A stretch of DNA of 64,000 nt from an uncultured Bacteroidales bacterium (GTDB lineage: Bacteria; Bacteroidota; Bacteroidia; Bacteroidales; FEN-979), in contig CAJBYO010000005.1 of the NCBI GenBank assembly GCA_903959905.1, positions 148,674-212,673 of the forward strand. The letters are read 5' to 3'. Each line of letters starts with the position of its first letter. Positions within the stretch are counted from its first letter, which is position 1. The translations under genes and the position numbers were made by a program. Of the stretch, positions 1 to 64,000 are shown one piece after another. The notes under the pieces are model-generated. The model made no database searches. It saw only the letters and a list, made by a program, of their open reading frames with translations, and was not told the origin of the DNA.

Positions 1-94
1 ACAATCCAACCTTGGTCAATCCAATACAAGCGAGGCAAATAAAAATTATACTGAAAATAAATGGTATCGAGATTTTTTGATAAAAAATTTTCAT
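1..94 (-). CDS. 5' end of a membrane-protein gene that runs off the left edge (partial)
   Basis: ATG (cat on + strand) at 92-94. The minus-strand translation MKIFYQKISIPFIFSIIFICLACIGLTKVGL is one hydrophobic helix and stays open to the window edge. Too short to assign a family. Confidence 0.25.
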   Translation of the reverse strand, partial: MKIFYQKISIPFIFSIIFICLACIGLTKVGL

Positions 95-314
95 GCCTTT
101 TAAAGTAACAGTTCTTTTAAGAATTCGTATTTATTCACCCTTTACAAATATATGGCATTAATCTGTGAAAGAGTAAGAACTGGATTGACGTTTTTTTGTA
201 TAGGTGTCAATGACAGAACATATAACAGCAAAGGTATGGGCGCCATCGAACGCTTTGAAGAATCCCGACAAATAACTACAAAATCAATCAAATTAAAAAT
301 CAGATTGTTTTGAA

Positions 315-1085
315 TTATATGTCACTTTTATCGATGTCTTTTTTATTTTGATTCTTAATGCGTTGATAACCAAAAAATTCAAGTTCCTCCAACAATTCCA
401 GGTTGCATTTCACAATGTCATTATGGCTCATTTCGTCAGGATAACGTAATAATTTTCCGGTGTTGTATTGTTTTTTTCCCTTTATTGGATTAATAGTCAG
501 AGAATTGATCACTTCCATGACAATTGAAGATTCAAATTCGATGTTAATAAAATTCGTAAACCGATTTAATTCATATACGGGATTCATTAATAAGTCATGA
601 TAGGTATAGGTTTCGCATAAACCGGACCGAACCCATTCAATTCCGGTCCTGCAAAAACCTTTTACGATGGGTATTGAGTTCTGTACTGTATCAAACTGCA
701 AAAAGAAGGTGCTCTTCGCCGGATGAAGGAGTGAACGGGTTCCATGATCAATCGCTGACAGGATCACGTCACGCGGGTCGCGGTGAATATAAGTCGCAAG
801 AATTTGTTTATTTAAAATGAGGTCTCTTATCTGATTGGTTAACGACGAATGTGTCTTTACAACAAAAGGTCCAATTTTTTTACTTAAGTCAACAAGGTTT
901 CCAAGGGTTTCCGGTGACTCAATATCATGCACAAAGATCCCGATACCATTAACTTTTCCTTCTTTGATCAATTGCTCAAATTCAGCCTGTCCATTATTGG
1001 GCATCAAACGTTTCAGAACACCTTTTTGATATAGTGATAACAGGGTCGAACCGGATTTGGGCATTCCCACACTTAGAACAAACAT
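315..1085 (-). CDS. PAPS-dependent sulfotransferase family protein
   Basis: 256-aa ORF. It has the N-terminal 5'-phosphosulfate-binding loop GMPKSGSTLL and the 3'-phosphate-binding motif YIHRDPRDVILSA, the two hallmark motifs of the sulfotransferase fold. Confidence 0.75.
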   Translation of the reverse strand: MFVLSVGMPKSGSTLLSLYQKGVLKRLMPNNGQAEFEQLIKEGKVNGIGIFVHDIESPETLGNLVDLSKKIGPFVVKTHSSLTNQIRDLILNKQILATYIHRDPRDVILSAIDHGTRSLLHPAKSTFFLQFDTVQNSIPIVKGFCRTGIEWVRSGLCETYTYHDLLMNPVYELNRFTNFINIEFESSIVMEVINSLTINPIKGKKQYNTGKLLRYPDEMSHNDIVKCNLELLEELEFFGYQRIKNQNKKDIDKSDI

Positions 1086-1148
1086 ACTTGTAAGGTTTGA
1101 TTTATTGTAATATTCAATAATGTATATTGATTAAGCGCTTTCGGACCA

Positions 1149-1380
1149 TTAAGGAAAAACAGCAGCTACAATTACCCTTTCGAACAAATCAGCATAGTTG
1201 CTCCTATTCAGTTCGTAAGCAAATTCGTTTAGATAGTTCTGTAAATAATCTGAGCTCATTTTATGTTAATTATTCGGTAATATGCATATTGACAAACTTA
1301 TGGAGATCCTGATAGTTATTTCCATGGTCGGTGAATGTTCCATCACAGGCCCACTTCTTAACGAAGAACGAAAATGACAG
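1149..1380 (-). pseudogene. Frameshifted remnant of an IS1595-family (ISXO2-like DDE) transposase C-terminus
   Basis: Minus-strand frames read ..VKKWACDGTFTDHGNNYQDLHKFVNMHITE* (1380-1270) and, in a different frame, MSSDYLQNYLNEFAYELNRSNYADLFERVIVAAVFP* (1259-1149). From memory, the latter resembles the conserved HLQxYxDEFxFRxNxR tail of IS1595 transposases. There is no intact ORF and I found no terminal inverted repeats. Confidence 0.4.
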
Positions 1381-1440
1381 GCTTTACATTCAAATTCCGC
1401 TGGTAACAGCACCAGGTAACAAAAATATTAAATAAAAACA

Positions 1441-1448
1441 TACCTTTG
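1441..1448 (+). promoter_or_regulatory. Bacteroidota-type -7 promoter box (TAnnTTTG) for the rmlC-like operon
   Basis: TACCTTTG at 1441-1448, 56 nt upstream of the ATG at 1504, in an AT-rich divergent intergenic region. Confidence 0.4.
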
Positions 1449-1503
1449 CGAATTGAGATCTAAGGAATCAATTAATTGAATATCATAACGCGAAAAATCA
1501 TTC

Positions 1504-2163
1504 ATGAAAATACTTGAAGTAAAATCACTGGGGATTCCGGATGTATTCATTATCCGGTTTGGCAAGTTTCCGGATGAGCGTGGTTATTTTACCGAACCAT
1601 TCCGTCAAAGTGATTTTGATAATCATCCTGATATGTCTTTTATAAAAGGTATCAGGTTCGTGCAACAAAACGAAAGTTTTTCGAAAAAAAACGTATTAAG
1701 AGGTCTTCATCTCCAATGGAATCCTTACATGGGAAAACTGGTCAGGACCATCCATGGACATATGATTGATATTTTCTGTGATATACGTAAAGGATCTCCG
1801 ACTTTCGGTAAAGTTCTTATGTATGATATGCGAATGAGTCCGGACAGTGAATACAGTGAATGGATCTGGGTGCCTCCCGGGTTCGCCCACGGGAATCTCT
1901 TTATGCAGGAAACGACGATTGAATATTTGTGCAGTGGGGAATACAGTCAGGGCAATGAAGCCTCCATTTCTGCATTATCACCAGATTTGGATTGGAGTTT
2001 ATGCGATCCCAGGCTATCGGGATATCTTTCTTCATTGAAAGGACAGTTAATTATTGCGGAAAAAGACAGGGCGGGACTTTCTTTGGATTTTTGGACCAAT
2101 GATACAAGGTCAGATAATTTTATTTATGAAAAATTAACGAATTCGCATGTTCGATCAAAGTAA
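1504..2163 (+). CDS. rmlC: dTDP-4-dehydrorhamnose 3,5-epimerase family (RmlC-like cupin)
   Basis: 219 aa with the RmlC signature blocks FPDERGYFTEPF, NVLRGLHLQ, GKLVRTIHGHMIDIFCDIRKGSPTFGK and WVPPGFAHGN. Confidence 0.8.
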   Translation: MKILEVKSLGIPDVFIIRFGKFPDERGYFTEPFRQSDFDNHPDMSFIKGIRFVQQNESFSKKNVLRGLHLQWNPYMGKLVRTIHGHMIDIFCDIRKGSPTFGKVLMYDMRMSPDSEYSEWIWVPPGFAHGNLFMQETTIEYLCSGEYSQGNEASISALSPDLDWSLCDPRLSGYLSSLKGQLIIAEKDRAGLSLDFWTNDTRSDNFIYEKLTNSHVRSK

Positions 2164-2866
2164 AATGCTGATTACAGGAGGCAGTGGCCTCCTTGGCAGT
2201 GCCTTGAAAAGAATATTTCCGCATGCGTGCTTCCCGTCATCAACTGAATTTGATATTACGGATTATTCGCAGATGATAAATTTCCTGCAAGGGAAATCCA
2301 TCGATACTATTTTCCACGGTGCGGCCTTTATTTCTCCCCCAAGAATTGATCAGGATCCTTTCAAAGCCATTGAAGTCAATATAATAGGCACAGCCAACAT
2401 CATTCAAGTGGCACGGAAACACGAAGCCCGTGTAATTTACATCAGCACTGATTATGTTTTTAAAGGTGACCGTGGCAACTATAGGGAAGATGAACCGGTA
2501 TATCCTGTTAATAAATATGCCTGGTCAAAACTGGGTGGTGAATGTGTGGTAAGGTTATATGATAAATCACTTATCATCCGAACAACTTTCGGACCGGATG
2601 TTTTCCAATATGAAAAAGCGTTTACAGATCAATGGACCAGCAGGGAATGTGTTACAAAGATCGCGGTCATGATCTCAAAATTAATTCAACTGGAACAAAC
2701 CGGTGTTGTTCATGTAGGGGGAAAAAGAAAAAGTGTGTATGATTATGCAACCAATCTTGATCCATTGAAAGAAATAGGAAAGATCAGTATAAATGATGTT
2801 CCCTTCAATGTTCCTGTTGATACATCACTGAATACCGAATTATATGACAATCTTGTAAAGGAATAA
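2147..2866 (+). CDS. RmlD-like sugar-nucleotide reductase (short-chain dehydrogenase/reductase (SDR) family, short form)
   Basis: Rossmann motif MLITGGSGLLGSAL and an RmlD-type block ISTDYVFKGDRGNYREDEPVYPVNKYAWSKLGGE. About 50 aa shorter than canonical RmlD. The true start may be the ATG at 2165 (MLITGG..). Confidence 0.65.
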   Translation: MFDQSKMLITGGSGLLGSALKRIFPHACFPSSTEFDITDYSQMINFLQGKSIDTIFHGAAFISPPRIDQDPFKAIEVNIIGTANIIQVARKHEARVIYISTDYVFKGDRGNYREDEPVYPVNKYAWSKLGGECVVRLYDKSLIIRTTFGPDVFQYEKAFTDQWTSRECVTKIAVMISKLIQLEQTGVVHVGGKRKSVYDYATNLDPLKEIGKISINDVPFNVPVDTSLNTELYDNLVKE

Positions 2867-2885
2867 GTTCTATAACAAAAGATGA

Positions 2886-3869
2886 ATGGAGAATAATCAT
2901 AAAATCCGTATCCTGGTCGGTGGCGGTGCCGGTTACATCGGCTCTGCCCTTGTGCCGGTTCTATTGGAGCATGGTTATGATGTGACCGTGATTGATCTGT
3001 TATGGTTTGGGAATCATCTTCCGAAAGAAGTTAAGGTGATACAGAAGGATTTGTTTGACTGCAAGGCAGAAGAAATGCGTGGATATGACCAGTTTATTTT
3101 TCTTGCAGGACTTTCAAATGATCCCATGGCGGAATTGAGCCCGGCTAAGAATTTTATTTACAATGCCGCCTTACCAGCCTATCTTGCTTTTGAAGCCAAG
3201 AAGGCAGGGATCAGGCGATTCATTTATGCATCTTCCTGTTCTGTTTACGGATATACCGTTGATAAACTTTTTGACGAAGAGTCGCCTGTAACCTGTGAAT
3301 ACCCTTATGGCATTTCAAAATTACAGGGAGAAAGAGGCGTATTTCAGATCCAGGACAGTTCATTTTCGTGTATTGCGTTACGACAGGGAACGATCGTCGG
3401 GTATAGCCCGCGGATGAGATTTGATTTGATAATCAACATGATGTTCAAGTCCTGCATGATGGACGGAATAATAACCATCAACAATCCGGCTATCTGGCGG
3501 CCTGTTTTTGATATCAGGGATGCAGTTTCTGCTTATATCCGGGCGATTCAGGCAGATTATTCCATGAGTGGTGTTTTTAATGTAACCTCGGGTAATTATA
3601 CCGTAGGCCAGGTTGGGGATTTTGTCAAGCAACAGGTTGAAATGAAGACAGATATTAATATAAAACTGAATATTAAACATATCCAGGACTTCCGGAACTA
3701 TAAAGTGAATATAGAGAAAGCAAAAACACTGCTTGGATTTCAGCCGCAATTTTCAATCGTCGAAACCATAGATTATCTGTTTAAGCATTACAATGAAATT
3801 TCTGATTTTGAAAATGATAATTATTACAATATCAATATATTCAAGAAACTTTTGAATTTCCACCTGTAA
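2886..3869 (+). CDS. NAD-dependent nucleotide-sugar epimerase/dehydratase (extended SDR)
   Basis: ILVGGGAGYIGSALV Rossmann motif, ASSCSVYG, and the catalytic YxxxK in YGISKLQGE. Confidence 0.8.
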   Translation: MENNHKIRILVGGGAGYIGSALVPVLLEHGYDVTVIDLLWFGNHLPKEVKVIQKDLFDCKAEEMRGYDQFIFLAGLSNDPMAELSPAKNFIYNAALPAYLAFEAKKAGIRRFIYASSCSVYGYTVDKLFDEESPVTCEYPYGISKLQGERGVFQIQDSSFSCIALRQGTIVGYSPRMRFDLIINMMFKSCMMDGIITINNPAIWRPVFDIRDAVSAYIRAIQADYSMSGVFNVTSGNYTVGQVGDFVKQQVEMKTDINIKLNIKHIQDFRNYKVNIEKAKTLLGFQPQFSIVETIDYLFKHYNEISDFENDNYYNINIFKKLLNFHL

Positions 3870-3885
3870 CACAAAACCTTGCCCG

Positions 3886-4683
3886 ATGTCAAAGACACTT
3901 GTAATTATACTGAACCACAACATACCTGAATATGCAAACAGGCTTTACGATTCGCTTAAAGATTTCCAGGGAGAGACCTTTGATGTCTTTGTCATGGACA
4001 ACGGATCAAAGCCTGAACTGATGCCTGCTACCACCCATATAAGGTTTGAGCAAAACCTTTACTGGGGAGGAGCGCTGAATGAGGCATTCAAGATTGTGCT
4101 GAAGGATGATACCTATGATTCCCTGTTATTCTTAAATAATGATATAGAAGTAACCGGTGAGGTTATGGTTGACCTTCTCAGGCAGGAGTTGTTCAACAAC
4201 GATTTTGTCTTGATCCACCCTTGTGTAGCAGGCAGTCCGCAGCCCTGGAGGCAGATGCAAAATTGGGGTAGCAGGGAGACCCGGGAAGTGAAATGGATTG
4301 ATTTAATTGCCCCGCTGTTTCACCGCAAACTCATTGAACAAGTAAGGGAGTTTCCTTCCGAACTGTATTTCGGATGGGGACAGGAATTGATCATTTTTGA
4401 CATCTGCCAGGAGAAGGGATGGAAGACCGGGGTTTGCGATCATGTATGTATTCTGCATTTTGGAAAACAGACCTATATTCAACAGAAGCTGTTCATAACT
4501 GAAGAAACAGATAATGGTCTTGTGGAAAGGGCTATTCCGATCAGCGAGCGGCATGCTTTGGCTGCCATTGAATATCGCACATATTTTCAGCTGAATGTCC
4601 TTAAGCATGGTGTTTTTGACGATCTTCGGAAATACGGGGAGGAATATACCTATTATAATGCCCTGTCAGATAAAACATACTGA
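3886..4683 (+). CDS. Glycosyltransferase family 2-like
   Basis: N-terminal LVIILNHNIPEYANRLYDSL...VFVMDNGSKPE and LFLNNDIEV (DxD-like position), which is the GT-A fold pattern. Confidence 0.6.
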   Translation: MSKTLVIILNHNIPEYANRLYDSLKDFQGETFDVFVMDNGSKPELMPATTHIRFEQNLYWGGALNEAFKIVLKDDTYDSLLFLNNDIEVTGEVMVDLLRQELFNNDFVLIHPCVAGSPQPWRQMQNWGSRETREVKWIDLIAPLFHRKLIEQVREFPSELYFGWGQELIIFDICQEKGWKTGVCDHVCILHFGKQTYIQQKLFITEETDNGLVERAIPISERHALAAIEYRTYFQLNVLKHGVFDDLRKYGEEYTYYNALSDKTY

Positions 4684-4747
4684 TTCCATACTTTCGTGCC
4701 ACTAAAGAAAAAAAAGCGTAAAGGATTTTGTTTATAGGATAAGGGTG

Positions 4748-6142
4748 TTAATCGGTAACAGGTTTTTGATTTTTACCATTGTTCTGCCGTTCATATGCTT
4801 TCATTTCAGTTGCTTGTCCATTATCCCCTTGCTGGCTCATCCATCTCATCAATTTCTTTCTTAATTGTTGGACTGTCTGAGCATTATTTGGATCACTGAT
4901 GATGTTGTGTTGTTCATACGGGTCATTGATGATGTTGTATAATTCTTCTGCGGGACGATGCTGATATCGGTTAACAATGAATTTTGCAATGGTATCCGTG
5001 TCAGCTTTTGCTATCCAGGATTTGAAGAGATTACCCCGGGTAAAAGTGCATTGAAAACTGGCTTCCGGTGTCAGGTTATAAATATAGCGAAACGTATCTG
5101 AACGGATTGTCCTGATGCCGTAATATTCAGGCCCACGGTCAATCCCTCTGGAAGTCTGGATTCCATAGGTGTAGTTCTTATGCGTTGTTTTCTCTCCTAA
5201 TAAAACAGGCAAAAAACTCTTTCCATCAAGATTGGAAGGCACTTTTCCTCTGCAAATTTCAATTAATGTCGGCGTAACATCAACATATTCAACCATTGCC
5301 TTCGTTTTTGAACCTGCCTTTACCTTTCCGGGCCACCTGACAATAAAAGCTGTTTGTAAACCATTGTCATAACATGTCCATTTTGCAAAAGGAAAATTGT
5401 TCCCATTTTCACTGGTAAATACGACAACCGTATTCTCAGTAAGATTAAATTTTTTCAGGAGTTCCAGACATTTTCCAACTTCTTCATCCATATAGATAAT
5501 CTCAGCCAGGTATTTAACAAATTTACTCCTCATCTCTTTGGAGTCAACATAGTATGGTGGTAACTGAATTTGTTTGGGATCAAATTTCAATGTATCCCCT
5601 TTGGTATGAGGAAAATGCGGCTGATGAGAACAAACAAAAAGGCAAAAAGGTTGATCCTGTCTTTTTGTTTCTGCAAGGAAATCATCCATTGCGTTGAAAT
5701 TGAGGTCATCTCCAGGATCCCCAAGGAAGTCAAAAGGAAATGACTCTGGCGGGCTTATATGTTGTTTCCCTAAAAGTGCCACCCTGTAACCAGCGGGTTT
5801 CAGATAATGAAAAATGCTTTTGGTACCAGCGTTAACATGTGAATGATTGGGATAAGCCCCGTTCCTCACCGGATATAACCCTGTATATAAACATGACCGT
5901 GCAGGGGTGCACATAGAAGTTGGCTGAAAGCAGCGCATGAATTGCATTCCTTCATTCGCCAATTTGTCAATATTGGGGGTCACGACATTGACCCCGCCGT
6001 AACTGTCCAAATCACGGAAAGTACAATCATCAGCAATAAAAAAAAGAATATTTGGCAGATTCTTTTTTATCTCATTTGTCTGGGCTAATATGCTTGAACA
6101 TAACATAATTGCCACACATTGAAACAGGAGTAACTTTTTCAC
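4748..6142 (-). CDS. Secreted formylglycine-dependent sulfatase (arylsulfatase family)
   Basis: Signal peptide MKKLLLFQCVAIMLCSSILAQ, metal-binding NILFFIADD, the sulfatase signature C-x-P-x-R in SMCTPARSCLYTG, and GKQH. Confidence 0.85.
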   Translation of the reverse strand: MKKLLLFQCVAIMLCSSILAQTNEIKKNLPNILFFIADDCTFRDLDSYGGVNVVTPNIDKLANEGMQFMRCFQPTSMCTPARSCLYTGLYPVRNGAYPNHSHVNAGTKSIFHYLKPAGYRVALLGKQHISPPESFPFDFLGDPGDDLNFNAMDDFLAETKRQDQPFCLFVCSHQPHFPHTKGDTLKFDPKQIQLPPYYVDSKEMRSKFVKYLAEIIYMDEEVGKCLELLKKFNLTENTVVVFTSENGNNFPFAKWTCYDNGLQTAFIVRWPGKVKAGSKTKAMVEYVDVTPTLIEICRGKVPSNLDGKSFLPVLLGEKTTHKNYTYGIQTSRGIDRGPEYYGIRTIRSDTFRYIYNLTPEASFQCTFTRGNLFKSWIAKADTDTIAKFIVNRYQHRPAEELYNIINDPYEQHNIISDPNNAQTVQQLRKKLMRWMSQQGDNGQATEMKAYERQNNGKNQKPVTD

Positions 6143-6418
6143 GATTGTAAATTAATTTGTTGATCCTCATGTATTGACTTTTTCGGATCATTTAAATAGG
6201 TAGGAAATTTCCCGGATTATAATGAACATTTTGTTATAGTTTCTTTTCCGCAGGCTTTCGGATTCTGTTCCTTTAGCGAACTGTCTAACCAGATAGTTTA
6301 TTCAGGCAGGTTGTGTTTCAGGATGGTAATGGGGGTTTATAACATCGGCCAGGTTATTTTGCCAAAAGTAAAAATATTTTTAACTTTATAAAAATTTTGT
6401 TTTCAAAATGATACCCGT

Positions 6419-7573
6419 TTGAATAAAAAGGCAGTCATTGTATTGGGTACACATCGTAGCGGGACCTCAACAGCTTCCGGGATTCTTTACACACTTGGTC
6501 TTGACCTTGGAAATGCCGTAATGGGAGGTAATGATTGCAATCCAAGGGGTTTTTTTGAGAACTACAGGATCATGTTTTACAATGAAGACCTATTGTGCAA
6601 ACTCCATGCAAACTGGCATAATACGGTAGTACTTCCCATTGACTGGTGGAAATCCGATGAGATCCGTGCAGAAATTGATCGGCTGAAAAACCTCATCCTT
6701 GATGATTATCGTTCAGATGCCCCCTTATTGTTCAAAGATCCAAGGATGTGCATCCTGCTTCCTGTTTATCTTGAAGTTTTCAAGCAACTGGAGATAGAAC
6801 CGTTTTTCGTATTGGCTTACCGTAATCCCCTTGAAGTTACGGAATCCCTTCAAAAACGCGATGGATTCTCACACGATAAATCTATTCGGATCTGGCTTGA
6901 TCATATGTTAAAGGCGGAAAAATATTCCCGGCAATATCCCCGCATTTTTATTGATTTTGGAGATATTCTTGTTGACCCACTTTCACTGCCGGAAAAAATT
7001 CATTCTTTTTTTCCCCCGGAGATTCAGATTAGAACAGGCATAAGAGAAAAGATCCTTCAGTTTGTTGAACCAGAATTGAACCATTACATCGGAATCCGCG
7101 ATCCTGAGTCATTAGCCTATGATGCGGACAGAATGGGGATCTTTGAACTTTTCAGGCAATTCGTTCATCGACAGGACACTTCCGTAGATCATGAATATCT
7201 TGATGGCTATTCCTCGATGTTTTATAACACCTATAACTCAGCAGCCTGGCCAAAAATATCTGTGCTCATGATGGCGGGAAATGAACCGGCTGCTTTAGAG
7301 AAAACAATCGTGAACGTTGTTACCCAGGATTATCCTGACCTTGAAAGCATCCTAATCTGGAGCGATCCGGCAATGGCTGTGCAGGCAGTCATCGAGAAAT
7401 ACAGGCATCTCGTTTCGATATGTGTCAGTGAACAAGGCTATGGACTTGCCGACGCCAGGAACAGGGGCATCGAACAGGCGTCGGGCAAATGGAAGATATT
7501 GATGGAGGCAGGCGAAGCATTTTTCCGGCAATCATCCCTTACTGAACTTGTGGGAAGGAGGGAACAGTCCTGA
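6419..7573 (+). CDS. Sulfotransferase fused to a degenerate, truncated GT2-like domain
   Basis: TTG start. N-terminal half has VLGTHRSGTSTASG (5'-PSB loop) and AYRNPLEVTESL (3'-PB motif). The C-terminal ~100 aa (ISVLMMAGNEPAALEKTIVNVVTQDYPDLESILIWSD...ARNRGIEQASGKW) has GT2 layout, but the DD and DxD acidic positions are replaced and the domain stops early. Confidence 0.65.
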   Translation: MNKKAVIVLGTHRSGTSTASGILYTLGLDLGNAVMGGNDCNPRGFFENYRIMFYNEDLLCKLHANWHNTVVLPIDWWKSDEIRAEIDRLKNLILDDYRSDAPLLFKDPRMCILLPVYLEVFKQLEIEPFFVLAYRNPLEVTESLQKRDGFSHDKSIRIWLDHMLKAEKYSRQYPRIFIDFGDILVDPLSLPEKIHSFFPPEIQIRTGIREKILQFVEPELNHYIGIRDPESLAYDADRMGIFELFRQFVHRQDTSVDHEYLDGYSSMFYNTYNSAAWPKISVLMMAGNEPAALEKTIVNVVTQDYPDLESILIWSDPAMAVQAVIEKYRHLVSICVSEQGYGLADARNRGIEQASGKWKILMEAGEAFFRQSSLTELVGRREQS

Positions 7574-7688
7574 CCTCTGCACCAAAGTTGATTTCCCCAT
7601 TTTTTCTATCTTTGCATCAAACCGGGCAGGCCTTGAACAAGTACGGAGCAGCCTGTCCTGGTATCCATTTACATCATACACCTCATGC

Positions 7689-10600
7689 ATGACCAGTAAG
7701 GCAAAGCAAGTATTGTTTTCAGTCAAATCTGATTTTACTTCACTTTTTACAAGTCTTACGATATGCATACTTACCTACTTTTCTTTTTTTACTGACATCG
7801 CAAGACAGCCTGCAAGCAGTTTCCCTGACAGGAGTATTGGGATTGCCGTCGTTTCAGGGGTGGATGCGAATCTGCGTACTTTACACTACTGCCTCATTAT
7901 ATTCTTTAGTGTCATCCTGATCTTTGCGCTGACTGTTTTGTTTTCATGGGTTAACAGGCTGGTGACCCGATTAACAAACCGGATTTATCTCCAGGCAGAG
8001 CATTCTATCCAGTTCGTACTTTCCATTTTTTCGGTTTTTCTTGTTTTCTACGCAATCGTCAGGGGAGATCTTTTTATCATGAAAATTGCGGGGGTTCTCC
8101 TGATTTTCATTGCGTTTCTCTATTATCTTATTTTACTGAAGACAGCAGTCTTTCGAAAAGCGCCTGCTATTTATCGCTATTATAAGGACTATTCAAGCCT
8201 AACACTCTCATTAATCTTATCATTTGCATTGATTTTTGCAGGGTGGGCCCTGTGGGGTATCCCTTTGGCGTTTACAAAGGCCCATGTGTTCTTTTACTTT
8301 ATGTTCAATGTGGTCTTTATCACCACCTATCCTCTATTGTTGCAATGGATAGGTTTAAGCCCGGGAAAAGTAAAGGCTCCAAACCTGTTGGCCACAATTC
8401 CACTGGCGCTGATTCCGGCTATGCTGCCTGTTTCCAACGAAATGCAATATGCACTGTCGGGAATCGTAAAGATTCAGCCACAGGAGTTTGCGGGGTTGAT
8501 CATCGGGTTATTGTTCCTGTTAAGCGTTCTGTTCTATGTGTTATTTTTATTCAAGCCGAGGCCAGTTAATGTATCATCGTTTGTAAGATCATTTTTATTT
8601 CCGGTCATCATTATTGGTTTTTATATGTGCCTGGAAGTAGATGGTTTCGTGAAGTTTAAGACTTTTGACCTGTTTCACAACGGGGAAAGAATGCTGGTAA
8701 CCCAGCAGCTTTTCTCTTTTGGAAGGATTCCATTTATTGATATAATTCCCACTCATGGGATCATGGACTTTTTCGGTCAGGCTCTTTATTCAGCAGTAAA
8801 TGGTTATCGCGGACCAGAAATGTTCTTATGGCAATGGATACCGGTTTTGGCTGGAATCCTGTTGATGTACTTCATGCTTGCGCGGTTGATCTCGCCTGTT
8901 TTCAGTTTCCTTTTAATTCTCGTGACACCTGAAGTATTCATATTTAACGATTATTACACGTTATGTTTAGTCATACCCCTTGTTTTTCTGTGGGTTATCA
9001 ATCGACCAAACCTGACAAGGTACCTGGTGCTGTGGTTGTCGATAGTGCTGTTGTTTTTCTGGAGATATGATTTCGGTGTTATTGCCATTGTTACCTCTTT
9101 TTGCTTAGTCCCCGGCGTTTACTTTGTAAAATCAAATGATGCATTGACCTACAGTTCCATGTTAAGGGCATTCAAACCTGCTGTGATTGCATTTGTTATT
9201 GTTTTTTCTGTGTCGCTGCTTCTCTATTCCCTGATTTTATTGTTAAATGGCCAGAATCCTGTTGAGATGCTGGGGCAATTTTATATTTACTTTAAAAGTC
9301 AGGCACCCACACAGTCACTCGTTGACGTATTTAACAGTTACAACTTGTATTTTCTGCTGGAATATATCGTTAGTCCGATGATTTCCATATTGTACATCGT
9401 ATTTTATTTGAATTCCCTGATATTCAGGAAAGTTGACTTTAAGGCCCCGCAAATCCTATTGGCCTGGCTCGCGATATTTGCTGTTATCATGACGATGCGA
9501 ACGATTCAAAGGCATACGATACTTGAAGGGTTCAATCCTGTGCTTAGTATTTTTCTGCTTTGTACCATTCCTGTTTATTTTTCGCATACCAGCAAGTGGG
9601 TTTCCCATGCAGTCTTTATATTTACATTCCTGATATATACAATGTTACTGGCAAATATGCAGAAACGGGTCTATGTGAGAATAAACCCGGTGAACCTTAT
9701 TCCCAAGGATCAACTGTATAATTTCTTTTCATTTCCAAATAAAGCATCAAGGGTAACTATCAGTGATTCTTCGCAATTTAAAAATTTCAAAAAATTCTGT
9801 GATGCACAGCTCAAAAGTGATCAGACATTTTTTGATTTTTCCAATGCCCCTTTACTCTATGTTTTCACAAACAGGATGTTTCCTGCTCATCTTATCCCGA
9901 ACCTTTTCCAGGCAGCCGATCCGATTGAGGATTACCTGATAAAACGTTTGGATACTTATTTGAAAAGCGGGAAAATGCCATTGGTCCTGTTCAAACAGAA
10001 CACAGGATGGGATTCTATTGATGGTGTACCGCAACCAGTGAGGAGCTACCGGGTGGCAGAGTTTATCTACAGGAACTATATTCCATTTGCCAAGATAGAC
10101 AATTATGAGATCTGGAAAAGTAAACTGAGCCATTTAGACCTGGAGAAACCAAATGTGATCTCACCGGTTTTCCGGAAACACCCTGAGAATAGAATCCGGG
10201 AAATTGAAATCAGAGATTTTACTGCAGACAGTATCACCATGCATACTTACGGCGGAGACTCCCATATATTTAATGCACTGGATTTCGGAAAAGGTTTACC
10301 ACTGGACTCGTCCAGGGTGTATAAACTCTCCTTATCCTCTAGAAGTAGTCTTCCTGGGACCTTTCAAATTTTTTATTCTGTGAATGGATCACCATTTAAT
10401 GGAAAAGAGAGTATTTCTTTCCAGGTCAACGGGGGAAACTCCAAACAGGAGAGGTCTTTCATTCTCCCTAAATTTAGAGAAGGATCATTTCTGACCGATT
10501 TAAGGTTCGACCCTCCTTCCGGCGCAGATTTCTGCCTGTTTAAGCCGGTAATAACCGCAGCATTTTTTTTACCGGTTGACCGTACAGACCCCCAGATCTT

Positions 10601-10994
10601 TAACCTTAAAAAATTGCCTTATATCTGGGCAAATTTCGATGAAAAGAAGGCCTCCACAAAAACAGAAATTCTTGAGGACCATTTAATAAAAGACACCAGC
10701 CTGGGATCGATGGAATCAAAAAGTATCGCGATAGGTGCGGATTTTGACAAAAATGATGGCAACTACCTGCACCTGTTTATCAGTGCAAAAGACAGCGGCC
10801 AGGTTTCGATCTCTTACGGTAATTATTATACCTCGACGATTCAATTTGATCTGGAACCGACAGGAAAGACAGAACAATACCTGGTAAGAGTAAGTATGCA
10901 ATGGGCCTGGATGAACGACCGGATCGATAAAATTACTGTCCGGAGTTCCGTTCCGGTTATTTTTAGCAGGATGGTTATCAGAAAAGGAGACTAA
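7689..10994 (+). CDS. Very large polytopic membrane protein (~20+ TM segments) with a ~420-aa C-terminal soluble beta-rich region; family unassigned, possible GT-C/polymerase-like enzyme
   Basis: ORF 7548-10994. The likely start is the ATG at 7689 (MTSKAKQ..), just before the first hydrophobic segment. The stop overlaps the next start (TAATG). The C-terminal third is hydrophilic with beta-sandwich-like sequence (..LTDLRFDPPSGADF..). Confidence 0.55.
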   Translation: MTSKAKQVLFSVKSDFTSLFTSLTICILTYFSFFTDIARQPASSFPDRSIGIAVVSGVDANLRTLHYCLIIFFSVILIFALTVLFSWVNRLVTRLTNRIYLQAEHSIQFVLSIFSVFLVFYAIVRGDLFIMKIAGVLLIFIAFLYYLILLKTAVFRKAPAIYRYYKDYSSLTLSLILSFALIFAGWALWGIPLAFTKAHVFFYFMFNVVFITTYPLLLQWIGLSPGKVKAPNLLATIPLALIPAMLPVSNEMQYALSGIVKIQPQEFAGLIIGLLFLLSVLFYVLFLFKPRPVNVSSFVRSFLFPVIIIGFYMCLEVDGFVKFKTFDLFHNGERMLVTQQLFSFGRIPFIDIIPTHGIMDFFGQALYSAVNGYRGPEMFLWQWIPVLAGILLMYFMLARLISPVFSFLLILVTPEVFIFNDYYTLCLVIPLVFLWVINRPNLTRYLVLWLSIVLLFFWRYDFGVIAIVTSFCLVPGVYFVKSNDALTYSSMLRAFKPAVIAFVIVFSVSLLLYSLILLLNGQNPVEMLGQFYIYFKSQAPTQSLVDVFNSYNLYFLLEYIVSPMISILYIVFYLNSLIFRKVDFKAPQILLAWLAIFAVIMTMRTIQRHTILEGFNPVLSIFLLCTIPVYFSHTSKWVSHAVFIFTFLIYTMLLANMQKRVYVRINPVNLIPKDQLYNFFSFPNKASRVTISDSSQFKNFKKFCDAQLKSDQTFFDFSNAPLLYVFTNRMFPAHLIPNLFQAADPIEDYLIKRLDTYLKSGKMPLVLFKQNTGWDSIDGVPQPVRSYRVAEFIYRNYIPFAKIDNYEIWKSKLSHLDLEKPNVISPVFRKHPENRIREIEIRDFTADSITMHTYGGDSHIFNALDFGKGLPLDSSRVYKLSLSSRSSLPGTFQIFYSVNGSPFNGKESISFQVNGGNSKQERSFILPKFREGSFLTDLRFDPPSGADFCLFKPVITAAFFLPVDRTDPQIFNLKKLPYIWANFDEKKASTKTEILEDHLIKDTSLGSMESKSIAIGADFDKNDGNYLHLFISAKDSGQVSISYGNYYTSTIQFDLEPTGKTEQYLVRVSMQWAWMNDRIDKITVRSSVPVIFSRMVIRKGD

Positions 10995-12199
10995 TGGAAA
11001 AATTCAAATTCCTCATTATGGGAGCCGGGCCATCCGGACTTGCTTTTGCTCATACCTTACTGAGGCATGGAGAACGTTCATTTGTTGTGATGGAGAAGGA
11101 GGTGCAGGCAGGAGGACTTTGCCGGTCCAAAACAGTCGATGGGTCCCCGCTTGATATCGGAGGCGGACATTTCCTGGATACAAGAATCCCCCATGTCGTA
11201 GACTTTTTATTCCAGTTCCTTCCGAAAGATCAATGGACCATTTTTGAAAGAAAATCGGCAATAGACTTTGGGGATTACAGTGTTGATTACCCAATTGAAT
11301 CAAATATATGGCAGCTTCCGGTTGAGAAACAGGTTGAGTACATTGAAGCGGTAGCTTATTCAGGCGAAAACATGGGGGTCAATACTCCGGAGAAATTTCA
11401 AGACTGGATCTTATGGAAATTAGGCAGAAAGATCGCGGATGACTATATGTTTCCCTACAACCGGAAAATATGGTCAATTGACCTTGAGGAGCTAGGTACC
11501 TATTGGATCGATAAATTACCTTCTGTCTCCTTCAGGGAGGTGCTGTTCAGTTGCCTGTCACGAAAACCGTTTGGAAAGGTGCCAGCACATCAGACTTTCT
11601 ATTATCCTGAAAATTACGGATATGGGGAGGTCTGGGACAGGATGGGAAGGGAACTCGGTGATAAACTGTTGTTATCCATGCCAGTCCGTACCCTTGATGC
11701 TCCGAATCGCACTGTAAACCGTCAGATTTCGGCTGATATCATTATCAATACGGTTCCATTGAGCTCCTTTGAGCTTGCCGGCGTACCCGGGGATATTCAA
11801 AACTCCATTGCCAGCCTGAAACATGCCGGCATCCAGATTGATTATTACAATACGAATCTGGAAAGCGACAAACAGTGGATCTACATACCCAATGAACAAG
11901 TATCCTATCACAGGATACTTAACAGGAAAACCTTTGTCAACGGATCACATGGTTACTGGACAGAGACCAATTTACGCAGAGCTGTGGAAACTTCCGCCAG
12001 AGTCGCTGTAAACGATTTTTCATATCCGATAAATACCAGGGAAAAACCCATGCTGATGAAGAAGATAGCGGCGTTTTTCTCAGGTTTGAACATTTACGGA
12101 CTTGGTCGCTGGGGCACCTGGGAACATATTAATTCAGATATCGCGGTAAAACAAGGCATCGAACTCGCGGAAATGCTGCTAAATAAAACAACCAAATGA
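10994..12199 (+). CDS. FAD/NAD(P)-binding oxidoreductase, UDP-galactopyranose-mutase-like
   Basis: N-terminal dinucleotide fold KFLIMGAGPSGLAFAHTLL...VVMEKEVQAGGLCRS, DIGGGHF, and the C-terminal GLGRWGTWEHINSDIAVKQG, resembling the UGM/amine-oxidase superfamily layout. The exact activity is not determinable by eye. Confidence 0.55.
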   Translation: MEKFKFLIMGAGPSGLAFAHTLLRHGERSFVVMEKEVQAGGLCRSKTVDGSPLDIGGGHFLDTRIPHVVDFLFQFLPKDQWTIFERKSAIDFGDYSVDYPIESNIWQLPVEKQVEYIEAVAYSGENMGVNTPEKFQDWILWKLGRKIADDYMFPYNRKIWSIDLEELGTYWIDKLPSVSFREVLFSCLSRKPFGKVPAHQTFYYPENYGYGEVWDRMGRELGDKLLLSMPVRTLDAPNRTVNRQISADIIINTVPLSSFELAGVPGDIQNSIASLKHAGIQIDYYNTNLESDKQWIYIPNEQVSYHRILNRKTFVNGSHGYWTETNLRRAVETSARVAVNDFSYPINTREKPMLMKKIAAFFSGLNIYGLGRWGTWEHINSDIAVKQGIELAEMLLNKTTK

Positions 12200-12882
12200 C
12201 CATCGGCCTCTGTTTACTCGTTTACAATGAATTGGAAGGATGTCGGCAAACCGTCCCTTTGGTCAGTGCCGACCAATTTGATGAGGTTTTCGCAGTTGAC
12301 GGTGGCAGTACCGACGGAACGATCGAATACCTCAGGTCAGCCGGGATAGAAGTGCGGGTTCAGCCAAAGAAAGGATATAATGCCGCATATATCCATGCTT
12401 ATGAAACAACTTCCTGCGACGCATTGATTTTCTTTCATCCTAAAGGAACGATTCTTCCGGCGCAGACACTGCTTTTCAGGAATTATTTTTCCCTCGGATA
12501 TGATCTTATTATTGCCAGCAGGATCATGAAGGGAGCGGTAAATGAAGAGGATGTGCACGTTCTAAAGCCAAGAAAGTGGTTCGTGACTGGATTGGGGATG
12601 CTTGTAGCTCTTATTTGGAAACGGGAAGGGAATTTTGTGGGAGATGTATTGCATGGATTCAGAGGGATGACAAAATCGGCATTCCTGGAAATAGAACCTC
12701 TTGATAGAGGTCTTTCCATTGACGTTGAAATGGTTGTCCGCTCATATCGTAAAAAGATGAAAAGGATTGAATTCCCGGTTCACGAGCGTTCCAGAGAATT
12801 CGGGGAGACTCACTTCAGGCCGATACCTACTGCAAAAGGAATATTCAGGTATCTTTTGTTTGAATTAAAGAGACAGGCCTAA
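12196..12882 (+). CDS. GT2, DPM1-like polyprenyl-phosphate sugar synthase-like (soluble form)
   Basis: LCLLVYNELEGCRQTVPLV...AVDGGSTDGT and HGFRGM. 228 aa with no TM helices. The ATGA overlap with the upstream gene suggests translational coupling. Confidence 0.6.
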   Translation: MTIGLCLLVYNELEGCRQTVPLVSADQFDEVFAVDGGSTDGTIEYLRSAGIEVRVQPKKGYNAAYIHAYETTSCDALIFFHPKGTILPAQTLLFRNYFSLGYDLIIASRIMKGAVNEEDVHVLKPRKWFVTGLGMLVALIWKREGNFVGDVLHGFRGMTKSAFLEIEPLDRGLSIDVEMVVRSYRKKMKRIEFPVHERSREFGETHFRPIPTAKGIFRYLLFELKRQA

Positions 12883-12975
12883 GTCCTGCCGCTTACATGC
12901 ATGTGTATAGGTATCTCGGGCTTTTTACCTACCCTTGTTCATTGCACGCAATTTTGCCCGCGTTTGAGAATGTTC

Positions 12976-14652
12976 TTACCATGCAACATTGTATCCTGCA
13001 TTTTTGAGATCCCACCTTCTAAGGGATGAGGGGATGTCTCTCTGTCTAACAGTAAGTTGAGAACATTTCATATACAAGTCGTAATATTTGAAGTTCAGAG
13101 CAGGGTCAGAGTTTAAAGCTTTGTTTATAACCCATAGATTGCGGTAAACATCCGTTAACCATGGTGATACCACTAGATCCGAAATGCGTTTTTGCAAATC
13201 ATTCTGAATTAAAATCAACTGATCTTTATAATTAGTCATTGGATATACAATAACTTGAATATTTCCAAAAGTATAAACTGGATAGTGAGATTTAATATGC
13301 AATCCTGTAACAATAAAGTAGATATTGGTGGCAGATTGGACGTGTTGTACTTCGGAATAATCTTTTAGTTCATACCGTTTATATATAATGTCATTGAGAT
13401 ATGGAGTGATATTCAGATTACTAGACCAATCGTTAGAGAGTACCGTATTTCCTTTAGCTGAATTCTTGATGAAAGCGGCAACGTTTCCCCATGGTTGATG
13501 AATTTTTACTTTATATCCTTGTATGAAGGTTGGAACCCAGGTTGAAACCAGCAAAAGTGTAATAATTGTTATTGCAATACCTTTTTTTACTGGTATAATT
13601 GTGGAAAGATATATAATACCTTCTGCAATAAAAATGACACAAATAGGCATTAAAAAAATCAGAAAGCGTGTATAAGCATCAGGAAAGTGGGATATCCCTT
13701 GAATTGAAATTAATATGATTGATAATGGGATAAATGGTATTAGTATTAATAATGGGTTATTATATACTCTTATGGTCAGAAAGATTGCACTAAGCATAAG
13801 GAATGCTGATGCCCACGAATAAAAACCAGCTCCAAAATAGCTAGAGAATGCGAAAAATATATATGAAATACTTGTTGGTGGAGAATCATGCCATCGAAGA
13901 CCCCAGGCGGAAATATCTTCTATGAGGTTCAGGTATGAGATTAATGAGATTGCCATTGAGATTGACATAGGTATCAATAATGTTAAAAACTTATTTTTAT
14001 CTCTATTTACAAGAATAAAGTACAACTCTATACCTGCAAGAGAAAAGATGTATGCCAAAGTATAAGCTCCATTCAAGTGACTTAACATAAGCACATAGCT
14101 TGCCAGCGCCAAATAAATACCGTTCTTGAATGTGCGATTTGTATACCATTTGAAAAACAAAATAATTGTCAATAAAGACATTGCTGCTAAGAAAGAATAT
14201 GCTCTGATAATTCCGCTATAGGAAATCATATAGGGATTAAAAGCTATGAGAGTGGCTGCGACAAGAGCAGTTTTTTTTGACGCAAGCATTTTTGTTAATA
14301 TCGCAGTTAATGGAATAGTTGCGATTCCAGCGAGTTCGGGCAATATGGAAAGAGATATTTGATTCCCACATGCTATTTTTAAGAGATATTTTTCTGATAG
14401 TATAAAATAATTCATGGTAAGCCAGGGTTCAAAGTGCGTTAATAAATAACCTGCACTTTTTTTCAAATAGATAAGTGTTGCAACTTCATCGCCCACAAAA
14501 GGCCTGTTATAATGGTAAAAAAACCTGGTAATTGTTCCTCCAATAACTAAAAGGAGCAAATAGAAAATTTCATTTTTCGAAAAAGATTGTTTTCTGTTCT
14601 CGCTATTGATATACTTTTCTATCATAGTAATTTTCCTTAGGGATAATTGCAA
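12976..14652 (-). CDS. GT-C fold glycosyltransferase, ArnT/PMT-like (GT39/GT83-like)
   Basis: 558 aa with >10 TM segments. The first-loop acidic motif RPFVGDEVATLIY is typical of ArnT/PMT enzymes. There is a C-terminal soluble domain. The gene is visibly very AT-rich. Confidence 0.6.
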   Translation of the reverse strand: MQLSLRKITMIEKYINSENRKQSFSKNEIFYLLLLVIGGTITRFFYHYNRPFVGDEVATLIYLKKSAGYLLTHFEPWLTMNYFILSEKYLLKIACGNQISLSILPELAGIATIPLTAILTKMLASKKTALVAATLIAFNPYMISYSGIIRAYSFLAAMSLLTIILFFKWYTNRTFKNGIYLALASYVLMLSHLNGAYTLAYIFSLAGIELYFILVNRDKNKFLTLLIPMSISMAISLISYLNLIEDISAWGLRWHDSPPTSISYIFFAFSSYFGAGFYSWASAFLMLSAIFLTIRVYNNPLLILIPFIPLSIILISIQGISHFPDAYTRFLIFLMPICVIFIAEGIIYLSTIIPVKKGIAITIITLLLVSTWVPTFIQGYKVKIHQPWGNVAAFIKNSAKGNTVLSNDWSSNLNITPYLNDIIYKRYELKDYSEVQHVQSATNIYFIVTGLHIKSHYPVYTFGNIQVIVYPMTNYKDQLILIQNDLQKRISDLVVSPWLTDVYRNLWVINKALNSDPALNFKYYDLYMKCSQLTVRQRDIPSSLRRWDLKNAGYNVAW

Positions 14653-14706
14653 TTAATGTTCTTCCGCGTGAATTAAAGGTATTTTGATTCTGTAAATTTA
14701 AAGCAA

Positions 14707-15669
14707 TTATGCTTCAAGGTTGCGTTGGAAACATCGGCTGTAAATCTCAATTAACTCCTTATGGGTTAATTTTACAAGTATGTCATCAGGAGTTTCGCCC
14801 CCAAGCATAGGTATTCGCTCCCTGATGGCCACCATCTCACATTCCCTGATCATTTCGGATGTAACCGGGTTCTCGTCTGCGCCTGTCTGGATACATGTCA
14901 ACAGATACTCATCTTCCTGCCTGATATTAAATTGAATCATTTTTCGCGACGGAGACCATTTTCCATAAGTAGCTGCAAGACGGCGATTGACAAAGGTTGC
15001 CAGGGTTGCCCTTTCCTCTTCAGGAATATCACTCAGATGATCAGGCTTATCCTGGAAAATTGTGCGGTTACCATGGGGGATGTGATATAGTGTATCAAGG
15101 TCGAAATCATTGCGCGTCAGTCCTGCCGCTGCAAGACGCTGGTAAAGGTCACTGTCGTCCCATCCATAGAACTTGATGAACTCATTGTACCCGTTTACAC
15201 TAAAAAAATCTTCGCGATGCAGATAAACAATGCCGTTCAGATGCATCTCATTATCGTTGCGACGTATCCTCCAGTTTCCGCAGTAAAACTTCCCAGGTTC
15301 AAGAATGTGTTTTTCGAAAAAACGAGGTAGAATTTTAACATCGGCATCAATTTTAAGAATTTTGGTCCTGGAGGTGAGTCTGGCAGCAAGGTTATAGGCA
15401 AACGACAGGATCCATTTTGGCTGATCACTGACTACAGCCAGAATGATCTTTCCGTTCTGGTACTTTTGAACTAATGGCAGCAGGGTTAAATCAGATCCCC
15501 AGTCAACGATAATAATTTCATCAATCTCTTCATGGGTGATCCATGTTTTCAATGCTTCTTCAAAGGACTCCTGCCTGTTTTTTACAGCAGTGATCAGGGA
15601 AATTCCTTTTTTTATTTCTTCCTGACTTGCTTGAGAATCATTCGTGGAAATCCTGCGGATATTTACCAT
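14707..15669 (-). CDS. Glycosyltransferase (GT-A fold, GT2/galactosyltransferase-like)
   Basis: ISLITAVKNRQESFEEALKTW...IIIVDWGSD and a DxD motif in LKIDADVKI. Overlaps the SxtJ-like gene by 7 nt. Confidence 0.6.
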   Translation of the reverse strand: MVNIRRISTNDSQASQEEIKKGISLITAVKNRQESFEEALKTWITHEEIDEIIIVDWGSDLTLLPLVQKYQNGKIILAVVSDQPKWILSFAYNLAARLTSRTKILKIDADVKILPRFFEKHILEPGKFYCGNWRIRRNDNEMHLNGIVYLHREDFFSVNGYNEFIKFYGWDDSDLYQRLAAAGLTRNDFDLDTLYHIPHGNRTIFQDKPDHLSDIPEEERATLATFVNRRLAATYGKWSPSRKMIQFNIRQEDEYLLTCIQTGADENPVTSEMIRECEMVAIRERIPMLGGETPDDILVKLTHKELIEIYSRCFQRNLEA

Positions 15670-16031
15670 GGCTTAGTGAAGGAGGTGGCTGTAAATTGTT
15701 TGCCTGTGTTGGTAAAGAGACTTGAATCCCTGTTCTTTAACGTTAAAAAGTCGATTCGGCGAAAGAGCCGTGACAGCAACGTAATGGGAAAAATGACGAA
15801 ATAAAAAACAATCGCCAGAAGTATATTGGGTATTACCAGGCCAAGCAACCATGCCAGTTTCATCCACAGCCGGTCAATCAATAAGCTCAACATGGATGAA
15901 AACATTCCAGTCAGACCTATTGCCATAGCCAGGTATATAAGCCAGCCCAGTTTGGTGAAGCAGTAAATTACGAGGATGCCCGTACAAATTGTCAATACAG
16001 TTTTAGTGGGGTTAATATTTGATTTTTTCAT
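15663..16031 (-). CDS. SxtJ-family small membrane protein (carbamoyltransferase-associated)
   Basis: 122 aa with 3 TM helices and the C-terminal ..FTKPW tail that I recall for the SxtJ family. It sits in a carbamoyltransferase neighbourhood. Confidence 0.6.
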   Translation of the reverse strand: MKKSNINPTKTVLTICTGILVIYCFTKLGWLIYLAMAIGLTGMFSSMLSLLIDRLWMKLAWLLGLVIPNILLAIVFYFVIFPITLLSRLFRRIDFLTLKNRDSSLFTNTGKQFTATSFTKPW

Positions 16032-16092
16032 ATCCAGGTTGTAAAATTAGCTGAAAAATTGCGGAAGACTTAAGGGTGTCCATTCCCTCCTG

Positions 16093-16242
16093 TTAGAACA
16101 ACGCATAAATAAATGGCGCAACCGCACTGGTGCCTCCAAATACGATGAACAGCCCCAAAAGAAGGAGCACCAGGATGATAGGAGCAAGCCAGAGTTTTTT
16201 CCGTTCCTTCATGTATTGCCATAAATCATTTAAGAATTCCAT
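16093..16242 (-). CDS. DUF5989 / SxtK-like 49-aa membrane protein (absent from the ORF track because it is <60 aa)
   Basis: Minus-strand ATG at 16242 and TAA at 16093-16095. Translation is MEFLNDLWQYMKERKKLWLAPIILVLLLLGLFIVFGGTSAVAPFIYALF. The MEFLxDLWxYMKERKKxWLxPI..APFIYxLF pattern matches what I recall of the DUF5989 family. It starts 1 nt after the stop of the upstream gene. Confidence 0.75.
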   Translation of the reverse strand: MEFLNDLWQYMKERKKLWLAPIILVLLLLGLFIVFGGTSAVAPFIYALF

Positions 16243-16243
16243 T

Positions 16244-17533
16244 TTATTTGTGTTTTAATTGGTTGACGATGGCCTCCGTATAGATTGAATGTGCAAAAAT
16301 ATTTGGATGGGCATCAAATTGTATCGCCTTACGCGGTGTTGAATGATGGATTCGATACAATTTGCCATATTTCATTCCTGTTCGCAAAACAACTACCTCT
16401 AATGCTGAATCAATATCAATAACAGGGGCTCGCTGGCGTAATTGTCTTACCAGTTGTTTGCACTCACTATCCGGATAATTAATCTTTAAGAAGATTGGAG
16501 TTGCTGAATTTTTAAGACAAATGTCGGCCATTCGATTGTAAAAATAGGATTCAAGTTTTGACCTGTTCATGGTCGGATTTGGCTGGAAACCCAATATTAC
16601 TTTTAATGAGGTAAATTTGAATGCACAATAATCATGAATTTCAATTTTGTATCCATCAGAAAACAAGAATTTAATTTTTTCGAAATAGGATCTTTCAGTT
16701 TTTCGCCAGTTTTTACCAGAATACATTAATGTTGAATAAGAAGGGGGATTCAGTGTGAAAGTGTCATTATTGTCGGAAAAGTAAGGGAACGGGCGATAGC
16801 CGAATCGGGTTGGTCCGTTGATTTCCATTGCCCGGGGTACAATCCAGGAACTCAGTTGAATAAAAACGTAGTGAAATTTCCTTTTGGGAAGGAGTGTTTC
16901 TGCAATTTGGATCATTTGTCCTGAACCAAACCCAGATATCGCAGCATTGATATAGTTATGACCAAGCTTTTCTGATGTAAGATATGAATAGGTTTTCTGT
17001 GCTTCAACGAAATCTCCGAAAGTAAAGGAGCACCCCAGGTACAAGTCGGTTGTATCCGATTTAATCTGGAGGGAATCTGGTGCAGTGCGGAATCCAAGCG
17101 AATCAAAGAGTACAGGGACACTTCCGTCAATGGTATCCCCGATGTAGTAATTGTAGGTTCCTTTGGCGAATGGTCTGCCTTTGTACGACAATGAATCATC
17201 AAATTGGAACACCATGCCTGTCGTGCTTTTTTTCAGTGTCTTTGAATAATAGTAGAATTTGTTGACAGCGACCAGACGGTCGGCGACAGCCATGGAAACG
17301 ATTAAGGTAAAGATGATGAAAAAGGCAATGGTAAGTTTTTTTGATTTCAGACTGAAGGCCCTGTTGTATAAAAAATTAATAAACAGTAAAAACAGGGTAA
17401 TTGAAACTCCAAGGAAATCAGTCATGTAGAGCCACTGCCTTTCTTCCCATAAAAAGGTTCCCAGGTATACCAAATAGTCAAGTATAATCAGTATTGCAAC
17501 AATGACCAGTGTGGAAACAATCATTTTCCTCAT
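16244..17533 (-). CDS. Membrane-anchored SGNH/GDSL-like hydrolase or acyl(carbamoyl)transferase-like protein
   Basis: N-terminal 3-4 TM helices. Block-I-like YLGCSFTFGD (Ser retained) and block-V-like QFDAHPNIFAHSIYTEAI (DxxH). The likely ATG is at 17533, 5 nt after the carbamoyltransferase stop. Confidence 0.45.
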   Translation of the reverse strand: MRKMIVSTLVIVAILIILDYLVYLGTFLWEERQWLYMTDFLGVSITLFLLFINFLYNRAFSLKSKKLTIAFFIIFTLIVSMAVADRLVAVNKFYYYSKTLKKSTTGMVFQFDDSLSYKGRPFAKGTYNYYIGDTIDGSVPVLFDSLGFRTAPDSLQIKSDTTDLYLGCSFTFGDFVEAQKTYSYLTSEKLGHNYINAAISGFGSGQMIQIAETLLPKRKFHYVFIQLSSWIVPRAMEINGPTRFGYRPFPYFSDNNDTFTLNPPSYSTLMYSGKNWRKTERSYFEKIKFLFSDGYKIEIHDYCAFKFTSLKVILGFQPNPTMNRSKLESYFYNRMADICLKNSATPIFLKINYPDSECKQLVRQLRQRAPVIDIDSALEVVVLRTGMKYGKLYRIHHSTPRKAIQFDAHPNIFAHSIYTEAIVNQLKHK

Positions 17534-17538
17534 GTGCA

Positions 17539-19404
17539 CTAATCCAGTTTAAATGTTCTTTTCCATTTTTCTTTATTCTGCCATTCAGGCTGTTCTGTTT
17601 TGCAAAACAGAAAATCATTGATTACGAGGTAATCCATTTCAGTAGACATAAAACATCGGTATGCATCTTCAGGCGTACAAACAATAGGTTCGCCCCGCAC
17701 ATTGAAACTGGTATTCACCACAACCCCGTATCCTGTTTGTTGTTTAAAGGCATTGATCAATCCCCAATAACGCGGATTTGTTTCTTTATGCACGGTTTGT
17801 ATCCTTGCAGAAAAATCCAGATGTGTGACAGATTGAATGTCGCTTCGTTTGAAATACAACCTTTCCCAGAGAGGCAAATTTTCATAGTTGTTGGGGAGTT
17901 TTTCCCGTCGCTCCTCCTGCACGGGAGCCACCAGCAACATGTAAGGTGAATCTGCTTCCAGATTGAAATAAGTGGTAACATCTTCAATCAGTACGGAAGG
18001 AGCGAACGGACGAAATCCTTCGCGATACTTAATTTTAAGGTTGAGTTTTTTCTGCATTTCCGGATTCCTGGCATCGCCAATAATGCTTCTGTTCCCCAGT
18101 GCGCGGGGCCCAAATTCCATCCTTCCCTGAAACCACCCAACCACATTTCCTTCGGATATTTTCAAAGCAGCATACTCGCTCAGTTCGTCGAAGTGAGGAT
18201 ATTTCCGGTAGACCGCTTTCGCCATCCTGCTCATCAGTTCAACCTCTTTGTCAGAGTAAGCAGGCCCAAGGTATGCCCCCTGCATCTGATCAGTTTTGTT
18301 GTCTGCAACCCGGTTATGGTCAAAGTAAATGTAATTGACTGCCAGTGCTGCACCAAGGGCTCCACCTGCATCCCCGGCAGCAGGTTGAATGAAAATATTT
18401 TTGAAAATACCTTCTTTTAACAGTTTTCCATTTACAACGCAGTTCAGTGCAACACCACCAGCCAAACATAAATTTTCGGAACCCGTGATCCGTTTTGCCT
18501 CTTTGGCCAGCCTGAGAACGATTTCCTCTGTAACGGTTTGTATGGCAAGGGCAAGGTTGCAATGATGCTGTTGCAGTTCAGCCTCAGGCGTTCTCCTTGG
18601 GAAGCCAAACAGCGATTCCCATTTCTTATCAGGAACCATTCTCAATCCAGTTGCATAATCAAAATAGGACTGGTTGATCCAAATGGACCCGTCATCTTTG
18701 ATGTCAACAAGCCTGGTTTTAATGAGTTCTATGAACTCGGCAGTTTGTATTGACGAAGGATTACCATATGGAGCAAGGCCCATGAGTTTATATTCTCCGG
18801 AATTGACGGTAAATCCTATAAAATAGGTAAAAGCGCTATATAACAAGCCAATTGAATGGGGGAAATTCAATTCCTTTTCAATCCTGATCCGGTTACCCTC
18901 ACCATAACCGATAGAAGCCGTGCACCACTCGCCGACCCCATCAATGGTCAGTATTGCTGAAGAAACAAAGGGAGAGACAAAAAATGCGCTTGCTGAATGG
19001 GATAAATGATGCTCAGAGAAAAGCAGTGTAACACTTTTTTTTTGATAATTGCCAACCTCTTTGAGCCCGTTATAGATCAGGTTCTTTAAAAAGAGTTTTT
19101 CATTCAGCCAAACTGGTATGGCCTTCAGGAAGGAGGTCAATCCGCGAGGGGCAAATGAGACATAAGTTTCCAGTAATCGTTCAAATTTCAATAAGGGTTT
19201 GTCATAGAAAACAATGGCATCGAGTTCATCTATCGTATATCCTCCCTCTTCCAGGCAATACTTTATCGCGTTCACCGGGAAGTCGGGGGTGTGTTTGATA
19301 CGGGTGAACCGCTCTTCCTGCGCAGCCGCAACCACAACCCCATCTACGGTAAGTGCGGCGGCGGAATCATGGTAAAAAGCTGATATTCCGAGTATTATCT
19401 TCAT
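17539..19404 (-). CDS. NodU/CmcH-family carbamoyltransferase (SxtI-like)
   Basis: MKIILGISAFYHDSAAALTVDGVVVAAAQEERFTRIKH (ASKHA-type N domain), with the YrdC/Kae1-like C-terminal domain and C-terminal NTSFNVRGEPIVCTPEDA. The ORF opens at 19410 (TTG/GTG), but the ATG at 19404 is the likely start. Confidence 0.9.
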   Translation of the reverse strand: MKIILGISAFYHDSAAALTVDGVVVAAAQEERFTRIKHTPDFPVNAIKYCLEEGGYTIDELDAIVFYDKPLLKFERLLETYVSFAPRGLTSFLKAIPVWLNEKLFLKNLIYNGLKEVGNYQKKSVTLLFSEHHLSHSASAFFVSPFVSSAILTIDGVGEWCTASIGYGEGNRIRIEKELNFPHSIGLLYSAFTYFIGFTVNSGEYKLMGLAPYGNPSSIQTAEFIELIKTRLVDIKDDGSIWINQSYFDYATGLRMVPDKKWESLFGFPRRTPEAELQQHHCNLALAIQTVTEEIVLRLAKEAKRITGSENLCLAGGVALNCVVNGKLLKEGIFKNIFIQPAAGDAGGALGAALAVNYIYFDHNRVADNKTDQMQGAYLGPAYSDKEVELMSRMAKAVYRKYPHFDELSEYAALKISEGNVVGWFQGRMEFGPRALGNRSIIGDARNPEMQKKLNLKIKYREGFRPFAPSVLIEDVTTYFNLEADSPYMLLVAPVQEERREKLPNNYENLPLWERLYFKRSDIQSVTHLDFSARIQTVHKETNPRYWGLINAFKQQTGYGVVVNTSFNVRGEPIVCTPEDAYRCFMSTEMDYLVINDFLFCKTEQPEWQNKEKWKRTFKLD

Positions 19405-19917
19405 CACCAATTTGTAGTTTTATTTGTGCAATGGGGTGTAAAATTAATCTTAAATAGACTATGTTTTGATAGAGGTTAAAGAAATAATAAAATTTTTCAG
19501 GCTACAGTTTTCCACTCCGGGTCTCTTATTTCCTCCAGGTTATAGATCTGGGTAATGTTACGGATGTTTTTCATTCGTTGTATTGATGCATTTTGTCCAT
19601 TATGTAAAATTTCCGTATCCGGTTGAGTGAATTAAACAGTGGTTGCAATGGTTGGTCTGTATGCATCACGCGATACGCAACTTCCCATATTGATTGTCTT
19701 CATTAACAGCAAAAAGGTTTAGGGGTTGATTAACTGTATTTTCTAGTGATTAGGTGAACAGGCATGGCTTGTACAACAGAACAAGTTATTATTCTGAAAT
19801 TTAATTTGCCATAAAAATATACAAAATCAATAAAAATGGCAGTTATAGTCTGGTTTTTCTATTACCACCTTCGTTTTTCGGGTCGACTTGTATTGTCAAT
19901 GAGTAACCAGCCATTTC

Positions 19918-21519
19918 TTATTTCCGGCGAAACAACCGTAACGGTGCAAGCAGAATTCGCCCGGTCTTCCATGTACGTGAGTTTACCATCGAGTTGATTA
20001 CCTCTTTATGGGCGGCTACTTCAGACCTCAACTTTTCAATGTCAAGTTTGGTTTTATCAATTGCTTCGGCGTAATTTAAATCCTTTTCAGCGATGGTCCG
20101 TGCAAGGTGGTCAATGTGTTGCAGGTTTGACTCATTGATCTTCATGAACTCGTATTCTTTTTGCTGGTACATATCCCAGAATGACTTCTGTTCTGCATGC
20201 AGTGATTTGATAATCCCTTCGTAGCCACCTTTTATTGTTTCTACTGATTCTGAATGCACGGCTTTTATGTTAGCAATCAGCACCTCATATTCAGTTTTTA
20301 CTCGTGCCACATCCTGGTCATGGTTTGTTTTAAGGTCGGCGGCACGTTGATCATGCTTTAAATTCAAACTTGCAACTTCCTGGTTGTGTGCGGTTCGAAG
20401 TCCGGTGACAAATTGAGCATGTTCTGTCTTTAAATAGTTTATATACTGGTCGTATTCTGTTTTTAAATTCGAGATAATCTGACCATATTCTACTTTAAAA
20501 CCATTGACAGTCCGCTCGTGCATCTTCTCCATATTTTTAAGAATTGCGTAGTGTTCGGCTTTTATTGTTCTGAGTATATTTTCCTGTGCCGAATTCAAAT
20601 TTGTGATTTTCGCATCAAATTCTGATTTCAAAGCTGCTTTAGATTCTTCATGTTGCATTTGCATGACAGAAAATGATTCATTGAATTCTGATTGCTGATC
20701 GGCAACATGTTGATTGAGCCTGACTGTTTGTTCTTCTAATTCCCTGATACTACTGAGATATTCATTTTCCCGAAGTTTTGCCAACGGGTAAAAGAATGGA
20801 GATGTTCCCTGGTATAAATCACCATTATGTATGTCAAGGTCAAAGTATTTTACCACATTGTCAGGAAAATCAAGGTAAAGTGAATAATCACCTCCCTGGG
20901 ATGATTTGCCTCCAGTTGCAAAAAAAGCAATAATTTTTTCGGTATATGTGAATTTATACTTGGCCCAGCAGCGAAAATTGTAATCCCAGTCGGATGTAAC
21001 TTTATATTTTGTATTGTAATAACCAACAAGGCTTTTGACACTTTTAGGATACAATATGCTTTGATGGCATATATTCCATTTAAATAATTTTTCAAGCGTA
21101 AACGGCCCGTCATATATGGAATTGTCTTTTGCCCATGGCGCATCCCCTTTGATCATTACATTTCCATAGATGACGTGTTCTTCGCTGAACAATCCCTGTT
21201 CAAAAAGATCGGTCAGCACGTTTTCATTATAAAAGGTATCATCGGCACCCATGAAATAAATCCAGTCACCAGTACAAAGATCCATGCCCTTATTCATCGC
21301 ATGATAGATGCCCTCATCTTTTTCGGTTAACAACCGGATGTTTTTATGTTGCTTCTGATACTTGCGAATTGTTGGAAGTGTCTTATCTGTTGAGGCGCCA
21401 TCAACAATGATGTGCTCAATATTCGTATATGTCTGATTGGCTACCGACAAGAGGGTTGTCTCAATAGAATCCCCGATGTTAAATGTTGGGGTTATGATAG
21501 TAATCTTTGGTAGAAACAT
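19918..21519 (-). CDS. GT2 glycosyltransferase fused to a long hendecad-repeat helical domain and a basic amphipathic C-terminal tail
   Basis: The N-terminal ~230 aa is GT2 (ITIITPTFNIGDSIETTLLSVANQTYTNIEHIIVDGASTDKT, FMGADD). Residues ~286-450 hold 15 tandem 11-residue repeats. The C-terminal tail is NSRTWKTGRILLAPLRLFRRK. Confidence 0.8.
   Translation of the reverse strand: MFLPKITIITPTFNIGDSIETTLLSVANQTYTNIEHIIVDGASTDKTLPTIRKYQKQHKNIRLLTEKDEGIYHAMNKGMDLCTGDWIYFMGADDTFYNENVLTDLFEQGLFSEEHVIYGNVMIKGDAPWAKDNSIYDGPFTLEKLFKWNICHQSILYPKSVKSLVGYYNTKYKVTSDWDYNFRCWAKYKFTYTEKIIAFFATGGKSSQGGDYSLYLDFPDNVVKYFDLDIHNGDLYQGTSPFFYPLAKLRENEYLSSIRELEEQTVRLNQHVADQQSEFNESFSVMQMQHEESKAALKSEFDAKITNLNSAQENILRTIKAEHYAILKNMEKMHERTVNGFKVEYGQIISNLKTEYDQYINYLKTEHAQFVTGLRTAHNQEVASLNLKHDQRAADLKTNHDQDVARVKTEYEVLIANIKAVHSESVETIKGGYEGIIKSLHAEQKSFWDMYQQKEYEFMKINESNLQHIDHLARTIAEKDLNYAEAIDKTKLDIEKLRSEVAAHKEVINSMVNSRTWKTGRILLAPLRLFRRK
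20170..20664 (-). repeat. Protein-level tandem repeat: 15 x 11 aa (hendecads), consensus [LIVM]-K-T-E-[HY]-x-Q-x-[IV]-x-x
   Basis: In-register list: MQMQHEESKAA / LKSEFDAKITN / LNSAQENILRT / IKAEHYAILKN / MEKMHERTVNG / FKVEYGQIISN / LKTEYDQYINY / LKTEHAQFVTG / LRTAHNQEVAS / LNLKHDQRAAD / LKTNHDQDVAR / VKTEYEVLIAN / IKAVHSESVET / IKGGYEGIIKS / LHAEQKSFWDM. Confidence 0.85.
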
Positions 21520-21721
21520 ATTTTACTGTAATTGCTGATATATAACAGTATACACAAAGTGTTGGTTTTGGTATTTTAATGATAAACAGATTACAAAGCT
21601 AAGGATTCTTAAATAATGTTTTAGGATTGCCATGGTGAATTTAGAATAAAAAGGGCAACTGTGGTTTGGATCTTCAATATTAAAAAGGATATGTTTATTT
21701 CGGGATTTAATAAATTGTTTC

Positions 21722-21729
21722 TATTTTTG
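21722..21729 (+). promoter_or_regulatory. Putative -7 promoter box (TAnnTTTG)
   Basis: TATTTTTG at 21722-21729, 104 nt upstream of the ATG at 21833. Confidence 0.35.
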
Positions 21730-21748
21730 CAGCCTGAATGCGGAAATC

Positions 21749-21773
21749 TGCTGAAAAATTCAGCAATTCAGCA
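21749..21773 (+). promoter_or_regulatory. Small hairpin plus duplicated octamer in the 5' leader of the TPR lipoprotein gene
   Basis: tgctgaa-aaa-ttcagca (7-bp stem, 3-nt loop), directly followed by a second copy of attcagca. It has the same word/inverted-word grammar as the larger intergenic arrays. Confidence 0.4.
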
Positions 21774-21832
21774 AATCACTTAATTATCATCAAGACTGAC
21801 CTTAACAGAAAGTACCAATTAAACTGTATTTT

Positions 21833-22444
21833 ATGAAAAAAATTCTTTATCTGGCTGTTGCGCTGGTTTTTATCCTCAGTGCCTGTACTCAAAAAACCCC
21901 AAAAGAGCTCCTTGATTCGGCTGAAGCCAAGGTTAAAGCCGGTGAATTTAAAGAAGCAATTGTTGATTTTGATAAAGCAATTGAATTAGAACCGGGAAAT
22001 ACCCAGGCCCTTTTTCATCGTGGAAACACAAAGACTTGTGTGTCAGACTTCAAAGGCGCAATAGAAGATTATGGGAAAGTGCTCATTTTAGATCCGAAAG
22101 ATGGGAATGCCTACGCCTGCCGTGGAAACTGTAAAAAAATTACAAAGGATTATACAGGCGCAATTATAGAATTTGACAATGCAATGAAATTCAAGGTTAA
22201 TGAACCCGCAAAGGTTTATCAATTAAGGGGCTTCTGTAAAATGCAAACCGGCGATCTTCCTGGTTCGCAGGCAGACCTTGACAAGGCCATTGAACTCAAT
22301 CCAAATTCTGCTGATGCATTTTTATACAGGGGACAGCTGAAAATACAAACCGGCGTGTTACCAGAAGCCTGTGCTGACCTTGCCAAGGCTTCCGGGTTGG
22401 GGCAGAAGGAAGCAGATGACTTGATCAAGAAGCACTGCAAGTAG
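21833..22444 (+). CDS. TPR-repeat lipoprotein
   Basis: Lipoprotein signal MKKILYLAVALVFILSAC, then ~5 TPR-like units (..AIVDFDKAIELEPGNTQALFHRG.., ..DLDKAIELNPNSADAFLYRG..). Confidence 0.8.
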   Translation: MKKILYLAVALVFILSACTQKTPKELLDSAEAKVKAGEFKEAIVDFDKAIELEPGNTQALFHRGNTKTCVSDFKGAIEDYGKVLILDPKDGNAYACRGNCKKITKDYTGAIIEFDNAMKFKVNEPAKVYQLRGFCKMQTGDLPGSQADLDKAIELNPNSADAFLYRGQLKIQTGVLPEACADLAKASGLGQKEADDLIKKHCK

Positions 22445-22699
22445 GGGATTGGATTGGTTCATTATCGAGCGCAGTTAATTACTGTTTTGGTTTTTGATGG
22501 TCAACAGATCAACTAAGAAAGTTGGTTTCTACTGTATTTTTCTACAATGTCCAAAGCATTTCTGCATATTGTTGCCTTTTTAGTGTAAGCATGAAACCTA
22601 TTTTAGGATTTAAGACAAAAAATCACAGGTCATGCATCCCGGAGAATTCTGTGAAATACACTATTTTTACAGCTCATATGAATAAAAGCGGCTAATTGA

Positions 22700-24007
22700 A
22701 TGAATGATACCCGATTAATTGCCTTTTATCTGCCACAGTTTCATCCGATTCCGGAAAACGATGTTTGGTGGGGAAAAGGTTTTACGGAATGGAGAAATGT
22801 GGTTGCCGCCAAGCCTGTTTTCCCGGAACACTATCAGCCTCACTTACCGGCAGATCTGGGTTTTTACGACCTCCGTATACCCGAAGTCCGTGAAGCACAG
22901 GCTCAAATGGCCCGTGATCATGGGATTTACGGTTTCTGTTATTATTTCTATTACTTCAATGGCAAAAGGTTGTTGAACAGGCCATTGGATGAGAATCTTG
23001 CCTCTGGAAAACCGGATTTCCCTTTTTGCATATGCTGGGCCAATGAAAATTGGACCCGGAGATGGGATGGCAACGATTCGCATATCTTAATTGAACAGGT
23101 TCATTCACAGAAGGATGATATTGATTTTATTCATCAACTGATCCCTGTGTTAAAGGACAAGCGTTATATTCGTGTCAACAACAAGCTGTTACTGCTTGTT
23201 TACAGGGTGGATCGCATGCCGGAACCCCTGGAAACAGCCTCAACCTGGCGGGAAATCGTAAAAAAGGAACTCAATGCTGAGTTGTATCTGTGCGCAGTCA
23301 ATAACTTCGTGAAAGATATTGACCCTGTCAAGATAGGGTTTGATGGAACAGTTCAGTTTCCACTCGACTTTCATCCGAGTTGCCGGGTTGATATAGAACG
23401 ATTTGCCCAGGCCAATGAGCTTGATTTCGCAAACATAAAGGATCACTGGATCATTGATTACCCGAGAATAATCCAACAAATGGCCAGCCTGGAAAAACCC
23501 AGATATAAATTTTTCAGAGGGGTCTTTCCATCCTGGGACAATACGCCGAGAAGACAAAATTCCAGTGCGATTTTCATCAATTCTTCCCCCGACCTGTATA
23601 AACTATTTTTAAAGGCAACACTGGCACTTACCCGCGCTGAGCATGCAGGTGATGAACAACTGGTTTTCATTAATGCCTGGAATGAATGGGCAGAAGGAGC
23701 ACATCTGGAACCTGACCAAAAATACGGAATGAGATGGCTGGAAGCCACGAAGGAGGCAATGGATGAGGTTGATGATAAGGCTGATGCGTTGGAAGCACTT
23801 AGATCGCATTGTGGCGAAGACGCACTAAAAGTACCTGGTCTTTCCACACAATCCCAAAATGCACAGTTGCAATTTGAATCTCCTTTGAGTTCAGAAATTG
23901 ATGTAATATTAAATTCCTATACATTCAGGGCAGGTAAGTTGATCCTTTGGTTCCCAATCAGGATTCTCACTCTTTATAAACGGCTAACAAAGAAAAAACA
24001 TGAATAA
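22700..24007 (+). CDS. WbsX-family glycosyltransferase/glycoside-hydrolase-like protein (paralog 1, with C-terminal tail)
   Basis: IAFYLPQFHPIPENDVWWGKGFTEWRNV and CWANENWTRRWDG are the hallmark N-terminal blocks of the WbsX family. It carries an extra ~70-aa C-terminal extension ending NSYTFRAGKLILWFPIRILTLYKRLTKKKHE. Confidence 0.75.
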   Translation: MNDTRLIAFYLPQFHPIPENDVWWGKGFTEWRNVVAAKPVFPEHYQPHLPADLGFYDLRIPEVREAQAQMARDHGIYGFCYYFYYFNGKRLLNRPLDENLASGKPDFPFCICWANENWTRRWDGNDSHILIEQVHSQKDDIDFIHQLIPVLKDKRYIRVNNKLLLLVYRVDRMPEPLETASTWREIVKKELNAELYLCAVNNFVKDIDPVKIGFDGTVQFPLDFHPSCRVDIERFAQANELDFANIKDHWIIDYPRIIQQMASLEKPRYKFFRGVFPSWDNTPRRQNSSAIFINSSPDLYKLFLKATLALTRAEHAGDEQLVFINAWNEWAEGAHLEPDQKYGMRWLEATKEAMDEVDDKADALEALRSHCGEDALKVPGLSTQSQNAQLQFESPLSSEIDVILNSYTFRAGKLILWFPIRILTLYKRLTKKKHE

Positions 24008-26585
24008 GAGGCCCAGGATACTGATTATTTCTTACAACATACCCCGGCCGGATAAAAGTTCGGGAGAACTCCGGTTTGTGGCTATTCTGGATTTGTTATC
24101 CAAATTCTGGGACCTGGATTTTTGTGTGGCCAACTCTCACGCTGAATGGAATGCCACTGAAGAATTGGTTCCTTACATTGAAAAGCTTGAGGCAATGGGC
24201 ATCCGTGTTTACAGGCCTTCAAAGGATGCATTCAGCAGGGCCGTCAATGAAAACCAGTATGCCGGTGGTTATTTTAACCTCTACTGGATTGCCGAGGAGA
24301 TGATGCCCCTGTTTAAATCGGCTCAACCCGGTGCCTTTACGATTGTTGATTCGGTGGATGTTCACTTTGCACGCGAGGCGACACAGGCGAAACTTGGTGC
24401 CATTGAGATGTCAAAGGTTATGCAAACGAAGAAAAGGGAACTCGGTGTTTATAAGGCTGCCGATGTTGCCATTGCCGTGAGTAAGGACGACCTCCATCTG
24501 CTTACTGTTACTGAAGGATTGAAGAATATATTCCTCATTCCAAATATTGTAAGGGAGTTTCCCAGAACCGTGGGGAAACGCAAGCCTGTTGTAGTTTTTA
24601 TTGGAAGTTATGCTTGGTATCCTAACCCGGAAGCGGTTATTTGGTTTACTGAATTGATCTGGCCAGCAATTTATAAATCAACTCCTGAGGCAGAATTTTT
24701 AATTATCGGCAGTGACCCCACGCCGGAAATACTGGCATTGGGCACAGTTCCAGGCGTTAAGGTGTTAGGATATGTTCCTGAAACGAAACCGTACCTTGAA
24801 ATGGCTGCTGTTTCTGTTGCTCCACTCAGGGTGGGCGGGGGTATGAAGGGAAAGGTGAACGAAGCAATGGCCCATGGTATTCCTGTGGTAGCCACCAAAA
24901 TCGGTGCGCAGGGCTTTGAAGCAGTTCATGGGAAACAAATGATGATCACTGATGATCCGGACGAATTTGCCGAATGTGTGACAGCACTTATATCGAATGA
25001 TGCATTGCAGCAGGAAATGGGGCTGGCAGGTCAAAAACTTAATTCGGCCATATGTTCATACCAGGCGGTCAATGAGAAAATCAGAGATCTTGTTATTCAC
25101 TGCAATTCATTGATAACGACGATCCCCATCGTACCTGCTGTGAACTCACCTGTTCCTGAATCAACCAAATTATCCTTTTTCATCAAAGATTTCGGGTATG
25201 CGCTGCAATTGTTGAAAAGGGATGGACTTAGAGAGTTTTTCAAAAGGATGTGGTTATATCTTCATGGACAGCGATTACCGGTTGGTACGAATGATCAGGA
25301 AAAAAAAAAAAAAGAAATAACCAGGATTGAAAAGGCCACTGAGCCTCCTCAATTTTTTGAAACGACCAACCCCAGCTTTGCAAGCATAGAATTTCCAAAG
25401 ATATCCGAGACTCCAACAGTTTCTATCATTATCCCGGTTTATAACCAATGGGATTTTACCTATGCTTGCCTTGACTCTATTCTGAAAAACACCGGGGGCA
25501 TTTCTTACGAGATTATTTTAGCGGATGATAATTCAACAGATGAAACAAAATTTGTTGAACAATCTGTAAAGAACATCCATGTTGTCAGAAATGAAATGAA
25601 CCTTGGATTTCTTTTCAACTGCAACAATGCGGCAAAGTTTGCAAAAGGGAAATTCCTGATTTTTTTGAATAATGACACGCTTGTTCAGCCTGAATGGCTG
25701 AATTGGCTTTTAAAGACCATGGCAGATAATGCCGATGTAGGAATGGCCGGATCTAAATTCATGTTTTCTACCGGAGAATTGCAGGAAGCAGGCGGCATTG
25801 TCTTCACGGATGGTTCAGCAACGAATTATGGCAGATATGACTGGCCCAATGTATCGCACAATAATTACTTAAAGGATGTTGACTATTGTTCAGGCGCTTG
25901 CATTTGCGTACGGCACGAATTATGGCTGAAGGTTGGAGGCTTTGATCCGATCTATTCGCCCGGTTATTATGAGGACACCGACCTTGCAATGAAGATAAGG
26001 TCAATCGGGTACAGGACTGTTTATCAGCCAAAATCGGTGATTATCCATTTTGAAGGGGTTTCACACGGTTCGGATCTTACAACCGGCATCAAGAGCAAGC
26101 AGACTGAAAATCAACATATTTTTTTGAAAAAGTGGAAAAATGAGTTGGAAAAGAATAACTATGCCAGGTACGAGAATTTGTTCAGGGCAAGGGATAAAAG
26201 CAAACACAAGCATGTCGTTCTTCTCATCGATTACTGTGTTCCAACCTGTTCCAGCCAGATTGATAAACAAAAGTATTTCCATATTTTGAATTCTTTGCTG
26301 GAGAAGAGGATGAAAGTCATAATTTTACCTGATAATTTTTATAAAACAGAACCTGAAGTTTCTGACCTGGAACAAAAAGGAATTGAGGTTTTATACGGAG
26401 GGTGGTACCGTGAAAACTGGTGGCTGTGGTTTACTGAAAATTTCGTCAACATTAACACCATCATTTTTATTGATAAGCCAATTGCTGATAAATATATCCC
26501 AATGATCAAGACCATTCCCAGCGCTAAATTTAACATTGAAGTTATCAGGCAAGGAGTTGAATTTGACATCCGGAATATTTTGTAA
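24000..26585 (+). CDS. Three-domain glycosyltransferase: GT4 (N) - Lys-rich linker - GT2 - partial Rossmann (GT-B N-half-like) C-terminal domain
   Basis: GT4 block GGMKGKVNEAMAHGIPVVATKIGAQGF. GT2 blocks VSIIIPVYNQWDFTYACLDSILKNT..EIILADDNSTDET, FLNNDT and YYEDTDL. The C-terminal HKHVVLLIDYCVPT.. echoes the N-terminus RILIISYNIPRPD... The start overlaps the upstream stop by 8 nt. Confidence 0.8.
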   Translation: MNKRPRILIISYNIPRPDKSSGELRFVAILDLLSKFWDLDFCVANSHAEWNATEELVPYIEKLEAMGIRVYRPSKDAFSRAVNENQYAGGYFNLYWIAEEMMPLFKSAQPGAFTIVDSVDVHFAREATQAKLGAIEMSKVMQTKKRELGVYKAADVAIAVSKDDLHLLTVTEGLKNIFLIPNIVREFPRTVGKRKPVVVFIGSYAWYPNPEAVIWFTELIWPAIYKSTPEAEFLIIGSDPTPEILALGTVPGVKVLGYVPETKPYLEMAAVSVAPLRVGGGMKGKVNEAMAHGIPVVATKIGAQGFEAVHGKQMMITDDPDEFAECVTALISNDALQQEMGLAGQKLNSAICSYQAVNEKIRDLVIHCNSLITTIPIVPAVNSPVPESTKLSFFIKDFGYALQLLKRDGLREFFKRMWLYLHGQRLPVGTNDQEKKKKEITRIEKATEPPQFFETTNPSFASIEFPKISETPTVSIIIPVYNQWDFTYACLDSILKNTGGISYEIILADDNSTDETKFVEQSVKNIHVVRNEMNLGFLFNCNNAAKFAKGKFLIFLNNDTLVQPEWLNWLLKTMADNADVGMAGSKFMFSTGELQEAGGIVFTDGSATNYGRYDWPNVSHNNYLKDVDYCSGACICVRHELWLKVGGFDPIYSPGYYEDTDLAMKIRSIGYRTVYQPKSVIIHFEGVSHGSDLTTGIKSKQTENQHIFLKKWKNELEKNNYARYENLFRARDKSKHKHVVLLIDYCVPTCSSQIDKQKYFHILNSLLEKRMKVIILPDNFYKTEPEVSDLEQKGIEVLYGGWYRENWWLWFTENFVNINTIIFIDKPIADKYIPMIKTIPSAKFNIEVIRQGVEFDIRNIL
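25300..25313 (+). repeat. A14 homopolymeric tract inside the inter-domain linker of the three-domain GT
   Basis: Counted directly: ...cagg + 14 a + gaaata, read as CAG GAA AAA AAA AAA AAA GAA = QEKKKKE in frame. Confidence 0.9.
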
Positions 26586-26611
26586 ATTAACCAAACTAAA
26601 CAATCAATAAT

Positions 26612-27712
26612 TTGAACCAGAAGGCAATCATTCTTGCACATTACCTGCCTCAGTTTCACCCAATTCCTGAAAATGATGTTTGGTGGGGAAAGGGGTTTAC
26701 TGAATGGACGAACACCGCGAAGGCAAAGCCATTGTTTCGCGGTCATGTGCAACCGAATCTTCCGGCCGATCTGGGCTTTTATGATCTCCGTGTTCCGGAA
26801 GTCAGAGAGCAACAGGCGGAACTGGCAAGAAATCATGGCATTACCGGTTTTGCGTATTGGCATTACTGGTTTGGAAATGGTCAGCAGATTCTTGAACGGC
26901 CATTTAATGAAGTTCTTCAAAGCGGACAGCCTGATTTCCCTTTTTGCCTGGCCTGGGCGAATGAGTCGTGGACCGGTGTGTGGCATGGCCTGAAGGATCA
27001 GATCCTCATGGAGCAAAAATATCCCGGGGAGGCTGATCATATCCTTCATTTTAACCATGTATTGCCTGCTTTTCAGGATAAAAGGTATATTAAAATAGAC
27101 AACAAACCAATCTTTATTATCTATCTGCCTCAATTTCTTCCTGATACGGCTAAGTTCACAAAACTTTGGAATGATCTTGCCATCCAAAATGGCTTTGCAG
27201 GAATGTTCTTCATTGGGATCTATACGATGGACTGGGATCATAAACTTGAGGGATTTGAAGAAAAGTCGGTTCATCCGCTGCATCAATATATGGCTATGTT
27301 TGAGGCCAGTTCATTTAGAAGGAAGAAAAACAACCTGATCAATTTTTTAATGCAGAGGCTAAAGTCTACCTATAACTATTCGGACCTCGTAAGAAACTAT
27401 AATTTTTCATGGCTGGACAATAATGACTTTGTTCCGACCATTTTACCTAATTGGGACAATACGCCGCGCTCTGGAAAGAAAGGGTATATAATTCATGGTT
27501 CAACGCCTGCCTTATTCCGGGAACATTTTATGTCGGTTGTTCAATTTGTCAAACAACAAACCACCAATAAAAATAATATTATCCTGCTTAAAAGTTGGAA
27601 TGAGTGGGCTGAAGGTAATTATCTGGAGCCAGACAGCCGGTGGGGGACAGGTTATCTCGAGGTTATTCGGGATGTTTTGAAGGAGTTTGACATGGACAGC
27701 AACTATTTATAA
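26612..27712 (+). CDS. WbsX-family protein (paralog 2, no tail)
   Basis: TTG start. ILAHYLPQFHPIPENDVWWGKGFTEWTN and CLAWANESWTGVWHG are colinear with the 22700 paralog. Confidence 0.75.
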   Translation: MNQKAIILAHYLPQFHPIPENDVWWGKGFTEWTNTAKAKPLFRGHVQPNLPADLGFYDLRVPEVREQQAELARNHGITGFAYWHYWFGNGQQILERPFNEVLQSGQPDFPFCLAWANESWTGVWHGLKDQILMEQKYPGEADHILHFNHVLPAFQDKRYIKIDNKPIFIIYLPQFLPDTAKFTKLWNDLAIQNGFAGMFFIGIYTMDWDHKLEGFEEKSVHPLHQYMAMFEASSFRRKKNNLINFLMQRLKSTYNYSDLVRNYNFSWLDNNDFVPTILPNWDNTPRSGKKGYIIHGSTPALFREHFMSVVQFVKQQTTNKNNIILLKSWNEWAEGNYLEPDSRWGTGYLEVIRDVLKEFDMDSNYL

Positions 27713-27815
27713 CGTATCACTGGTATAAAATAACCTGATTGCTCCCGGAGAGAGGCTCTGATCTCGGGGAAGTGCAGTTTATATATATCAGGAAAGATAA
27801 AGTAATCGCAGTAAA

Positions 27816-29711
27816 ATGAACGAGATCTCCCAGAAGAATTTGAAGGGTTCAGTTGTAGTAAGCCCGGTTAGAAAAACCTTTCAAGCTTTGACGGTCATTG
27901 GTTCAATGATTAGAAAAAGCAAGAATGCGGGGAATATACTATTGGTTTTATTTGCTCTTTTACTGTTGGTTTTTATAGTGGCGCCGTTCTATGGAGTTCT
28001 TCCCCTGGGCAGCGCGAGCTCGCTCGGAATACTATACACGGTATTGGGAAATATTGAATGCCTGACCAAAATGGGGCTTTGCACACCCTGTGCTCTTACA
28101 GGATTGCCCATTGGTGGTTATATGCCACTTGGCCTCTCGTTTACATATGTTGCATCCGCGATACAGTTATTAACAGGGACTTCAGTTTTGAATGCCTTCA
28201 GCCTTGCCGGTTTAATATTTCTATGTATCGGTTGGCTGGGAGTTTATAAAATAATCTCGGTTTTTGGGGGGAATAAGTTTTTTGCTTTCCTCGGAGGTTT
28301 ACTCTTCCTTTTTATGCCAATAGTTTATGCAAAAAGCGACTATGTTTATATGATGTGGGCGTTTGCGTCGGTTGCTTTCTATATCTGGCTGGATTTGTGG
28401 TATTTTCAATCAAAACGAGTTGCAATAAGTTTGCCTGTTGCTATACTGTCAAAAATATTCCTGGTTTTTCTGGGACCATACACCTTTGTAATGGCCTCGT
28501 TGTTTACTGGTGTGATCATACTTTATGAATTTATTAAAGCGATCAGGGCGAAAAAGGAACTGATAAAGTCACTTCTTAAAATTACTGGTCTTGGGCTGGC
28601 GCTTTTAATCGCCTATATATTTTACTCATTTTATATACCAGGGGGCAACAGTTATTCTGTGATGCCAATGAACTTTTTCCGGGGGCAGGGCATTGACCTT
28701 GCAGCTTTTTTTAACAGACCACTGGAGATGTACGCTTTTAATCAGTTTTGGAATGCACCTATTTCCAATTCAAAATTGTTTTATTCTGATGGAGAATCTA
28801 TATACCATGTTTATTTTGGGTTGAGCCTGATGCTGACAATCCCGTTGCTTGTATTTTTCAGAAAGCAAATCCGACCTCAACACTGGTTTTTCATCGCCAT
28901 TGGGGCAATAACACTGGTCCTTTCACTGGGCCCGTCCTTGAAAGTAAACAACCAGCGTGATCCATTGGAGGCAGGAACGAATACAGACACCTTCGTTTTT
29001 GAAGATTATTTAATGCCTGAGCAGTCTGCCACCGCCACTCTGCCTCATTCATTTATTTATAAAATTACACCGGTAAAATATATGCGGTCGGTAAGCAGGT
29101 GGTTAATGCCAACAATACTGATTTGTGTTGTTTCTCTTATGGTTCTGATCACCTGTTTATGGAGATATAACCGTTTTGGAAAGATACTGGCAGCTCTGTT
29201 ACTTCTTGGAGTAATTTTTGAATATTCACCAAATTATAAACAGAGGTTATTGAAAATTCAGGGAACAACTTCCATGTTTAATAATTTTAATGCTGATGCC
29301 TTGGCTGAATTTAAAGAACAGATACAACCAGGTGATCTTATCCTTTTCATCCAGAATGGAGGCCTTACCAATGAATACCTGTCAACCTACTTGTGCTCGA
29401 ATGTTGGATGCAGTTCGTATAATGTTTCAACTGACAAGGCCGTTGAACTTTCTTTACTGCATTGGCCAAAGGTGGTTACCGATGCAGCAATGAACCCGGA
29501 TAGGAAAACAATTCTGGCATTGCTTGAATCAAAGCAAGTGACGGCAATTGTATTTCCTCATTTTGATATGCGCTGGAATTCATACAGATGGCCTCCCGCG
29601 CCGGAAACTAAAACACAATTTTCGGAATTTGCCCGACAGTTTTCAGATGAAAGTGCTAACATTGCATTTCAAACCAATGAATGGTTTTCGTATATGAGGC
29701 TTAATCCATAG
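27816..29711 (+). CDS. Large polytopic membrane protein, possible GT-C-like glycosyltransferase (unassigned)
   Basis: 631 aa with ~12-14 hydrophobic segments, a ~60-aa loop (residues ~375-430) and a ~150-aa C-terminal soluble region. It lies directly upstream of a GtrB-like GT2. Confidence 0.4.
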   Translation: MNEISQKNLKGSVVVSPVRKTFQALTVIGSMIRKSKNAGNILLVLFALLLLVFIVAPFYGVLPLGSASSLGILYTVLGNIECLTKMGLCTPCALTGLPIGGYMPLGLSFTYVASAIQLLTGTSVLNAFSLAGLIFLCIGWLGVYKIISVFGGNKFFAFLGGLLFLFMPIVYAKSDYVYMMWAFASVAFYIWLDLWYFQSKRVAISLPVAILSKIFLVFLGPYTFVMASLFTGVIILYEFIKAIRAKKELIKSLLKITGLGLALLIAYIFYSFYIPGGNSYSVMPMNFFRGQGIDLAAFFNRPLEMYAFNQFWNAPISNSKLFYSDGESIYHVYFGLSLMLTIPLLVFFRKQIRPQHWFFIAIGAITLVLSLGPSLKVNNQRDPLEAGTNTDTFVFEDYLMPEQSATATLPHSFIYKITPVKYMRSVSRWLMPTILICVVSLMVLITCLWRYNRFGKILAALLLLGVIFEYSPNYKQRLLKIQGTTSMFNNFNADALAEFKEQIQPGDLILFIQNGGLTNEYLSTYLCSNVGCSSYNVSTDKAVELSLLHWPKVVTDAAMNPDRKTILALLESKQVTAIVFPHFDMRWNSYRWPPAPETKTQFSEFARQFSDESANIAFQTNEWFSYMRLNP

Positions 29712-29763
29712 CCCTCTATACCGGCAACCTGCAAACTTGTTGTTAGAAAACACACCCTGAACC

Positions 29764-30702
29764 ATGAAACTCATCATCCAGATACCTTGTTTTAACGAAG
29801 AGAAAACGTTGCCAATTGCATTGGCCGATTTGCCAAGAGCAGTTCATGGTTTTGATACAGTGGAATGGCTGATCATTGATGACGGTTCAACCGACCGCAC
29901 TGTTGAAGTTGCCCGGGAACATGGAGTTGATCATGTTGTCAGTCTGCCAAAGCACCTGGGACTGGCTAAAGGATTCATGGCCGGCCTGGAGGCCTGCCTT
30001 CAGCATGGTGCGGATGTTATTGTGAACACCGATGCCGACAATCAATATTTTGCGGGCGATATCCCGGCGCTGACACAGCCGATCATTGAAGGCAGGGCCC
30101 AGATTGTTATTGGAGCCAGACCAATTCAGGAGATAGCACATTTTTCACCGTTGAAAAAGCTGTTCCAGAAATTTGGTTCATGGGTTGTAAGGCAGGCTTC
30201 AAAAACAAACATTGTTGACACAACCAGTGGTTTCAGGGCGATCAACCGAGAAGCTGCCATGTCGCTGAATGTATTTAATTCATATACATACACCCTGGAA
30301 ACAATTATACAGGCCGGTCAGAAAAATCTTTCCATCATGTCAGTACCCATCAGGGTTAACGGTGATTTAAGGCCCTCCAGGTTGTTAAAGAGCATTTCCT
30401 CATATATCAAACGCTCCATTGTAACCATTTTCCGCATTTTTGTTGTGTATAAACCTTTCCGCTTCTTTTTCATTTCAGGGGCCATATTGTTCAGCATCGG
30501 GATCCTGATCGGGTTCAGGTACCTGTATTTTGATTTTATCGGAGAAGGCAAAGGGCACATACAATCCATCATCCTTGCTTCGGTTTTTATGGGAATCGGT
30601 TTTCAGACGATCCTGGTTGCATTTTTAGCTGATCTCCTTTCTGTTAACAGGCGACTCCTCGAAGATGTTCAGTATAAACTGCGGAAAATGAATGTCAAAT
30701 AG
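29764..30702 (+). CDS. GtrB/DPM1-like GT2 with two C-terminal TM helices (polyprenyl-phosphate sugar synthase-like)
   Basis: KLIIQIPCFNEEKTLPIAL..LIIDDGSTDRT, NTDADNQY, TSGFRA; C-terminal hydrophobic pair FFFISGAILFSIGILIGF / SIILASVFMGIGFQTILVAFLADLL. Confidence 0.75.
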   Translation: MKLIIQIPCFNEEKTLPIALADLPRAVHGFDTVEWLIIDDGSTDRTVEVAREHGVDHVVSLPKHLGLAKGFMAGLEACLQHGADVIVNTDADNQYFAGDIPALTQPIIEGRAQIVIGARPIQEIAHFSPLKKLFQKFGSWVVRQASKTNIVDTTSGFRAINREAAMSLNVFNSYTYTLETIIQAGQKNLSIMSVPIRVNGDLRPSRLLKSISSYIKRSIVTIFRIFVVYKPFRFFFISGAILFSIGILIGFRYLYFDFIGEGKGHIQSIILASVFMGIGFQTILVAFLADLLSVNRRLLEDVQYKLRKMNVK

Positions 30703-30722
30703 TTTATCCAACCTATAAGCTG

Positions 30723-31376
30723 ATGCAAGAACGAAGTAATATGAAAGTCGCGGGTGGCCTGCAGGAGGACGGGATTGTTATTGGTAACACCTATGATAAA
30801 TATGGGTCCCGGAATCCTGTGGTGAGATACCTGATGAAGGGTTATGAGGAATCGTTGAATGAGATGGTGGACTTCGTAAAACCGGAATCAATTCATGAGG
30901 TCGGTTGTGGCGAGGGGTATTGGTCATTGAAATGGCTTGAAAAAGGAATTGCAACGCGCGGTTCTGATTTTTCAAAGATTGTTATTGATATGGCCAGGTC
31001 CAATGCAAGGGAACGTGGGCTTCCAGATGAAAATTTTGTTGCCAAAGATATTTATGATCTAGACCCTGGGGATGATAAGGCTAATCTTGTGGTTTGCTGC
31101 CAGGTGCTTGAGCACCTTGAACGACCTGATGATGCGCTGATGGTATTGCAACGGATTGCCTCGCCTTACCTGATCATCTGCGTTCCCTGCGAACCTAAAT
31201 GGAGCTTTCTGAACATGGCCAGGGGCAAATACTGGGCTGATATGGGTAATACACCGGGTCATATTCAGCGTTGGTCAAAAAAGGAGTTTGTGAAGCTGGC
31301 AGCCCGTTATTTTGATGTTGTAAAAGTCAATTCCCCGCTGCCCTGGACGATGCTGTTATGCAAAACCAGGCAATAA
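30723..31376 (+). CDS. Class I SAM-dependent methyltransferase
   Basis: Motif I IHEVGCGEGYWS and the post-I acidic residue, plus VVCCQVLEHLERP (motif II/III region). Confidence 0.75.
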   Translation: MQERSNMKVAGGLQEDGIVIGNTYDKYGSRNPVVRYLMKGYEESLNEMVDFVKPESIHEVGCGEGYWSLKWLEKGIATRGSDFSKIVIDMARSNARERGLPDENFVAKDIYDLDPGDDKANLVVCCQVLEHLERPDDALMVLQRIASPYLIICVPCEPKWSFLNMARGKYWADMGNTPGHIQRWSKKEFVKLAARYFDVVKVNSPLPWTMLLCKTRQ

Positions 31377-31386
31377 GAATCCTGGC

Positions 31387-32301
31387 GTGAAGCATTTATC
31401 CTGGAAGCAAATCTTCAATCTCGCCGGACTGTGCATCGGCATAGCCGGTGTGGTATTTGTGGTCATGAAACTGGTGGAATACGCCCACCAGATTGACCTT
31501 GGGGAACTCACCCTTACTTCATTTATCCTGCTGGCAGGACTCATCCTGGTATACTTCTCGGCCAACTTCCTGCTTGCCTTCGCCTGGCGCAATCTGTTGC
31601 AATTTCTCGGGGTGAAAACCACCTTGAGATGGGCCGTTCAAACGTATGGCATTTCACAGATCGGCAAATATGTTCCCGGGAATATTTTTCATTTCGCAGG
31701 CCGGCAGGCAATCGGGCAATCGGCAGGTATACCGCCTAAACCGCTTGCCAAATCTTCGGTTTGGGAAATCGGGCTGCTCGCTGTTACCGGTTCTTTGTTT
31801 TTCCTGTTGGTGCTCCCTCTGTTTATACATCAGATTGCATTTCAGCTTGCTGCTGTTTTATTTTTTCTCGTACTTATAATATTTGTAGCACTGTTACATC
31901 GCTTAGCCGGGTCTGCTGTGGCTTCCGCCGGGTTATACTACATCCTGTTCCTGGTTATTTCCGGGTTGATTTTCAATGGATTGTTACTGATTGTGGGAGC
32001 TGCTGCAAGTCTGCCTGTAGTAATGTTCATTGAGATCGCCGGGGTATATGTCGTTGCCTGGCTTGCCGGTCTGGTTACCCCGGGGGCTCCTGCCGGCCTG
32101 GGTGTGAGGGAACTGGTGTTTCTGACCATTCTTCATGGCGTAATTGGTGAAAAGGAACTGCTGGAAGCCATTGTACTGGGAAGGATTGTCACAGTAGGCG
32201 GTGATGTGCTTTATTATCTGTTTGCCATGTTCATGCGCTATGGTAAAGGGGGTGAAGGTAATTTTGCCGGGGAGGCAGAGATACAGGCGAATTCCCAATA
32301 A
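31387..32301 (+). CDS. UPF0104 / LPG-synthase-TM-like 'flippase-like' membrane protein
   Basis: GTG start. ~8 TM segments and the block YGISQIGKYVPGNIFHFAGRQ, typical of this family. Confidence 0.55.
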   Translation: MKHLSWKQIFNLAGLCIGIAGVVFVVMKLVEYAHQIDLGELTLTSFILLAGLILVYFSANFLLAFAWRNLLQFLGVKTTLRWAVQTYGISQIGKYVPGNIFHFAGRQAIGQSAGIPPKPLAKSSVWEIGLLAVTGSLFFLLVLPLFIHQIAFQLAAVLFFLVLIIFVALLHRLAGSAVASAGLYYILFLVISGLIFNGLLLIVGAAASLPVVMFIEIAGVYVVAWLAGLVTPGAPAGLGVRELVFLTILHGVIGEKELLEAIVLGRIVTVGGDVLYYLFAMFMRYGKGGEGNFAGEAEIQANSQ

Positions 32302-32321
32302 TTGTATACTTTTACTGCATC

Positions 32322-33407
32322 ATGAAGCGCCTGGTCTCCTTTTTAAAATCCGACGGAAAAACAACCATGCTCCGGTATTTCTATGCTGAACGTAAAGCGA
32401 TGTATGCCAGGTGGTTAAGTAAAGTCATGCCGCATAATCCTTTACGAAGCAATGCTGGCAAAATAAATCTGTCAGGACAGAAAAGCCGGCTGTTCGGGCT
32501 TCACAGGAGTGGACTGAGCTCTTCTATGCAGTATCTCCGTGATCTGCATAACCCGAAAGGTGTTTTGCTGGATGCCGCCGTTGACCGTACCTTTTCAGCA
32601 GGGAACCAAAACTTTACGGGTTATTCTGAGCCCTGGATCGGCATCATTCATGTACCGCCGGGTGTACCTGAGTGGATGGAATCAAAGCAATCAAACAGGG
32701 CTGTTTTTGATTCTGACGGCTGGAAACGCAGTATTCCTTATTGCCTGGGGTTGTTCACCCTCTCAGGATACCATAGAAAGCACCTTGAACCGCTCTTTAA
32801 ATTCCCGGTGGAAAATTTGTATCACCCGGTTGAATTCCCCTCCTTAAAGTGGAATTATGAGAAATTTGCCGCAAACCGGGATAAGAAGATCATTCACTCG
32901 GGATGGTGGCTGCGGCGGGTTTATTCTTTCTACCTGCTGAATGTAAAGGGTTACAGGAAAATCCTACTCGTGAAACCGGATGTGGATATTGAAAAGCATT
33001 TCCACCTTGAACTGGAGCACATGGATGATAAACAGCTTATTACCAGCCAGGTAATGAACAGTGTAACGCGCATTGATTTTCTTTCAAATAAACGCTACGA
33101 CGAGTTGCTTTCTGAGAATATTGTTTTCATTGACCTGATCGATGCCAGCGCCAACAACGCCATCATTGAATGCATTGCCCGAAATACGCCCATCCTTGTA
33201 AACCCCATTGAACCTGTGGTAGAATATCTCGGGAAAGATTATCCGTTTTACTTCAACTCCCTGGAAGAAGCCGCCCGGAAAGCGGAAAATATGAATCTCG
33301 TGAGAGATGCCCACGATTACCTTGCCAGTTACCCGTTTAAAAATAAATTAACCGGCAAGTATTTCCACGACAGCTTTTTGAACTCATCAATTTATCAATC
33401 GTTATGA
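32322..33407 (+). CDS. Hypothetical protein with GT-B (GT1/GT4)-like C-terminal half; putative glycosyltransferase
   Basis: NIVFIDLIDASANNAIIECIARNTPILVNPIEPVVEYLG resembles the E-x7-E/nucleotide-sugar region of GT-B enzymes. The N-terminal half is unassigned. Confidence 0.35.
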   Translation: MKRLVSFLKSDGKTTMLRYFYAERKAMYARWLSKVMPHNPLRSNAGKINLSGQKSRLFGLHRSGLSSSMQYLRDLHNPKGVLLDAAVDRTFSAGNQNFTGYSEPWIGIIHVPPGVPEWMESKQSNRAVFDSDGWKRSIPYCLGLFTLSGYHRKHLEPLFKFPVENLYHPVEFPSLKWNYEKFAANRDKKIIHSGWWLRRVYSFYLLNVKGYRKILLVKPDVDIEKHFHLELEHMDDKQLITSQVMNSVTRIDFLSNKRYDELLSENIVFIDLIDASANNAIIECIARNTPILVNPIEPVVEYLGKDYPFYFNSLEEAARKAENMNLVRDAHDYLASYPFKNKLTGKYFHDSFLNSSIYQSL

Positions 33408-34357
33408 TCAGTATCGGGCTGCCGGCAGTTAAACCCCAGTTTTTGGCGGATGCGATAAGCAGCGCACTGAACCAGACTTTTACTGACTTTGAACTCATCA
33501 TTGTCAACGACCGGGCGGATGAAACGATCAGGCGGATCGTACAAACGTTTGATGATGTGAGGATAAGGTATTTTGAGGTTGGGCCCATTCTGCCGGTGGT
33601 GGAGAACTGGAACAGGGTGCTTTCTTATGCCATGGGCGACCTGTTTGTCCTGTTTTCAGACGACGACCTGTATCATCCCGAATTTCTTTCTGAAATGAAA
33701 ATGCTGCTCGACAGGTACCCGATGAGTCATATTGCCCATTGCCGGGTGAGAAAAATCAATTCAGAAGGTGAGGTATTGGCGTTTACCAATATGTGCCCCG
33801 AATTTGAATCAGGCCTTGATTTTATCTTTCACCGGATGCTGGGTGACCGCGAGCAATTCGCCCCTGAGTTTGTGGTCCGCACGCAAAAGCTGAAAGATAG
33901 CGGAGGGTTTACCGACCTTCCGCTTGCATGGGGATCAGATGACCTGACCTGGTTTAAACTTGCCGTTGATGGTGGGATCGCGTACAGTTCCAGTGCTTTT
34001 TTTGACTGGAGGCAGTCCCGGTTTCAAATTTCCCAGGGAGGCGATGCCGGTGAACGTTTGAATGCGGTTGATGAATATTCCGTAAAACTAAGAGGTTTTA
34101 CTGATACATTGGTTGCTTCAACGAATGACGAATCTGAAACACTTACCCGTATCAGGTTGTTATTCAGCAGTTATATGAACCGGCAGAAGGAGCACCTTGT
34201 GGCTGTGAATGCAAGAAACACAACTTTAGCCGGTCAACTGTCATTCTTTTTTCGGCACAGAAAAAAGCACCGGCTTAAAGTGCGCTGGCTCCTTTATTCA
34301 TGCTATTCAAAATATTTTTTGTTTTTTTGGGGTGTTTGTTTTCTTTCATCCTTATAA
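33404..34357 (+). CDS. Glycosyltransferase family 2
   Basis: ISIGLPAVKPQFLADAISSALNQTFTDFELIIVNDRADET and LFSDDDL (DxD). ATGA start/stop overlap with the upstream gene. Confidence 0.7.
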   Translation: MISIGLPAVKPQFLADAISSALNQTFTDFELIIVNDRADETIRRIVQTFDDVRIRYFEVGPILPVVENWNRVLSYAMGDLFVLFSDDDLYHPEFLSEMKMLLDRYPMSHIAHCRVRKINSEGEVLAFTNMCPEFESGLDFIFHRMLGDREQFAPEFVVRTQKLKDSGGFTDLPLAWGSDDLTWFKLAVDGGIAYSSSAFFDWRQSRFQISQGGDAGERLNAVDEYSVKLRGFTDTLVASTNDESETLTRIRLLFSSYMNRQKEHLVAVNARNTTLAGQLSFFFRHRKKHRLKVRWLLYSCYSKYFLFFWGVCFLSSL

Positions 34358-34382
34358 TATTCCAACAGACACCTTCATCATA

Positions 34383-35159
34383 ATGAACCAAAACCAACCG
34401 AAAATCACCATCATCACAGTTGTTCGCAATGCGGCTGATGAATTGAGGAAAACGATCATCAGCATCATTGACCAGGACTATCCAAACCTGGAATTTATAC
34501 TGGTTGACGGAGGTTCAACAGACGGGACCCTAGAGGTGATTAAAGCGTATGCGGCACGGATCACATGGTGGATCAGCGAACCGGACCACGGCATCTACGA
34601 TGCCATGAACAAAGGACTGGCAAAAGCCACCGGCGACTGGGTCAATTTCATGAATGCAGGCGACATGTTTGTTGAAAATGATGTAGTTTCCAGGGTTATG
34701 GCGAGCGACCTGGATGGATTCGGCGTGGTTTATGGCGACAGCATTGCCGCCTACCCGAGGGCCAATGTCTTTAAAAAAGCCGGGCCCCCTGAGGAGATGG
34801 TTCATGGAATGGTTTTTTGCCACCAGGCTGCCTTTATCAGAAGGGAGTTGATTGGCGACGATGGGTTTGACCTTTCATACCCCATTGGCGCGGATTTCAA
34901 AATATTTTTCGGGTTGTTTTCAGCCGGATGCCGTTTTAAACACCTTTCCTTTCCGATCGCCATATTTGACACTACCGGAACTTCAAACCTTAAAATGGTA
35001 CAATCGGCCATGGAGCATTTTGCTGTTGTACGACTGTACAGGAAGCTGAGTTTTGCCGAAAGCCTTCATCATTACAGGTTTATCTGCTGGGTGAGCATGG
35101 TTTCGGCGGGATACAGGGTGTTGCCGGATGGGGTGGTGAGATGGATCAGGGGCAGGTGA
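34383..35159 (+). CDS. Glycosyltransferase family 2
   Basis: KITIITVVRNAADELRKTIISIIDQDYPNLEFILVDGGSTDGT and NAGDMF. The ORF track opens at 34332, but the ATG at 34383 (MNQNQPK..) clears the upstream gene. Confidence 0.75.
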   Translation: MNQNQPKITIITVVRNAADELRKTIISIIDQDYPNLEFILVDGGSTDGTLEVIKAYAARITWWISEPDHGIYDAMNKGLAKATGDWVNFMNAGDMFVENDVVSRVMASDLDGFGVVYGDSIAAYPRANVFKKAGPPEEMVHGMVFCHQAAFIRRELIGDDGFDLSYPIGADFKIFFGLFSAGCRFKHLSFPIAIFDTTGTSNLKMVQSAMEHFAVVRLYRKLSFAESLHHYRFICWVSMVSAGYRVLPDGVVRWIRGR

Positions 35160-35234
35160 GGTTAAAAATGTTTAGTGAACAATGAAAACTGAAAAGCGAA
35201 CAATTCAAGAAAACCCAAGACACACCAACCAAAA

Positions 35235-36467
35235 ATGAAAATTTTACTGATCAATACATATGATCAACGGGGTGGTGCTGCGAGGGCCACATGGCGGCTT
35301 TTTGAAGGGCTGAAAACCACCGGCAACGAAGTGTATCTGCTTGTCCAGGAAAGGCAGTCGAAGGATCCGATGGTGTTATTGGCCCCGGGGGTGCTGAACC
35401 CTTTCAGACCCTACATTGATTTTGCACTTCCTTTGCTGCAAACCCGCAGGCGTATTATCTTTTCCACCTCCATGATCCCCGATAACATTATCAGCGAGAT
35501 TGACCGCATCAACCCTGATGTGGTTCACCTGAATTGGATTGCCGGCGGATTTATCAAAATTGAGTCGCTTGCCAGGATCGGCAGGCCTGTTATATGGACC
35601 CTCCATGATATGTGGGGATTCACCGGCGGATGCCATTACACAGAGAATTGTACACGGTATATGCAGGAATGCGGTAAATGCCCGGTACTCCATTCGTCGG
35701 GGGAAAATGACCTGAGCCGACGGGTATTCCAAAGGAAATCAAAGGCCTATGCACAGATAGCGAATCTGACTGTCACCACCCCAAGCGAGTGGCTTGCGCA
35801 ACAGGTAAGAGAAAGTCCGTTGCTCGGCAACCGGAACGTTGTGGTTGTTCCCAACGGTCTTGACACTGAAAAGTTTACATCATCAGGGAAGGAGGAAGCC
35901 AGGAGAAGGCTGAATCTTGATAAAGCTAAAAAGATTATCCTGTTCGGAGCGATCCGGGCCACCGAAACACCATTGAAAGGGTTCGCCTTGCTGGTTCAGG
36001 CACTTAAATTGCTGAATCGGGAGGATTACCAGCTGGTTGTTTTTGGTTCATCCTCGGCAAAAAATACAGATGTTTCAGGTTTGGACATCAGGTTCACCGG
36101 GCATGTTGCCAGTCATGAAACACTTATTGACCTTTACTCGGCAGCAGATGTGGTGGCAGTTCCTTCCATGCAGGAGGTGTTCGGGCAGTCCGCCTCAGAA
36201 GCCATGGCCTGCAGCACCCCGGTGGTTGCCTTTGACTGCACCGGATTGCGCGATATTGTAGTTCACCTTGAAACCGGCTACCTGGCAGAGCCCTTCCGCC
36301 CTGAAGACCTGGCAGCCGGCATTGAATGGGTGCTTGCTGATGAGCCCCGACGTGTTTCATTGGGATTAAATGCCAGGAAGCGTGTGCTTGAAAAGTTTGA
36401 TTACAAAGTAGTTGCAGAAAAAATGACAAGGATATACCGGGAGGCCATGAATGGAACGAACCTGTAA
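35235..36467 (+). CDS. Glycosyltransferase family 4 (GT-B, group 1)
   Basis: MKILLINTYDQRGGAARA.. N domain. The C domain has AADVVAVPSMQEVFGQSASEAMACSTPVVAFDCTGLRDIV (E-x7-E region). Confidence 0.8.
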   Translation: MKILLINTYDQRGGAARATWRLFEGLKTTGNEVYLLVQERQSKDPMVLLAPGVLNPFRPYIDFALPLLQTRRRIIFSTSMIPDNIISEIDRINPDVVHLNWIAGGFIKIESLARIGRPVIWTLHDMWGFTGGCHYTENCTRYMQECGKCPVLHSSGENDLSRRVFQRKSKAYAQIANLTVTTPSEWLAQQVRESPLLGNRNVVVVPNGLDTEKFTSSGKEEARRRLNLDKAKKIILFGAIRATETPLKGFALLVQALKLLNREDYQLVVFGSSSAKNTDVSGLDIRFTGHVASHETLIDLYSAADVVAVPSMQEVFGQSASEAMACSTPVVAFDCTGLRDIVVHLETGYLAEPFRPEDLAAGIEWVLADEPRRVSLGLNARKRVLEKFDYKVVAEKMTRIYREAMNGTNL

Positions 36468-37251
36468 ATTTTCAATTGTCACCCCCTCTTATAACCAGGC
36501 TGGGTTTATTGAACGCACCATCCACAGTGTGGCGGATCAACAGGTTGATTTTTCCGTCGAGCATATTGTGGTTGACGGCGCCTCTACGGACGGCACACTC
36601 GATATTCTTAAACAGCATTCCGGCCGCATCCATCTTATTTCGGAACCGGATAACGGGATGCAGGATGCACTGAACAAAGGATTTTCAAAGGCTGCAGGTG
36701 AACTTGTCGGATGGCTGAACTCTGATGACATTTACCTTCCAGGGACTTTGCAGCGGGTTGCAACCTATTTTGACAGTCACCCTGATTGCCTTTGGCTTTA
36801 CGGAAATTGCCGCATGATCGATGAGCAGGACAGGGAGGTAAGGAAATGGATAACGGCTTACAAGAACCGGTCGGCAAGGAAATACAGGTATGAAAAGCTT
36901 TTGGTTGAGAACTTCATCTCACAGCCTGCGGTGTTTATGCGAAGGGAAGCCCTCGTAAAAGCCGGCCCCATTGATACGGGGCTCCCCACCGCCATGGATT
37001 ATGATTTATGGATCAGGCTGGCAAAACTGGGCAGGCCGGGATATATTGATGATGATCTGGCGTGTTTCAGGGTGCATGGGGAGTCAATCAGTTCAAGGAG
37101 TTATCGGGAGCAATTTGACGAGCAATACCGCATCCATCAGAAGTATGACCATAACCGGAGGAGGCTGTTAATGCACCGGGTCAACAATTTTATCATTGTA
37201 CTTACCTATTCAGTCATAAAAAAAATACAGGCTGTTTTCGGAAAAGATTGA
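36451..37251 (+). CDS. Glycosyltransferase family 2
   Basis: KFSIVTPSYNQAGFIERTIHSVADQ..EHIVVDGASTDGT and NSDDIY. Confidence 0.8.
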   Translation: MERTCKFSIVTPSYNQAGFIERTIHSVADQQVDFSVEHIVVDGASTDGTLDILKQHSGRIHLISEPDNGMQDALNKGFSKAAGELVGWLNSDDIYLPGTLQRVATYFDSHPDCLWLYGNCRMIDEQDREVRKWITAYKNRSARKYRYEKLLVENFISQPAVFMRREALVKAGPIDTGLPTAMDYDLWIRLAKLGRPGYIDDDLACFRVHGESISSRSYREQFDEQYRIHQKYDHNRRRLLMHRVNNFIIVLTYSVIKKIQAVFGKD

Positions 37252-37260
37252 CTCAAATAT

Positions 37261-37350
37261 CCTCTGTGGCCCTCTGTGACTCCTCTGTGAACCTCTGTGT
37301 AACAATTTATGACACAGAGGTTCACAGAGAAGACACAGAGAAACACGGAG
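37261..37350. repeat. Word-array hairpin: 4 direct CCTCTGTG words (10-11 nt spacing), then 4 inverted CACAGAG(G) words
   Basis: ctctgtg starts at 37262, 37272, 37283 and 37293. There is a perfect 13-bp inner stem, tgaacctctgtgt (37288-37300) / acacagaggttca (37312-37324), with an 11-nt loop. Pairing extends outward with mismatches to ~40 bp. Confidence 0.85.
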
Positions 37351-37363
37351 TAAAAAATAAATT

Positions 37364-37371
37364 TAAATTTG
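37364..37371 (+). promoter_or_regulatory. Putative -7 promoter box (TAnnTTTG)
   Basis: TAAATTTG at 37364-37371, 22 nt upstream of the ATG at 37393. Confidence 0.4.
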
Positions 37372-37392
37372 TGGCGAAATAATTAACTGACC

Positions 37393-39270
37393 ATGCATAA
37401 AAATCAAAAGAAGAAGGCCCCTGTGGTTCAGCATCCCAAAGGGGTACAGAAGAAATCTCCTGCAAAAAATGAATCTCTTCTGAAAATTCTGCAACCGTTA
37501 CTGGTTATCCTCCCCATCGTATTTATCGCATTTTTCCCGATTTTAAACAATGACCTCACCAACTGGGATGATCCCGACCTGATCATTGACAACCCGCTGA
37601 TCAGGGATTTCAGCTGGCACGGCGTCAAGGTCCTTTTCTCTTCGTTCTATTTCGGCAACTATCAGCCATTGCATTTGCTAGCATATATGTTGCAATTTCA
37701 AATGTGGGGGCTTAATCCCGCAGGATACCATGCTGTGAGCCTGGTACTTTTCCTGATTACCACATGCCTTGTGTATTACTTCATTTTTCAGATCAGTTCG
37801 AAAAACAAGACCATTGCAATCATTGCCACCCTGCTTTTTGCCATTAATGCCATGCGTGTTGAATCTGTAGCCTGGGCGGCAGAGCACAAAGACATGCTCT
37901 ACGCTGTATTTTATATGGCATCCCTTATTGCCTATGTGAAATACGTTATCGCGTTGAAGGAGCATGGTAAAGGTTTTATCCTGAAATATTTCATCTACGC
38001 ATTTCTCTTTTTCATTCTTTCCGTGTTTTCAAAAGTCATGGCAGTTTCCATCGTGGGGCCCATGATCATGTTAGACTATTTTTATAAAAGGAAACTCAGC
38101 ATCCGGCTGATCCTTGAAAAAATTCCGTTTGTGGTGTTAAGTGTCACCATCGGGTTGATCCAGGTTGATGCAACCGCCTCTGCAGGCACTATTGATAAAA
38201 GCAACCTCTTTACCTTGTTTGACCGCGTATTGATCGTTTGCAGGAACCTGATGTTTTTCGTGTATAAAAGTCTTGTTCCCGTTAACTTGTCAGCCTTTTA
38301 TCCCTATCCGAAAACAACCCCGGCAGAGTCGTGGCCTATTGAATTTTATATTGCGCCCGTCTTTGGGCTTGTCCTGCTGGTTCTTTTTATCTGGTCGGTC
38401 AGGAAATCTCCCGTAATAGCCTTCAGCATCGGATTCTTCTTTGCCGCCCTGGCCCTTGTCCTGCAGTTCGTTGCCATCGGACCTGCCATGTTCAATGAAC
38501 GGTATTCACTGATCCCTTCTGTGGCTCTTTCTTTTGCACTGGCCACAGGGATATGGTACCTGGTGAGCAAATATCCCGGGCAGAAATATATCATTTTCGG
38601 GGGTACCGGATTTTATCTTTTAGTCATGTTTTATCTCACCTTTACCCGGTGTGATGTATGGCAAACCAGCATCACACTGTGGGACGACGCCCTGGAGCAG
38701 TTCCCGCATGCATCCATGCCGCTGAACAACAGGGGAAAATTTTACGGAAAAGATCTGGGTAACACCACGAAGGCGATCGTTGACCTCAACAATGCCATCA
38801 GGTATAACAAGGGATTTGAACAGCCATACAGTAACCGTGGAATTATTTTCTGCATGAACGGGAAATTTGATTCAGCCATTTCCGATTTCAACAATGCCAT
38901 CCGGATCAAAAGCGATTATTACGAAGCAATTTCAAACCGTGCCATTGCCTATTCCCAAACGAACCGGCCGGCCCTGGCCCTTGAAGACTTCACGAGGTGT
39001 CTTACCCTCCAGCCCAACAAACCCGACATGTATCTTAACCGCGGATATTGCTATCTTCAGCTTAATCAGCCGGATAAAGCGCTGGATGATTTTAATGCAG
39101 GGTTGAAACTGAGCCCGGGAAACCCCGATTTTTACCTTCGGAGATCACAGGCTTATTTTACGCTGAAGAAATATGGTGAGGCATACTCGGATGTTGAAGC
39201 GGCAAGGAAGGCAGGCATTAAAGTCAATGATGCATATTTCAACCAGTTGAAACAAGCAGCAGGCCAGTAG
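37393..39270 (+). CDS. TMTC-like GT-C membrane glycosyltransferase with C-terminal TPR repeats
   Basis: N-terminal ~430 aa is polytopic, with the first-loop acidic motif LTNWDDPDLIIDNPLIRD. The C-terminal ~190 aa holds 5-6 TPR units (..AISDFNNAIRIKSDYYEAISNRA.., ..ALDDFNAGLKLSPGNPDFYLRRS..). This is the same architecture as eukaryotic TMTC O-mannosyltransferases and bacterial DUF1736 proteins. Confidence 0.65.
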   Translation: MHKNQKKKAPVVQHPKGVQKKSPAKNESLLKILQPLLVILPIVFIAFFPILNNDLTNWDDPDLIIDNPLIRDFSWHGVKVLFSSFYFGNYQPLHLLAYMLQFQMWGLNPAGYHAVSLVLFLITTCLVYYFIFQISSKNKTIAIIATLLFAINAMRVESVAWAAEHKDMLYAVFYMASLIAYVKYVIALKEHGKGFILKYFIYAFLFFILSVFSKVMAVSIVGPMIMLDYFYKRKLSIRLILEKIPFVVLSVTIGLIQVDATASAGTIDKSNLFTLFDRVLIVCRNLMFFVYKSLVPVNLSAFYPYPKTTPAESWPIEFYIAPVFGLVLLVLFIWSVRKSPVIAFSIGFFFAALALVLQFVAIGPAMFNERYSLIPSVALSFALATGIWYLVSKYPGQKYIIFGGTGFYLLVMFYLTFTRCDVWQTSITLWDDALEQFPHASMPLNNRGKFYGKDLGNTTKAIVDLNNAIRYNKGFEQPYSNRGIIFCMNGKFDSAISDFNNAIRIKSDYYEAISNRAIAYSQTNRPALALEDFTRCLTLQPNKPDMYLNRGYCYLQLNQPDKALDDFNAGLKLSPGNPDFYLRRSQAYFTLKKYGEAYSDVEAARKAGIKVNDAYFNQLKQAAGQ

Positions 39271-39288
39271 GATTAAAAAATGCCGGGA

Positions 39289-40692
39289 TCAGATAAACTT
39301 TATTTTCCGGGCAGCAAACATGCTCATTTTAACCAGCAGCCACCCATGTTTAAACCGGCTGATCTGGGTTGAACCGTATTCCCGGTCGCGGTACCGGATG
39401 ATGATCTCTGTCATCTTCAGGTTTAATTTGGCAGCACCGAACAGCAGGTCAAAATCACCAAACGGGTCAAAATCACCAAAGTAATGGCGGTTGTTCTGAA
39501 TGGCGGTGTAATCTTTTTTAAACAGGACCTTGGTGCCGCACAGTGTATCTTTTAACCGTTGCCCGAGAAGGTAGGTAAAGAACATTCCGAAAAACTTGTT
39601 GGCCAGAAAGTTAAGAAATCGCATGGCATCTTTATCCATCGGATACACCAGCCTGCACCCGTTGATGAATTCACCCTTGTTCTGCGACAGGGCACGGTAG
39701 AATTTTTCCAGTTCCTCAGGCGGCATGGTGAGGTCGGCATCCAGGATCATGAGGATGTCGCCGGTGGCTGCGTCAAACCCGGCCCTTACCGCATCACCCT
39801 TCCCTTTGCCGGTTTGTACCATCACCCTGATATTCTTTTCCGGGTAGGCTGCCTGTACCCTGAGCATCTCTTCATGGGTGTTGTCTGCAGAATGGCCCTC
39901 AACAAAAATAAACTCCTGCGACAGTCCGAATGCGGGAGTCCTAAGGATGGCGTTTTCAATGTTGCCCCGTTCATTCCTGGCTGGAACGACGATACTGACG
40001 GAATGTTCTACCTCCTGCGTGTAGGCAGGCCGTGCTACCAGGATGTTTACCAGGTCAAGTTTATTCAGCAGGGGTAAATTGGCAAGAAACCGGTTGAAAA
40101 TAAAATTTAAACCCGGGATATACTTAGGAAGGAGCAATTTATGCTGGACGGTAATGACCTGGAATCCTTCTAGTTCAAGCAACGTGTCAATATCTGCTGT
40201 TGACAGCCAGTTTTGTTTGGGCTGGGGCAGCTTAAGATGAAGGGTTTCTCCAAGGTTCATGATCCCTTCCCAGAGGTAGTTGTAATTGGAGATGACCACC
40301 CTTGTCTGGGGATGGCAGAGCTGACGGATATTGTTCAGTACTTTCTGAACATCCCACAGGCAACCGGCGAGATCGGATAAGATGATGTAATCAAATGTTT
40401 CATCCAGTTTTAACGCTTCCGCATCCTGAACATGAAAGTGCAGACCGGGATATTTCACCCTGGCCTGATCAATGATGGCGGGAGCAAAATCAACCCCTAC
40501 CCCATATGCGGGTTTTACCGATGCCAGAAGGTCGCCAAGGCCGCATCCCACCTCCAGCACCCTGCTGTTTTCAGCAACGATAAATGAAAAGTACTTTTGC
40601 AGGGAATTATGGTAGAACCAGTTTCTTCTTTTCCATTTTGCCCGCGAACCGGATGTATTGTTGTAAAAATCCCTGATCTCTTCTTTTTTCAT
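39289..40692 (-). CDS. Bifunctional SAM-methyltransferase / GT2 (DPM1-like) fusion protein
   Basis: Likely start MKKEEIRDF at 40692, 11 nt after the upstream stop. MT motif I VLEVGCGLGDLL. GT2 half has VSIVVPARNERGNIENAI..FVEGHSADNT and ILDADLT. Confidence 0.75.
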   Translation of the reverse strand: MKKEEIRDFYNNTSGSRAKWKRRNWFYHNSLQKYFSFIVAENSRVLEVGCGLGDLLASVKPAYGVGVDFAPAIIDQARVKYPGLHFHVQDAEALKLDETFDYIILSDLAGCLWDVQKVLNNIRQLCHPQTRVVISNYNYLWEGIMNLGETLHLKLPQPKQNWLSTADIDTLLELEGFQVITVQHKLLLPKYIPGLNFIFNRFLANLPLLNKLDLVNILVARPAYTQEVEHSVSIVVPARNERGNIENAILRTPAFGLSQEFIFVEGHSADNTHEEMLRVQAAYPEKNIRVMVQTGKGKGDAVRAGFDAATGDILMILDADLTMPPEELEKFYRALSQNKGEFINGCRLVYPMDKDAMRFLNFLANKFFGMFFTYLLGQRLKDTLCGTKVLFKKDYTAIQNNRHYFGDFDPFGDFDLLFGAAKLNLKMTEIIIRYRDREYGSTQISRFKHGWLLVKMSMFAARKIKFI

Positions 40693-40703
40693 GGAGGAAG
40701 ACG

Positions 40704-41585
40704 TTACTTTTGGTTCCTCCGGATCAGGGAGAGTTGTTCCGTGATAAGTCCCAAAAGGAAAAAAAGGAGGGTGGATACGATCCCCAGCAGTGTTCCGGAA
40801 CTTACACCCCGTCCTTCCAGGGCCAGCGGTATCCCCCAGGTCATGGTAACGATAAAACACACTGTTGCCAGGGGCAGGAAAATTTTCATGGGGTTGAAGA
40901 GAATCACGATATGGATGATCTCCATAACGGTTTGAAAGGCAGTTTGAAGGCCGATGGTACTTTTGCCGGTTTTGCGTTCCTTGATGCTGATCGGTTCCTC
41001 AAGCACGAGATGACGGTTGTTGATGAAAACAAGGGTAATCACATCGCTGAACGACATCGTGTCGGTTGTTAAATAGAGGTATCTTTTTGCGAGGTCGGTT
41101 CTGTAAATCTTCATTCCTGAGTTAATATCATGAACCGGAACCGTCATCATGATTTTTGCAATCAGCCGTATCATCCATTTTCCGATGTTCCTGTAATGGG
41201 AACTTGCCTTCAGTCCTTTGCGTGAACCAACAACCATATCCGCATCATGTGCAATAAGGCAGGCACTCAGTTTTTCAATATCTTCGATGTAATGCTGGCC
41301 ATCCGCATCGAATGTGATCAGGTATTCCGTTTCACAGGCGCGGATGCCCGACTTAATGGCTGCACCGTAGCCACTGTTCAGTTTATGGTGTATAACTGTT
41401 AAAAGAGGCTCTTCCTTGTAGGTTTTCAGGTACTCCTTCGTCCCGTCGAGGGACCCGTCGTTGACCAGGATGATCTTCCAATTGTTTTCCCGGCAGTAGG
41501 CGATCAGCGGCGGCAGAAATACCTCCAGGTTCTCAGCCTCGTTGAATGCAGGAATAATAACTGTTAACTGGATTTCGGAGTTCAT
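40704..41585 (-). CDS. GtrB/DPM1-like GT2 with two C-terminal TM helices (polyprenyl-phosphate sugar synthase-like)
   Basis: LTVIIPAFNEAENLEVFLPPL..ILVNDGSLDGT, TFDADGQH, NSGMKIY; C-terminal hydrophobic pair. Confidence 0.75.
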   Translation of the reverse strand: MNSEIQLTVIIPAFNEAENLEVFLPPLIAYCRENNWKIILVNDGSLDGTKEYLKTYKEEPLLTVIHHKLNSGYGAAIKSGIRACETEYLITFDADGQHYIEDIEKLSACLIAHDADMVVGSRKGLKASSHYRNIGKWMIRLIAKIMMTVPVHDINSGMKIYRTDLAKRYLYLTTDTMSFSDVITLVFINNRHLVLEEPISIKERKTGKSTIGLQTAFQTVMEIIHIVILFNPMKIFLPLATVCFIVTMTWGIPLALEGRGVSSGTLLGIVSTLLFFLLGLITEQLSLIRRNQK

Positions 41586-41595
41586 TTGACCGGGA

Positions 41596-43734
41596 TCAGA
41601 TATTATAATAGCGAATCAGGGTGATGTATACGGAATAAACCAGTGTTAGGATACAAAACAAGGTAATAAAAAGGTAAAGTGCCTTATTGAAAAGCTGCTC
41701 ATTCTCCACGATTTCCTGCAGAATGACCGGTTTTCCCCTGGCTTTTGCATTGTTGAATTCTTTTCGGCGGATACTGAAAAGAATGTTCAGTTTCGGATTG
41801 ATATACCCGTTGTAAAACAGCATGAAAATCAGGGGGGCCATCGGAATGAAGTACCGACCCTGGACCCCGAAAACCTGGTCGCGACCGGGGCGGGTGGCAT
41901 AAACAAACATGGCAGTGTGTATGATGAAATACGCTACTGCAAGCAAAAACAGCAGCAGTCCTTTTTTTGTCCACCCAAGGCTGACCCGGGTGCCATGCAG
42001 CGTAAATGCGGCAAAAAGCAACAGGAACAAATATGAATATGTGAGCATTGACGGGAGTTCCACATCTATCCATCCAAGGAGCCCGACAAAACTGTCGAGG
42101 ATATACAAGCCATTTTTGACAAAACCACTTTTAACAATAAGGGCGATATACCCCGGAAAATCGTTGGTGATGGTTCTGATCTGTTCATCGGGCCTGAAAA
42201 GTTGTGCGGTGGCGGTTGCACCTGTGTCGGGCAGGGCGAACTGTGTCGGGGCTTTGGATGAGGAAAGATAATTAACAGCAACTGGTCCGGCTTTGAATAC
42301 TGCCAGCAGAAGTACCACCGCACCAACTGAAATCATGATATACCTGTAAAGTTTCCCGAATTTCCGCGGAGGGATAAAAAAGAAAAGAAGGCCCAGGATA
42401 AAATACGGGGGTTTGCACAACAGGAGCAACAACACCAGAAGTGCAATGATTGCAAGGTCTTTGATGCCCAGATCCCTTTCACAAGCCCATGCGTAGTAAA
42501 AGAATACGGCGATGGTGATGAAAGAAAGGCTGACTGTGAGGCTGTCGTAAGAAAGAGATCCGAACAGGAAAAGTGTTTTTGGCATCAGGGCCAGCAGCAG
42601 GAATAACCATTTAAACTCCGGGATGATCCGGATGGCAAAGAACATGATAATAATGGATATCAGCAGGTTGAAAATTCGGCCAAGGTACATCAGTACCAGC
42701 GGTGACGAATTAAACAGCTTCCCCAGCATGATACCCAGCGCCTGTGGCAGATAAGGCAGGGTATAGGCCGGCGGTGTAATAGTGGCTCTCTTTGCAGGTT
42801 CAAGCCTTGTTCCAAGGTGTTTTTTTATCTCCGCCATGCTGGTTTTTTCTCCGGCTGAAAAGTGCAGGTCCTGGAAGGCCGAATCAAGCATTAAGATTGA
42901 TACAGGGCCTGTTTTCTCCTGGCTGAATATGCGGAACTCGGATATCTCAAAGGAACGCTGGAAGTGGCTGCCTTCATCGGGAACCTGCAGTGGAGGCGTG
43001 ATGAAGGTGAATATCATGGAAACAGGAACGGCAATGGCAAGAAAGATCCATTCGGGGCGGATTGAGATGCGCGCCAGGGCTGCCTTTATCTGGCTGTACC
43101 AGATGATTAGGCAGGCAATAATTGTCCCGAGGAGGTAGAGAAACACTTTCATGAGCCAGAACTGGCTGTTGTCGGTCTCATACGTTCTGATCATCAGGCT
43201 TCCGCTGAAGACCTGTGTCCTGGTTTTTACTGATCCGATCAGGTCATTATCAATGACTTTTGATACGTACAGTGCGCCAATTGAATCTGTTTTATTGACC
43301 AGGAGTGAGGCCGTGTTATCTGCGGTGCCGTCGTTGGAGAAAACAGAGATGTAAACGTGTTTTCCTTTTCCGACAAATACCGATTTGTCAAAAAGGAAGG
43401 GCGTCATATCTCCTTCTTTTACATCAGCGGAGGAGAAGGTTCTTTTCCAAACAGTCTGGTAGTCGGCATTGAGCAGCAGAATGGTATTTTCATTTGTATT
43501 GTTTCTGCCGTTGTGGGTAAATATTACTTCAACTCCGCTTATGTAGTCTTTTGTTGCAGTGAACTCCTGGGTGACGATCAGCCCCTTGATGAGGCCTCCG
43601 AGGATGCCTGCTGTGCGTGACTGAGTTGACCGGGTGGGTGTTGTTGAAGCCTGGTTTATCCGGATCAGGGTAATGACAACAACGGCCAGTATGAAAAACA
43701 GAACACCGGCAATTGTCCTGGTATTTTGACTCAT
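41596..43734 (-). CDS. DUF2142-like polytopic membrane protein (putative GT-C glycosyltransferase) with an extra N-terminal extracytoplasmic domain
   Basis: 712 aa. One N-terminal TM, then a ~170-aa beta-rich domain, then a polytopic region beginning TPPLQVPDEGSHFQRSFEIS (the PDE..H motif I associate with DUF2142). Confidence 0.5.
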   Translation of the reverse strand: MSQNTRTIAGVLFFILAVVVITLIRINQASTTPTRSTQSRTAGILGGLIKGLIVTQEFTATKDYISGVEVIFTHNGRNNTNENTILLLNADYQTVWKRTFSSADVKEGDMTPFLFDKSVFVGKGKHVYISVFSNDGTADNTASLLVNKTDSIGALYVSKVIDNDLIGSVKTRTQVFSGSLMIRTYETDNSQFWLMKVFLYLLGTIIACLIIWYSQIKAALARISIRPEWIFLAIAVPVSMIFTFITPPLQVPDEGSHFQRSFEISEFRIFSQEKTGPVSILMLDSAFQDLHFSAGEKTSMAEIKKHLGTRLEPAKRATITPPAYTLPYLPQALGIMLGKLFNSSPLVLMYLGRIFNLLISIIIMFFAIRIIPEFKWLFLLLALMPKTLFLFGSLSYDSLTVSLSFITIAVFFYYAWACERDLGIKDLAIIALLVLLLLLCKPPYFILGLLFFFIPPRKFGKLYRYIMISVGAVVLLLAVFKAGPVAVNYLSSSKAPTQFALPDTGATATAQLFRPDEQIRTITNDFPGYIALIVKSGFVKNGLYILDSFVGLLGWIDVELPSMLTYSYLFLLLFAAFTLHGTRVSLGWTKKGLLLFLLAVAYFIIHTAMFVYATRPGRDQVFGVQGRYFIPMAPLIFMLFYNGYINPKLNILFSIRRKEFNNAKARGKPVILQEIVENEQLFNKALYLFITLFCILTLVYSVYITLIRYYNI

Positions 43735-43909
43735 TATATGATTTAAAAAGTTATATTACAGATAAATACAGTCAAATTTGACCGTATTTTGCCGGTTACA
43801 AAACCAGGCGGATATTTGCAAAATTGAGAAAATTATTCATAAATATGAAAAAAAGTTCTGTTTTGCGTATTACCTTTTGACCCCTAACCCGATTAAGCAT
43901 GAAAATGAG

Positions 43910-43917
43910 TACTTTTG
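43910..43917 (+). promoter_or_regulatory. Putative -7 promoter box (TAnnTTTG) for ssb
   Basis: TACTTTTG at 43910-43917, 32 nt upstream of the ssb ATG. Confidence 0.4.
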
Positions 43918-43948
43918 TTCACGGAGTTTTTAACTTAAATTTTTTATC

Positions 43949-44380
43949 ATGGCAACTGGAGTTAACAAGGTGATTCTGATCGGCAATCTGGGACGGGATC
44001 CGGAGGTTCAAAATTTCGAAAACGGTGTAAAAAAGGCGGCTTTTACGCTCGCAACCACCGAAGCTTACAAGGGAAAAGACGGAGAAAGGGCGACGCATAC
44101 CGAGTGGCATAACATTGTGATGTGGCGTGGCCTTGCTGATGTAGCTGAACGCTTCCTGAAAAAAGGCAGCACGATCTACGTTGAAGGCAGAATCCGCAAA
44201 CGCGAATATGAAGACAAGGAGGGCCAGAAAAAGTTTATTTATGAGATTCTGGGCGATGTGATGCAGATGCTTGGCGGTGGCCCGCGCAAAGATGAGGGCA
44301 CCGGTGCCCCGGTGGCGGGAGAGATCCACAAAGATGAAGGTTTGCCGGCGAATACTCCGGATGACGATCTGCCGTTCTAA
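43949..44380 (+). CDS. ssb: Single-stranded DNA-binding protein
   Basis: OB-fold N-terminus VNKVILIGNLGRDPEV, TEWHNIV, and the acidic C-terminal tip DDDLPF. Confidence 0.95.
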   Translation: MATGVNKVILIGNLGRDPEVQNFENGVKKAAFTLATTEAYKGKDGERATHTEWHNIVMWRGLADVAERFLKKGSTIYVEGRIRKREYEDKEGQKKFIYEILGDVMQMLGGGPRKDEGTGAPVAGEIHKDEGLPANTPDDDLPF

Positions 44381-44418
44381 TAGAAAGTAGCGAAGTGGCG
44401 AGGTGGCGAAACAGTGAA
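44379..44418 (+). repeat. Tandem octamer word array (5 units, in phase) starting inside the ssb stop codon
   Basis: aatagaaa gtagcgaa gtggcgag gtggcgaa acagtgaa, strict 8-nt phase. Shares the exact word gtagcgaa with the array at 59200-59247. Confidence 0.75.
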
Positions 44419-44458
44419 ATTCTGTCACCTTGCCATCTCGGTACCTCAATTTTTTCAA

Positions 44459-45070
44459 ATGAGGATTTTACCGTTTTTCTTTCTTCTTATCCTGCTGATG
44501 TCATCCTGCAGTGAAAACTACACCCCGAAGCCGCGGGGTTATTTCAGGATTGACCTGCCTGAAAGATCATACCGCATATTTGATACAACTTATCCGTATA
44601 CTTTTGAATATCCGGTCTATTCGGCTATTTCCATCGACAGCACAAGAATGGCTGAGCCTTTCTGGATTAACATCAGCTATAAACCTTTCAATGCCACCCT
44701 TCATTTCAGCTATAAAGCAATCAACGGGAACCTTGCAGAGTACCTTGATGATGCACACACGCTGGTGAATAAACACATTCCAAAGGCAAATGCGATCACA
44801 CAAAGAGAATATGCAGACCCGGCCCACCGGGTTTTTGGCCTTGTTTATGATATCCGCGGGGCCGATGCAGCGTCACCTTACCAGTTTTACCTGACCGACA
44901 GCATAGCCAACTTCGCCAGGGGGGCATTGTATTTCAACCGTGTCCCGAATAACGATTCACTGGCCCCTGTCATCGAATTCTTAAAAGCCGACTTGGAGCG
45001 CATGATCAGCACATTCAGGTGGAAAAGTACAGGTAACCAGGTTTCTGTAAAATATAAAACCAAACACTAA
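44459..45070 (+). CDS. gldD: GldD-like gliding-motility lipoprotein
   Basis: Lipoprotein signal MRILPFFFLLILLMSSC, then the PKPRGYFRIDLPERSY pattern I recall for GldD. The ssb-proximal context is seen in Flavobacteriia. The ATG at 44459 is preferred over the GTG at 44414. Confidence 0.55.
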   Translation: MRILPFFFLLILLMSSCSENYTPKPRGYFRIDLPERSYRIFDTTYPYTFEYPVYSAISIDSTRMAEPFWINISYKPFNATLHFSYKAINGNLAEYLDDAHTLVNKHIPKANAITQREYADPAHRVFGLVYDIRGADAASPYQFYLTDSIANFARGALYFNRVPNNDSLAPVIEFLKADLERMISTFRWKSTGNQVSVKYKTKH

Positions 45071-45096
45071 AGCGCAGTGGCGCAAAAAACTGATCA

Positions 45097-47517
45097 ATGA
45101 AAGGAATAATTCTGCTTTTTTGTTCACTGTTACTGACTTTTCAGGTTAACGCGCAAAGTTCGGCATGGTCGGAGGTGAAGGTTCACAACGGACGCCAGGG
45201 GATTGACCAACTGGCGCGAATGGGCCTTGCCGTGGAGGACGGGTTTTATGATAAAGACGGAACATGGACAACAATTTTATCGGCCAGGGAACTTGCAAAA
45301 ATCAACCAGGCAGGATTCATTACGGAAATTCTTCATGCCGATTATTCAAATTTTATTGCCGGCCGGAATCAATCGACACCCGACCTGGTGAACTACATCA
45401 ACAATCACAAAATTGAATTCAACAGTCCGGATGTAAGCAACTACACAGTTCCCCAGCATTTTCACCTTGGCTCCATGGGCGGTTACCTTACTTTACAGGA
45501 GGTTCTTAACGAGCTGGACAGCATGCGTTTACACTATCCAAACCTTATCTCTGCAAAGCAAACTGCAGGTGGTCAGAGCACCAATGAAAATCGTTGGATC
45601 TTTTATGCGCGGATATCTAATACTCCAAACCAGGTGACCGAAAAGCCTAAGATCATGTACAATGCCCTGACGCATGCACGTGAGCCCATGGGGATGCAGC
45701 AACTGATTTTTTATATGTGGTATTTGCTGGAGAATTACAATACCAGTGATGAGGTAAAGTACCTGGTCGACAACCTGGAGCTGTATTTCATCCCGGTGGT
45801 GAATCCCGACGGGTATGAGTATAACCATGCCAGTTACCCGAACGGCGGGGGGCAGTGGAGGAAAAACCGCAGGGTTAACGGTGGCGGGGAATATGGTGTG
45901 GACCTGAACCGCAATTTTGGGTATAAATGGGGTTTTGACGACAACGGGTCATCGCCGTACCCCTCTGATGAAACCTACCGCGGAACTATTCCATTTTCTG
46001 AACCTGAAACACAGATTATCCGCGACTTCTGCACCGAAATCGTGTGCAAAGTATCATTGGGCTACCATACCTACAGCGATTATACCCTTTATCCATGGTG
46101 TTATCAAACCGTGGATTCGCCCGACAGTGCCCTCTTTACCACCTATGCAAGCTATCTGACGAGGCAAAACGGGTACCTCACCGGCCTGCCCGGACAAATT
46201 CTCTACAATACCAACGGTGATGCCCTTGACTGGCAGTATGGCGATACCATTACAAAGCCAAAGGTTATTTGTTTCACTTCCGAAATCGGCACCCAGTCTG
46301 ATGGGTTCTGGCCATTTCCCAACAGGATCATTGCACTCTCCCAGGAAAACATGTACTCAAACCTGATGATCGCCCATTTTGCGCTTCACTATGCAGAGGC
46401 ACAGGACCAATCGCCCGTGATCCTTTCAAGCAGGCAGGGATATTTCAAATTTGACCTCAGGCGCTTAGGCATGGAGGGTGGCGCCAATTATACAGTGTCA
46501 CTTCAACCGCTGGATAATGACCAGTTTGTAAACGTTGGCGGCCCCAAATCATTCATCAATCCTGTCCAACTGCAACCTGTTCATGATTCAATAGCCTATT
46601 TGCTTAAGCCCGGAGTTACTTCCGGCGACGTGATCCGGTTTGTATATGAAGTTAACACAGGGGAGTACATATACCGCGACACTGTGACAAAGTATTATGG
46701 CCCCCCGATTGTCATTTTCACCGACAGCGCTTCAACCATGGCCAACTGGAGCTCTGCAAAATGGAATGTGACCACTTCGCAGTACTATTCACCCCCCGGG
46801 TGTATTACAGATTCACCCTCAGGAAATTACAGTACAAACACAAATGCAACCATTTCCCTGGTCAATGGCCTCAACCTGCTGAACTCGCCGGTTGCAGTTA
46901 TCAATTACATGGCAAAATGGAAAACCGAGAAGGGTTATGATTACGTTCAGTTCAACCTTTCAGGCAACGGCGGGCCATGGACGCCACAGAAGGGAAAGTA
47001 TACCAAGACCGGTTTTTACCTGGAAGCAGCACAACAACCCCTCTACGACGGTTACCAGCCTGCATGGGTAAAGGAGCAGATTGTCACTACCGACTTCACA
47101 AACAGAACCATGAAGATGCAATTCGTGCTTAAAAGCGACGCAGGGTTGAATTATGACGGGTTTTATTTTGATGATGTTACAGTTACCGTGGTTGATATGA
47201 CAAAGGTTGGCATTGCTGAAGTATCCGCAGGCGGTATGAAAATATCTGATCCTGTTCCCAACCCGGCATCCGGAGCGGTCATGATCCGGTATGAGTTACC
47301 GGCAGGTGATATTGCCCCTGTTGATTTACGAGGGGCAACGCTCATACTCACTGATTCACGTGGCGTTACCACAGGGAAATTCGCACTTGCTCCAAACCGG
47401 AAAAGTATTTCATTCAATGTAAATGATCTTGCATCCGGCATCTATTTTTACAGGATAATTGGTACCTTTGGCATGACGGAAGTCAGAAAACTTGTGATTG
47501 TTCATTCATCCATGTAA
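45097..47517 (+). CDS. M14-family zinc carboxypeptidase with T9SS C-terminal sorting domain
   Basis: Signal peptide. M14 blocks HAREPMG, NPDGYEY and the DLNRNF region. The C-terminal ~80 aa, ..ASGIYFYRIIGTFGMTEVRKLVIV, is typical of Por/T9SS CTDs. Confidence 0.8.
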   Translation: MKGIILLFCSLLLTFQVNAQSSAWSEVKVHNGRQGIDQLARMGLAVEDGFYDKDGTWTTILSARELAKINQAGFITEILHADYSNFIAGRNQSTPDLVNYINNHKIEFNSPDVSNYTVPQHFHLGSMGGYLTLQEVLNELDSMRLHYPNLISAKQTAGGQSTNENRWIFYARISNTPNQVTEKPKIMYNALTHAREPMGMQQLIFYMWYLLENYNTSDEVKYLVDNLELYFIPVVNPDGYEYNHASYPNGGGQWRKNRRVNGGGEYGVDLNRNFGYKWGFDDNGSSPYPSDETYRGTIPFSEPETQIIRDFCTEIVCKVSLGYHTYSDYTLYPWCYQTVDSPDSALFTTYASYLTRQNGYLTGLPGQILYNTNGDALDWQYGDTITKPKVICFTSEIGTQSDGFWPFPNRIIALSQENMYSNLMIAHFALHYAEAQDQSPVILSSRQGYFKFDLRRLGMEGGANYTVSLQPLDNDQFVNVGGPKSFINPVQLQPVHDSIAYLLKPGVTSGDVIRFVYEVNTGEYIYRDTVTKYYGPPIVIFTDSASTMANWSSAKWNVTTSQYYSPPGCITDSPSGNYSTNTNATISLVNGLNLLNSPVAVINYMAKWKTEKGYDYVQFNLSGNGGPWTPQKGKYTKTGFYLEAAQQPLYDGYQPAWVKEQIVTTDFTNRTMKMQFVLKSDAGLNYDGFYFDDVTVTVVDMTKVGIAEVSAGGMKISDPVPNPASGAVMIRYELPAGDIAPVDLRGATLILTDSRGVTTGKFALAPNRKSISFNVNDLASGIYFYRIIGTFGMTEVRKLVIVHSSM

Positions 47518-47523
47518 CAGCCT

Positions 47524-48435
47524 GTGATTGAAACCATAAAATTCGGCACATTGAAATGGTCGCATATCGTGCGGCCCACCGAAGATGACCTTCTGGCACT
47601 GAAGGACCGTTATCATTTCCACCCGCTTGACCTGGAGGACTGCCGTACGGAGGTGAATCTCCGCCCCAAAATAGATATTTACGATGACTATCATTTCATC
47701 ATTCTCCACTTTCCCGATTTCGGCGTTACTGAGCAATTTGTTGAAATCCGGGAAATAAAGTTTTTCTGGGGTAAAGACTACCTGATAAGCATTGCCAAGT
47801 CGCAGTGGATGCTTAAAGACCTGTTTAACCGTGAGAAAGCCAAATCACCGACATCAGGGCGGATGGAGGTTGGAAGCAGCGACACCCTGTTCTACGAGAT
47901 CCTTGATCACCTGATGAAAGATACCCAGCGGCTGGTTGAGCGCGTTGATAAAGATGTGGATGACTGCGGCAAGTCACTTTTTGCAAGAAAGGCGGAGTCA
48001 ACGATTGAGAAAATTTCCATGACCCGCAAGAATGTCATCCTGCTCAATACCATGTTCAAACCGCAGATGGTGCTCTTCAATAAGCTTCAAAGCGGTGTTA
48101 TTGAAGGATTTGCTGAAAACATGGAAGACTACTGGGGGAATATCATGGACTACTATCAGAAGATCTGGGATATGGTGGAGGATGACGGTGAATTGATCAA
48201 AGGCTATTCGCTGACTTTTGACTCGCTCCAGGTGAACAAAACCAACGAGGTGATGAAAATCCTGACGCTTGTCTCGTCTGTGCTTCTCCCGCTGACATTT
48301 ATCGCCAGCCTTTACGGCATGAATATCAAACTTCCGATCCAGGACCACGCTTATTCGTTCGCCATCGTTTCAAGCGTGATGGTTGGCATTGCCGTCGTGA
48401 TGTTCCTGTATTTTAAAATCAAGAAATGGATGTAA
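47524..48435 (+). CDS. corA: CorA-family magnesium/cobalt transporter
   Basis: GTG start. C-terminal two TM helices with the YGMN signature (LYGMNIKLP). Confidence 0.85.
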   Translation: MIETIKFGTLKWSHIVRPTEDDLLALKDRYHFHPLDLEDCRTEVNLRPKIDIYDDYHFIILHFPDFGVTEQFVEIREIKFFWGKDYLISIAKSQWMLKDLFNREKAKSPTSGRMEVGSSDTLFYEILDHLMKDTQRLVERVDKDVDDCGKSLFARKAESTIEKISMTRKNVILLNTMFKPQMVLFNKLQSGVIEGFAENMEDYWGNIMDYYQKIWDMVEDDGELIKGYSLTFDSLQVNKTNEVMKILTLVSSVLLPLTFIASLYGMNIKLPIQDHAYSFAIVSSVMVGIAVVMFLYFKIKKWM

Positions 48436-48441
48436 CGGGGG

Positions 48442-49584
48442 TCAGGAATCCTCCCGGTTCATGACATCTATCTGGCGCTGTATGCCTTCCTCATGAACAT
48501 CTTCCAGCAATTTCAGGATAAATTCACGGCTTAAACCCAGTCTGATCCCGTTCTCAATGCGGTCCTGCGTTAGCTGGCTCCATCTTTTCAACTGCAGGAT
48601 CGTAATTTTGTTCAGCTTTTTATAGAGTCCGATCTCTTCAATTACATTCATCCTTCTCGCCAGGATATCAATCAGTTCTTCGTCGAGCTTGTCAATTTCC
48701 GAGCGCAATTCTTCCAGTTTTGAGGAGAAACCACTGTTGTCGGATTCCTGCCGGATGATCAGCTTATCAACGAATTCCTGAAGCTGGGCCGGTGTAACCT
48801 GCTGGTTTTTATCCGTCAGCGCCCTGGAAGGGTTGCAATGGGCCTCCACCATCAGCCCGTTCATTTCAAGGTCGAGGGCCTTTTGCATGGTGCTGTGCAG
48901 CAATTCCCTGTTTCCGCAGATATGACTGGGGTCGACCAGGATAGGCAGTTCGGGGTATAGTCGTTTTAATTCAATGGGAATTTCCCACATGGGGGCATTC
49001 CTGTATGGCGACCGGTTGAAGAATGAAAATCCGCGATGGACCGCGATCAGCTTGGTTTGTCCCATCCTGTTCAGGCGCTCAATGGCCCCCAGCCAGGTTT
49101 TGAGGTCGGGGTTGAGCGGATTTTTGATCATCACCGGGATTTCACGGTTGCCAATGGCTTCCCCGATCTCCTGAACGGAGAACGGATTGACGACCGTGCG
49201 GGCACCGATCCACAGGATGTCGATGCCATGATCAAGTGCTTCCTGCACGTGTTTGGGGTGTGCTACCTCTACGGTAACGAGCAGCCCCGTTTGTTCCCTG
49301 ACTTTCTGAAGCCATTTGAGTCCCTTGGTGCCAACCCCTTCAAAGGCACCGGGCCGGGTTCTCGGCTTCCAGATTCCTGCCCGGAATACTTTCACCTGGG
49401 GGATGGAAGCAAGCCCGAAAGCCGTTTCCATGACCTGCTCTTCCGTTTCGGCACTGCAAGGACCTGCAATGATCAACGGAACAGATTGGGCTGGAAGCCA
49501 TTCTGCAAGAGGGGTTATATTGAGCGTGGATGCCATTTGCGGCAAAGGTAAGGAATTCAGCTTCGCCAGAATATCAATTTCCAC
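48442..49584 (-). CDS. Bifunctional 3-deoxy-7-phosphoheptulonate (DAHP) synthase / chorismate mutase
   Basis: KDO8PS-like type I-beta DAHPS core (IIAGPCSAETEEQ, VFRAGIWKPRT, DPSH). The C-terminal chorismate mutase type II helices include LRSEIDKLDEELIDILARRMNV. The start may be the internal ATG at 49536 (MASTLNI..), which removes the overlap with the upstream gene. Confidence 0.85.
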   Translation of the reverse strand: MEIDILAKLNSLPLPQMASTLNITPLAEWLPAQSVPLIIAGPCSAETEEQVMETAFGLASIPQVKVFRAGIWKPRTRPGAFEGVGTKGLKWLQKVREQTGLLVTVEVAHPKHVQEALDHGIDILWIGARTVVNPFSVQEIGEAIGNREIPVMIKNPLNPDLKTWLGAIERLNRMGQTKLIAVHRGFSFFNRSPYRNAPMWEIPIELKRLYPELPILVDPSHICGNRELLHSTMQKALDLEMNGLMVEAHCNPSRALTDKNQQVTPAQLQEFVDKLIIRQESDNSGFSSKLEELRSEIDKLDEELIDILARRMNVIEEIGLYKKLNKITILQLKRWSQLTQDRIENGIRLGLSREFILKLLEDVHEEGIQRQIDVMNREDS

Positions 49585-50045
49585 AGATTGGAAAACACTT
49601 TAAGTGCAGAAACAACCATGCCTATGATGAAAGCAATCGGAAGGAACCAGTCAAGCCAGAACAACCCGTGAAAATGGGTGAAATCAAACGGGAAAATGTA
49701 AAACAGCACCATCTGCGTTACGAAACTGGCTGATTCCATCACAATCTGTGAAAAATAGCGTATTGGCGCCAGTCCCGACATGAACATCAGGGCATTTCCG
49801 GCGATCTGAACAATGATGTTCACGTTGAGAATCCAGATCACAACAGAAAAATTATTCTTGATAAAGCCTACGTCCCAGTTCTGAACATTGTTGACGATCC
49901 AGAGGAATAAAAGATTGAAAATGATGGACCCGATGTATTCGCCTTGTCGCGACTTCGCGGCTTTTTCCTTATGCCAGTGCCTTTTGCCATAAGCATCGGC
50001 TTTTTGTGCCCAATTGGGCATGTTTTCGCGGTGATGGTGGTTCAT
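49557..50045 (-). CDS. Hypothetical 4-TM membrane protein
   Basis: 162 aa with a His-rich N-terminus (MNHHHRE) and four hydrophobic segments. No family recognised. Confidence 0.5.
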   Translation of the reverse strand: MNHHHRENMPNWAQKADAYGKRHWHKEKAAKSRQGEYIGSIIFNLLFLWIVNNVQNWDVGFIKNNFSVVIWILNVNIIVQIAGNALMFMSGLAPIRYFSQIVMESASFVTQMVLFYIFPFDFTHFHGLFWLDWFLPIAFIIGMVVSALKVFSNLWKLIFWRS

Positions 50046-50082
50046 AGTTGCGATTTTAATCTCTTTGACGTTGGAATATGGA

Positions 50083-50090
50083 CAAAGTTA
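50083..50090 (-). promoter_or_regulatory. Putative -7 promoter box (TAnnTTTG on minus strand)
   Basis: The plus strand reads caaagtta, which is TAACTTTG on the minus strand, 38 nt upstream of the minus-strand ATG at 50045. Confidence 0.35.
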
Positions 50091-50127
50091 CTGAAACCTT
50101 AATGATCTGGATTTGTAAGGGATAAAA

Positions 50128-50215
50128 AAACCACTAAGGCACGGAGGGCACTAAGAACCACTAAGATATATAATGCCCTTAGTGTTTCTTAGTGAACTTA
50201 GTGCCTCAGTGGTTT
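50128..50215. repeat. 88-nt near-perfect word-array palindrome (CACTAAG words / CTTAGTG inverted words)
   Basis: The outer 15-bp stem aaaccactaaggcac (50128-42) / gtgcctcagtggttt (50201-15) has 1 mismatch. The inner 17-bp stem cactaagaaccactaag (50149-65) / cttagtgtttcttagtg (50178-94) has 1 mismatch. There is a 6x6 internal loop and a 12-nt apical loop. Confidence 0.85.
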
Positions 50216-50234
50216 AAAATTCCTGACATTTCAG

Positions 50235-50242
50235 TAAATTTG
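50235..50242 (+). promoter_or_regulatory. Putative -7 promoter box (TAnnTTTG) for asnS
   Basis: TAAATTTG at 50235-50242, 22 nt upstream of the ATG at 50264. Confidence 0.45.
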
Positions 50243-50263
50243 CGGATTCAATAACATATATCC

Positions 50264-51661
50264 ATGGAACATTTAAGAAGAAACAAAATCATTGATTTGC
50301 TGAAATCAAAGGATTTTGGCATTGAAGTTTTAGTCAAAGGCTGGGTCAGGACCAAGAGGGGAAATAAGAACATCAATTTTATCGCGATCAACGACGGATC
50401 AGTGATCCATCAGATCCAGGTTGTGGTGGAAGTGGCAAACTTTCCCGAGGAAGATCTGAAGCTGATCACCACCGGAAGTTGCATTGCCGTGAAAGGCATC
50501 CTTGTGGAATCGATGGGACAAGGTCAGAGCGTTGAAATACAGGCAAAACACATTGAGGTTTACGGCACTGCCGATCCGGAAACATATCCGTTGCAGAAAA
50601 AGGGACACAGCCTTGAATTTCTGCGTGAGATAGCCCATCTCCGGCCACGAACCAATACATTTGGCGCCGTGCTGCGCATTCGCCACGCCATGGCTTATGC
50701 CATTCATAAATATTACAACGACCAGGGATTTTTCTACATACACGCCCCGATTATTACTGGTTCGGATGCAGAGGGAGCCGGTGCCATGTTCCGCGTGACG
50801 ACGCTGGACGACAAGAACCCGCCGCTGCTGCCTGACGGACATGTTGACTATAGCCAGGATTTCTTCGGCAAAGAGACAAAACTGACGGTTAGCGGACAGC
50901 TGGAAGGTGAACTTGGTGCCATGGCACTTTCGCTGGTGTATACTTTCGGCCCAACATTCAGGGCTGAAAACTCAAATACGCCCCGACACCTTGCTGAGTT
51001 CTGGATGATTGAGCCGGAGATGGCCTTCTACGATATCCACGACAACATGGACCTTGCCGAAGACTTCCTGAAGTACCTTATTCAGTATGCGCTTGATCAT
51101 TGTTATGACGATCTTGATTTCCTTAACAACATGTATGACAACGAACTGATTGACCGTTTGAAACAGGTCGTCAGCGGGAAATTTGAACGGTTGTCGTATA
51201 CCGAAGCAGTTGAGATTCTGATGGCATCCGGACAAACCTGGGAGTTCCCGGTTGGATGGGGAACCGACCTCCAGGCGGAGCATGAGCGCTACCTGGTGGA
51301 GAAACATTTTGGCAAACCGGTTATCCTTACCGGCTACCCCAAAGACATCAAGGCGTTCTACATGAAGATGAACGAGGATGGCAAAACCGTGCGTGCCATG
51401 GATGTGTTGTTCCCGAAGATCGGAGAGATCATTGGCGGCAGCCAGCGTGAAGAGAACCTGGACGCCCTGCTGAAAAGGATCCATGAAATGAATATTCCGG
51501 AAAAGGATGTGTGGTGGTACCTCGACACCCGAAAATTCGGAACTGCTCCCCATGCCGGCTTCGGCCTTGGATTTGAACGGTTGATCCTGTTTGTTACCGG
51601 TATGTCAAATATCCGTGATGTGATTCCATTCCCAAGGACGCCGAAGAACGCTGAGTTTTAG
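50264..51661 (+). CDS. asnS: Asparagine--tRNA ligase
   Basis: 465 aa. OB anticodon-binding N-terminus and class IIb core ([36 protein letters not shown]). C-terminal end [10 protein letters not shown]. Confidence 0.95.
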
Positions 51662-51854
51662 GGACGGGTGGACGGGCGGACGAGTGGACTGGCGGACGAG
51701 CGGACAAGCGGACAAGTGAACGGGTAAACAGGGGTGCAAGTGGGCAGGTGAAAAAGCAGGCAGGTGACCAAGTGAACAGGAGAACATAGTTTGATACGCC
51801 GGTAAGCTCGTCCGCTTGTCCGCCAGTCCGCTTGTCCACTTGTCCGCTCGTCCG
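51662..51854. repeat. Octamer word array: 16 in-phase direct units (GGACNNGY-like) + 17-nt spacer + 6 in-phase inverted units
   Basis: Direct units, 51662-51789: ggacgggt ggacgggc ggacgagt ggactggc ggacgagc ggacaagc ggacaagt gaacgggt aaacaggg gtgcaagt gggcaggt gaaaaagc aggcaggt gaccaagt gaacagga gaacatag. Inverted units, 51807-51854: ctcgtccg cttgtccg ccagtccg cttgtcca cttgtccg ctcgtccg. The array starts on the nucleotide after the asnS TAG. Confidence 0.9.
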
Positions 51855-51940
51855 CCACATTTCCGGAACAGAGATTTTTTATCGGAAGAATTAGTCCCTG
51901 TCCCGAATTTTTAGTAATTTAGCCTAAAGAATAACAAGAG

Positions 51941-53686
51941 ATGGATAAGTGCTGGGTGGTTAGGCCCTCGGGGGATCCCGAAAAGGTTAAGGAAATATCG
52001 CAGGTGCTGGGCATTGACCAGTCGCTTGGGAATCTTTTGGTTCAACGGGGCATCACCACGTTTAATGATGCAAAGACCTTCTTCAGGCCATCTCTAGAAG
52101 ACCTTTTTGATCCTTTCCTGATGAAGGATATGGACAAAGCCATCACCCGCATCCGCAAGGCAATTGATTCAAAAGAACGCATCCTCGTATACGGTGATTA
52201 TGATGTGGACGGAACGTCGGCTGTGTCGCTCGTGTATACCTTTTTCCAGGCCTTTCACCCCGATATTGATTTTTATATCCCTGACAGGTATACCGAAGGA
52301 TATGGCATCTCTTTTAACGGGATTGATTTTGCAGCTGAAACAAACGTGAAGCTGATTATAGCCCTTGATTGCGGCATCAAAGCCGTTGAAAAAGTTGCTT
52401 ACGCCACCTCCAAAGGGATTGACTTCATTATCTGCGACCATCATCGCCCGGGAGCCGAAATTCCGGCCGCCGCAGCTGTCCTTGATCCGAAACAGAGTGA
52501 CTGCAACTACCCATATAAAGAGCTTTCAGGTTGCGGTATCGGGTTTAAACTGATACAGGCCTATTCGCAGGAGAATAAACTACCGTTTGACAACCTTATT
52601 CAGTATCTCGACCTGGTTGCCATCAGCATCGCCTCAGATATTGTTGACATCACCGGGGAGAACAGGATCCTGGCCTATTTCGGGCTCAAACTGATCAACA
52701 CGCACCCGCGCCCGGGCCTGGAGGCACTGCTCCGTTATTCTGCCATGATGAAAAATGACGACGGACTTGGCGGCAATGTGTTCATCCGCGAATTAACCAT
52801 TACCGACCTCGTATTCATGATCGGCCCGCGGATCAACGCGGCAGGACGTATTGAGAGCGGGAAAAATTCAGTCAGGCTGTTGATCACCAAAGACCTGGAA
52901 GACGCCAAAAATGTGGCTGTTCAGATCAATGCCCACAATACCGAACGTAAAACGCTTGATTCATCCGCCACACTGCAGGCCATTGGCATGATAGGGGCCG
53001 ATGAACGGCTGAAAAATGCAAGGTCGACGGTGATTTACCATCCCGACTGGCACAAGGGGGTGATTGGCATTGTAGCCTCCCGGCTGACGGAAACATACTA
53101 CCGCCCAACCATCGTGCTGACCTTATCTAACGGTCTTATCACCGGATCGGCCAGAAGTGTGCGTGACTTTGATATATATGAGGCGGTTGACGCCTGCAGC
53201 GACCTCCTTGAACATTTCGGCGGGCATAAGTTTGCTGCAGGATTGTCGCTGAAGCCGGAAAACCTCGCCGCTTTCAGTGAACGCTTTGAATCAGTGGTAA
53301 GCGATCGTTTACAGGGAATTGAACTGGTGCCGGTCCTTGATGTGGATGCTGTTATCTCCCTGCATCATATCAATTCACGTTTTTACGGCATACTGAAGCA
53401 GTTTGCCCCGTTCGGCCCGGGAAACATGGCCCCGCTGTTTATGACCAAAGGGGTGATGGATGCCGGTGGTTCCAGGATCGTAGGGAAAAATCACCTCAAA
53501 CTTTCTGTGGTTCATCCCGACATTGCCGGCGGACCATTTTCTGCCATCGCTTTTCAACAGGGTGAGCGGTACGGGTTGATTGAAAAACAGATACCTTTCA
53601 ATATCTGCTATCATGTGGAGGAAAATGAGTGGAATGGCTCGGTGAACCTGCAACTCAATGTGAAGGATATAAAATTTTCCGATTAA
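51941..53686 (+). CDS. recJ: Single-stranded-DNA-specific exonuclease RecJ
   Basis: DHH motifs: VYGDYDVDGTSA, DCG, ICDHH. DHHA1 region GGHKFAAG. Confidence 0.95.
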   Translation: MDKCWVVRPSGDPEKVKEISQVLGIDQSLGNLLVQRGITTFNDAKTFFRPSLEDLFDPFLMKDMDKAITRIRKAIDSKERILVYGDYDVDGTSAVSLVYTFFQAFHPDIDFYIPDRYTEGYGISFNGIDFAAETNVKLIIALDCGIKAVEKVAYATSKGIDFIICDHHRPGAEIPAAAAVLDPKQSDCNYPYKELSGCGIGFKLIQAYSQENKLPFDNLIQYLDLVAISIASDIVDITGENRILAYFGLKLINTHPRPGLEALLRYSAMMKNDDGLGGNVFIRELTITDLVFMIGPRINAAGRIESGKNSVRLLITKDLEDAKNVAVQINAHNTERKTLDSSATLQAIGMIGADERLKNARSTVIYHPDWHKGVIGIVASRLTETYYRPTIVLTLSNGLITGSARSVRDFDIYEAVDACSDLLEHFGGHKFAAGLSLKPENLAAFSERFESVVSDRLQGIELVPVLDVDAVISLHHINSRFYGILKQFAPFGPGNMAPLFMTKGVMDAGGSRIVGKNHLKLSVVHPDIAGGPFSAIAFQQGERYGLIEKQIPFNICYHVEENEWNGSVNLQLNVKDIKFSD

Positions 53687-54705
53687 CGTGTCTCTTTTCC
53701 GAAGCAGACATCCATCCGTCGTGCTTTCTCAATCAGCGGATGATCTTCAGGAACCAGCCTTAATTTTCCCCCGACTTCTGCCAGCGGGACAGAAGTAACA
53801 GTATCGCCTCTGAGGGCGACCATTTCACCGAATCTTTTCCGTGCAATCAGTTCAACAGCAAAGGCACCATAGCGCGTTGCAAGGACCCTGTCCATGGGAG
53901 AAGGGCTTCCCCCGCGCTGAATATATCCAAGAATGGTCTCCCTTGTTTCAAGGCCGGTTAATTCCTTGATACTGTTAGCCACATAATGGCCTGCTGATTC
54001 CCCTTTGGGAGTGGGAATGCCTTCGGCCACCACGACGATGGAATAGGGCTTTTTATTCACGGCACGTTTTTTCAGGCACCTGGCCACCACGTTGATGTCA
54101 AAGTTTATCTCCGGAAGCAGGATAACGTCACCTCCGCTGGCCATCCCTGAATAGAGGGCAAGCCAGCCGGCATGATGTCCCATCACCTCTATGACCATAA
54201 TTCGTTTATGGCTGTTGGCAGTGGTATGCAGACGGTCAATGGCTTCGGTGGCAATCCAGAGAGCGGAGTCAAAACCAAAGGTTACATCGGTACCGTAAAC
54301 GTCATTGTCAATGGTTTTTGGGATGCCGATCACATTCAGCCCGACTTCTGCGAGGAGGGCTGCTGTGCGTTGGGTGCCATTGCCTCCGATACATACCAGG
54401 GCGTCAAGGCCGAGTTCCTGGTAATGTTTTTTGATCAGCTTTGGCTTGTCAATCGCATTGAAGGTGCTGCTTTTTTTAAAGGGGTTTTCCCTGGAGGTGC
54501 CGAGGATGGTGCCGCCGAGGGTGAGGATACCCGAAAGTACGTTCTCATCAAGTTGCACGTATTCTTCGTTGATCAGGCCGAGGAATCCGGAAGAGATGCC
54601 GATAACCTCCATGTTGTATTCAAGGATGGCGGTTTTACCGACTCCCCTGATGGCTGCATTGATCCCGGGGCAATCGCCTCCGGCAGTTAAAATGCCAATT
54701 CGCAT
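53683..54705 (-). CDS. pfkA: ATP-dependent 6-phosphofructokinase
   Basis: MRIGILTAGGDCPGINAAIRGV, IGGNGT, PKTIDND, MGHHAGW. Its stop codon shares the tetranucleotide TTAA (53683-53686) with the recJ stop. Confidence 0.9.
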   Translation of the reverse strand: MRIGILTAGGDCPGINAAIRGVGKTAILEYNMEVIGISSGFLGLINEEYVQLDENVLSGILTLGGTILGTSRENPFKKSSTFNAIDKPKLIKKHYQELGLDALVCIGGNGTQRTAALLAEVGLNVIGIPKTIDNDVYGTDVTFGFDSALWIATEAIDRLHTTANSHKRIMVIEVMGHHAGWLALYSGMASGGDVILLPEINFDINVVARCLKKRAVNKKPYSIVVVAEGIPTPKGESAGHYVANSIKELTGLETRETILGYIQRGGSPSPMDRVLATRYGAFAVELIARKRFGEMVALRGDTVTSVPLAEVGGKLRLVPEDHPLIEKARRMDVCFGKETR

Positions 54706-54715
54706 AAGAATGGAA

Positions 54716-55615
54716 TTATTTCAAATCAAATGAACCGGTGCCGATTTCCTTGTCATCGGCAAACACCGTGACAATATATTTCCCTTTCATGGCGGGTTTG
54801 TCGTTGTCTTTCTTGGTCCAGTTTACGCAAACATTAAGTGCTTTCCCCTGGTAGTCAATATCTTCCCTGAGTGAATATGGCAGCGTTTGCCCGTTAAAAT
54901 CAAAGGTGTCGTACTTGCTTTTGATGACAACAATATTATCGGGGCGTACTAAACGGATGTAGATGTTCTTTTTTCCGGTGGGCACAAGGGGGTTGTCGCC
55001 GATGGTAAAGCAAACCCTGATCCTGTCGGTCCGGCTTGCCTTATCTGTGACTTGTTCCTTTGAGCCGCCGGATTTAAGTTTCAGCGGGGTGGCTGTAACG
55101 TCGTAGGCTTTGATGAAGGCGGCCTGGTTCATCTTTTCTTTCAGTTCTTCCTTGTCCTTCATCAGCGACTGGTTCCGGTTTTGCTCGGTTTTCACTACCT
55201 GGCGGATCCGGTCGTTTTCGGCTGTGAGTTCACGGTTCACCGTATAAAGTGAATCCATCTGGTGGACATAACCCTGGGCTACCTTCTGCAGGCGCTCAAA
55301 TTTCTTATGGATAGTGTTGTAATCCCATTGATTATCCAGCAGTTTTTTGATTTCCAGCGCATTCACCTGGATAAGACTGTCCTTGACTTTCAACGTGTCG
55401 GATAAGGCACCATAGGCTGCCTTGATCTTGTTGTGTTCAGACATCAGTGAGTCAAGATTGTGCTGAAGCGCGAGTTTCTCGGTTTCTTTTTCTTTTACCA
55501 GTTTCATCATTTGTGACCGCTGGATGAAAAGCCAGAAAAGAAGAACCAGTAAAAGGAGGGCCAGAATTGCAAGGTAAATCTTGTAGTTGCGGGATGAAGA
55601 GTTTTGATCTTCCAT
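54716..55615 (-). CDS. Hypothetical membrane-anchored coiled-coil protein with C-terminal beta domain
   Basis: One N-terminal TM (IYLAILALLLLVLLFWLFI), ~130 aa of heptad-like helix, then a ~110-aa beta-rich C-terminus. No family recognised. Confidence 0.5.
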   Translation of the reverse strand: MEDQNSSSRNYKIYLAILALLLLVLLFWLFIQRSQMMKLVKEKETEKLALQHNLDSLMSEHNKIKAAYGALSDTLKVKDSLIQVNALEIKKLLDNQWDYNTIHKKFERLQKVAQGYVHQMDSLYTVNRELTAENDRIRQVVKTEQNRNQSLMKDKEELKEKMNQAAFIKAYDVTATPLKLKSGGSKEQVTDKASRTDRIRVCFTIGDNPLVPTGKKNIYIRLVRPDNIVVIKSKYDTFDFNGQTLPYSLREDIDYQGKALNVCVNWTKKDNDKPAMKGKYIVTVFADDKEIGTGSFDLK

Positions 55616-55650
55616 GTGAAAGTTAATTTTCCTGAATTAAGGCGCAAAGA

Positions 55651-55692
55651 TAAAACAAAAAGAGGATTCTGCCGTGGGCAAATCCTCTTTTT
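55651..55692 (-). terminator. Rho-independent terminator for the C69 peptidase gene
   Basis: A 12-bp perfect stem aaaaagaggatt (55657-68) / aatcctcttttt (55681-92), extendable by tgcc/ggca. On the minus strand the stem is followed by tttttgtttta. Confidence 0.7.
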
Positions 55693-55704
55693 GAATAATT
55701 GTCT

Positions 55705-55749
55705 GCATTGCTTACATTGCGTGCATTGCTTACATTGCGTGCATTCGGT
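55705..55749. repeat. Tandem nonamer word array (5 units, or 2.5 x 18 nt), 1 nt after a minus-strand stop codon
   Basis: gcattgctt acattgcgt gcattgctt acattgcgt gcattcggt. No inverted arm. It lies between the C69 stop (55751-53) and the terminator hairpin. Confidence 0.85.
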
Positions 55750-55750
55750 T

Positions 55751-57427
55751 CTAGTGTCCCGACGCCCCAACCTGCTTGATCACATCGCCATGCTGTTTCA
55801 CGATCTCTTTCAGCCACCATTCGGGATAACCGGGTTGTGAAGGCATTACCGGCGTGTTGTAAGGATTGGTTTCAAATTTTCCATCTTTTTCCTTCTTGAT
55901 GTTTCCGTCAATATATTTCACCAACAGGTACTGATAGAGTTCCTGCCAGCGCTTTACAGTTGCCTGGCCGGTATTGACAGAATAATCTGTCAGATATTTT
56001 ACAGCAGCTTCCTTGTCATTCTTTAAAAGTTCTGCAGCTTTTTTATCCATGAGGGCAGTTTCGGCAACATATTTCTGTTCCAGTTCAGACTGAACAGGCT
56101 GAATATCTTTGATCATGTAGTTGTACTTTGTATAGGCCCAGTTGGAAACCATGCTGAATGTCCAGAAAGCGGAGGTGGGAGAAAAATGAAGCATGTCGCC
56201 GTTGCCGACTTTGTAGGCTTCCGGGATAGTCGTCATACAGGTATACATTGGAGAATATACCATGGTGTAGGTGTCGTCCACACCAAACCAGAGAATTCCT
56301 CCGATAGGATCAGGCATCCAGCTGCGTGACTGGGCAACAAAGACAAAACCTGTTTGCTGGGTGGAGGTGGCGCGTTCATGCACATAGGCAATACTGTCTA
56401 CTTTCAGTGTCATCGGGCGCCAGCGGTAAGGGCATTCAAACGGACCGGCGCCGATATCTTTGGTCATGTCCATTTTGGTTCCTTCATAATGGTCGCGCAT
56501 GAGGTTCATCACGTCAATAGCGCTGATCTTTTTATCCGGTTTAATCCACAATGGCATGCGGTTGGTGGTATATCCCCAGTTTCCTTTGGTGAGGTGGCCC
56601 ATGGCGTAGTCCTGGTATTGCCCCATGTTTGAATTCACCCTGTTGAACATGGACCAGACGCGGGCTTCGCAGGCACGGGCACCGCTGAAGGAAACCGGTG
56701 CATAGGTGTCGGAAAAACTGAACTCAGCATCTTTGCCGTCAAAATAGCCTTTTGAACGGGCGAACGTGATAACATCCTTTGCATAGATGCAATTTTCAGG
56801 ATCGTTCAGTGGGAAAGTGGTGATACGGGCCTGGTTTGCATGTCCGCATACATATCCGTCTGGGATGCGCAGGGCGACCCATACAGCACCAACCTGGCCT
56901 TCGCCTTTGCCAATCATTTCCAGGATCCATGCTTCATTCGGATCAGAAATGGAGAATGATTCGCCTTCGCTGGCATATCCGTATTTTTCGGTCAGTTCAC
57001 CAAAAACCTTGATGGCTTCACGCGCATTTTTAGCACGCTGAAGTGTGATGTAAATGAGGGAACCGTAATCAACGATGGCACCTTTCTGGGTGAACAGCTC
57101 TTCCCGTCCGCCAAATGTGGTTTCTCCGATTGCCAGCTGAAATTCGTTCATATTGCCGACAACATTGTAGGTGTGATTCACCTGGGGAATCTTGCCAAGC
57201 GGTTTCCCGGTGTCCCATTCCGTAACATCCAGCATGGAACCTGCAGGCCAGTCGCGGGCGGGCCAGTAGTATAATTCGCCATAAAGTGTGTGAGAATCAG
57301 CAGAATAGGTGATCATCACAGAACCATCAGTTGTGGATCCTTTGGTAAAGATAAAGTTCGTACAGGCGATGGAGTGGTAGCTGAAACCCGCAAGTAACAG
57401 CAACAGGCTAAACAGGGTTTTACGCAT
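55751..57427 (-). CDS. Peptidase family C69 dipeptidase (secreted)
   Basis: Signal peptide, then the N-terminal nucleophile context SIACTNFIFTKGSTTDGS. The 558-aa length is typical of C69. Confidence 0.8.
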   Translation of the reverse strand: MRKTLFSLLLLLAGFSYHSIACTNFIFTKGSTTDGSVMITYSADSHTLYGELYYWPARDWPAGSMLDVTEWDTGKPLGKIPQVNHTYNVVGNMNEFQLAIGETTFGGREELFTQKGAIVDYGSLIYITLQRAKNAREAIKVFGELTEKYGYASEGESFSISDPNEAWILEMIGKGEGQVGAVWVALRIPDGYVCGHANQARITTFPLNDPENCIYAKDVITFARSKGYFDGKDAEFSFSDTYAPVSFSGARACEARVWSMFNRVNSNMGQYQDYAMGHLTKGNWGYTTNRMPLWIKPDKKISAIDVMNLMRDHYEGTKMDMTKDIGAGPFECPYRWRPMTLKVDSIAYVHERATSTQQTGFVFVAQSRSWMPDPIGGILWFGVDDTYTMVYSPMYTCMTTIPEAYKVGNGDMLHFSPTSAFWTFSMVSNWAYTKYNYMIKDIQPVQSELEQKYVAETALMDKKAAELLKNDKEAAVKYLTDYSVNTGQATVKRWQELYQYLLVKYIDGNIKKEKDGKFETNPYNTPVMPSQPGYPEWWLKEIVKQHGDVIKQVGASGH

Positions 57428-57461
57428 AAGGGAGTGTTTATGGAGTTATGGTTATGATTAA

Positions 57462-57510
57462 AGCTGTTAGCTGTTAGCTGTTAGCATTCAGCATTCAGCA
57501 TTCAGCATTT
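57462..57510. repeat. Tandem heptamer word array with a word switch: AGCTGTT x3 then AGCATTC x3 (+AGCATTT)
   Basis: agctgtt agctgtt agctgtt agcattc agcattc agcattc agcattt, strict 7-nt phase. It lies between the C69 ATG (57427) and its putative -7 box (57529-36), so it is probably in the 5' leader. Confidence 0.9.
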
Positions 57511-57528
57511 TGCTTTAGTTTCATTTTT

Positions 57529-57536
57529 CAAAATTA
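57529..57536 (-). promoter_or_regulatory. Putative -7 promoter box (TAnnTTTG on minus strand) for the C69 peptidase gene
   Basis: The plus strand reads caaaatta, which is TAATTTTG on the minus strand, ~100 nt upstream of the ATG at 57427. Confidence 0.3.
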
Positions 57537-57622
57537 CAAAAATTTTCCTGACCATCATGCTCCCCTCCGACGGCAGAATATCCTGTCGTATCTCCTGCAG
57601 ATGAATAATAGCGGAAAAACAG

Positions 57623-57630
57623 TAACTTTG
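57623..57630 (+). promoter_or_regulatory. Putative -7 promoter box (TAnnTTTG)
   Basis: TAACTTTG at 57623-57630, 23 nt upstream of the ATG at 57653. Confidence 0.45.
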
Positions 57631-57652
57631 TAATGTCGTTGACGCATACCAT

Positions 57653-58420
57653 ATGAAAAAGACAACTTTATTTTTGTTCTTGCAATTCACTTTTGTGGTG
57701 GTTTTTGCACAAAATTCCGCCCCGGATCCAGCTAATCCTGTTAACCACCGCATGGGGCTGGAAGCATCAGCAGGCTATTCTGTGGCACTCGGGGCCTATT
57801 CCTCACATGACAATGGGAATGAAAAGTCCGGTTATGCTCATAATGGCTGGCAGATGCAGGTCACCTTTGACTGGATGGGGAAAAAGGATTTTGGCATGGC
57901 CCTGCAGTATACCTTTCAGCGAAACCAGGTAAATGGTCTGTGCAACCTTATTTATCCGAATGGAACGCCCGATACAACGGTTACAAATCCCTGGTCAAAC
58001 CATTACCTGATGGCAGGGCCGGTATTTATGAAGGCCCTCGGGAAACTGCACCTGGATGCCAAACTTTTAGGAGGTGTAATCGTTTCTTCAGGATCCGGTT
58101 TTGACACACGGAATCCGACCGATACGGCAGTGATCAGCTACAGCAAGAATATTGCCACCGGTTTCGGGTTTCAGCTTTCGGGCGGTGTTGGCTATAACTT
58201 CACCCGTCATTTTGCACTCAAATTCAACCTGGCATTGCTTGGCGGCTGGCCTGGGAAGAACAGGCAATATCCGTCACAACTTGTGGGTACCGCTTTTTAT
58301 AAGGATCCTGTTACCGGAATTGAATATCAAAAACCTATCTATTCAGCTCCTGTGGAGTATGATATTAAGAAAGTCGTGATGACCCTGAACCCTTCACTTG
58401 GGGTTGTATTCAGGTTCTAA
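57653..58420 (+). CDS. Outer-membrane beta-barrel protein (porin-family-like)
   Basis: Signal peptide MKKTTLFLFLQFTFVVVFAQ, alternating amphipathic beta-strand pattern, C-terminal ..GVVFRF. Confidence 0.6.
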   Translation: MKKTTLFLFLQFTFVVVFAQNSAPDPANPVNHRMGLEASAGYSVALGAYSSHDNGNEKSGYAHNGWQMQVTFDWMGKKDFGMALQYTFQRNQVNGLCNLIYPNGTPDTTVTNPWSNHYLMAGPVFMKALGKLHLDAKLLGGVIVSSGSGFDTRNPTDTAVISYSKNIATGFGFQLSGGVGYNFTRHFALKFNLALLGGWPGKNRQYPSQLVGTAFYKDPVTGIEYQKPIYSAPVEYDIKKVVMTLNPSLGVVFRF

Positions 58421-58437
58421 TTTTATAACTGCTGCTC

Positions 58438-59199
58438 ATGTTCCGTAAAACGCTGACTATTATTTCTGCCCTGTTGCTCACGGTTTCATCCCTGTTTGCA
58501 CAGCTGAACATCCATGACTCCATCATTTCCACCCCGCTCATCTATGCCACCTACAGCTACCAGTTTCCGGGAGGTGACCTGGCAAAGCAGTTTGGAAGCA
58601 ACTCTAGCATCGGCGGCGGACTGTTGTTTAAAACCCGGCACAACTGGCTGTTCGGGGCAGAAGGAAATTTCATGTTCGGGCAATCCGTTAAAAACAGCGA
58701 CTCCCTGCTGAAATCCATCACCACGCATGAGGGCTTTGTCATCGACGCCAACGGGTATTATGCCGATCTTGTCTATTATGAACGGGGATTCAGTTTCCTT
58801 GTGAAGTTCGGGAAGGTGATCCCGTTACTCGCCCCGAACCCCAACTGCGGATTTACTTTGATTGCCGGAGCTGGCTATATCCAGGATAAAATTCGCATTC
58901 ATAATCCCGGAAATACTGCACCGCAGCTGCTGGGGGATTATAAGAAAGGCTATGACCGGTTAAACGGTGGAATCGTGGCTACCGGTTCGCTTTCATACAT
59001 GTACCTGAGCAACACCCGCCTGCTGAACTTTTCTGTCGGATTTGAATTCATGCAGGCGTGGACCAACCCCTATCGTGAAATTGATTTCGGCACCGGACTG
59101 AAGGACACCGGGAAACTGAGCAGCCAGTTTTATGGGATAAAAGTGTGCTGGATCATTCCATTGTATAAGAGGATGCCGAAGGAGTTCTATCTGTACTAA
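58438..59199 (+). CDS. Putative outer-membrane beta-barrel protein
   Basis: Signal peptide MFRKTLTIISALLLTVSSLFAQ and Gly/aromatic-rich alternating strands. Tandem to the preceding OMP gene. Confidence 0.5.
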   Translation: MFRKTLTIISALLLTVSSLFAQLNIHDSIISTPLIYATYSYQFPGGDLAKQFGSNSSIGGGLLFKTRHNWLFGAEGNFMFGQSVKNSDSLLKSITTHEGFVIDANGYYADLVYYERGFSFLVKFGKVIPLLAPNPNCGFTLIAGAGYIQDKIRIHNPGNTAPQLLGDYKKGYDRLNGGIVATGSLSYMYLSNTRLLNFSVGFEFMQAWTNPYREIDFGTGLKDTGKLSSQFYGIKVCWIIPLYKRMPKEFYLY

Positions 59200-59247
59200 A
59201 TGGTGTATTGGTGAGATGGTGAAATGGTGAAATAGCGAAGTAGCGAA
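59200..59247 (+). repeat. Tandem octamer word array (6 units) filling the whole intergenic space between a stop codon and the waaA ATG
   Basis: atggtgta ttggtgag atggtgaa atggtgaa atagcgaa gtagcgaa in strict 8-nt phase. The stop TAA is at 59197-99 and the waaA ATG is at 59249. Confidence 0.85.
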
Positions 59248-59248
59248 A

Positions 59249-60499
59249 ATGAGGATACTGTATTCGACTGTAATAACTTTTTTCGGGCTGTTTATACGGT
59301 TTGCGGCGTTGTTCAATGGAAAGGCAAGGCTGTGGGTAGAGGGGCGCAAAGGGATTTTCGGGCATCTTGAAGAATTTTTGAAGCAGGTAAACCGCGAAAA
59401 ATGTCCTTTAGCCTGGTTTCATGTTTCCTCCCTGGGTGAGTTTGAACAGGGAAGGCCTGTCATCGAAGCTTTCAGGAAACGATGGCCGGAAAAGAAAATC
59501 CTGCTGACTTTTTTTTCACCCTCCGGCTATGAGGTCCGGAAAAATTATGAGCAGGCAGATTTTGTTTGTTACCTCCCGCTTGACAGCCGTTCCAACGCAA
59601 GGAGATTCCTGGAAATTGTGCGTCCGGAAATGGTGTTTTTTGTCAAGTATGACTTCTGGTTCAACTATATTGACGCAGTTCACAGGCGCCAAATACCATT
59701 GTATTTCATTTCCGTACTGTTCCGGAAAAATCAGCATTTTTTTAAATGGTATGGAGGCTGGTTCCACAAACATCTGGAATATGTGACCCGCTTTTTTGTT
59801 CAGAATGCCGAATCCCTTGAATTGTTGGTTAATTCAGGTATTCAGCAGGTTACGTTGTCCGGTGACACGCGTTTTGACCGGGTTTTTGCCATTGCTGCCC
59901 AATCGGGACCGATCCCGGCAATTGAAAAGTTCTGTGGCGGAAAACAGGTGTTTATTGCCGGCAGCAGCTGGGAGCCGGATGAAACCGTGTTCATCCCGCT
60001 TATTCAGTCGGGAAAATCCGGCCTGAAGTTCATCATCGCACCGCATGACACCTCCCCCTCACGCATCAGGAACATCAGGGAACGGCTGAAAGTTCCTTCG
60101 GTTTGCTTTTCAGAATTACAGAATGGCAACACAGGAGAAATCAATGTGCTCATCATTGATTCGGTCGGAATCCTGTCGAAACTTTACAGGTATGCAACAA
60201 TCGCCTTTATCGGCGGAGGATTTGGCAGTGGAATTCACAACATCCAGGAGCCGGTCACTTTTGGTGTTCCGGTGTTGTTTGGACCCGGCTTCAGGAGGTT
60301 CACGGAGGCCAGGGAACTGGTTGAACAGGGAGGGGCATTTTGTATTACCACAACGGACGAACTTTTAAGGAAAGTTGAGGCCATAACCGGGGATGCAGCT
60401 GAACACAGGCGGGTATCCGCGATTTGCCGGGATTATGTGGAGGCGAACCGGGGGGCGACGGAAAAGGTGATGGGGTACCTGGAGAAGGTGAGCGGGTGA
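59249..60499 (+). CDS. waaA: 3-deoxy-D-manno-octulosonic acid (Kdo) transferase
   Basis: WFHVSSLGEFEQGRPVIEAF (the WxHxxSxGE block of the Glycos_transf_N domain), with a GT-B C-terminal half. 416 aa. Confidence 0.85.
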   Translation: MRILYSTVITFFGLFIRFAALFNGKARLWVEGRKGIFGHLEEFLKQVNREKCPLAWFHVSSLGEFEQGRPVIEAFRKRWPEKKILLTFFSPSGYEVRKNYEQADFVCYLPLDSRSNARRFLEIVRPEMVFFVKYDFWFNYIDAVHRRQIPLYFISVLFRKNQHFFKWYGGWFHKHLEYVTRFFVQNAESLELLVNSGIQQVTLSGDTRFDRVFAIAAQSGPIPAIEKFCGGKQVFIAGSSWEPDETVFIPLIQSGKSGLKFIIAPHDTSPSRIRNIRERLKVPSVCFSELQNGNTGEINVLIIDSVGILSKLYRYATIAFIGGGFGSGIHNIQEPVTFGVPVLFGPGFRRFTEARELVEQGGAFCITTTDELLRKVEAITGDAAEHRRVSAICRDYVEANRGATEKVMGYLEKVSG

Positions 60500-62551
60500 T
60501 TACCAGATTTTTACACGGAGGCTGTCGGGGATCCACATGCGGTCGCCCTGTTTGATGCCAAAGGCTTCGTAGAATTCCGGAATGTTTGCAAGCGGTCCGA
60601 GCACCCTGAACTTAGCGGGGGAGTGGACATCACTTTTCACCTGGCTGGCAATGGCTTCCGGCCGGTCGTTAATCATCCATGCAAGGGCATATCCGAGGAA
60701 ATAACGCTGATCAGGCGTCAAACCCGCAATTTTCTCGCCGTTTTTAAATTGAGCGGTCTTTTTAAAAGCCTCATAGCCCATCACAGTTCCTGCAAGGTCG
60801 GCAATATTTTCTCCCTGGGTAAGGTCACCGTTCACATGAAGGCTGTCAACAGCGACGAACTGATCAAACTGGCGCACGATCATCTTCGTTTTCGCATAAA
60901 ACCTCACACTGTCATCCACGGTCCACCAGTTGAACAGGTTGCCATTTGCGTCGTACTTACTTCCCTGGTCATCAAAGCCGTGGGTTATCTCATGGCCGAA
61001 GGTCGATCCGCCAATGATGGAATAAAGAATGGCGTCATCCGCCAGTTTCCGTTCAAATCCCGGCACAATGATGTTGCATCCCGGTACGACGATTTCGTTG
61101 TTTGACGGGCTGTAGTAGGCATTGTAGGTTTGGGGTTCCATGTTCCATTCGGTACGGTCGACCGGCTTGCCGTATTTTGCGATCATGTAGCCAAACCACC
61201 ATTTATTTGCATTCATCACATTCTCAACGTAAGAGGTACGGTTGATCTGAAGCGCGCTGAGGTCCTTCCATTTGTCGGGATAACCGACTTTGATGATCAC
61301 TGCATCCAGTTTTTTAAGCGCTTTCACCTTGGTGGGTTCGCTCATCCAGTCAAGTGATTTGATCCGTTCTGCATAAACGGCCTTTATGGCATTTCCGATT
61401 TCGGTAAGCTTTTCTTTGGTGCCTTTCGGGAGGTATTCATCCACATAGATCTGGCCGATCAATTCACCCAGTGAACCGTCTGTTTCCTGTACAACGCGCT
61501 TCCACCTTGGTTTTGGCTCAGGAACACCGCGCAAAGTGGTGGAATAGAAGCTGAAAAACTCATTGTAGGTCTTGTCGTCAAGGTAGCGCGACAATCCATG
61601 GGACAGGTGGTATTTGAGGTAATTCTTCCAGGCGTCTGACGGAAACTTTTTCAGGTTCATGTTCAATGCTGAAAGGAATTCAGGTTGACCAACAATAACA
61701 GAATCAACACCATGCAGCCCGGTTCCTTCAAAAAACCGGGTCCAGTCAAAATCAGGGGAGATCTGTTTGAGCCTGGCAACGGCGAATTTGTTGTAGTTTT
61801 TAAGCGGGTCGCGTGTATCTGCACGTTTTCGTGAGCCTGAAGCCAGGGCGGTTTCAATTTTTACCACCTGTTCCGACGCCAGTTTTGCCTTGTCATCTGC
61901 ATAACCCATGATTTTGAACATGTTGGTAAGGTGTTCTGCATATTTGCCGCGGATCATCACTGCCCTGGCATCTTTGTCAAAGTAGAAATCACGGTCGGGC
62001 AAACTCAGGCCACCCTGGGAGATCATCACTGCATTTTTACTGCTGATCCGGTCGTCCTGTCCAATATAAAAGCCAAAAAGGGGAGAACCGGATACGGCAT
62101 GAACAGAAGCTGCTTCCCGGGCAATTTCTTTTACATCCTTCAGTGCGTCAATGCGGTCAAAACCTGCTTTCAGACCTGATAGCCCATTCTTGTTCAGCGT
62201 GATGCTGTCCATCCCGGAAAAGAAAAAGTCGCCTATTTTTTGCTTGTTGCTTCCGGGAACCGTTTTGGTATCAGATGCCGCAGATTCACAGATGTTTTTT
62301 ACCTGGCTGTTGATCGTATCCTGGATGAGTTGCCAGAGTCCGTTGCTTTGTTCGCTTGACGGGATGGGGTTTTCCCTGAACCATTTCCCATTTGCAAACT
62401 GGAAAAAATCGTCGCCCGGTTTCACTGTTGAATCAATGTGGGACGCCAGTGGATCAGGATCCTGTATATTGCTTTGGCCGGGACGGGAGTTGCAGGAAAT
62501 GGCGGTTGCCAGAAGGGCCATCGCGAGCAGATTCTGAAGGCGGTTGTTCAT
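60500..62551 (-). CDS. M13-family zinc metallopeptidase (PepO/neprilysin-like) lipoprotein
   Basis: Likely start MNNRLQNLLAMALLATAISC (lipobox) at 62551. NAYYSPSNNEIV, HEITHGFD (HExxH), GENIADLAG. Confidence 0.9.
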   Translation of the reverse strand: MNNRLQNLLAMALLATAISCNSRPGQSNIQDPDPLASHIDSTVKPGDDFFQFANGKWFRENPIPSSEQSNGLWQLIQDTINSQVKNICESAASDTKTVPGSNKQKIGDFFFSGMDSITLNKNGLSGLKAGFDRIDALKDVKEIAREAASVHAVSGSPLFGFYIGQDDRISSKNAVMISQGGLSLPDRDFYFDKDARAVMIRGKYAEHLTNMFKIMGYADDKAKLASEQVVKIETALASGSRKRADTRDPLKNYNKFAVARLKQISPDFDWTRFFEGTGLHGVDSVIVGQPEFLSALNMNLKKFPSDAWKNYLKYHLSHGLSRYLDDKTYNEFFSFYSTTLRGVPEPKPRWKRVVQETDGSLGELIGQIYVDEYLPKGTKEKLTEIGNAIKAVYAERIKSLDWMSEPTKVKALKKLDAVIIKVGYPDKWKDLSALQINRTSYVENVMNANKWWFGYMIAKYGKPVDRTEWNMEPQTYNAYYSPSNNEIVVPGCNIIVPGFERKLADDAILYSIIGGSTFGHEITHGFDDQGSKYDANGNLFNWWTVDDSVRFYAKTKMIVRQFDQFVAVDSLHVNGDLTQGENIADLAGTVMGYEAFKKTAQFKNGEKIAGLTPDQRYFLGYALAWMINDRPEAIASQVKSDVHSPAKFRVLGPLANIPEFYEAFGIKQGDRMWIPDSLRVKIW

Positions 62552-62639
62552 GGGGATTTTTTTATAAAAGTATTTTTTTACCGCGAAAGAAAACAGGAAA
62601 ATCTGTGAGTCCGGCGATTTAAACGATGTTCGTGTTAAT

Positions 62640-63023
62640 TCAATGCCTGAATGCAACCAGCAGGGCACCTGTAATGTATGCTGCTATCCACCACAGGTAG
62701 GCCCCCAAAGAGTAGCGGTGAATACCCGGGCTCACTTTGCTGCCCCGGTCATTTTTCCTGTAAAATCCCCAGATGAGTACAGCGTCAATGAACATGCCTG
62801 CCAGCGAAGAATATCCAAGAAACCCGTGAAGAGTAAATGGCCCACTGCTTGATCCAAGGATCATGAAGGCGGTGGCGGTTATGTCAAACAGAACGCCAAG
62901 TGTGAGGAAAGCCAGGATGGAGCCTGTTACCAGGTGTTTGCGTTGTTCAGAAATGATGGCTACGCTGTAGCAGATCAGTGCGATCTGTACCAGGATGATA
63001 CCGGCCAATGAATATGGATTCAT
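62640..63023 (-). CDS. Hypothetical 4-TM small membrane protein
   Basis: 127 aa with four hydrophobic segments. No family recognised. Confidence 0.5.
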   Translation of the reverse strand: MNPYSLAGIILVQIALICYSVAIISEQRKHLVTGSILAFLTLGVLFDITATAFMILGSSSGPFTLHGFLGYSSLAGMFIDAVLIWGFYRKNDRGSKVSPGIHRYSLGAYLWWIAAYITGALLVAFRH

Positions 63024-63040
63024 AAATTTTATGTTTAAGA

Positions 63041-64000
63041 TTAGTCTTCTGTAACTTCTTCTGAGCTACCGGGATGGTCGCCTGGAGCAATTCTGACCAG
63101 TGAGCTGAACAAAGCCTTGTCGGCAGTGAGCCTTCCCGCATTCCCGTATACGCAAAACGCATTCTGGTCAAGCACTTCGCGCACCAGTGCGGAATAACCA
63201 CGAATATCTTCGGGAGTAACCGATAATACTGCATCGCGGTCTTTTTGAACTTCGTCAGCCGTTCTGCGGGAGAAGAACATACTCACTGCCTGGTCGCCTT
63301 TTTGCGAAGGGGTAAGCGGTGAGTCCATCTCTGAAATGGTTCCGATGATATACCTTGTCATGCTTTGTGCATCTGCATCAAAGGAGGAGAGGTATTCCGG
63401 GGTCTGGTCAAAGTTATCAAGTGTGCTTCCGAGATTCGGGTCACGGTAAGAATTGAAGGTGAAATTTCCCCCCGGGGAAATGCTGCTGAATCCGCCATAG
63501 GCCCCGCCGATCACGCGAATACGTGTTTGAAGCCAGTCGGTGGAAAGCACCTGGTTGAGCACCCGCATTTTGCCGTCCCAGGCATGACCAAGATTTTTGT
63601 AATTGAAGCCTTTAACTACATACTGCACATTGGATGCCGCCAGCAGCCCCTCCGTCCGGATTTTCCGGTGAAAATTCCAGGCATTGTTCGCCGGGGTTAT
63701 ATTCGTCATCCGGCTGGCAAGAGATTCAAGTCCGGCTGCAAAACCGGCCTGGTCCTCTTTTGCGCCGGTTACCGAAACGATCATGTTGTTCCTCGAAAAG
63801 ATCGAAGAGGCAGCTTTCCTGATGTTCGCAATGACCTCAGCTGAATTTGCATCAAAATTTTTGAGCAGATCGGTCACAAACCAGTAGTAGGAAAGCCCCC
63901 CGGTGAGCTCGTTGAACATCCCGTTGTTGCTGATATAGGAAGAGAGGCGCCTGCTTGCCACATGGTAGCCGTTGCCTTTCATCTGGGCGTCGAGCTGCGA
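63041..64000 (-). CDS. M16-family (insulinase/PreP-like) peptidase, C-terminal part (partial; continues beyond the right edge)
   Basis: The ORF is open to the window end. The sequence (..RVIGGAYGGFSSISPGGNFTFNSYRDPNL..) resembles the M16C-associated C-terminal domain of PreP-like peptidases. Confidence 0.65.
   Translation of the reverse strand, partial: SQLDAQMKGNGYHVASRRLSSYISNNGMFNELTGGLSYYWFVTDLLKNFDANSAEVIANIRKAASSIFSRNNMIVSVTGAKEDQAGFAAGLESLASRMTNITPANNAWNFHRKIRTEGLLAASNVQYVVKGFNYKNLGHAWDGKMRVLNQVLSTDWLQTRIRVIGGAYGGFSSISPGGNFTFNSYRDPNLGSTLDNFDQTPEYLSSFDADAQSMTRYIIGTISEMDSPLTPSQKGDQAVSMFFSRRTADEVQKDRDAVLSVTPEDIRGYSALVREVLDQNAFCVYGNAGRLTADKALFSSLVRIAPGDHPGSSEEVTED

Follow-up and report, generated by a model that had tools for sequence, protein, structure and literature searches.

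Intergenic word arrays of a freshwater Bacteroidales bacterium are probably an already described kind of fast-changing, selfish repeat DNA

Short words repeated in tandem, often followed by the same words inverted, recur between the genes of an uncultured freshwater Bacteroidales bacterium (FEN-979). The question is whether such arrays arise separately at each locus, serve the RNA 3' ends next to which many of them lie, or belong to a wider repeat system. The window, i.e. the whole stretch analysed, comprises 64,000 nt of contig CAJBYO010000005.1 (GCA_903959905.1, positions 148,674-212,673, forward). Eight arrays had been reported in it from a sequence-only reading, and all eight were found in place by TRF and in the sequence itself. 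Seven of the eight sites are recovered by TRF with scores of 38-84 (intervals 37261-37299 and 37312-37350, 44385-44410, 51662-51724 and 51806-51855, 55704-55745, 57462-57509, 59198-59248). The features are listed with the strand where one is assigned.

21749-21778: weak, marginal member, a mini-array of AATTCAGC/TTCAGCA words and a small hairpin located in a divergent promoter region
37261-37350: foldback in which a 13-nt AT loop separates four CCTCTGTG-type words from four CACAGAG words (TRF, sequence)
44379-44418, plus strand: (T/G)(A/G)GCGAA-type octamers in a direct array in the ssb-gldD spacer (TRF, sequence)
50128-50215: foldback of ACCACTAAGG-CACGGAGGG-CACTAAGAAC-CACTAAG, a loop and the inverted copy; CACTAAG/CTTAGTG hairpin visible in the sequence
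51662-51855: long foldback of GGACNNGY octamers, with periodicity weakening towards the loop (TRF, sequence)
55655-55693, minus strand: hairpin and T-run downstream of the nonamer array, an ordinary terminator for the C69 peptidase gene and outside the repeat system (sequence)
55704-55749, minus strand: direct array of TGCATTGCK nonamers (TRF, sequence)
57462-57510: two adjoining arrays of heptamers (AGCTGTT x3.4; AGCATTC x3.9) within a divergent spacer (TRF, 100% matches)
59198-59248, plus strand: direct array of AAATGGTG / AATAGCGA octamers (TRF, sequence)

The three foldbacks are predicted to be highly stable. The one at 37261 starts 10 nt past the stop of a GT2 gene (36451-37251) and has an MFE of -56 kcal/mol (z -11). 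The foldback at 50128 is placed where the promoters of asnS and of the gene at 49557-50045 diverge (MFE -48, z -10.6), and the one at 51662 begins 0 nt after the asnS stop (51659-51661; MFE -113, z -9). The direct arrays are unstructured at 55704 (MFE z -0.8) and 59198 (z +0.5), and no hairpin is found at 44379 (z -1.4). Self-pairing is weak in the abutting arrays at 57462 (z about -4), whose words are common to about four loci. The mini-array at 21749 has 2.8 copies in TRF (score 37), an MFE of -12.5 (z -4.5) and a single occurrence genome-wide. The contacts with stop codons reported for ssb, asnS, the OMP gene and the C69 peptidase gene are correct by coordinates. The first unit of the 44379 array overlaps the ssb stop (44378-44380), and the nonamer array lies 1 nt from 55751-55753, the stop of the minus-strand C69 peptidase gene (55751-57427). 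The 59198 array occupies the entire spacer between the stop of the OMP gene (58438-59199) and the Kdo-transferase (kdtA) start codon, an ATG at 59249. The SSB tail DDDLPF is intact beside the 44379 array.

The window arrays are part of a system that extends over the entire genome. TRF was applied genome-wide with periods of 5-12, and 841 of 1119 arrays are intergenic, though intergenic DNA makes up 11% of the genome. In accordance with the enrichment that the sequence-only reading had asked to be checked, there are 902 intergenic TRF rows, compared with 18-37 in five dinucleotide shuffles of the same spacers. The commonest period is 7 (363-364 arrays), followed by 8 (276). The vocabulary comprises 242 words covering 843 arrays, with 149 words found once only, and for 66% of arrays the word is present at five or more loci. 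The description of different words at each locus thus holds inside the window and fails genome-wide; moreover, the window hairpins at 37261, 50128 and 51662 are themselves copies of multi-copy families. Density is highest in convergent spacers (2.7/kb) and is 1.0/kb in divergent ones. An inverted partner is absent in 73% of arrays, and more than 99% enclose no gene. As stated before, the arrays are not CRISPRs: the units of 7-10 nt lie head to tail, whereas CRISPRs consist of 25-40-nt repeats with unique spacers.

Two forms are found, namely foldbacks with two inverted arms of about four or more words each around a variable loop, and solo arms or direct arrays of the same vocabulary. The family of the 37261 foldback is dispersed over about 22 loci with a full-length identity of 85-88%, and the word family of 51662 over about 45, including arms that flank a PF05635 gene on contig C29. 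The CACTAAG family (50128) occupies about 34 loci with 56 arms, i.e. 18 full elements and 20 solo arms; the full elements have four words per arm, a total length of 85-323 nt and loops that differ between copies. Near-identical 40-nt arms (about 92% identity) are present at 49-56 sites. The foldback arms, about 37 nt long and 91% complementary, amount to terminal inverted repeats as in a MITE. Word runs begin with ACCAC or have no fixed head, and the arms are not self-complementary. As to a target-site duplication such as MITEs have, A or T homopolymer runs flank the full elements, and in 13 of 16 the two sides share the base; the sole clean empty-site case has inverted A/T flanks. The arms are targeted by an IS110-family element. 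A non-exhaustive search showed no parent IS sharing the element ends, the analysis identified neither a transposase nor another mobilising enzyme, and no Rfam family matches. Two further observations count against selfish DNA: loops are unrelated between CACTAAG copies, which is unusual for a MITE (the CGCAGAGA and CTCTGTG families keep both loop size and loop sequence), and arms at an old orthologous site remain near the family consensus, so that gene conversion or selection would be needed.

Comparison with related species, which the sequence-only reading had asked for, showed changes in unit number and words at orthologous positions. In the C69 peptidase spacer, the same word has 5 units here, 4 in L092 and about 10 in L087; L085 carries TCATTCG, and L081 and L083 have no array. 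At the OMP-kdtA junction, the spacer is 1 nt in G002, the same word family is found in L081 and L087 and other words in L083 and L085, three different words occur across other species, and the unit number is 6 versus 7 between congeners. A convergent spacer on contig C47 holds a 112-nt hairpin here versus about 20 nt in 10 congeners. Similarly, a junction on C25 is a stop/start overlap or a spacer of at most 15 nt in four species and carries five different word arrays in five species, two of which replace the last 3-5 codons of the gene. The asnS 3' junction has different words or no array in congeners, and orthologous copies or remnants of the 50128 element are found in L081, L090, L082 and L088. 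Arrays of 50-130 nt fill junctions with an ancestral spacer of 0-20 nt, using words already frequent elsewhere in the genome. Related species thus show the arrays to be discrete, recurrent insertions that later change their unit number. Families can also burst in a single species: the ACCACTAAGGCACGGAGGGCACTAAG arm has 49 copies here, 0-6 in each of 39 congeners, mostly as another variant, and is found in one of 300 other Bacteroidota.

Contact with stop codons, defined as an array edge at most 2 nt from a stop, is seen for 19% of array edges versus 5.1% (maximum 7%) in 200 random placements, as the sequence-only reading had led one to expect, and for 22.6% versus 5% in convergent spacers alone. 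In abutting arrays the word contains a stop triplet in 73.5% of cases in sense and 14.9% in antisense orientation, compared with 31% and 34% in distant arrays. As neither 7 nor 8 is divisible by 3, a word with a stop triplet provides stops in three frames. In 82 of 181 abutting cases the gene's own stop is the first periodic stop of the array. The contact is therefore largely explained by orientation: abutting words carry all-frame stops, and many supply the stop of the gene. The orientation of arrays relative to the gene is random unless they touch the coding sequence.

A purely local origin, in which every array grew at its own locus when slippage extended a chance local duplication, and template switching made the inverted copies, with no movement between loci, is very improbable. 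It would agree with the words found once only, with the different unit numbers of orthologous arrays in different species, and with the polymerase slippage that Mrazek 2007, as summarised in PMC4679880, proposed for the heptamer excess. It is largely refuted by the shared vocabulary (just 72 heptamer words among 364 arrays, with about 1170 classes possible), by near-identical arms dispersed over about 50 sites, and by sites that are filled here and empty in relatives. Of the slippage or template switching suggested at the outset, slippage is thus retained as a process acting on existing arrays, since unit numbers vary in congeners. Functional RNA 3'-end elements, in which hairpins stop transcription or block 3' exonucleases without a U-tract and direct arrays have a related 3' UTR role, are likewise unlikely. 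The density peak in convergent spacers and the halved frequency of ordinary terminators (11% of array-bearing spacers versus 22% otherwise) would also fit such a function, as would the stability of the hairpins (-48 to -113 kcal/mol), and Xanthomonas transcripts begin or end at such repeats more than at controls (PMC4692102). An intrinsic terminator has a GC-rich hairpin with an immediate sense-strand U-tract, but of the 26 hairpins in tandem spacers only 3 precede a T-tract (at least 5 T within 8 nt after the hairpin), and as many have one on the antisense side, which agrees with the earlier remark that most arrays lack one. No strand bias of the hairpins was seen, array orientation is random away from coding sequences, most arrays lack an inverted partner, and three window arrays are unstructured. 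Hairpins are also found between divergent promoters (50128, 57462), and at the corresponding junctions of congeners the array is missing. The array next to the C69 peptidase gene is not its terminator, as an ordinary one, conserved in L081, L083 and L097, is present downstream. Compensatory changes that preserve pairing were absent within copies, with 91.3% of arm-arm cells paired versus 91.5% after shuffling of arm partners among copies (348 of 500 shuffles at least as high). The suggested functional class of U-tract-less terminators or 3' protection therefore gains no positive support from strand asymmetry, T-tracts or arm covariation, and an effect as a 3' hairpin, if any, is secondary and unproven.

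It is similarly doubtful that the words are binding sites, whether of nucleoid proteins, of a global regulator as proposed for Geobacter, or of the small four-helix-bundle proteins (PF05635) whose genes lie within the largest hairpins, and that arrays are kept as multi-site platforms. The limited vocabulary and the fixed build of the arms, with about four words at 8-10-nt spacing and a free loop, speak for it, and the same build was taken as regulator sites in G. metallireducens (PMC2700814). Four of the seven PF05635 genes lie directly between inverted arrays, with GTGACGG, GGACAAGT, TTTAAGT and GTGACAA as major words, one each, and two further genes adjoin CGAATATG and CGATTG words. Orthologous junctions, however, have different words or none, so gene-specific regulation is not conserved, and the position relative to promoters is not fixed. 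In 30 other genomes, PF05635 copy number does not track the sampled array density, and the two densest samples have no PF05635 copy above the cut-off.

Contrary to the initial impression that no formal description exists, tandem 7-8-mers, inverted pairs and proximity to stop codons have been reported before, for Geobacter, Xanthomonas, Nostoc and Beggiatoa (Aklujkar 2009, PMC2700814; Rehm 2015, PMC4692102; MacGregor 2015, PMC4679880; also Mrazek 2007 and heptamer repeats of cyanobacteria, both cited therein). The multicopy intergenic sequences of G. metallireducens include "putative global regulator binding sites" of classes 1-3 and four-heptamer elements (Aklujkar et al. 2009, PMC2700814). 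These sites consist of four tandem octamers or five heptamers, form opposite-strand pairs at variable distance, and belong to several word families with dozens of copies, with transposons inserted adjacent to them (PMC2700814). The CACTAAG and CTCTGTG foldbacks share this build (18 full elements, four words per arm). They differ in phylum and words, and the reading as regulator sites was made there without a test (PMC2700814); the present comparison adds insertion polymorphism, a burst in one species and the stop-orientation rule. The heptamer arrays GGGAATC of Xanthomonas and GGGGA(C/T)T of Nostoc PCC 7120 are 89-93% intergenic, include 70-75 inverted pairs able to form stem-loops, have a strong bias to adjoin or overlap the stop codon, and vary in length and sequence between close species (Rehm et al. 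2015, PMC4692102). In contrast to their single G-rich, quadruplex-capable word per genome, 242 words are found here, most of them not G4-capable. Their words contain no stop triplets, so all-frame stops cannot be the whole story there. TAACTGA direct repeats are intergenic in marine Beggiatoaceae, some cyanobacteria and five Bacteroidetes including a Paludibacter; in forward orientation they provide stops in three frames, and they overlap gene ends only briefly (MacGregor 2015, PMC4679880). That is one word, mostly just upstream of start codons, whereas many words occur here, mostly after stops.

In Calothrix PCC 7601, tandem repeats of heptanucleotides are known as STRR. LSSRs with 5-11-nt units show a lineage-patchy intergenic excess in which heptamers are commonest and for which slippage was proposed (Mrazek, Guo and Shah 2007, as described in PMC4679880 and PMC4692102). 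Like LSSR and STRR, the arrays here exceed expectation from composition, are mostly intergenic, are commonest as heptamers and are unstable in unit number between relatives. As far as these surveys are described there, they concern direct arrays, without the dispersed foldback families, insertions or PF05635 link seen here. REP/REPIN sequences and MITEs are likewise short intergenic inverted repeats with tens of copies, solo and paired forms and species-specific bursts, and like REPs the arms are favoured IS110-family targets. Unlike REP/REPIN sequences, which are 20-40-nt imperfect palindromes with a GTAG/CGTC head, the arms are non-palindromic and have no such tag. None of the four PF01797 (RAYT-like) genes is flanked by inverted word arrays. 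The unrelated repeat GCCCTGAAAGGGC flanks two of them; of the other two, one is preceded at about 130 nt by a lone nonamer array, and one lacks such a repeat. The four loci with a PF05635 gene between long inverted arms resemble 23S rRNA intervening sequences, in which a PF05635/S23p gene lies within the stem. Those lie in helix 25 or 45 of the 23S rRNA and are cut out by RNase III, whereas the window sites and the four PF05635 loci lie between protein-coding genes.

It is fairly likely that the arrays are LSSR/STRR-like intergenic tandem repeats (5-11-nt units, mostly 7-8) that form a large multi-family system, apparently selfish or neutral. An element or array enters a junction by discrete insertion, copied from another place in the genome, as the empty sites in relatives show. 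The array may then gain or lose units by replication slippage, to which the different unit numbers between species point. Loops of 7-8 nt are poorly recognised by mismatch repair. Arrays would decay through deletion, of which remnants are seen, and copies would survive only where they are harmless, leading to accumulation at gene 3' ends. An array with all-frame stops could abut a gene end, or even take the place of its final codons, without harm, which would account for most of the contact at 0-2 nt from the stop. The arrays are thus probably an already described kind of fast-changing, selfish repeat DNA rather than a new RNA signal.

The window spans C5:148674-212673 of the source genome, a 4.93-Mb draft (47% GC, 104 contigs) from an uncultured Bacteroidales lineage. 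Its asnS gene is 78% identical to the nearest one outside the genus; within the genus, at least 40 species genomes are available, with asnS identities of 81-94%. TRF and direct reading bore out seven of the eight intergenic word arrays proposed in the window, whereas the array at 21749 is present but weak. The sites are listed by window position, with their folding behavior.

21749: array with a 2.8-copy TRF match, weak folding
37261: very stable hairpin, -56 kcal/mol
44379: direct array without structure
50128: very stable hairpin, -48 kcal/mol
51662: very stable hairpin, -113 kcal/mol
55705: direct array without structure
57462: array with weak folding
59200: direct array without structure

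The three very stable hairpins have z-scores of -9 to -11. A scan of the window at the Rfam gathering threshold gave no match. The gene names assigned in the sequence-only reading (SSB, GldD, RecJ, peptidase C69 and Kdo transferase) stand, and all four contacts with stop codons that it claimed are correct. Two further elements lie close to the sites. The motif TTCAGTAAATTTGC, about 25 nt upstream of asnS (50216-50263 in the window), is conserved across the genus (loci L081-L097 of relatives) and matches the Bacteroidota -7 promoter type TAnnTTTG. Between the C69 peptidase gene and the promoter of the next gene lies an ordinary hairpin (55655-55693), bidirectional and with runs of A and T. L081, L083 and L097 keep this hairpin, also where the nonamer array is missing.

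To place the sites in the whole genome, genes were taken from our own crude codon-usage caller, with exact stops and approximate starts, and arrays were counted at a period of 5-12 and at least 2.8 copies. By TRF, 841 of 1119 arrays are found in the intergenic 11% of the genome; 363 arrays have a period of 7 and 276 a period of 8. The anticipated excess over composition-matched shuffles is present, with 902 TRF rows in real spacers and 18-37 in five dinucleotide shuffles. About 22% of the spacers hold an array, at densities of 2.7/kb in convergent, 1.7-1.9/kb in tandem and 1.0/kb in divergent spacers. An inverted partner is found for about 27% of the arrays, mostly 8-100 nt away. In 12 cases, whole housekeeping genes (nfo, mrp, obg, rbfA) have inverted copies of one word on either side, which is not significant under word permutation (mean 7.3, maximum 13). 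The word arrays are real and non-random, and the sequence-only reading located them correctly.

The vocabulary comprises 242 words (up to rotation and strand) for 843 arrays. Frequent ones include GACGGGT (67 times), AAAATCTGCG (31) and AAATGGTG (25), and words found at five or more loci account for 66% of the arrays. In a BLAST search with the window sites, about 22 loci resemble 37261 (arms and loop 85-88% identical), about 34 resemble 50128 and about 45 resemble 51662; 21749 and 44379 are unique as sequences. The arm of the 50128 (CACTAAG) family is fixed, ACCACTAAGG CACGGAGGG CACTAAGAAA CACTAAG plus its mirror image, and the enclosed loops, about 10-110 nt long, bear no relation to one another across copies. 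Its 56 arms form 18 full elements and 20 solo arms. Conserved loops occur in the CGCAGAGA family (32-33 nt) and the CTCTGTG family (10-13 nt). Since many loci share their words and the hairpins form dispersed families, the proposal of one grammar with different words at each site is true of the window only; genome-wide, each word belongs to a multi-copy family. A common flank, sought by flank-flank BLAST, was rejected because many matches were unmasked degenerate units and family loops, and it was this comparison that led to the dispersed families. The outer units of hairpin arms, expected to be more uniform, show the opposite trend or none (2.56 vs. 1.81 mismatches per unit), a comparison confounded by array edges. 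One CTCTGTG-armed foldback outside the window (C73:238-570) surrounds about 250 nt that are highly self-complementary without an obvious ORF (MFE -140 kcal/mol for 333 nt).

The fillings of three gene junctions in the source genome and in relatives (L, loci; G, genomes) are as follows.

After asnS: GGACNNGY hairpin in the source genome; GTAAACAG direct units in L081; CAGGGTGA then GTGACGC in L085; CAAAATGG/CCATTTTA hairpin in L086; GGTCAAGT-type hairpins in L091 and L093; right-arm remnants in L083 and L088; nothing in L082 and L090
Between the OMP gene and kdtA: TAGCGAA-type arrays of 6 units in the window, 7 in L081 and at least 5 in L087; GGACAGGY in L083; GGGTAACA in L085; TAGAATG with a 1-nt spacer in G002
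C25:61474-63045: (GTGACNG)x13 in the source genome; GTGACGC x4 in G016; GGGACAAG plus AATTTGT in G005; GGGTAACA x8 in G338; GCTGGTAA plus others in G014

At the C25 junction, the ancestral protein ends in ...QDKGAW(K/R)(K/R)x. Four species have a 0-15-nt spacer or a stop/start overlap, and five have arrays of differing words; in two of these, the source genome and G338, the array supplies the stop together with the final 3-5 residues. This junction is a recurrent hot spot. In G013 (L122, C89:97486-97846), the orthologue of the C25 gene lacks a stop and is open into the downstream gene (863-aa frame), which reflects a natural fusion or else a sequencing error there. A 112-nt CACTAAG-family hairpin in a convergent spacer (C47:147876) is a clean gain: in ten congeners this spacer is about 20 nt long and has no hairpin. 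One arm, in which CACGGAG is the second word, has undergone a burst in the source genome, with 49 copies against 0-6 in each of 39 congeners, where CACTAAG or CACTGAG mostly stands instead. Of 300 further genomes sampled in the phylum, a single one has this arm, which marks the CACTAAG family as lineage-specific. Across the order the arrays are patchy: the majority of the 80 loci sampled lack them, and a few lineages match or exceed the source genome in density.

Of all array edges, 19% come within 2 nt of a stop codon vs. 5.1% under random placement (22.6% vs. 5% in convergent spacers). Among abutting arrays, the word contains TAA, TAG or TGA in 73.5% in the sense and 14.9% in the antisense orientation; the values for distant arrays are 31% and 34%. 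For 82 of the 181 abutting arrays, the stop codon of the gene itself is repeated one period on, which makes it the first unit of the array, and the last codons are often array-encoded (e.g. ...GVTGDA* and ...VGDR*). Neither 7 nor 8 is divisible by 3, and tandem copies of a word with a stop triplet therefore place stops in all frames. An array so oriented can abut or replace a dispensable C-terminal tail without harm; in the opposite orientation, an array would append a long tail to the protein and would be lost. Inside the 3' ends of ORFs, non-triplet arrays number only 36. Some contacts leave the native protein end intact (ssb DDDLPF*, asnS ...AEF*), and the all-frame-stop rule thus explains the larger part of the excess but not the whole.

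A function of the arrays at RNA 3' ends is unlikely. Ordinary terminators occur half as often in spacers with an array (11% vs. 22%), as a terminator-like role would have it, but insertion into terminator T-runs would also yield this deficit. Against such a role, hairpin arrays lack a T-tract, with the same count on the sense and antisense sides, array orientation is random away from coding sequences, and the arms of one copy are no more complementary than arms of different copies (91.3% vs. 91.5%). Moreover, the C69 peptidase array is followed by an ordinary terminator that is kept in relatives without the array, and two window sites are located between divergent promoters. An A or T run of the same base flanks 13 of 16 full CACTAAG elements on both sides, which looks like insertion into homopolymer runs and not like a stem extended by A...T.

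That the words serve as protein-binding platforms is likewise improbable, although the sites of G. metallireducens (four tandem octamers each, paired on opposite strands at variable distance, in several classes and with transposons nearby; PMC2700814) match the arrays in build. Purely local slippage is the least probable account. Orthologous arrays differ in unit number between relatives. Words of congeners are often those of the source-genome vocabulary (14 of 41 exactly). The word arrays are probably selfish or neutral DNA that arises by insertion plus slippage and that selection confines to harmless positions. For Xanthomonas and Nostoc, rapidly changing heptamer arrays that include inverted pairs are described, and stop proximity is likewise reported (PMC4692102); a general excess of 5-11-nt repeats together with the idea of slippage is attributed to Mrazek 2007 in the summary of PMC4679880. 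The arrays of this genome belong to a kind that is already known yet unexplained.

Several protein-coding genes are associated with the arrays. Four of seven PF05635 genes (small four-helix-bundle proteins) are directly enclosed by inverted arrays of 4-22 units, with a different major word at each gene. In 30 other Bacteroidota genomes, the number of PF05635 genes had no clear relation to array density, as estimated from samples of 6.6-21 kb (most 19-21 kb). A REP/RAYT-like partnership, in which each PF05635 (Avd/S23p-like) paralogue would bind or help propagate its own flanking word family and the foldbacks and solo arrays without a gene, hundreds in number, would represent non-autonomous copies, is a doubtful proposal. 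On a 2.3-kb contig (C96:4-225 and 1609-2127), a partial PF05635 gene, an array of the nonamer AATGTAGGC and a Y1 transposase-like gene are found together. Two RAYT-like Y1 transposase genes outside the window (C55:416-868 and C50:55381-55833) are flanked by arrays of the classic small palindrome GCCCTGAAAGGGC, which form a REP system of their own beside the word arrays. Because this flanking repeat is a different one, RAYT genes are ruled out as mobilizers of the word arrays.

The 3' end of an IS110-family element (PF01548 plus PF02371, 484 aa; intact in G005, L105:364-1818 on C54) is joined to a CACTAAG-family arm, always cut after ACCACTA, at ten or more contig ends of the source genome:

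starts of C6, C9, C13, C15, C34, C92 and C97
ends of C18, C19 and C73

In G005, the IS110-family end lies directly against a CGCAGAG-word hairpin, at the corresponding position. The element, whose insertions at arms break the assembly, seems to target the outer end of these arms; REPs are known targets of IS110 elements.

Reports of heptamer and octamer repeats between genes go back to 1990, and we know of no accepted origin or function for them. Three constraints are added here: arrays arrive as insertions from a genome-wide vocabulary, stop-codon contact follows for most of its excess from all-frame stop content, and compensatory change does not maintain individual hairpins. In practice, word arrays break assemblies (at least ten contig ends of the source genome lie in or beside arrays), shift predicted stop and start codons, create false ORF extensions, and change fast enough for strain typing. 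The PF05635 genes inside the largest hairpins and the IS110-family element targeting arms offer experimental handles. If the PF05635 partnership were true, it would supply a role for a very widespread protein family of so far unassigned function and a generator for the heptamer repeats long known in bacteria.
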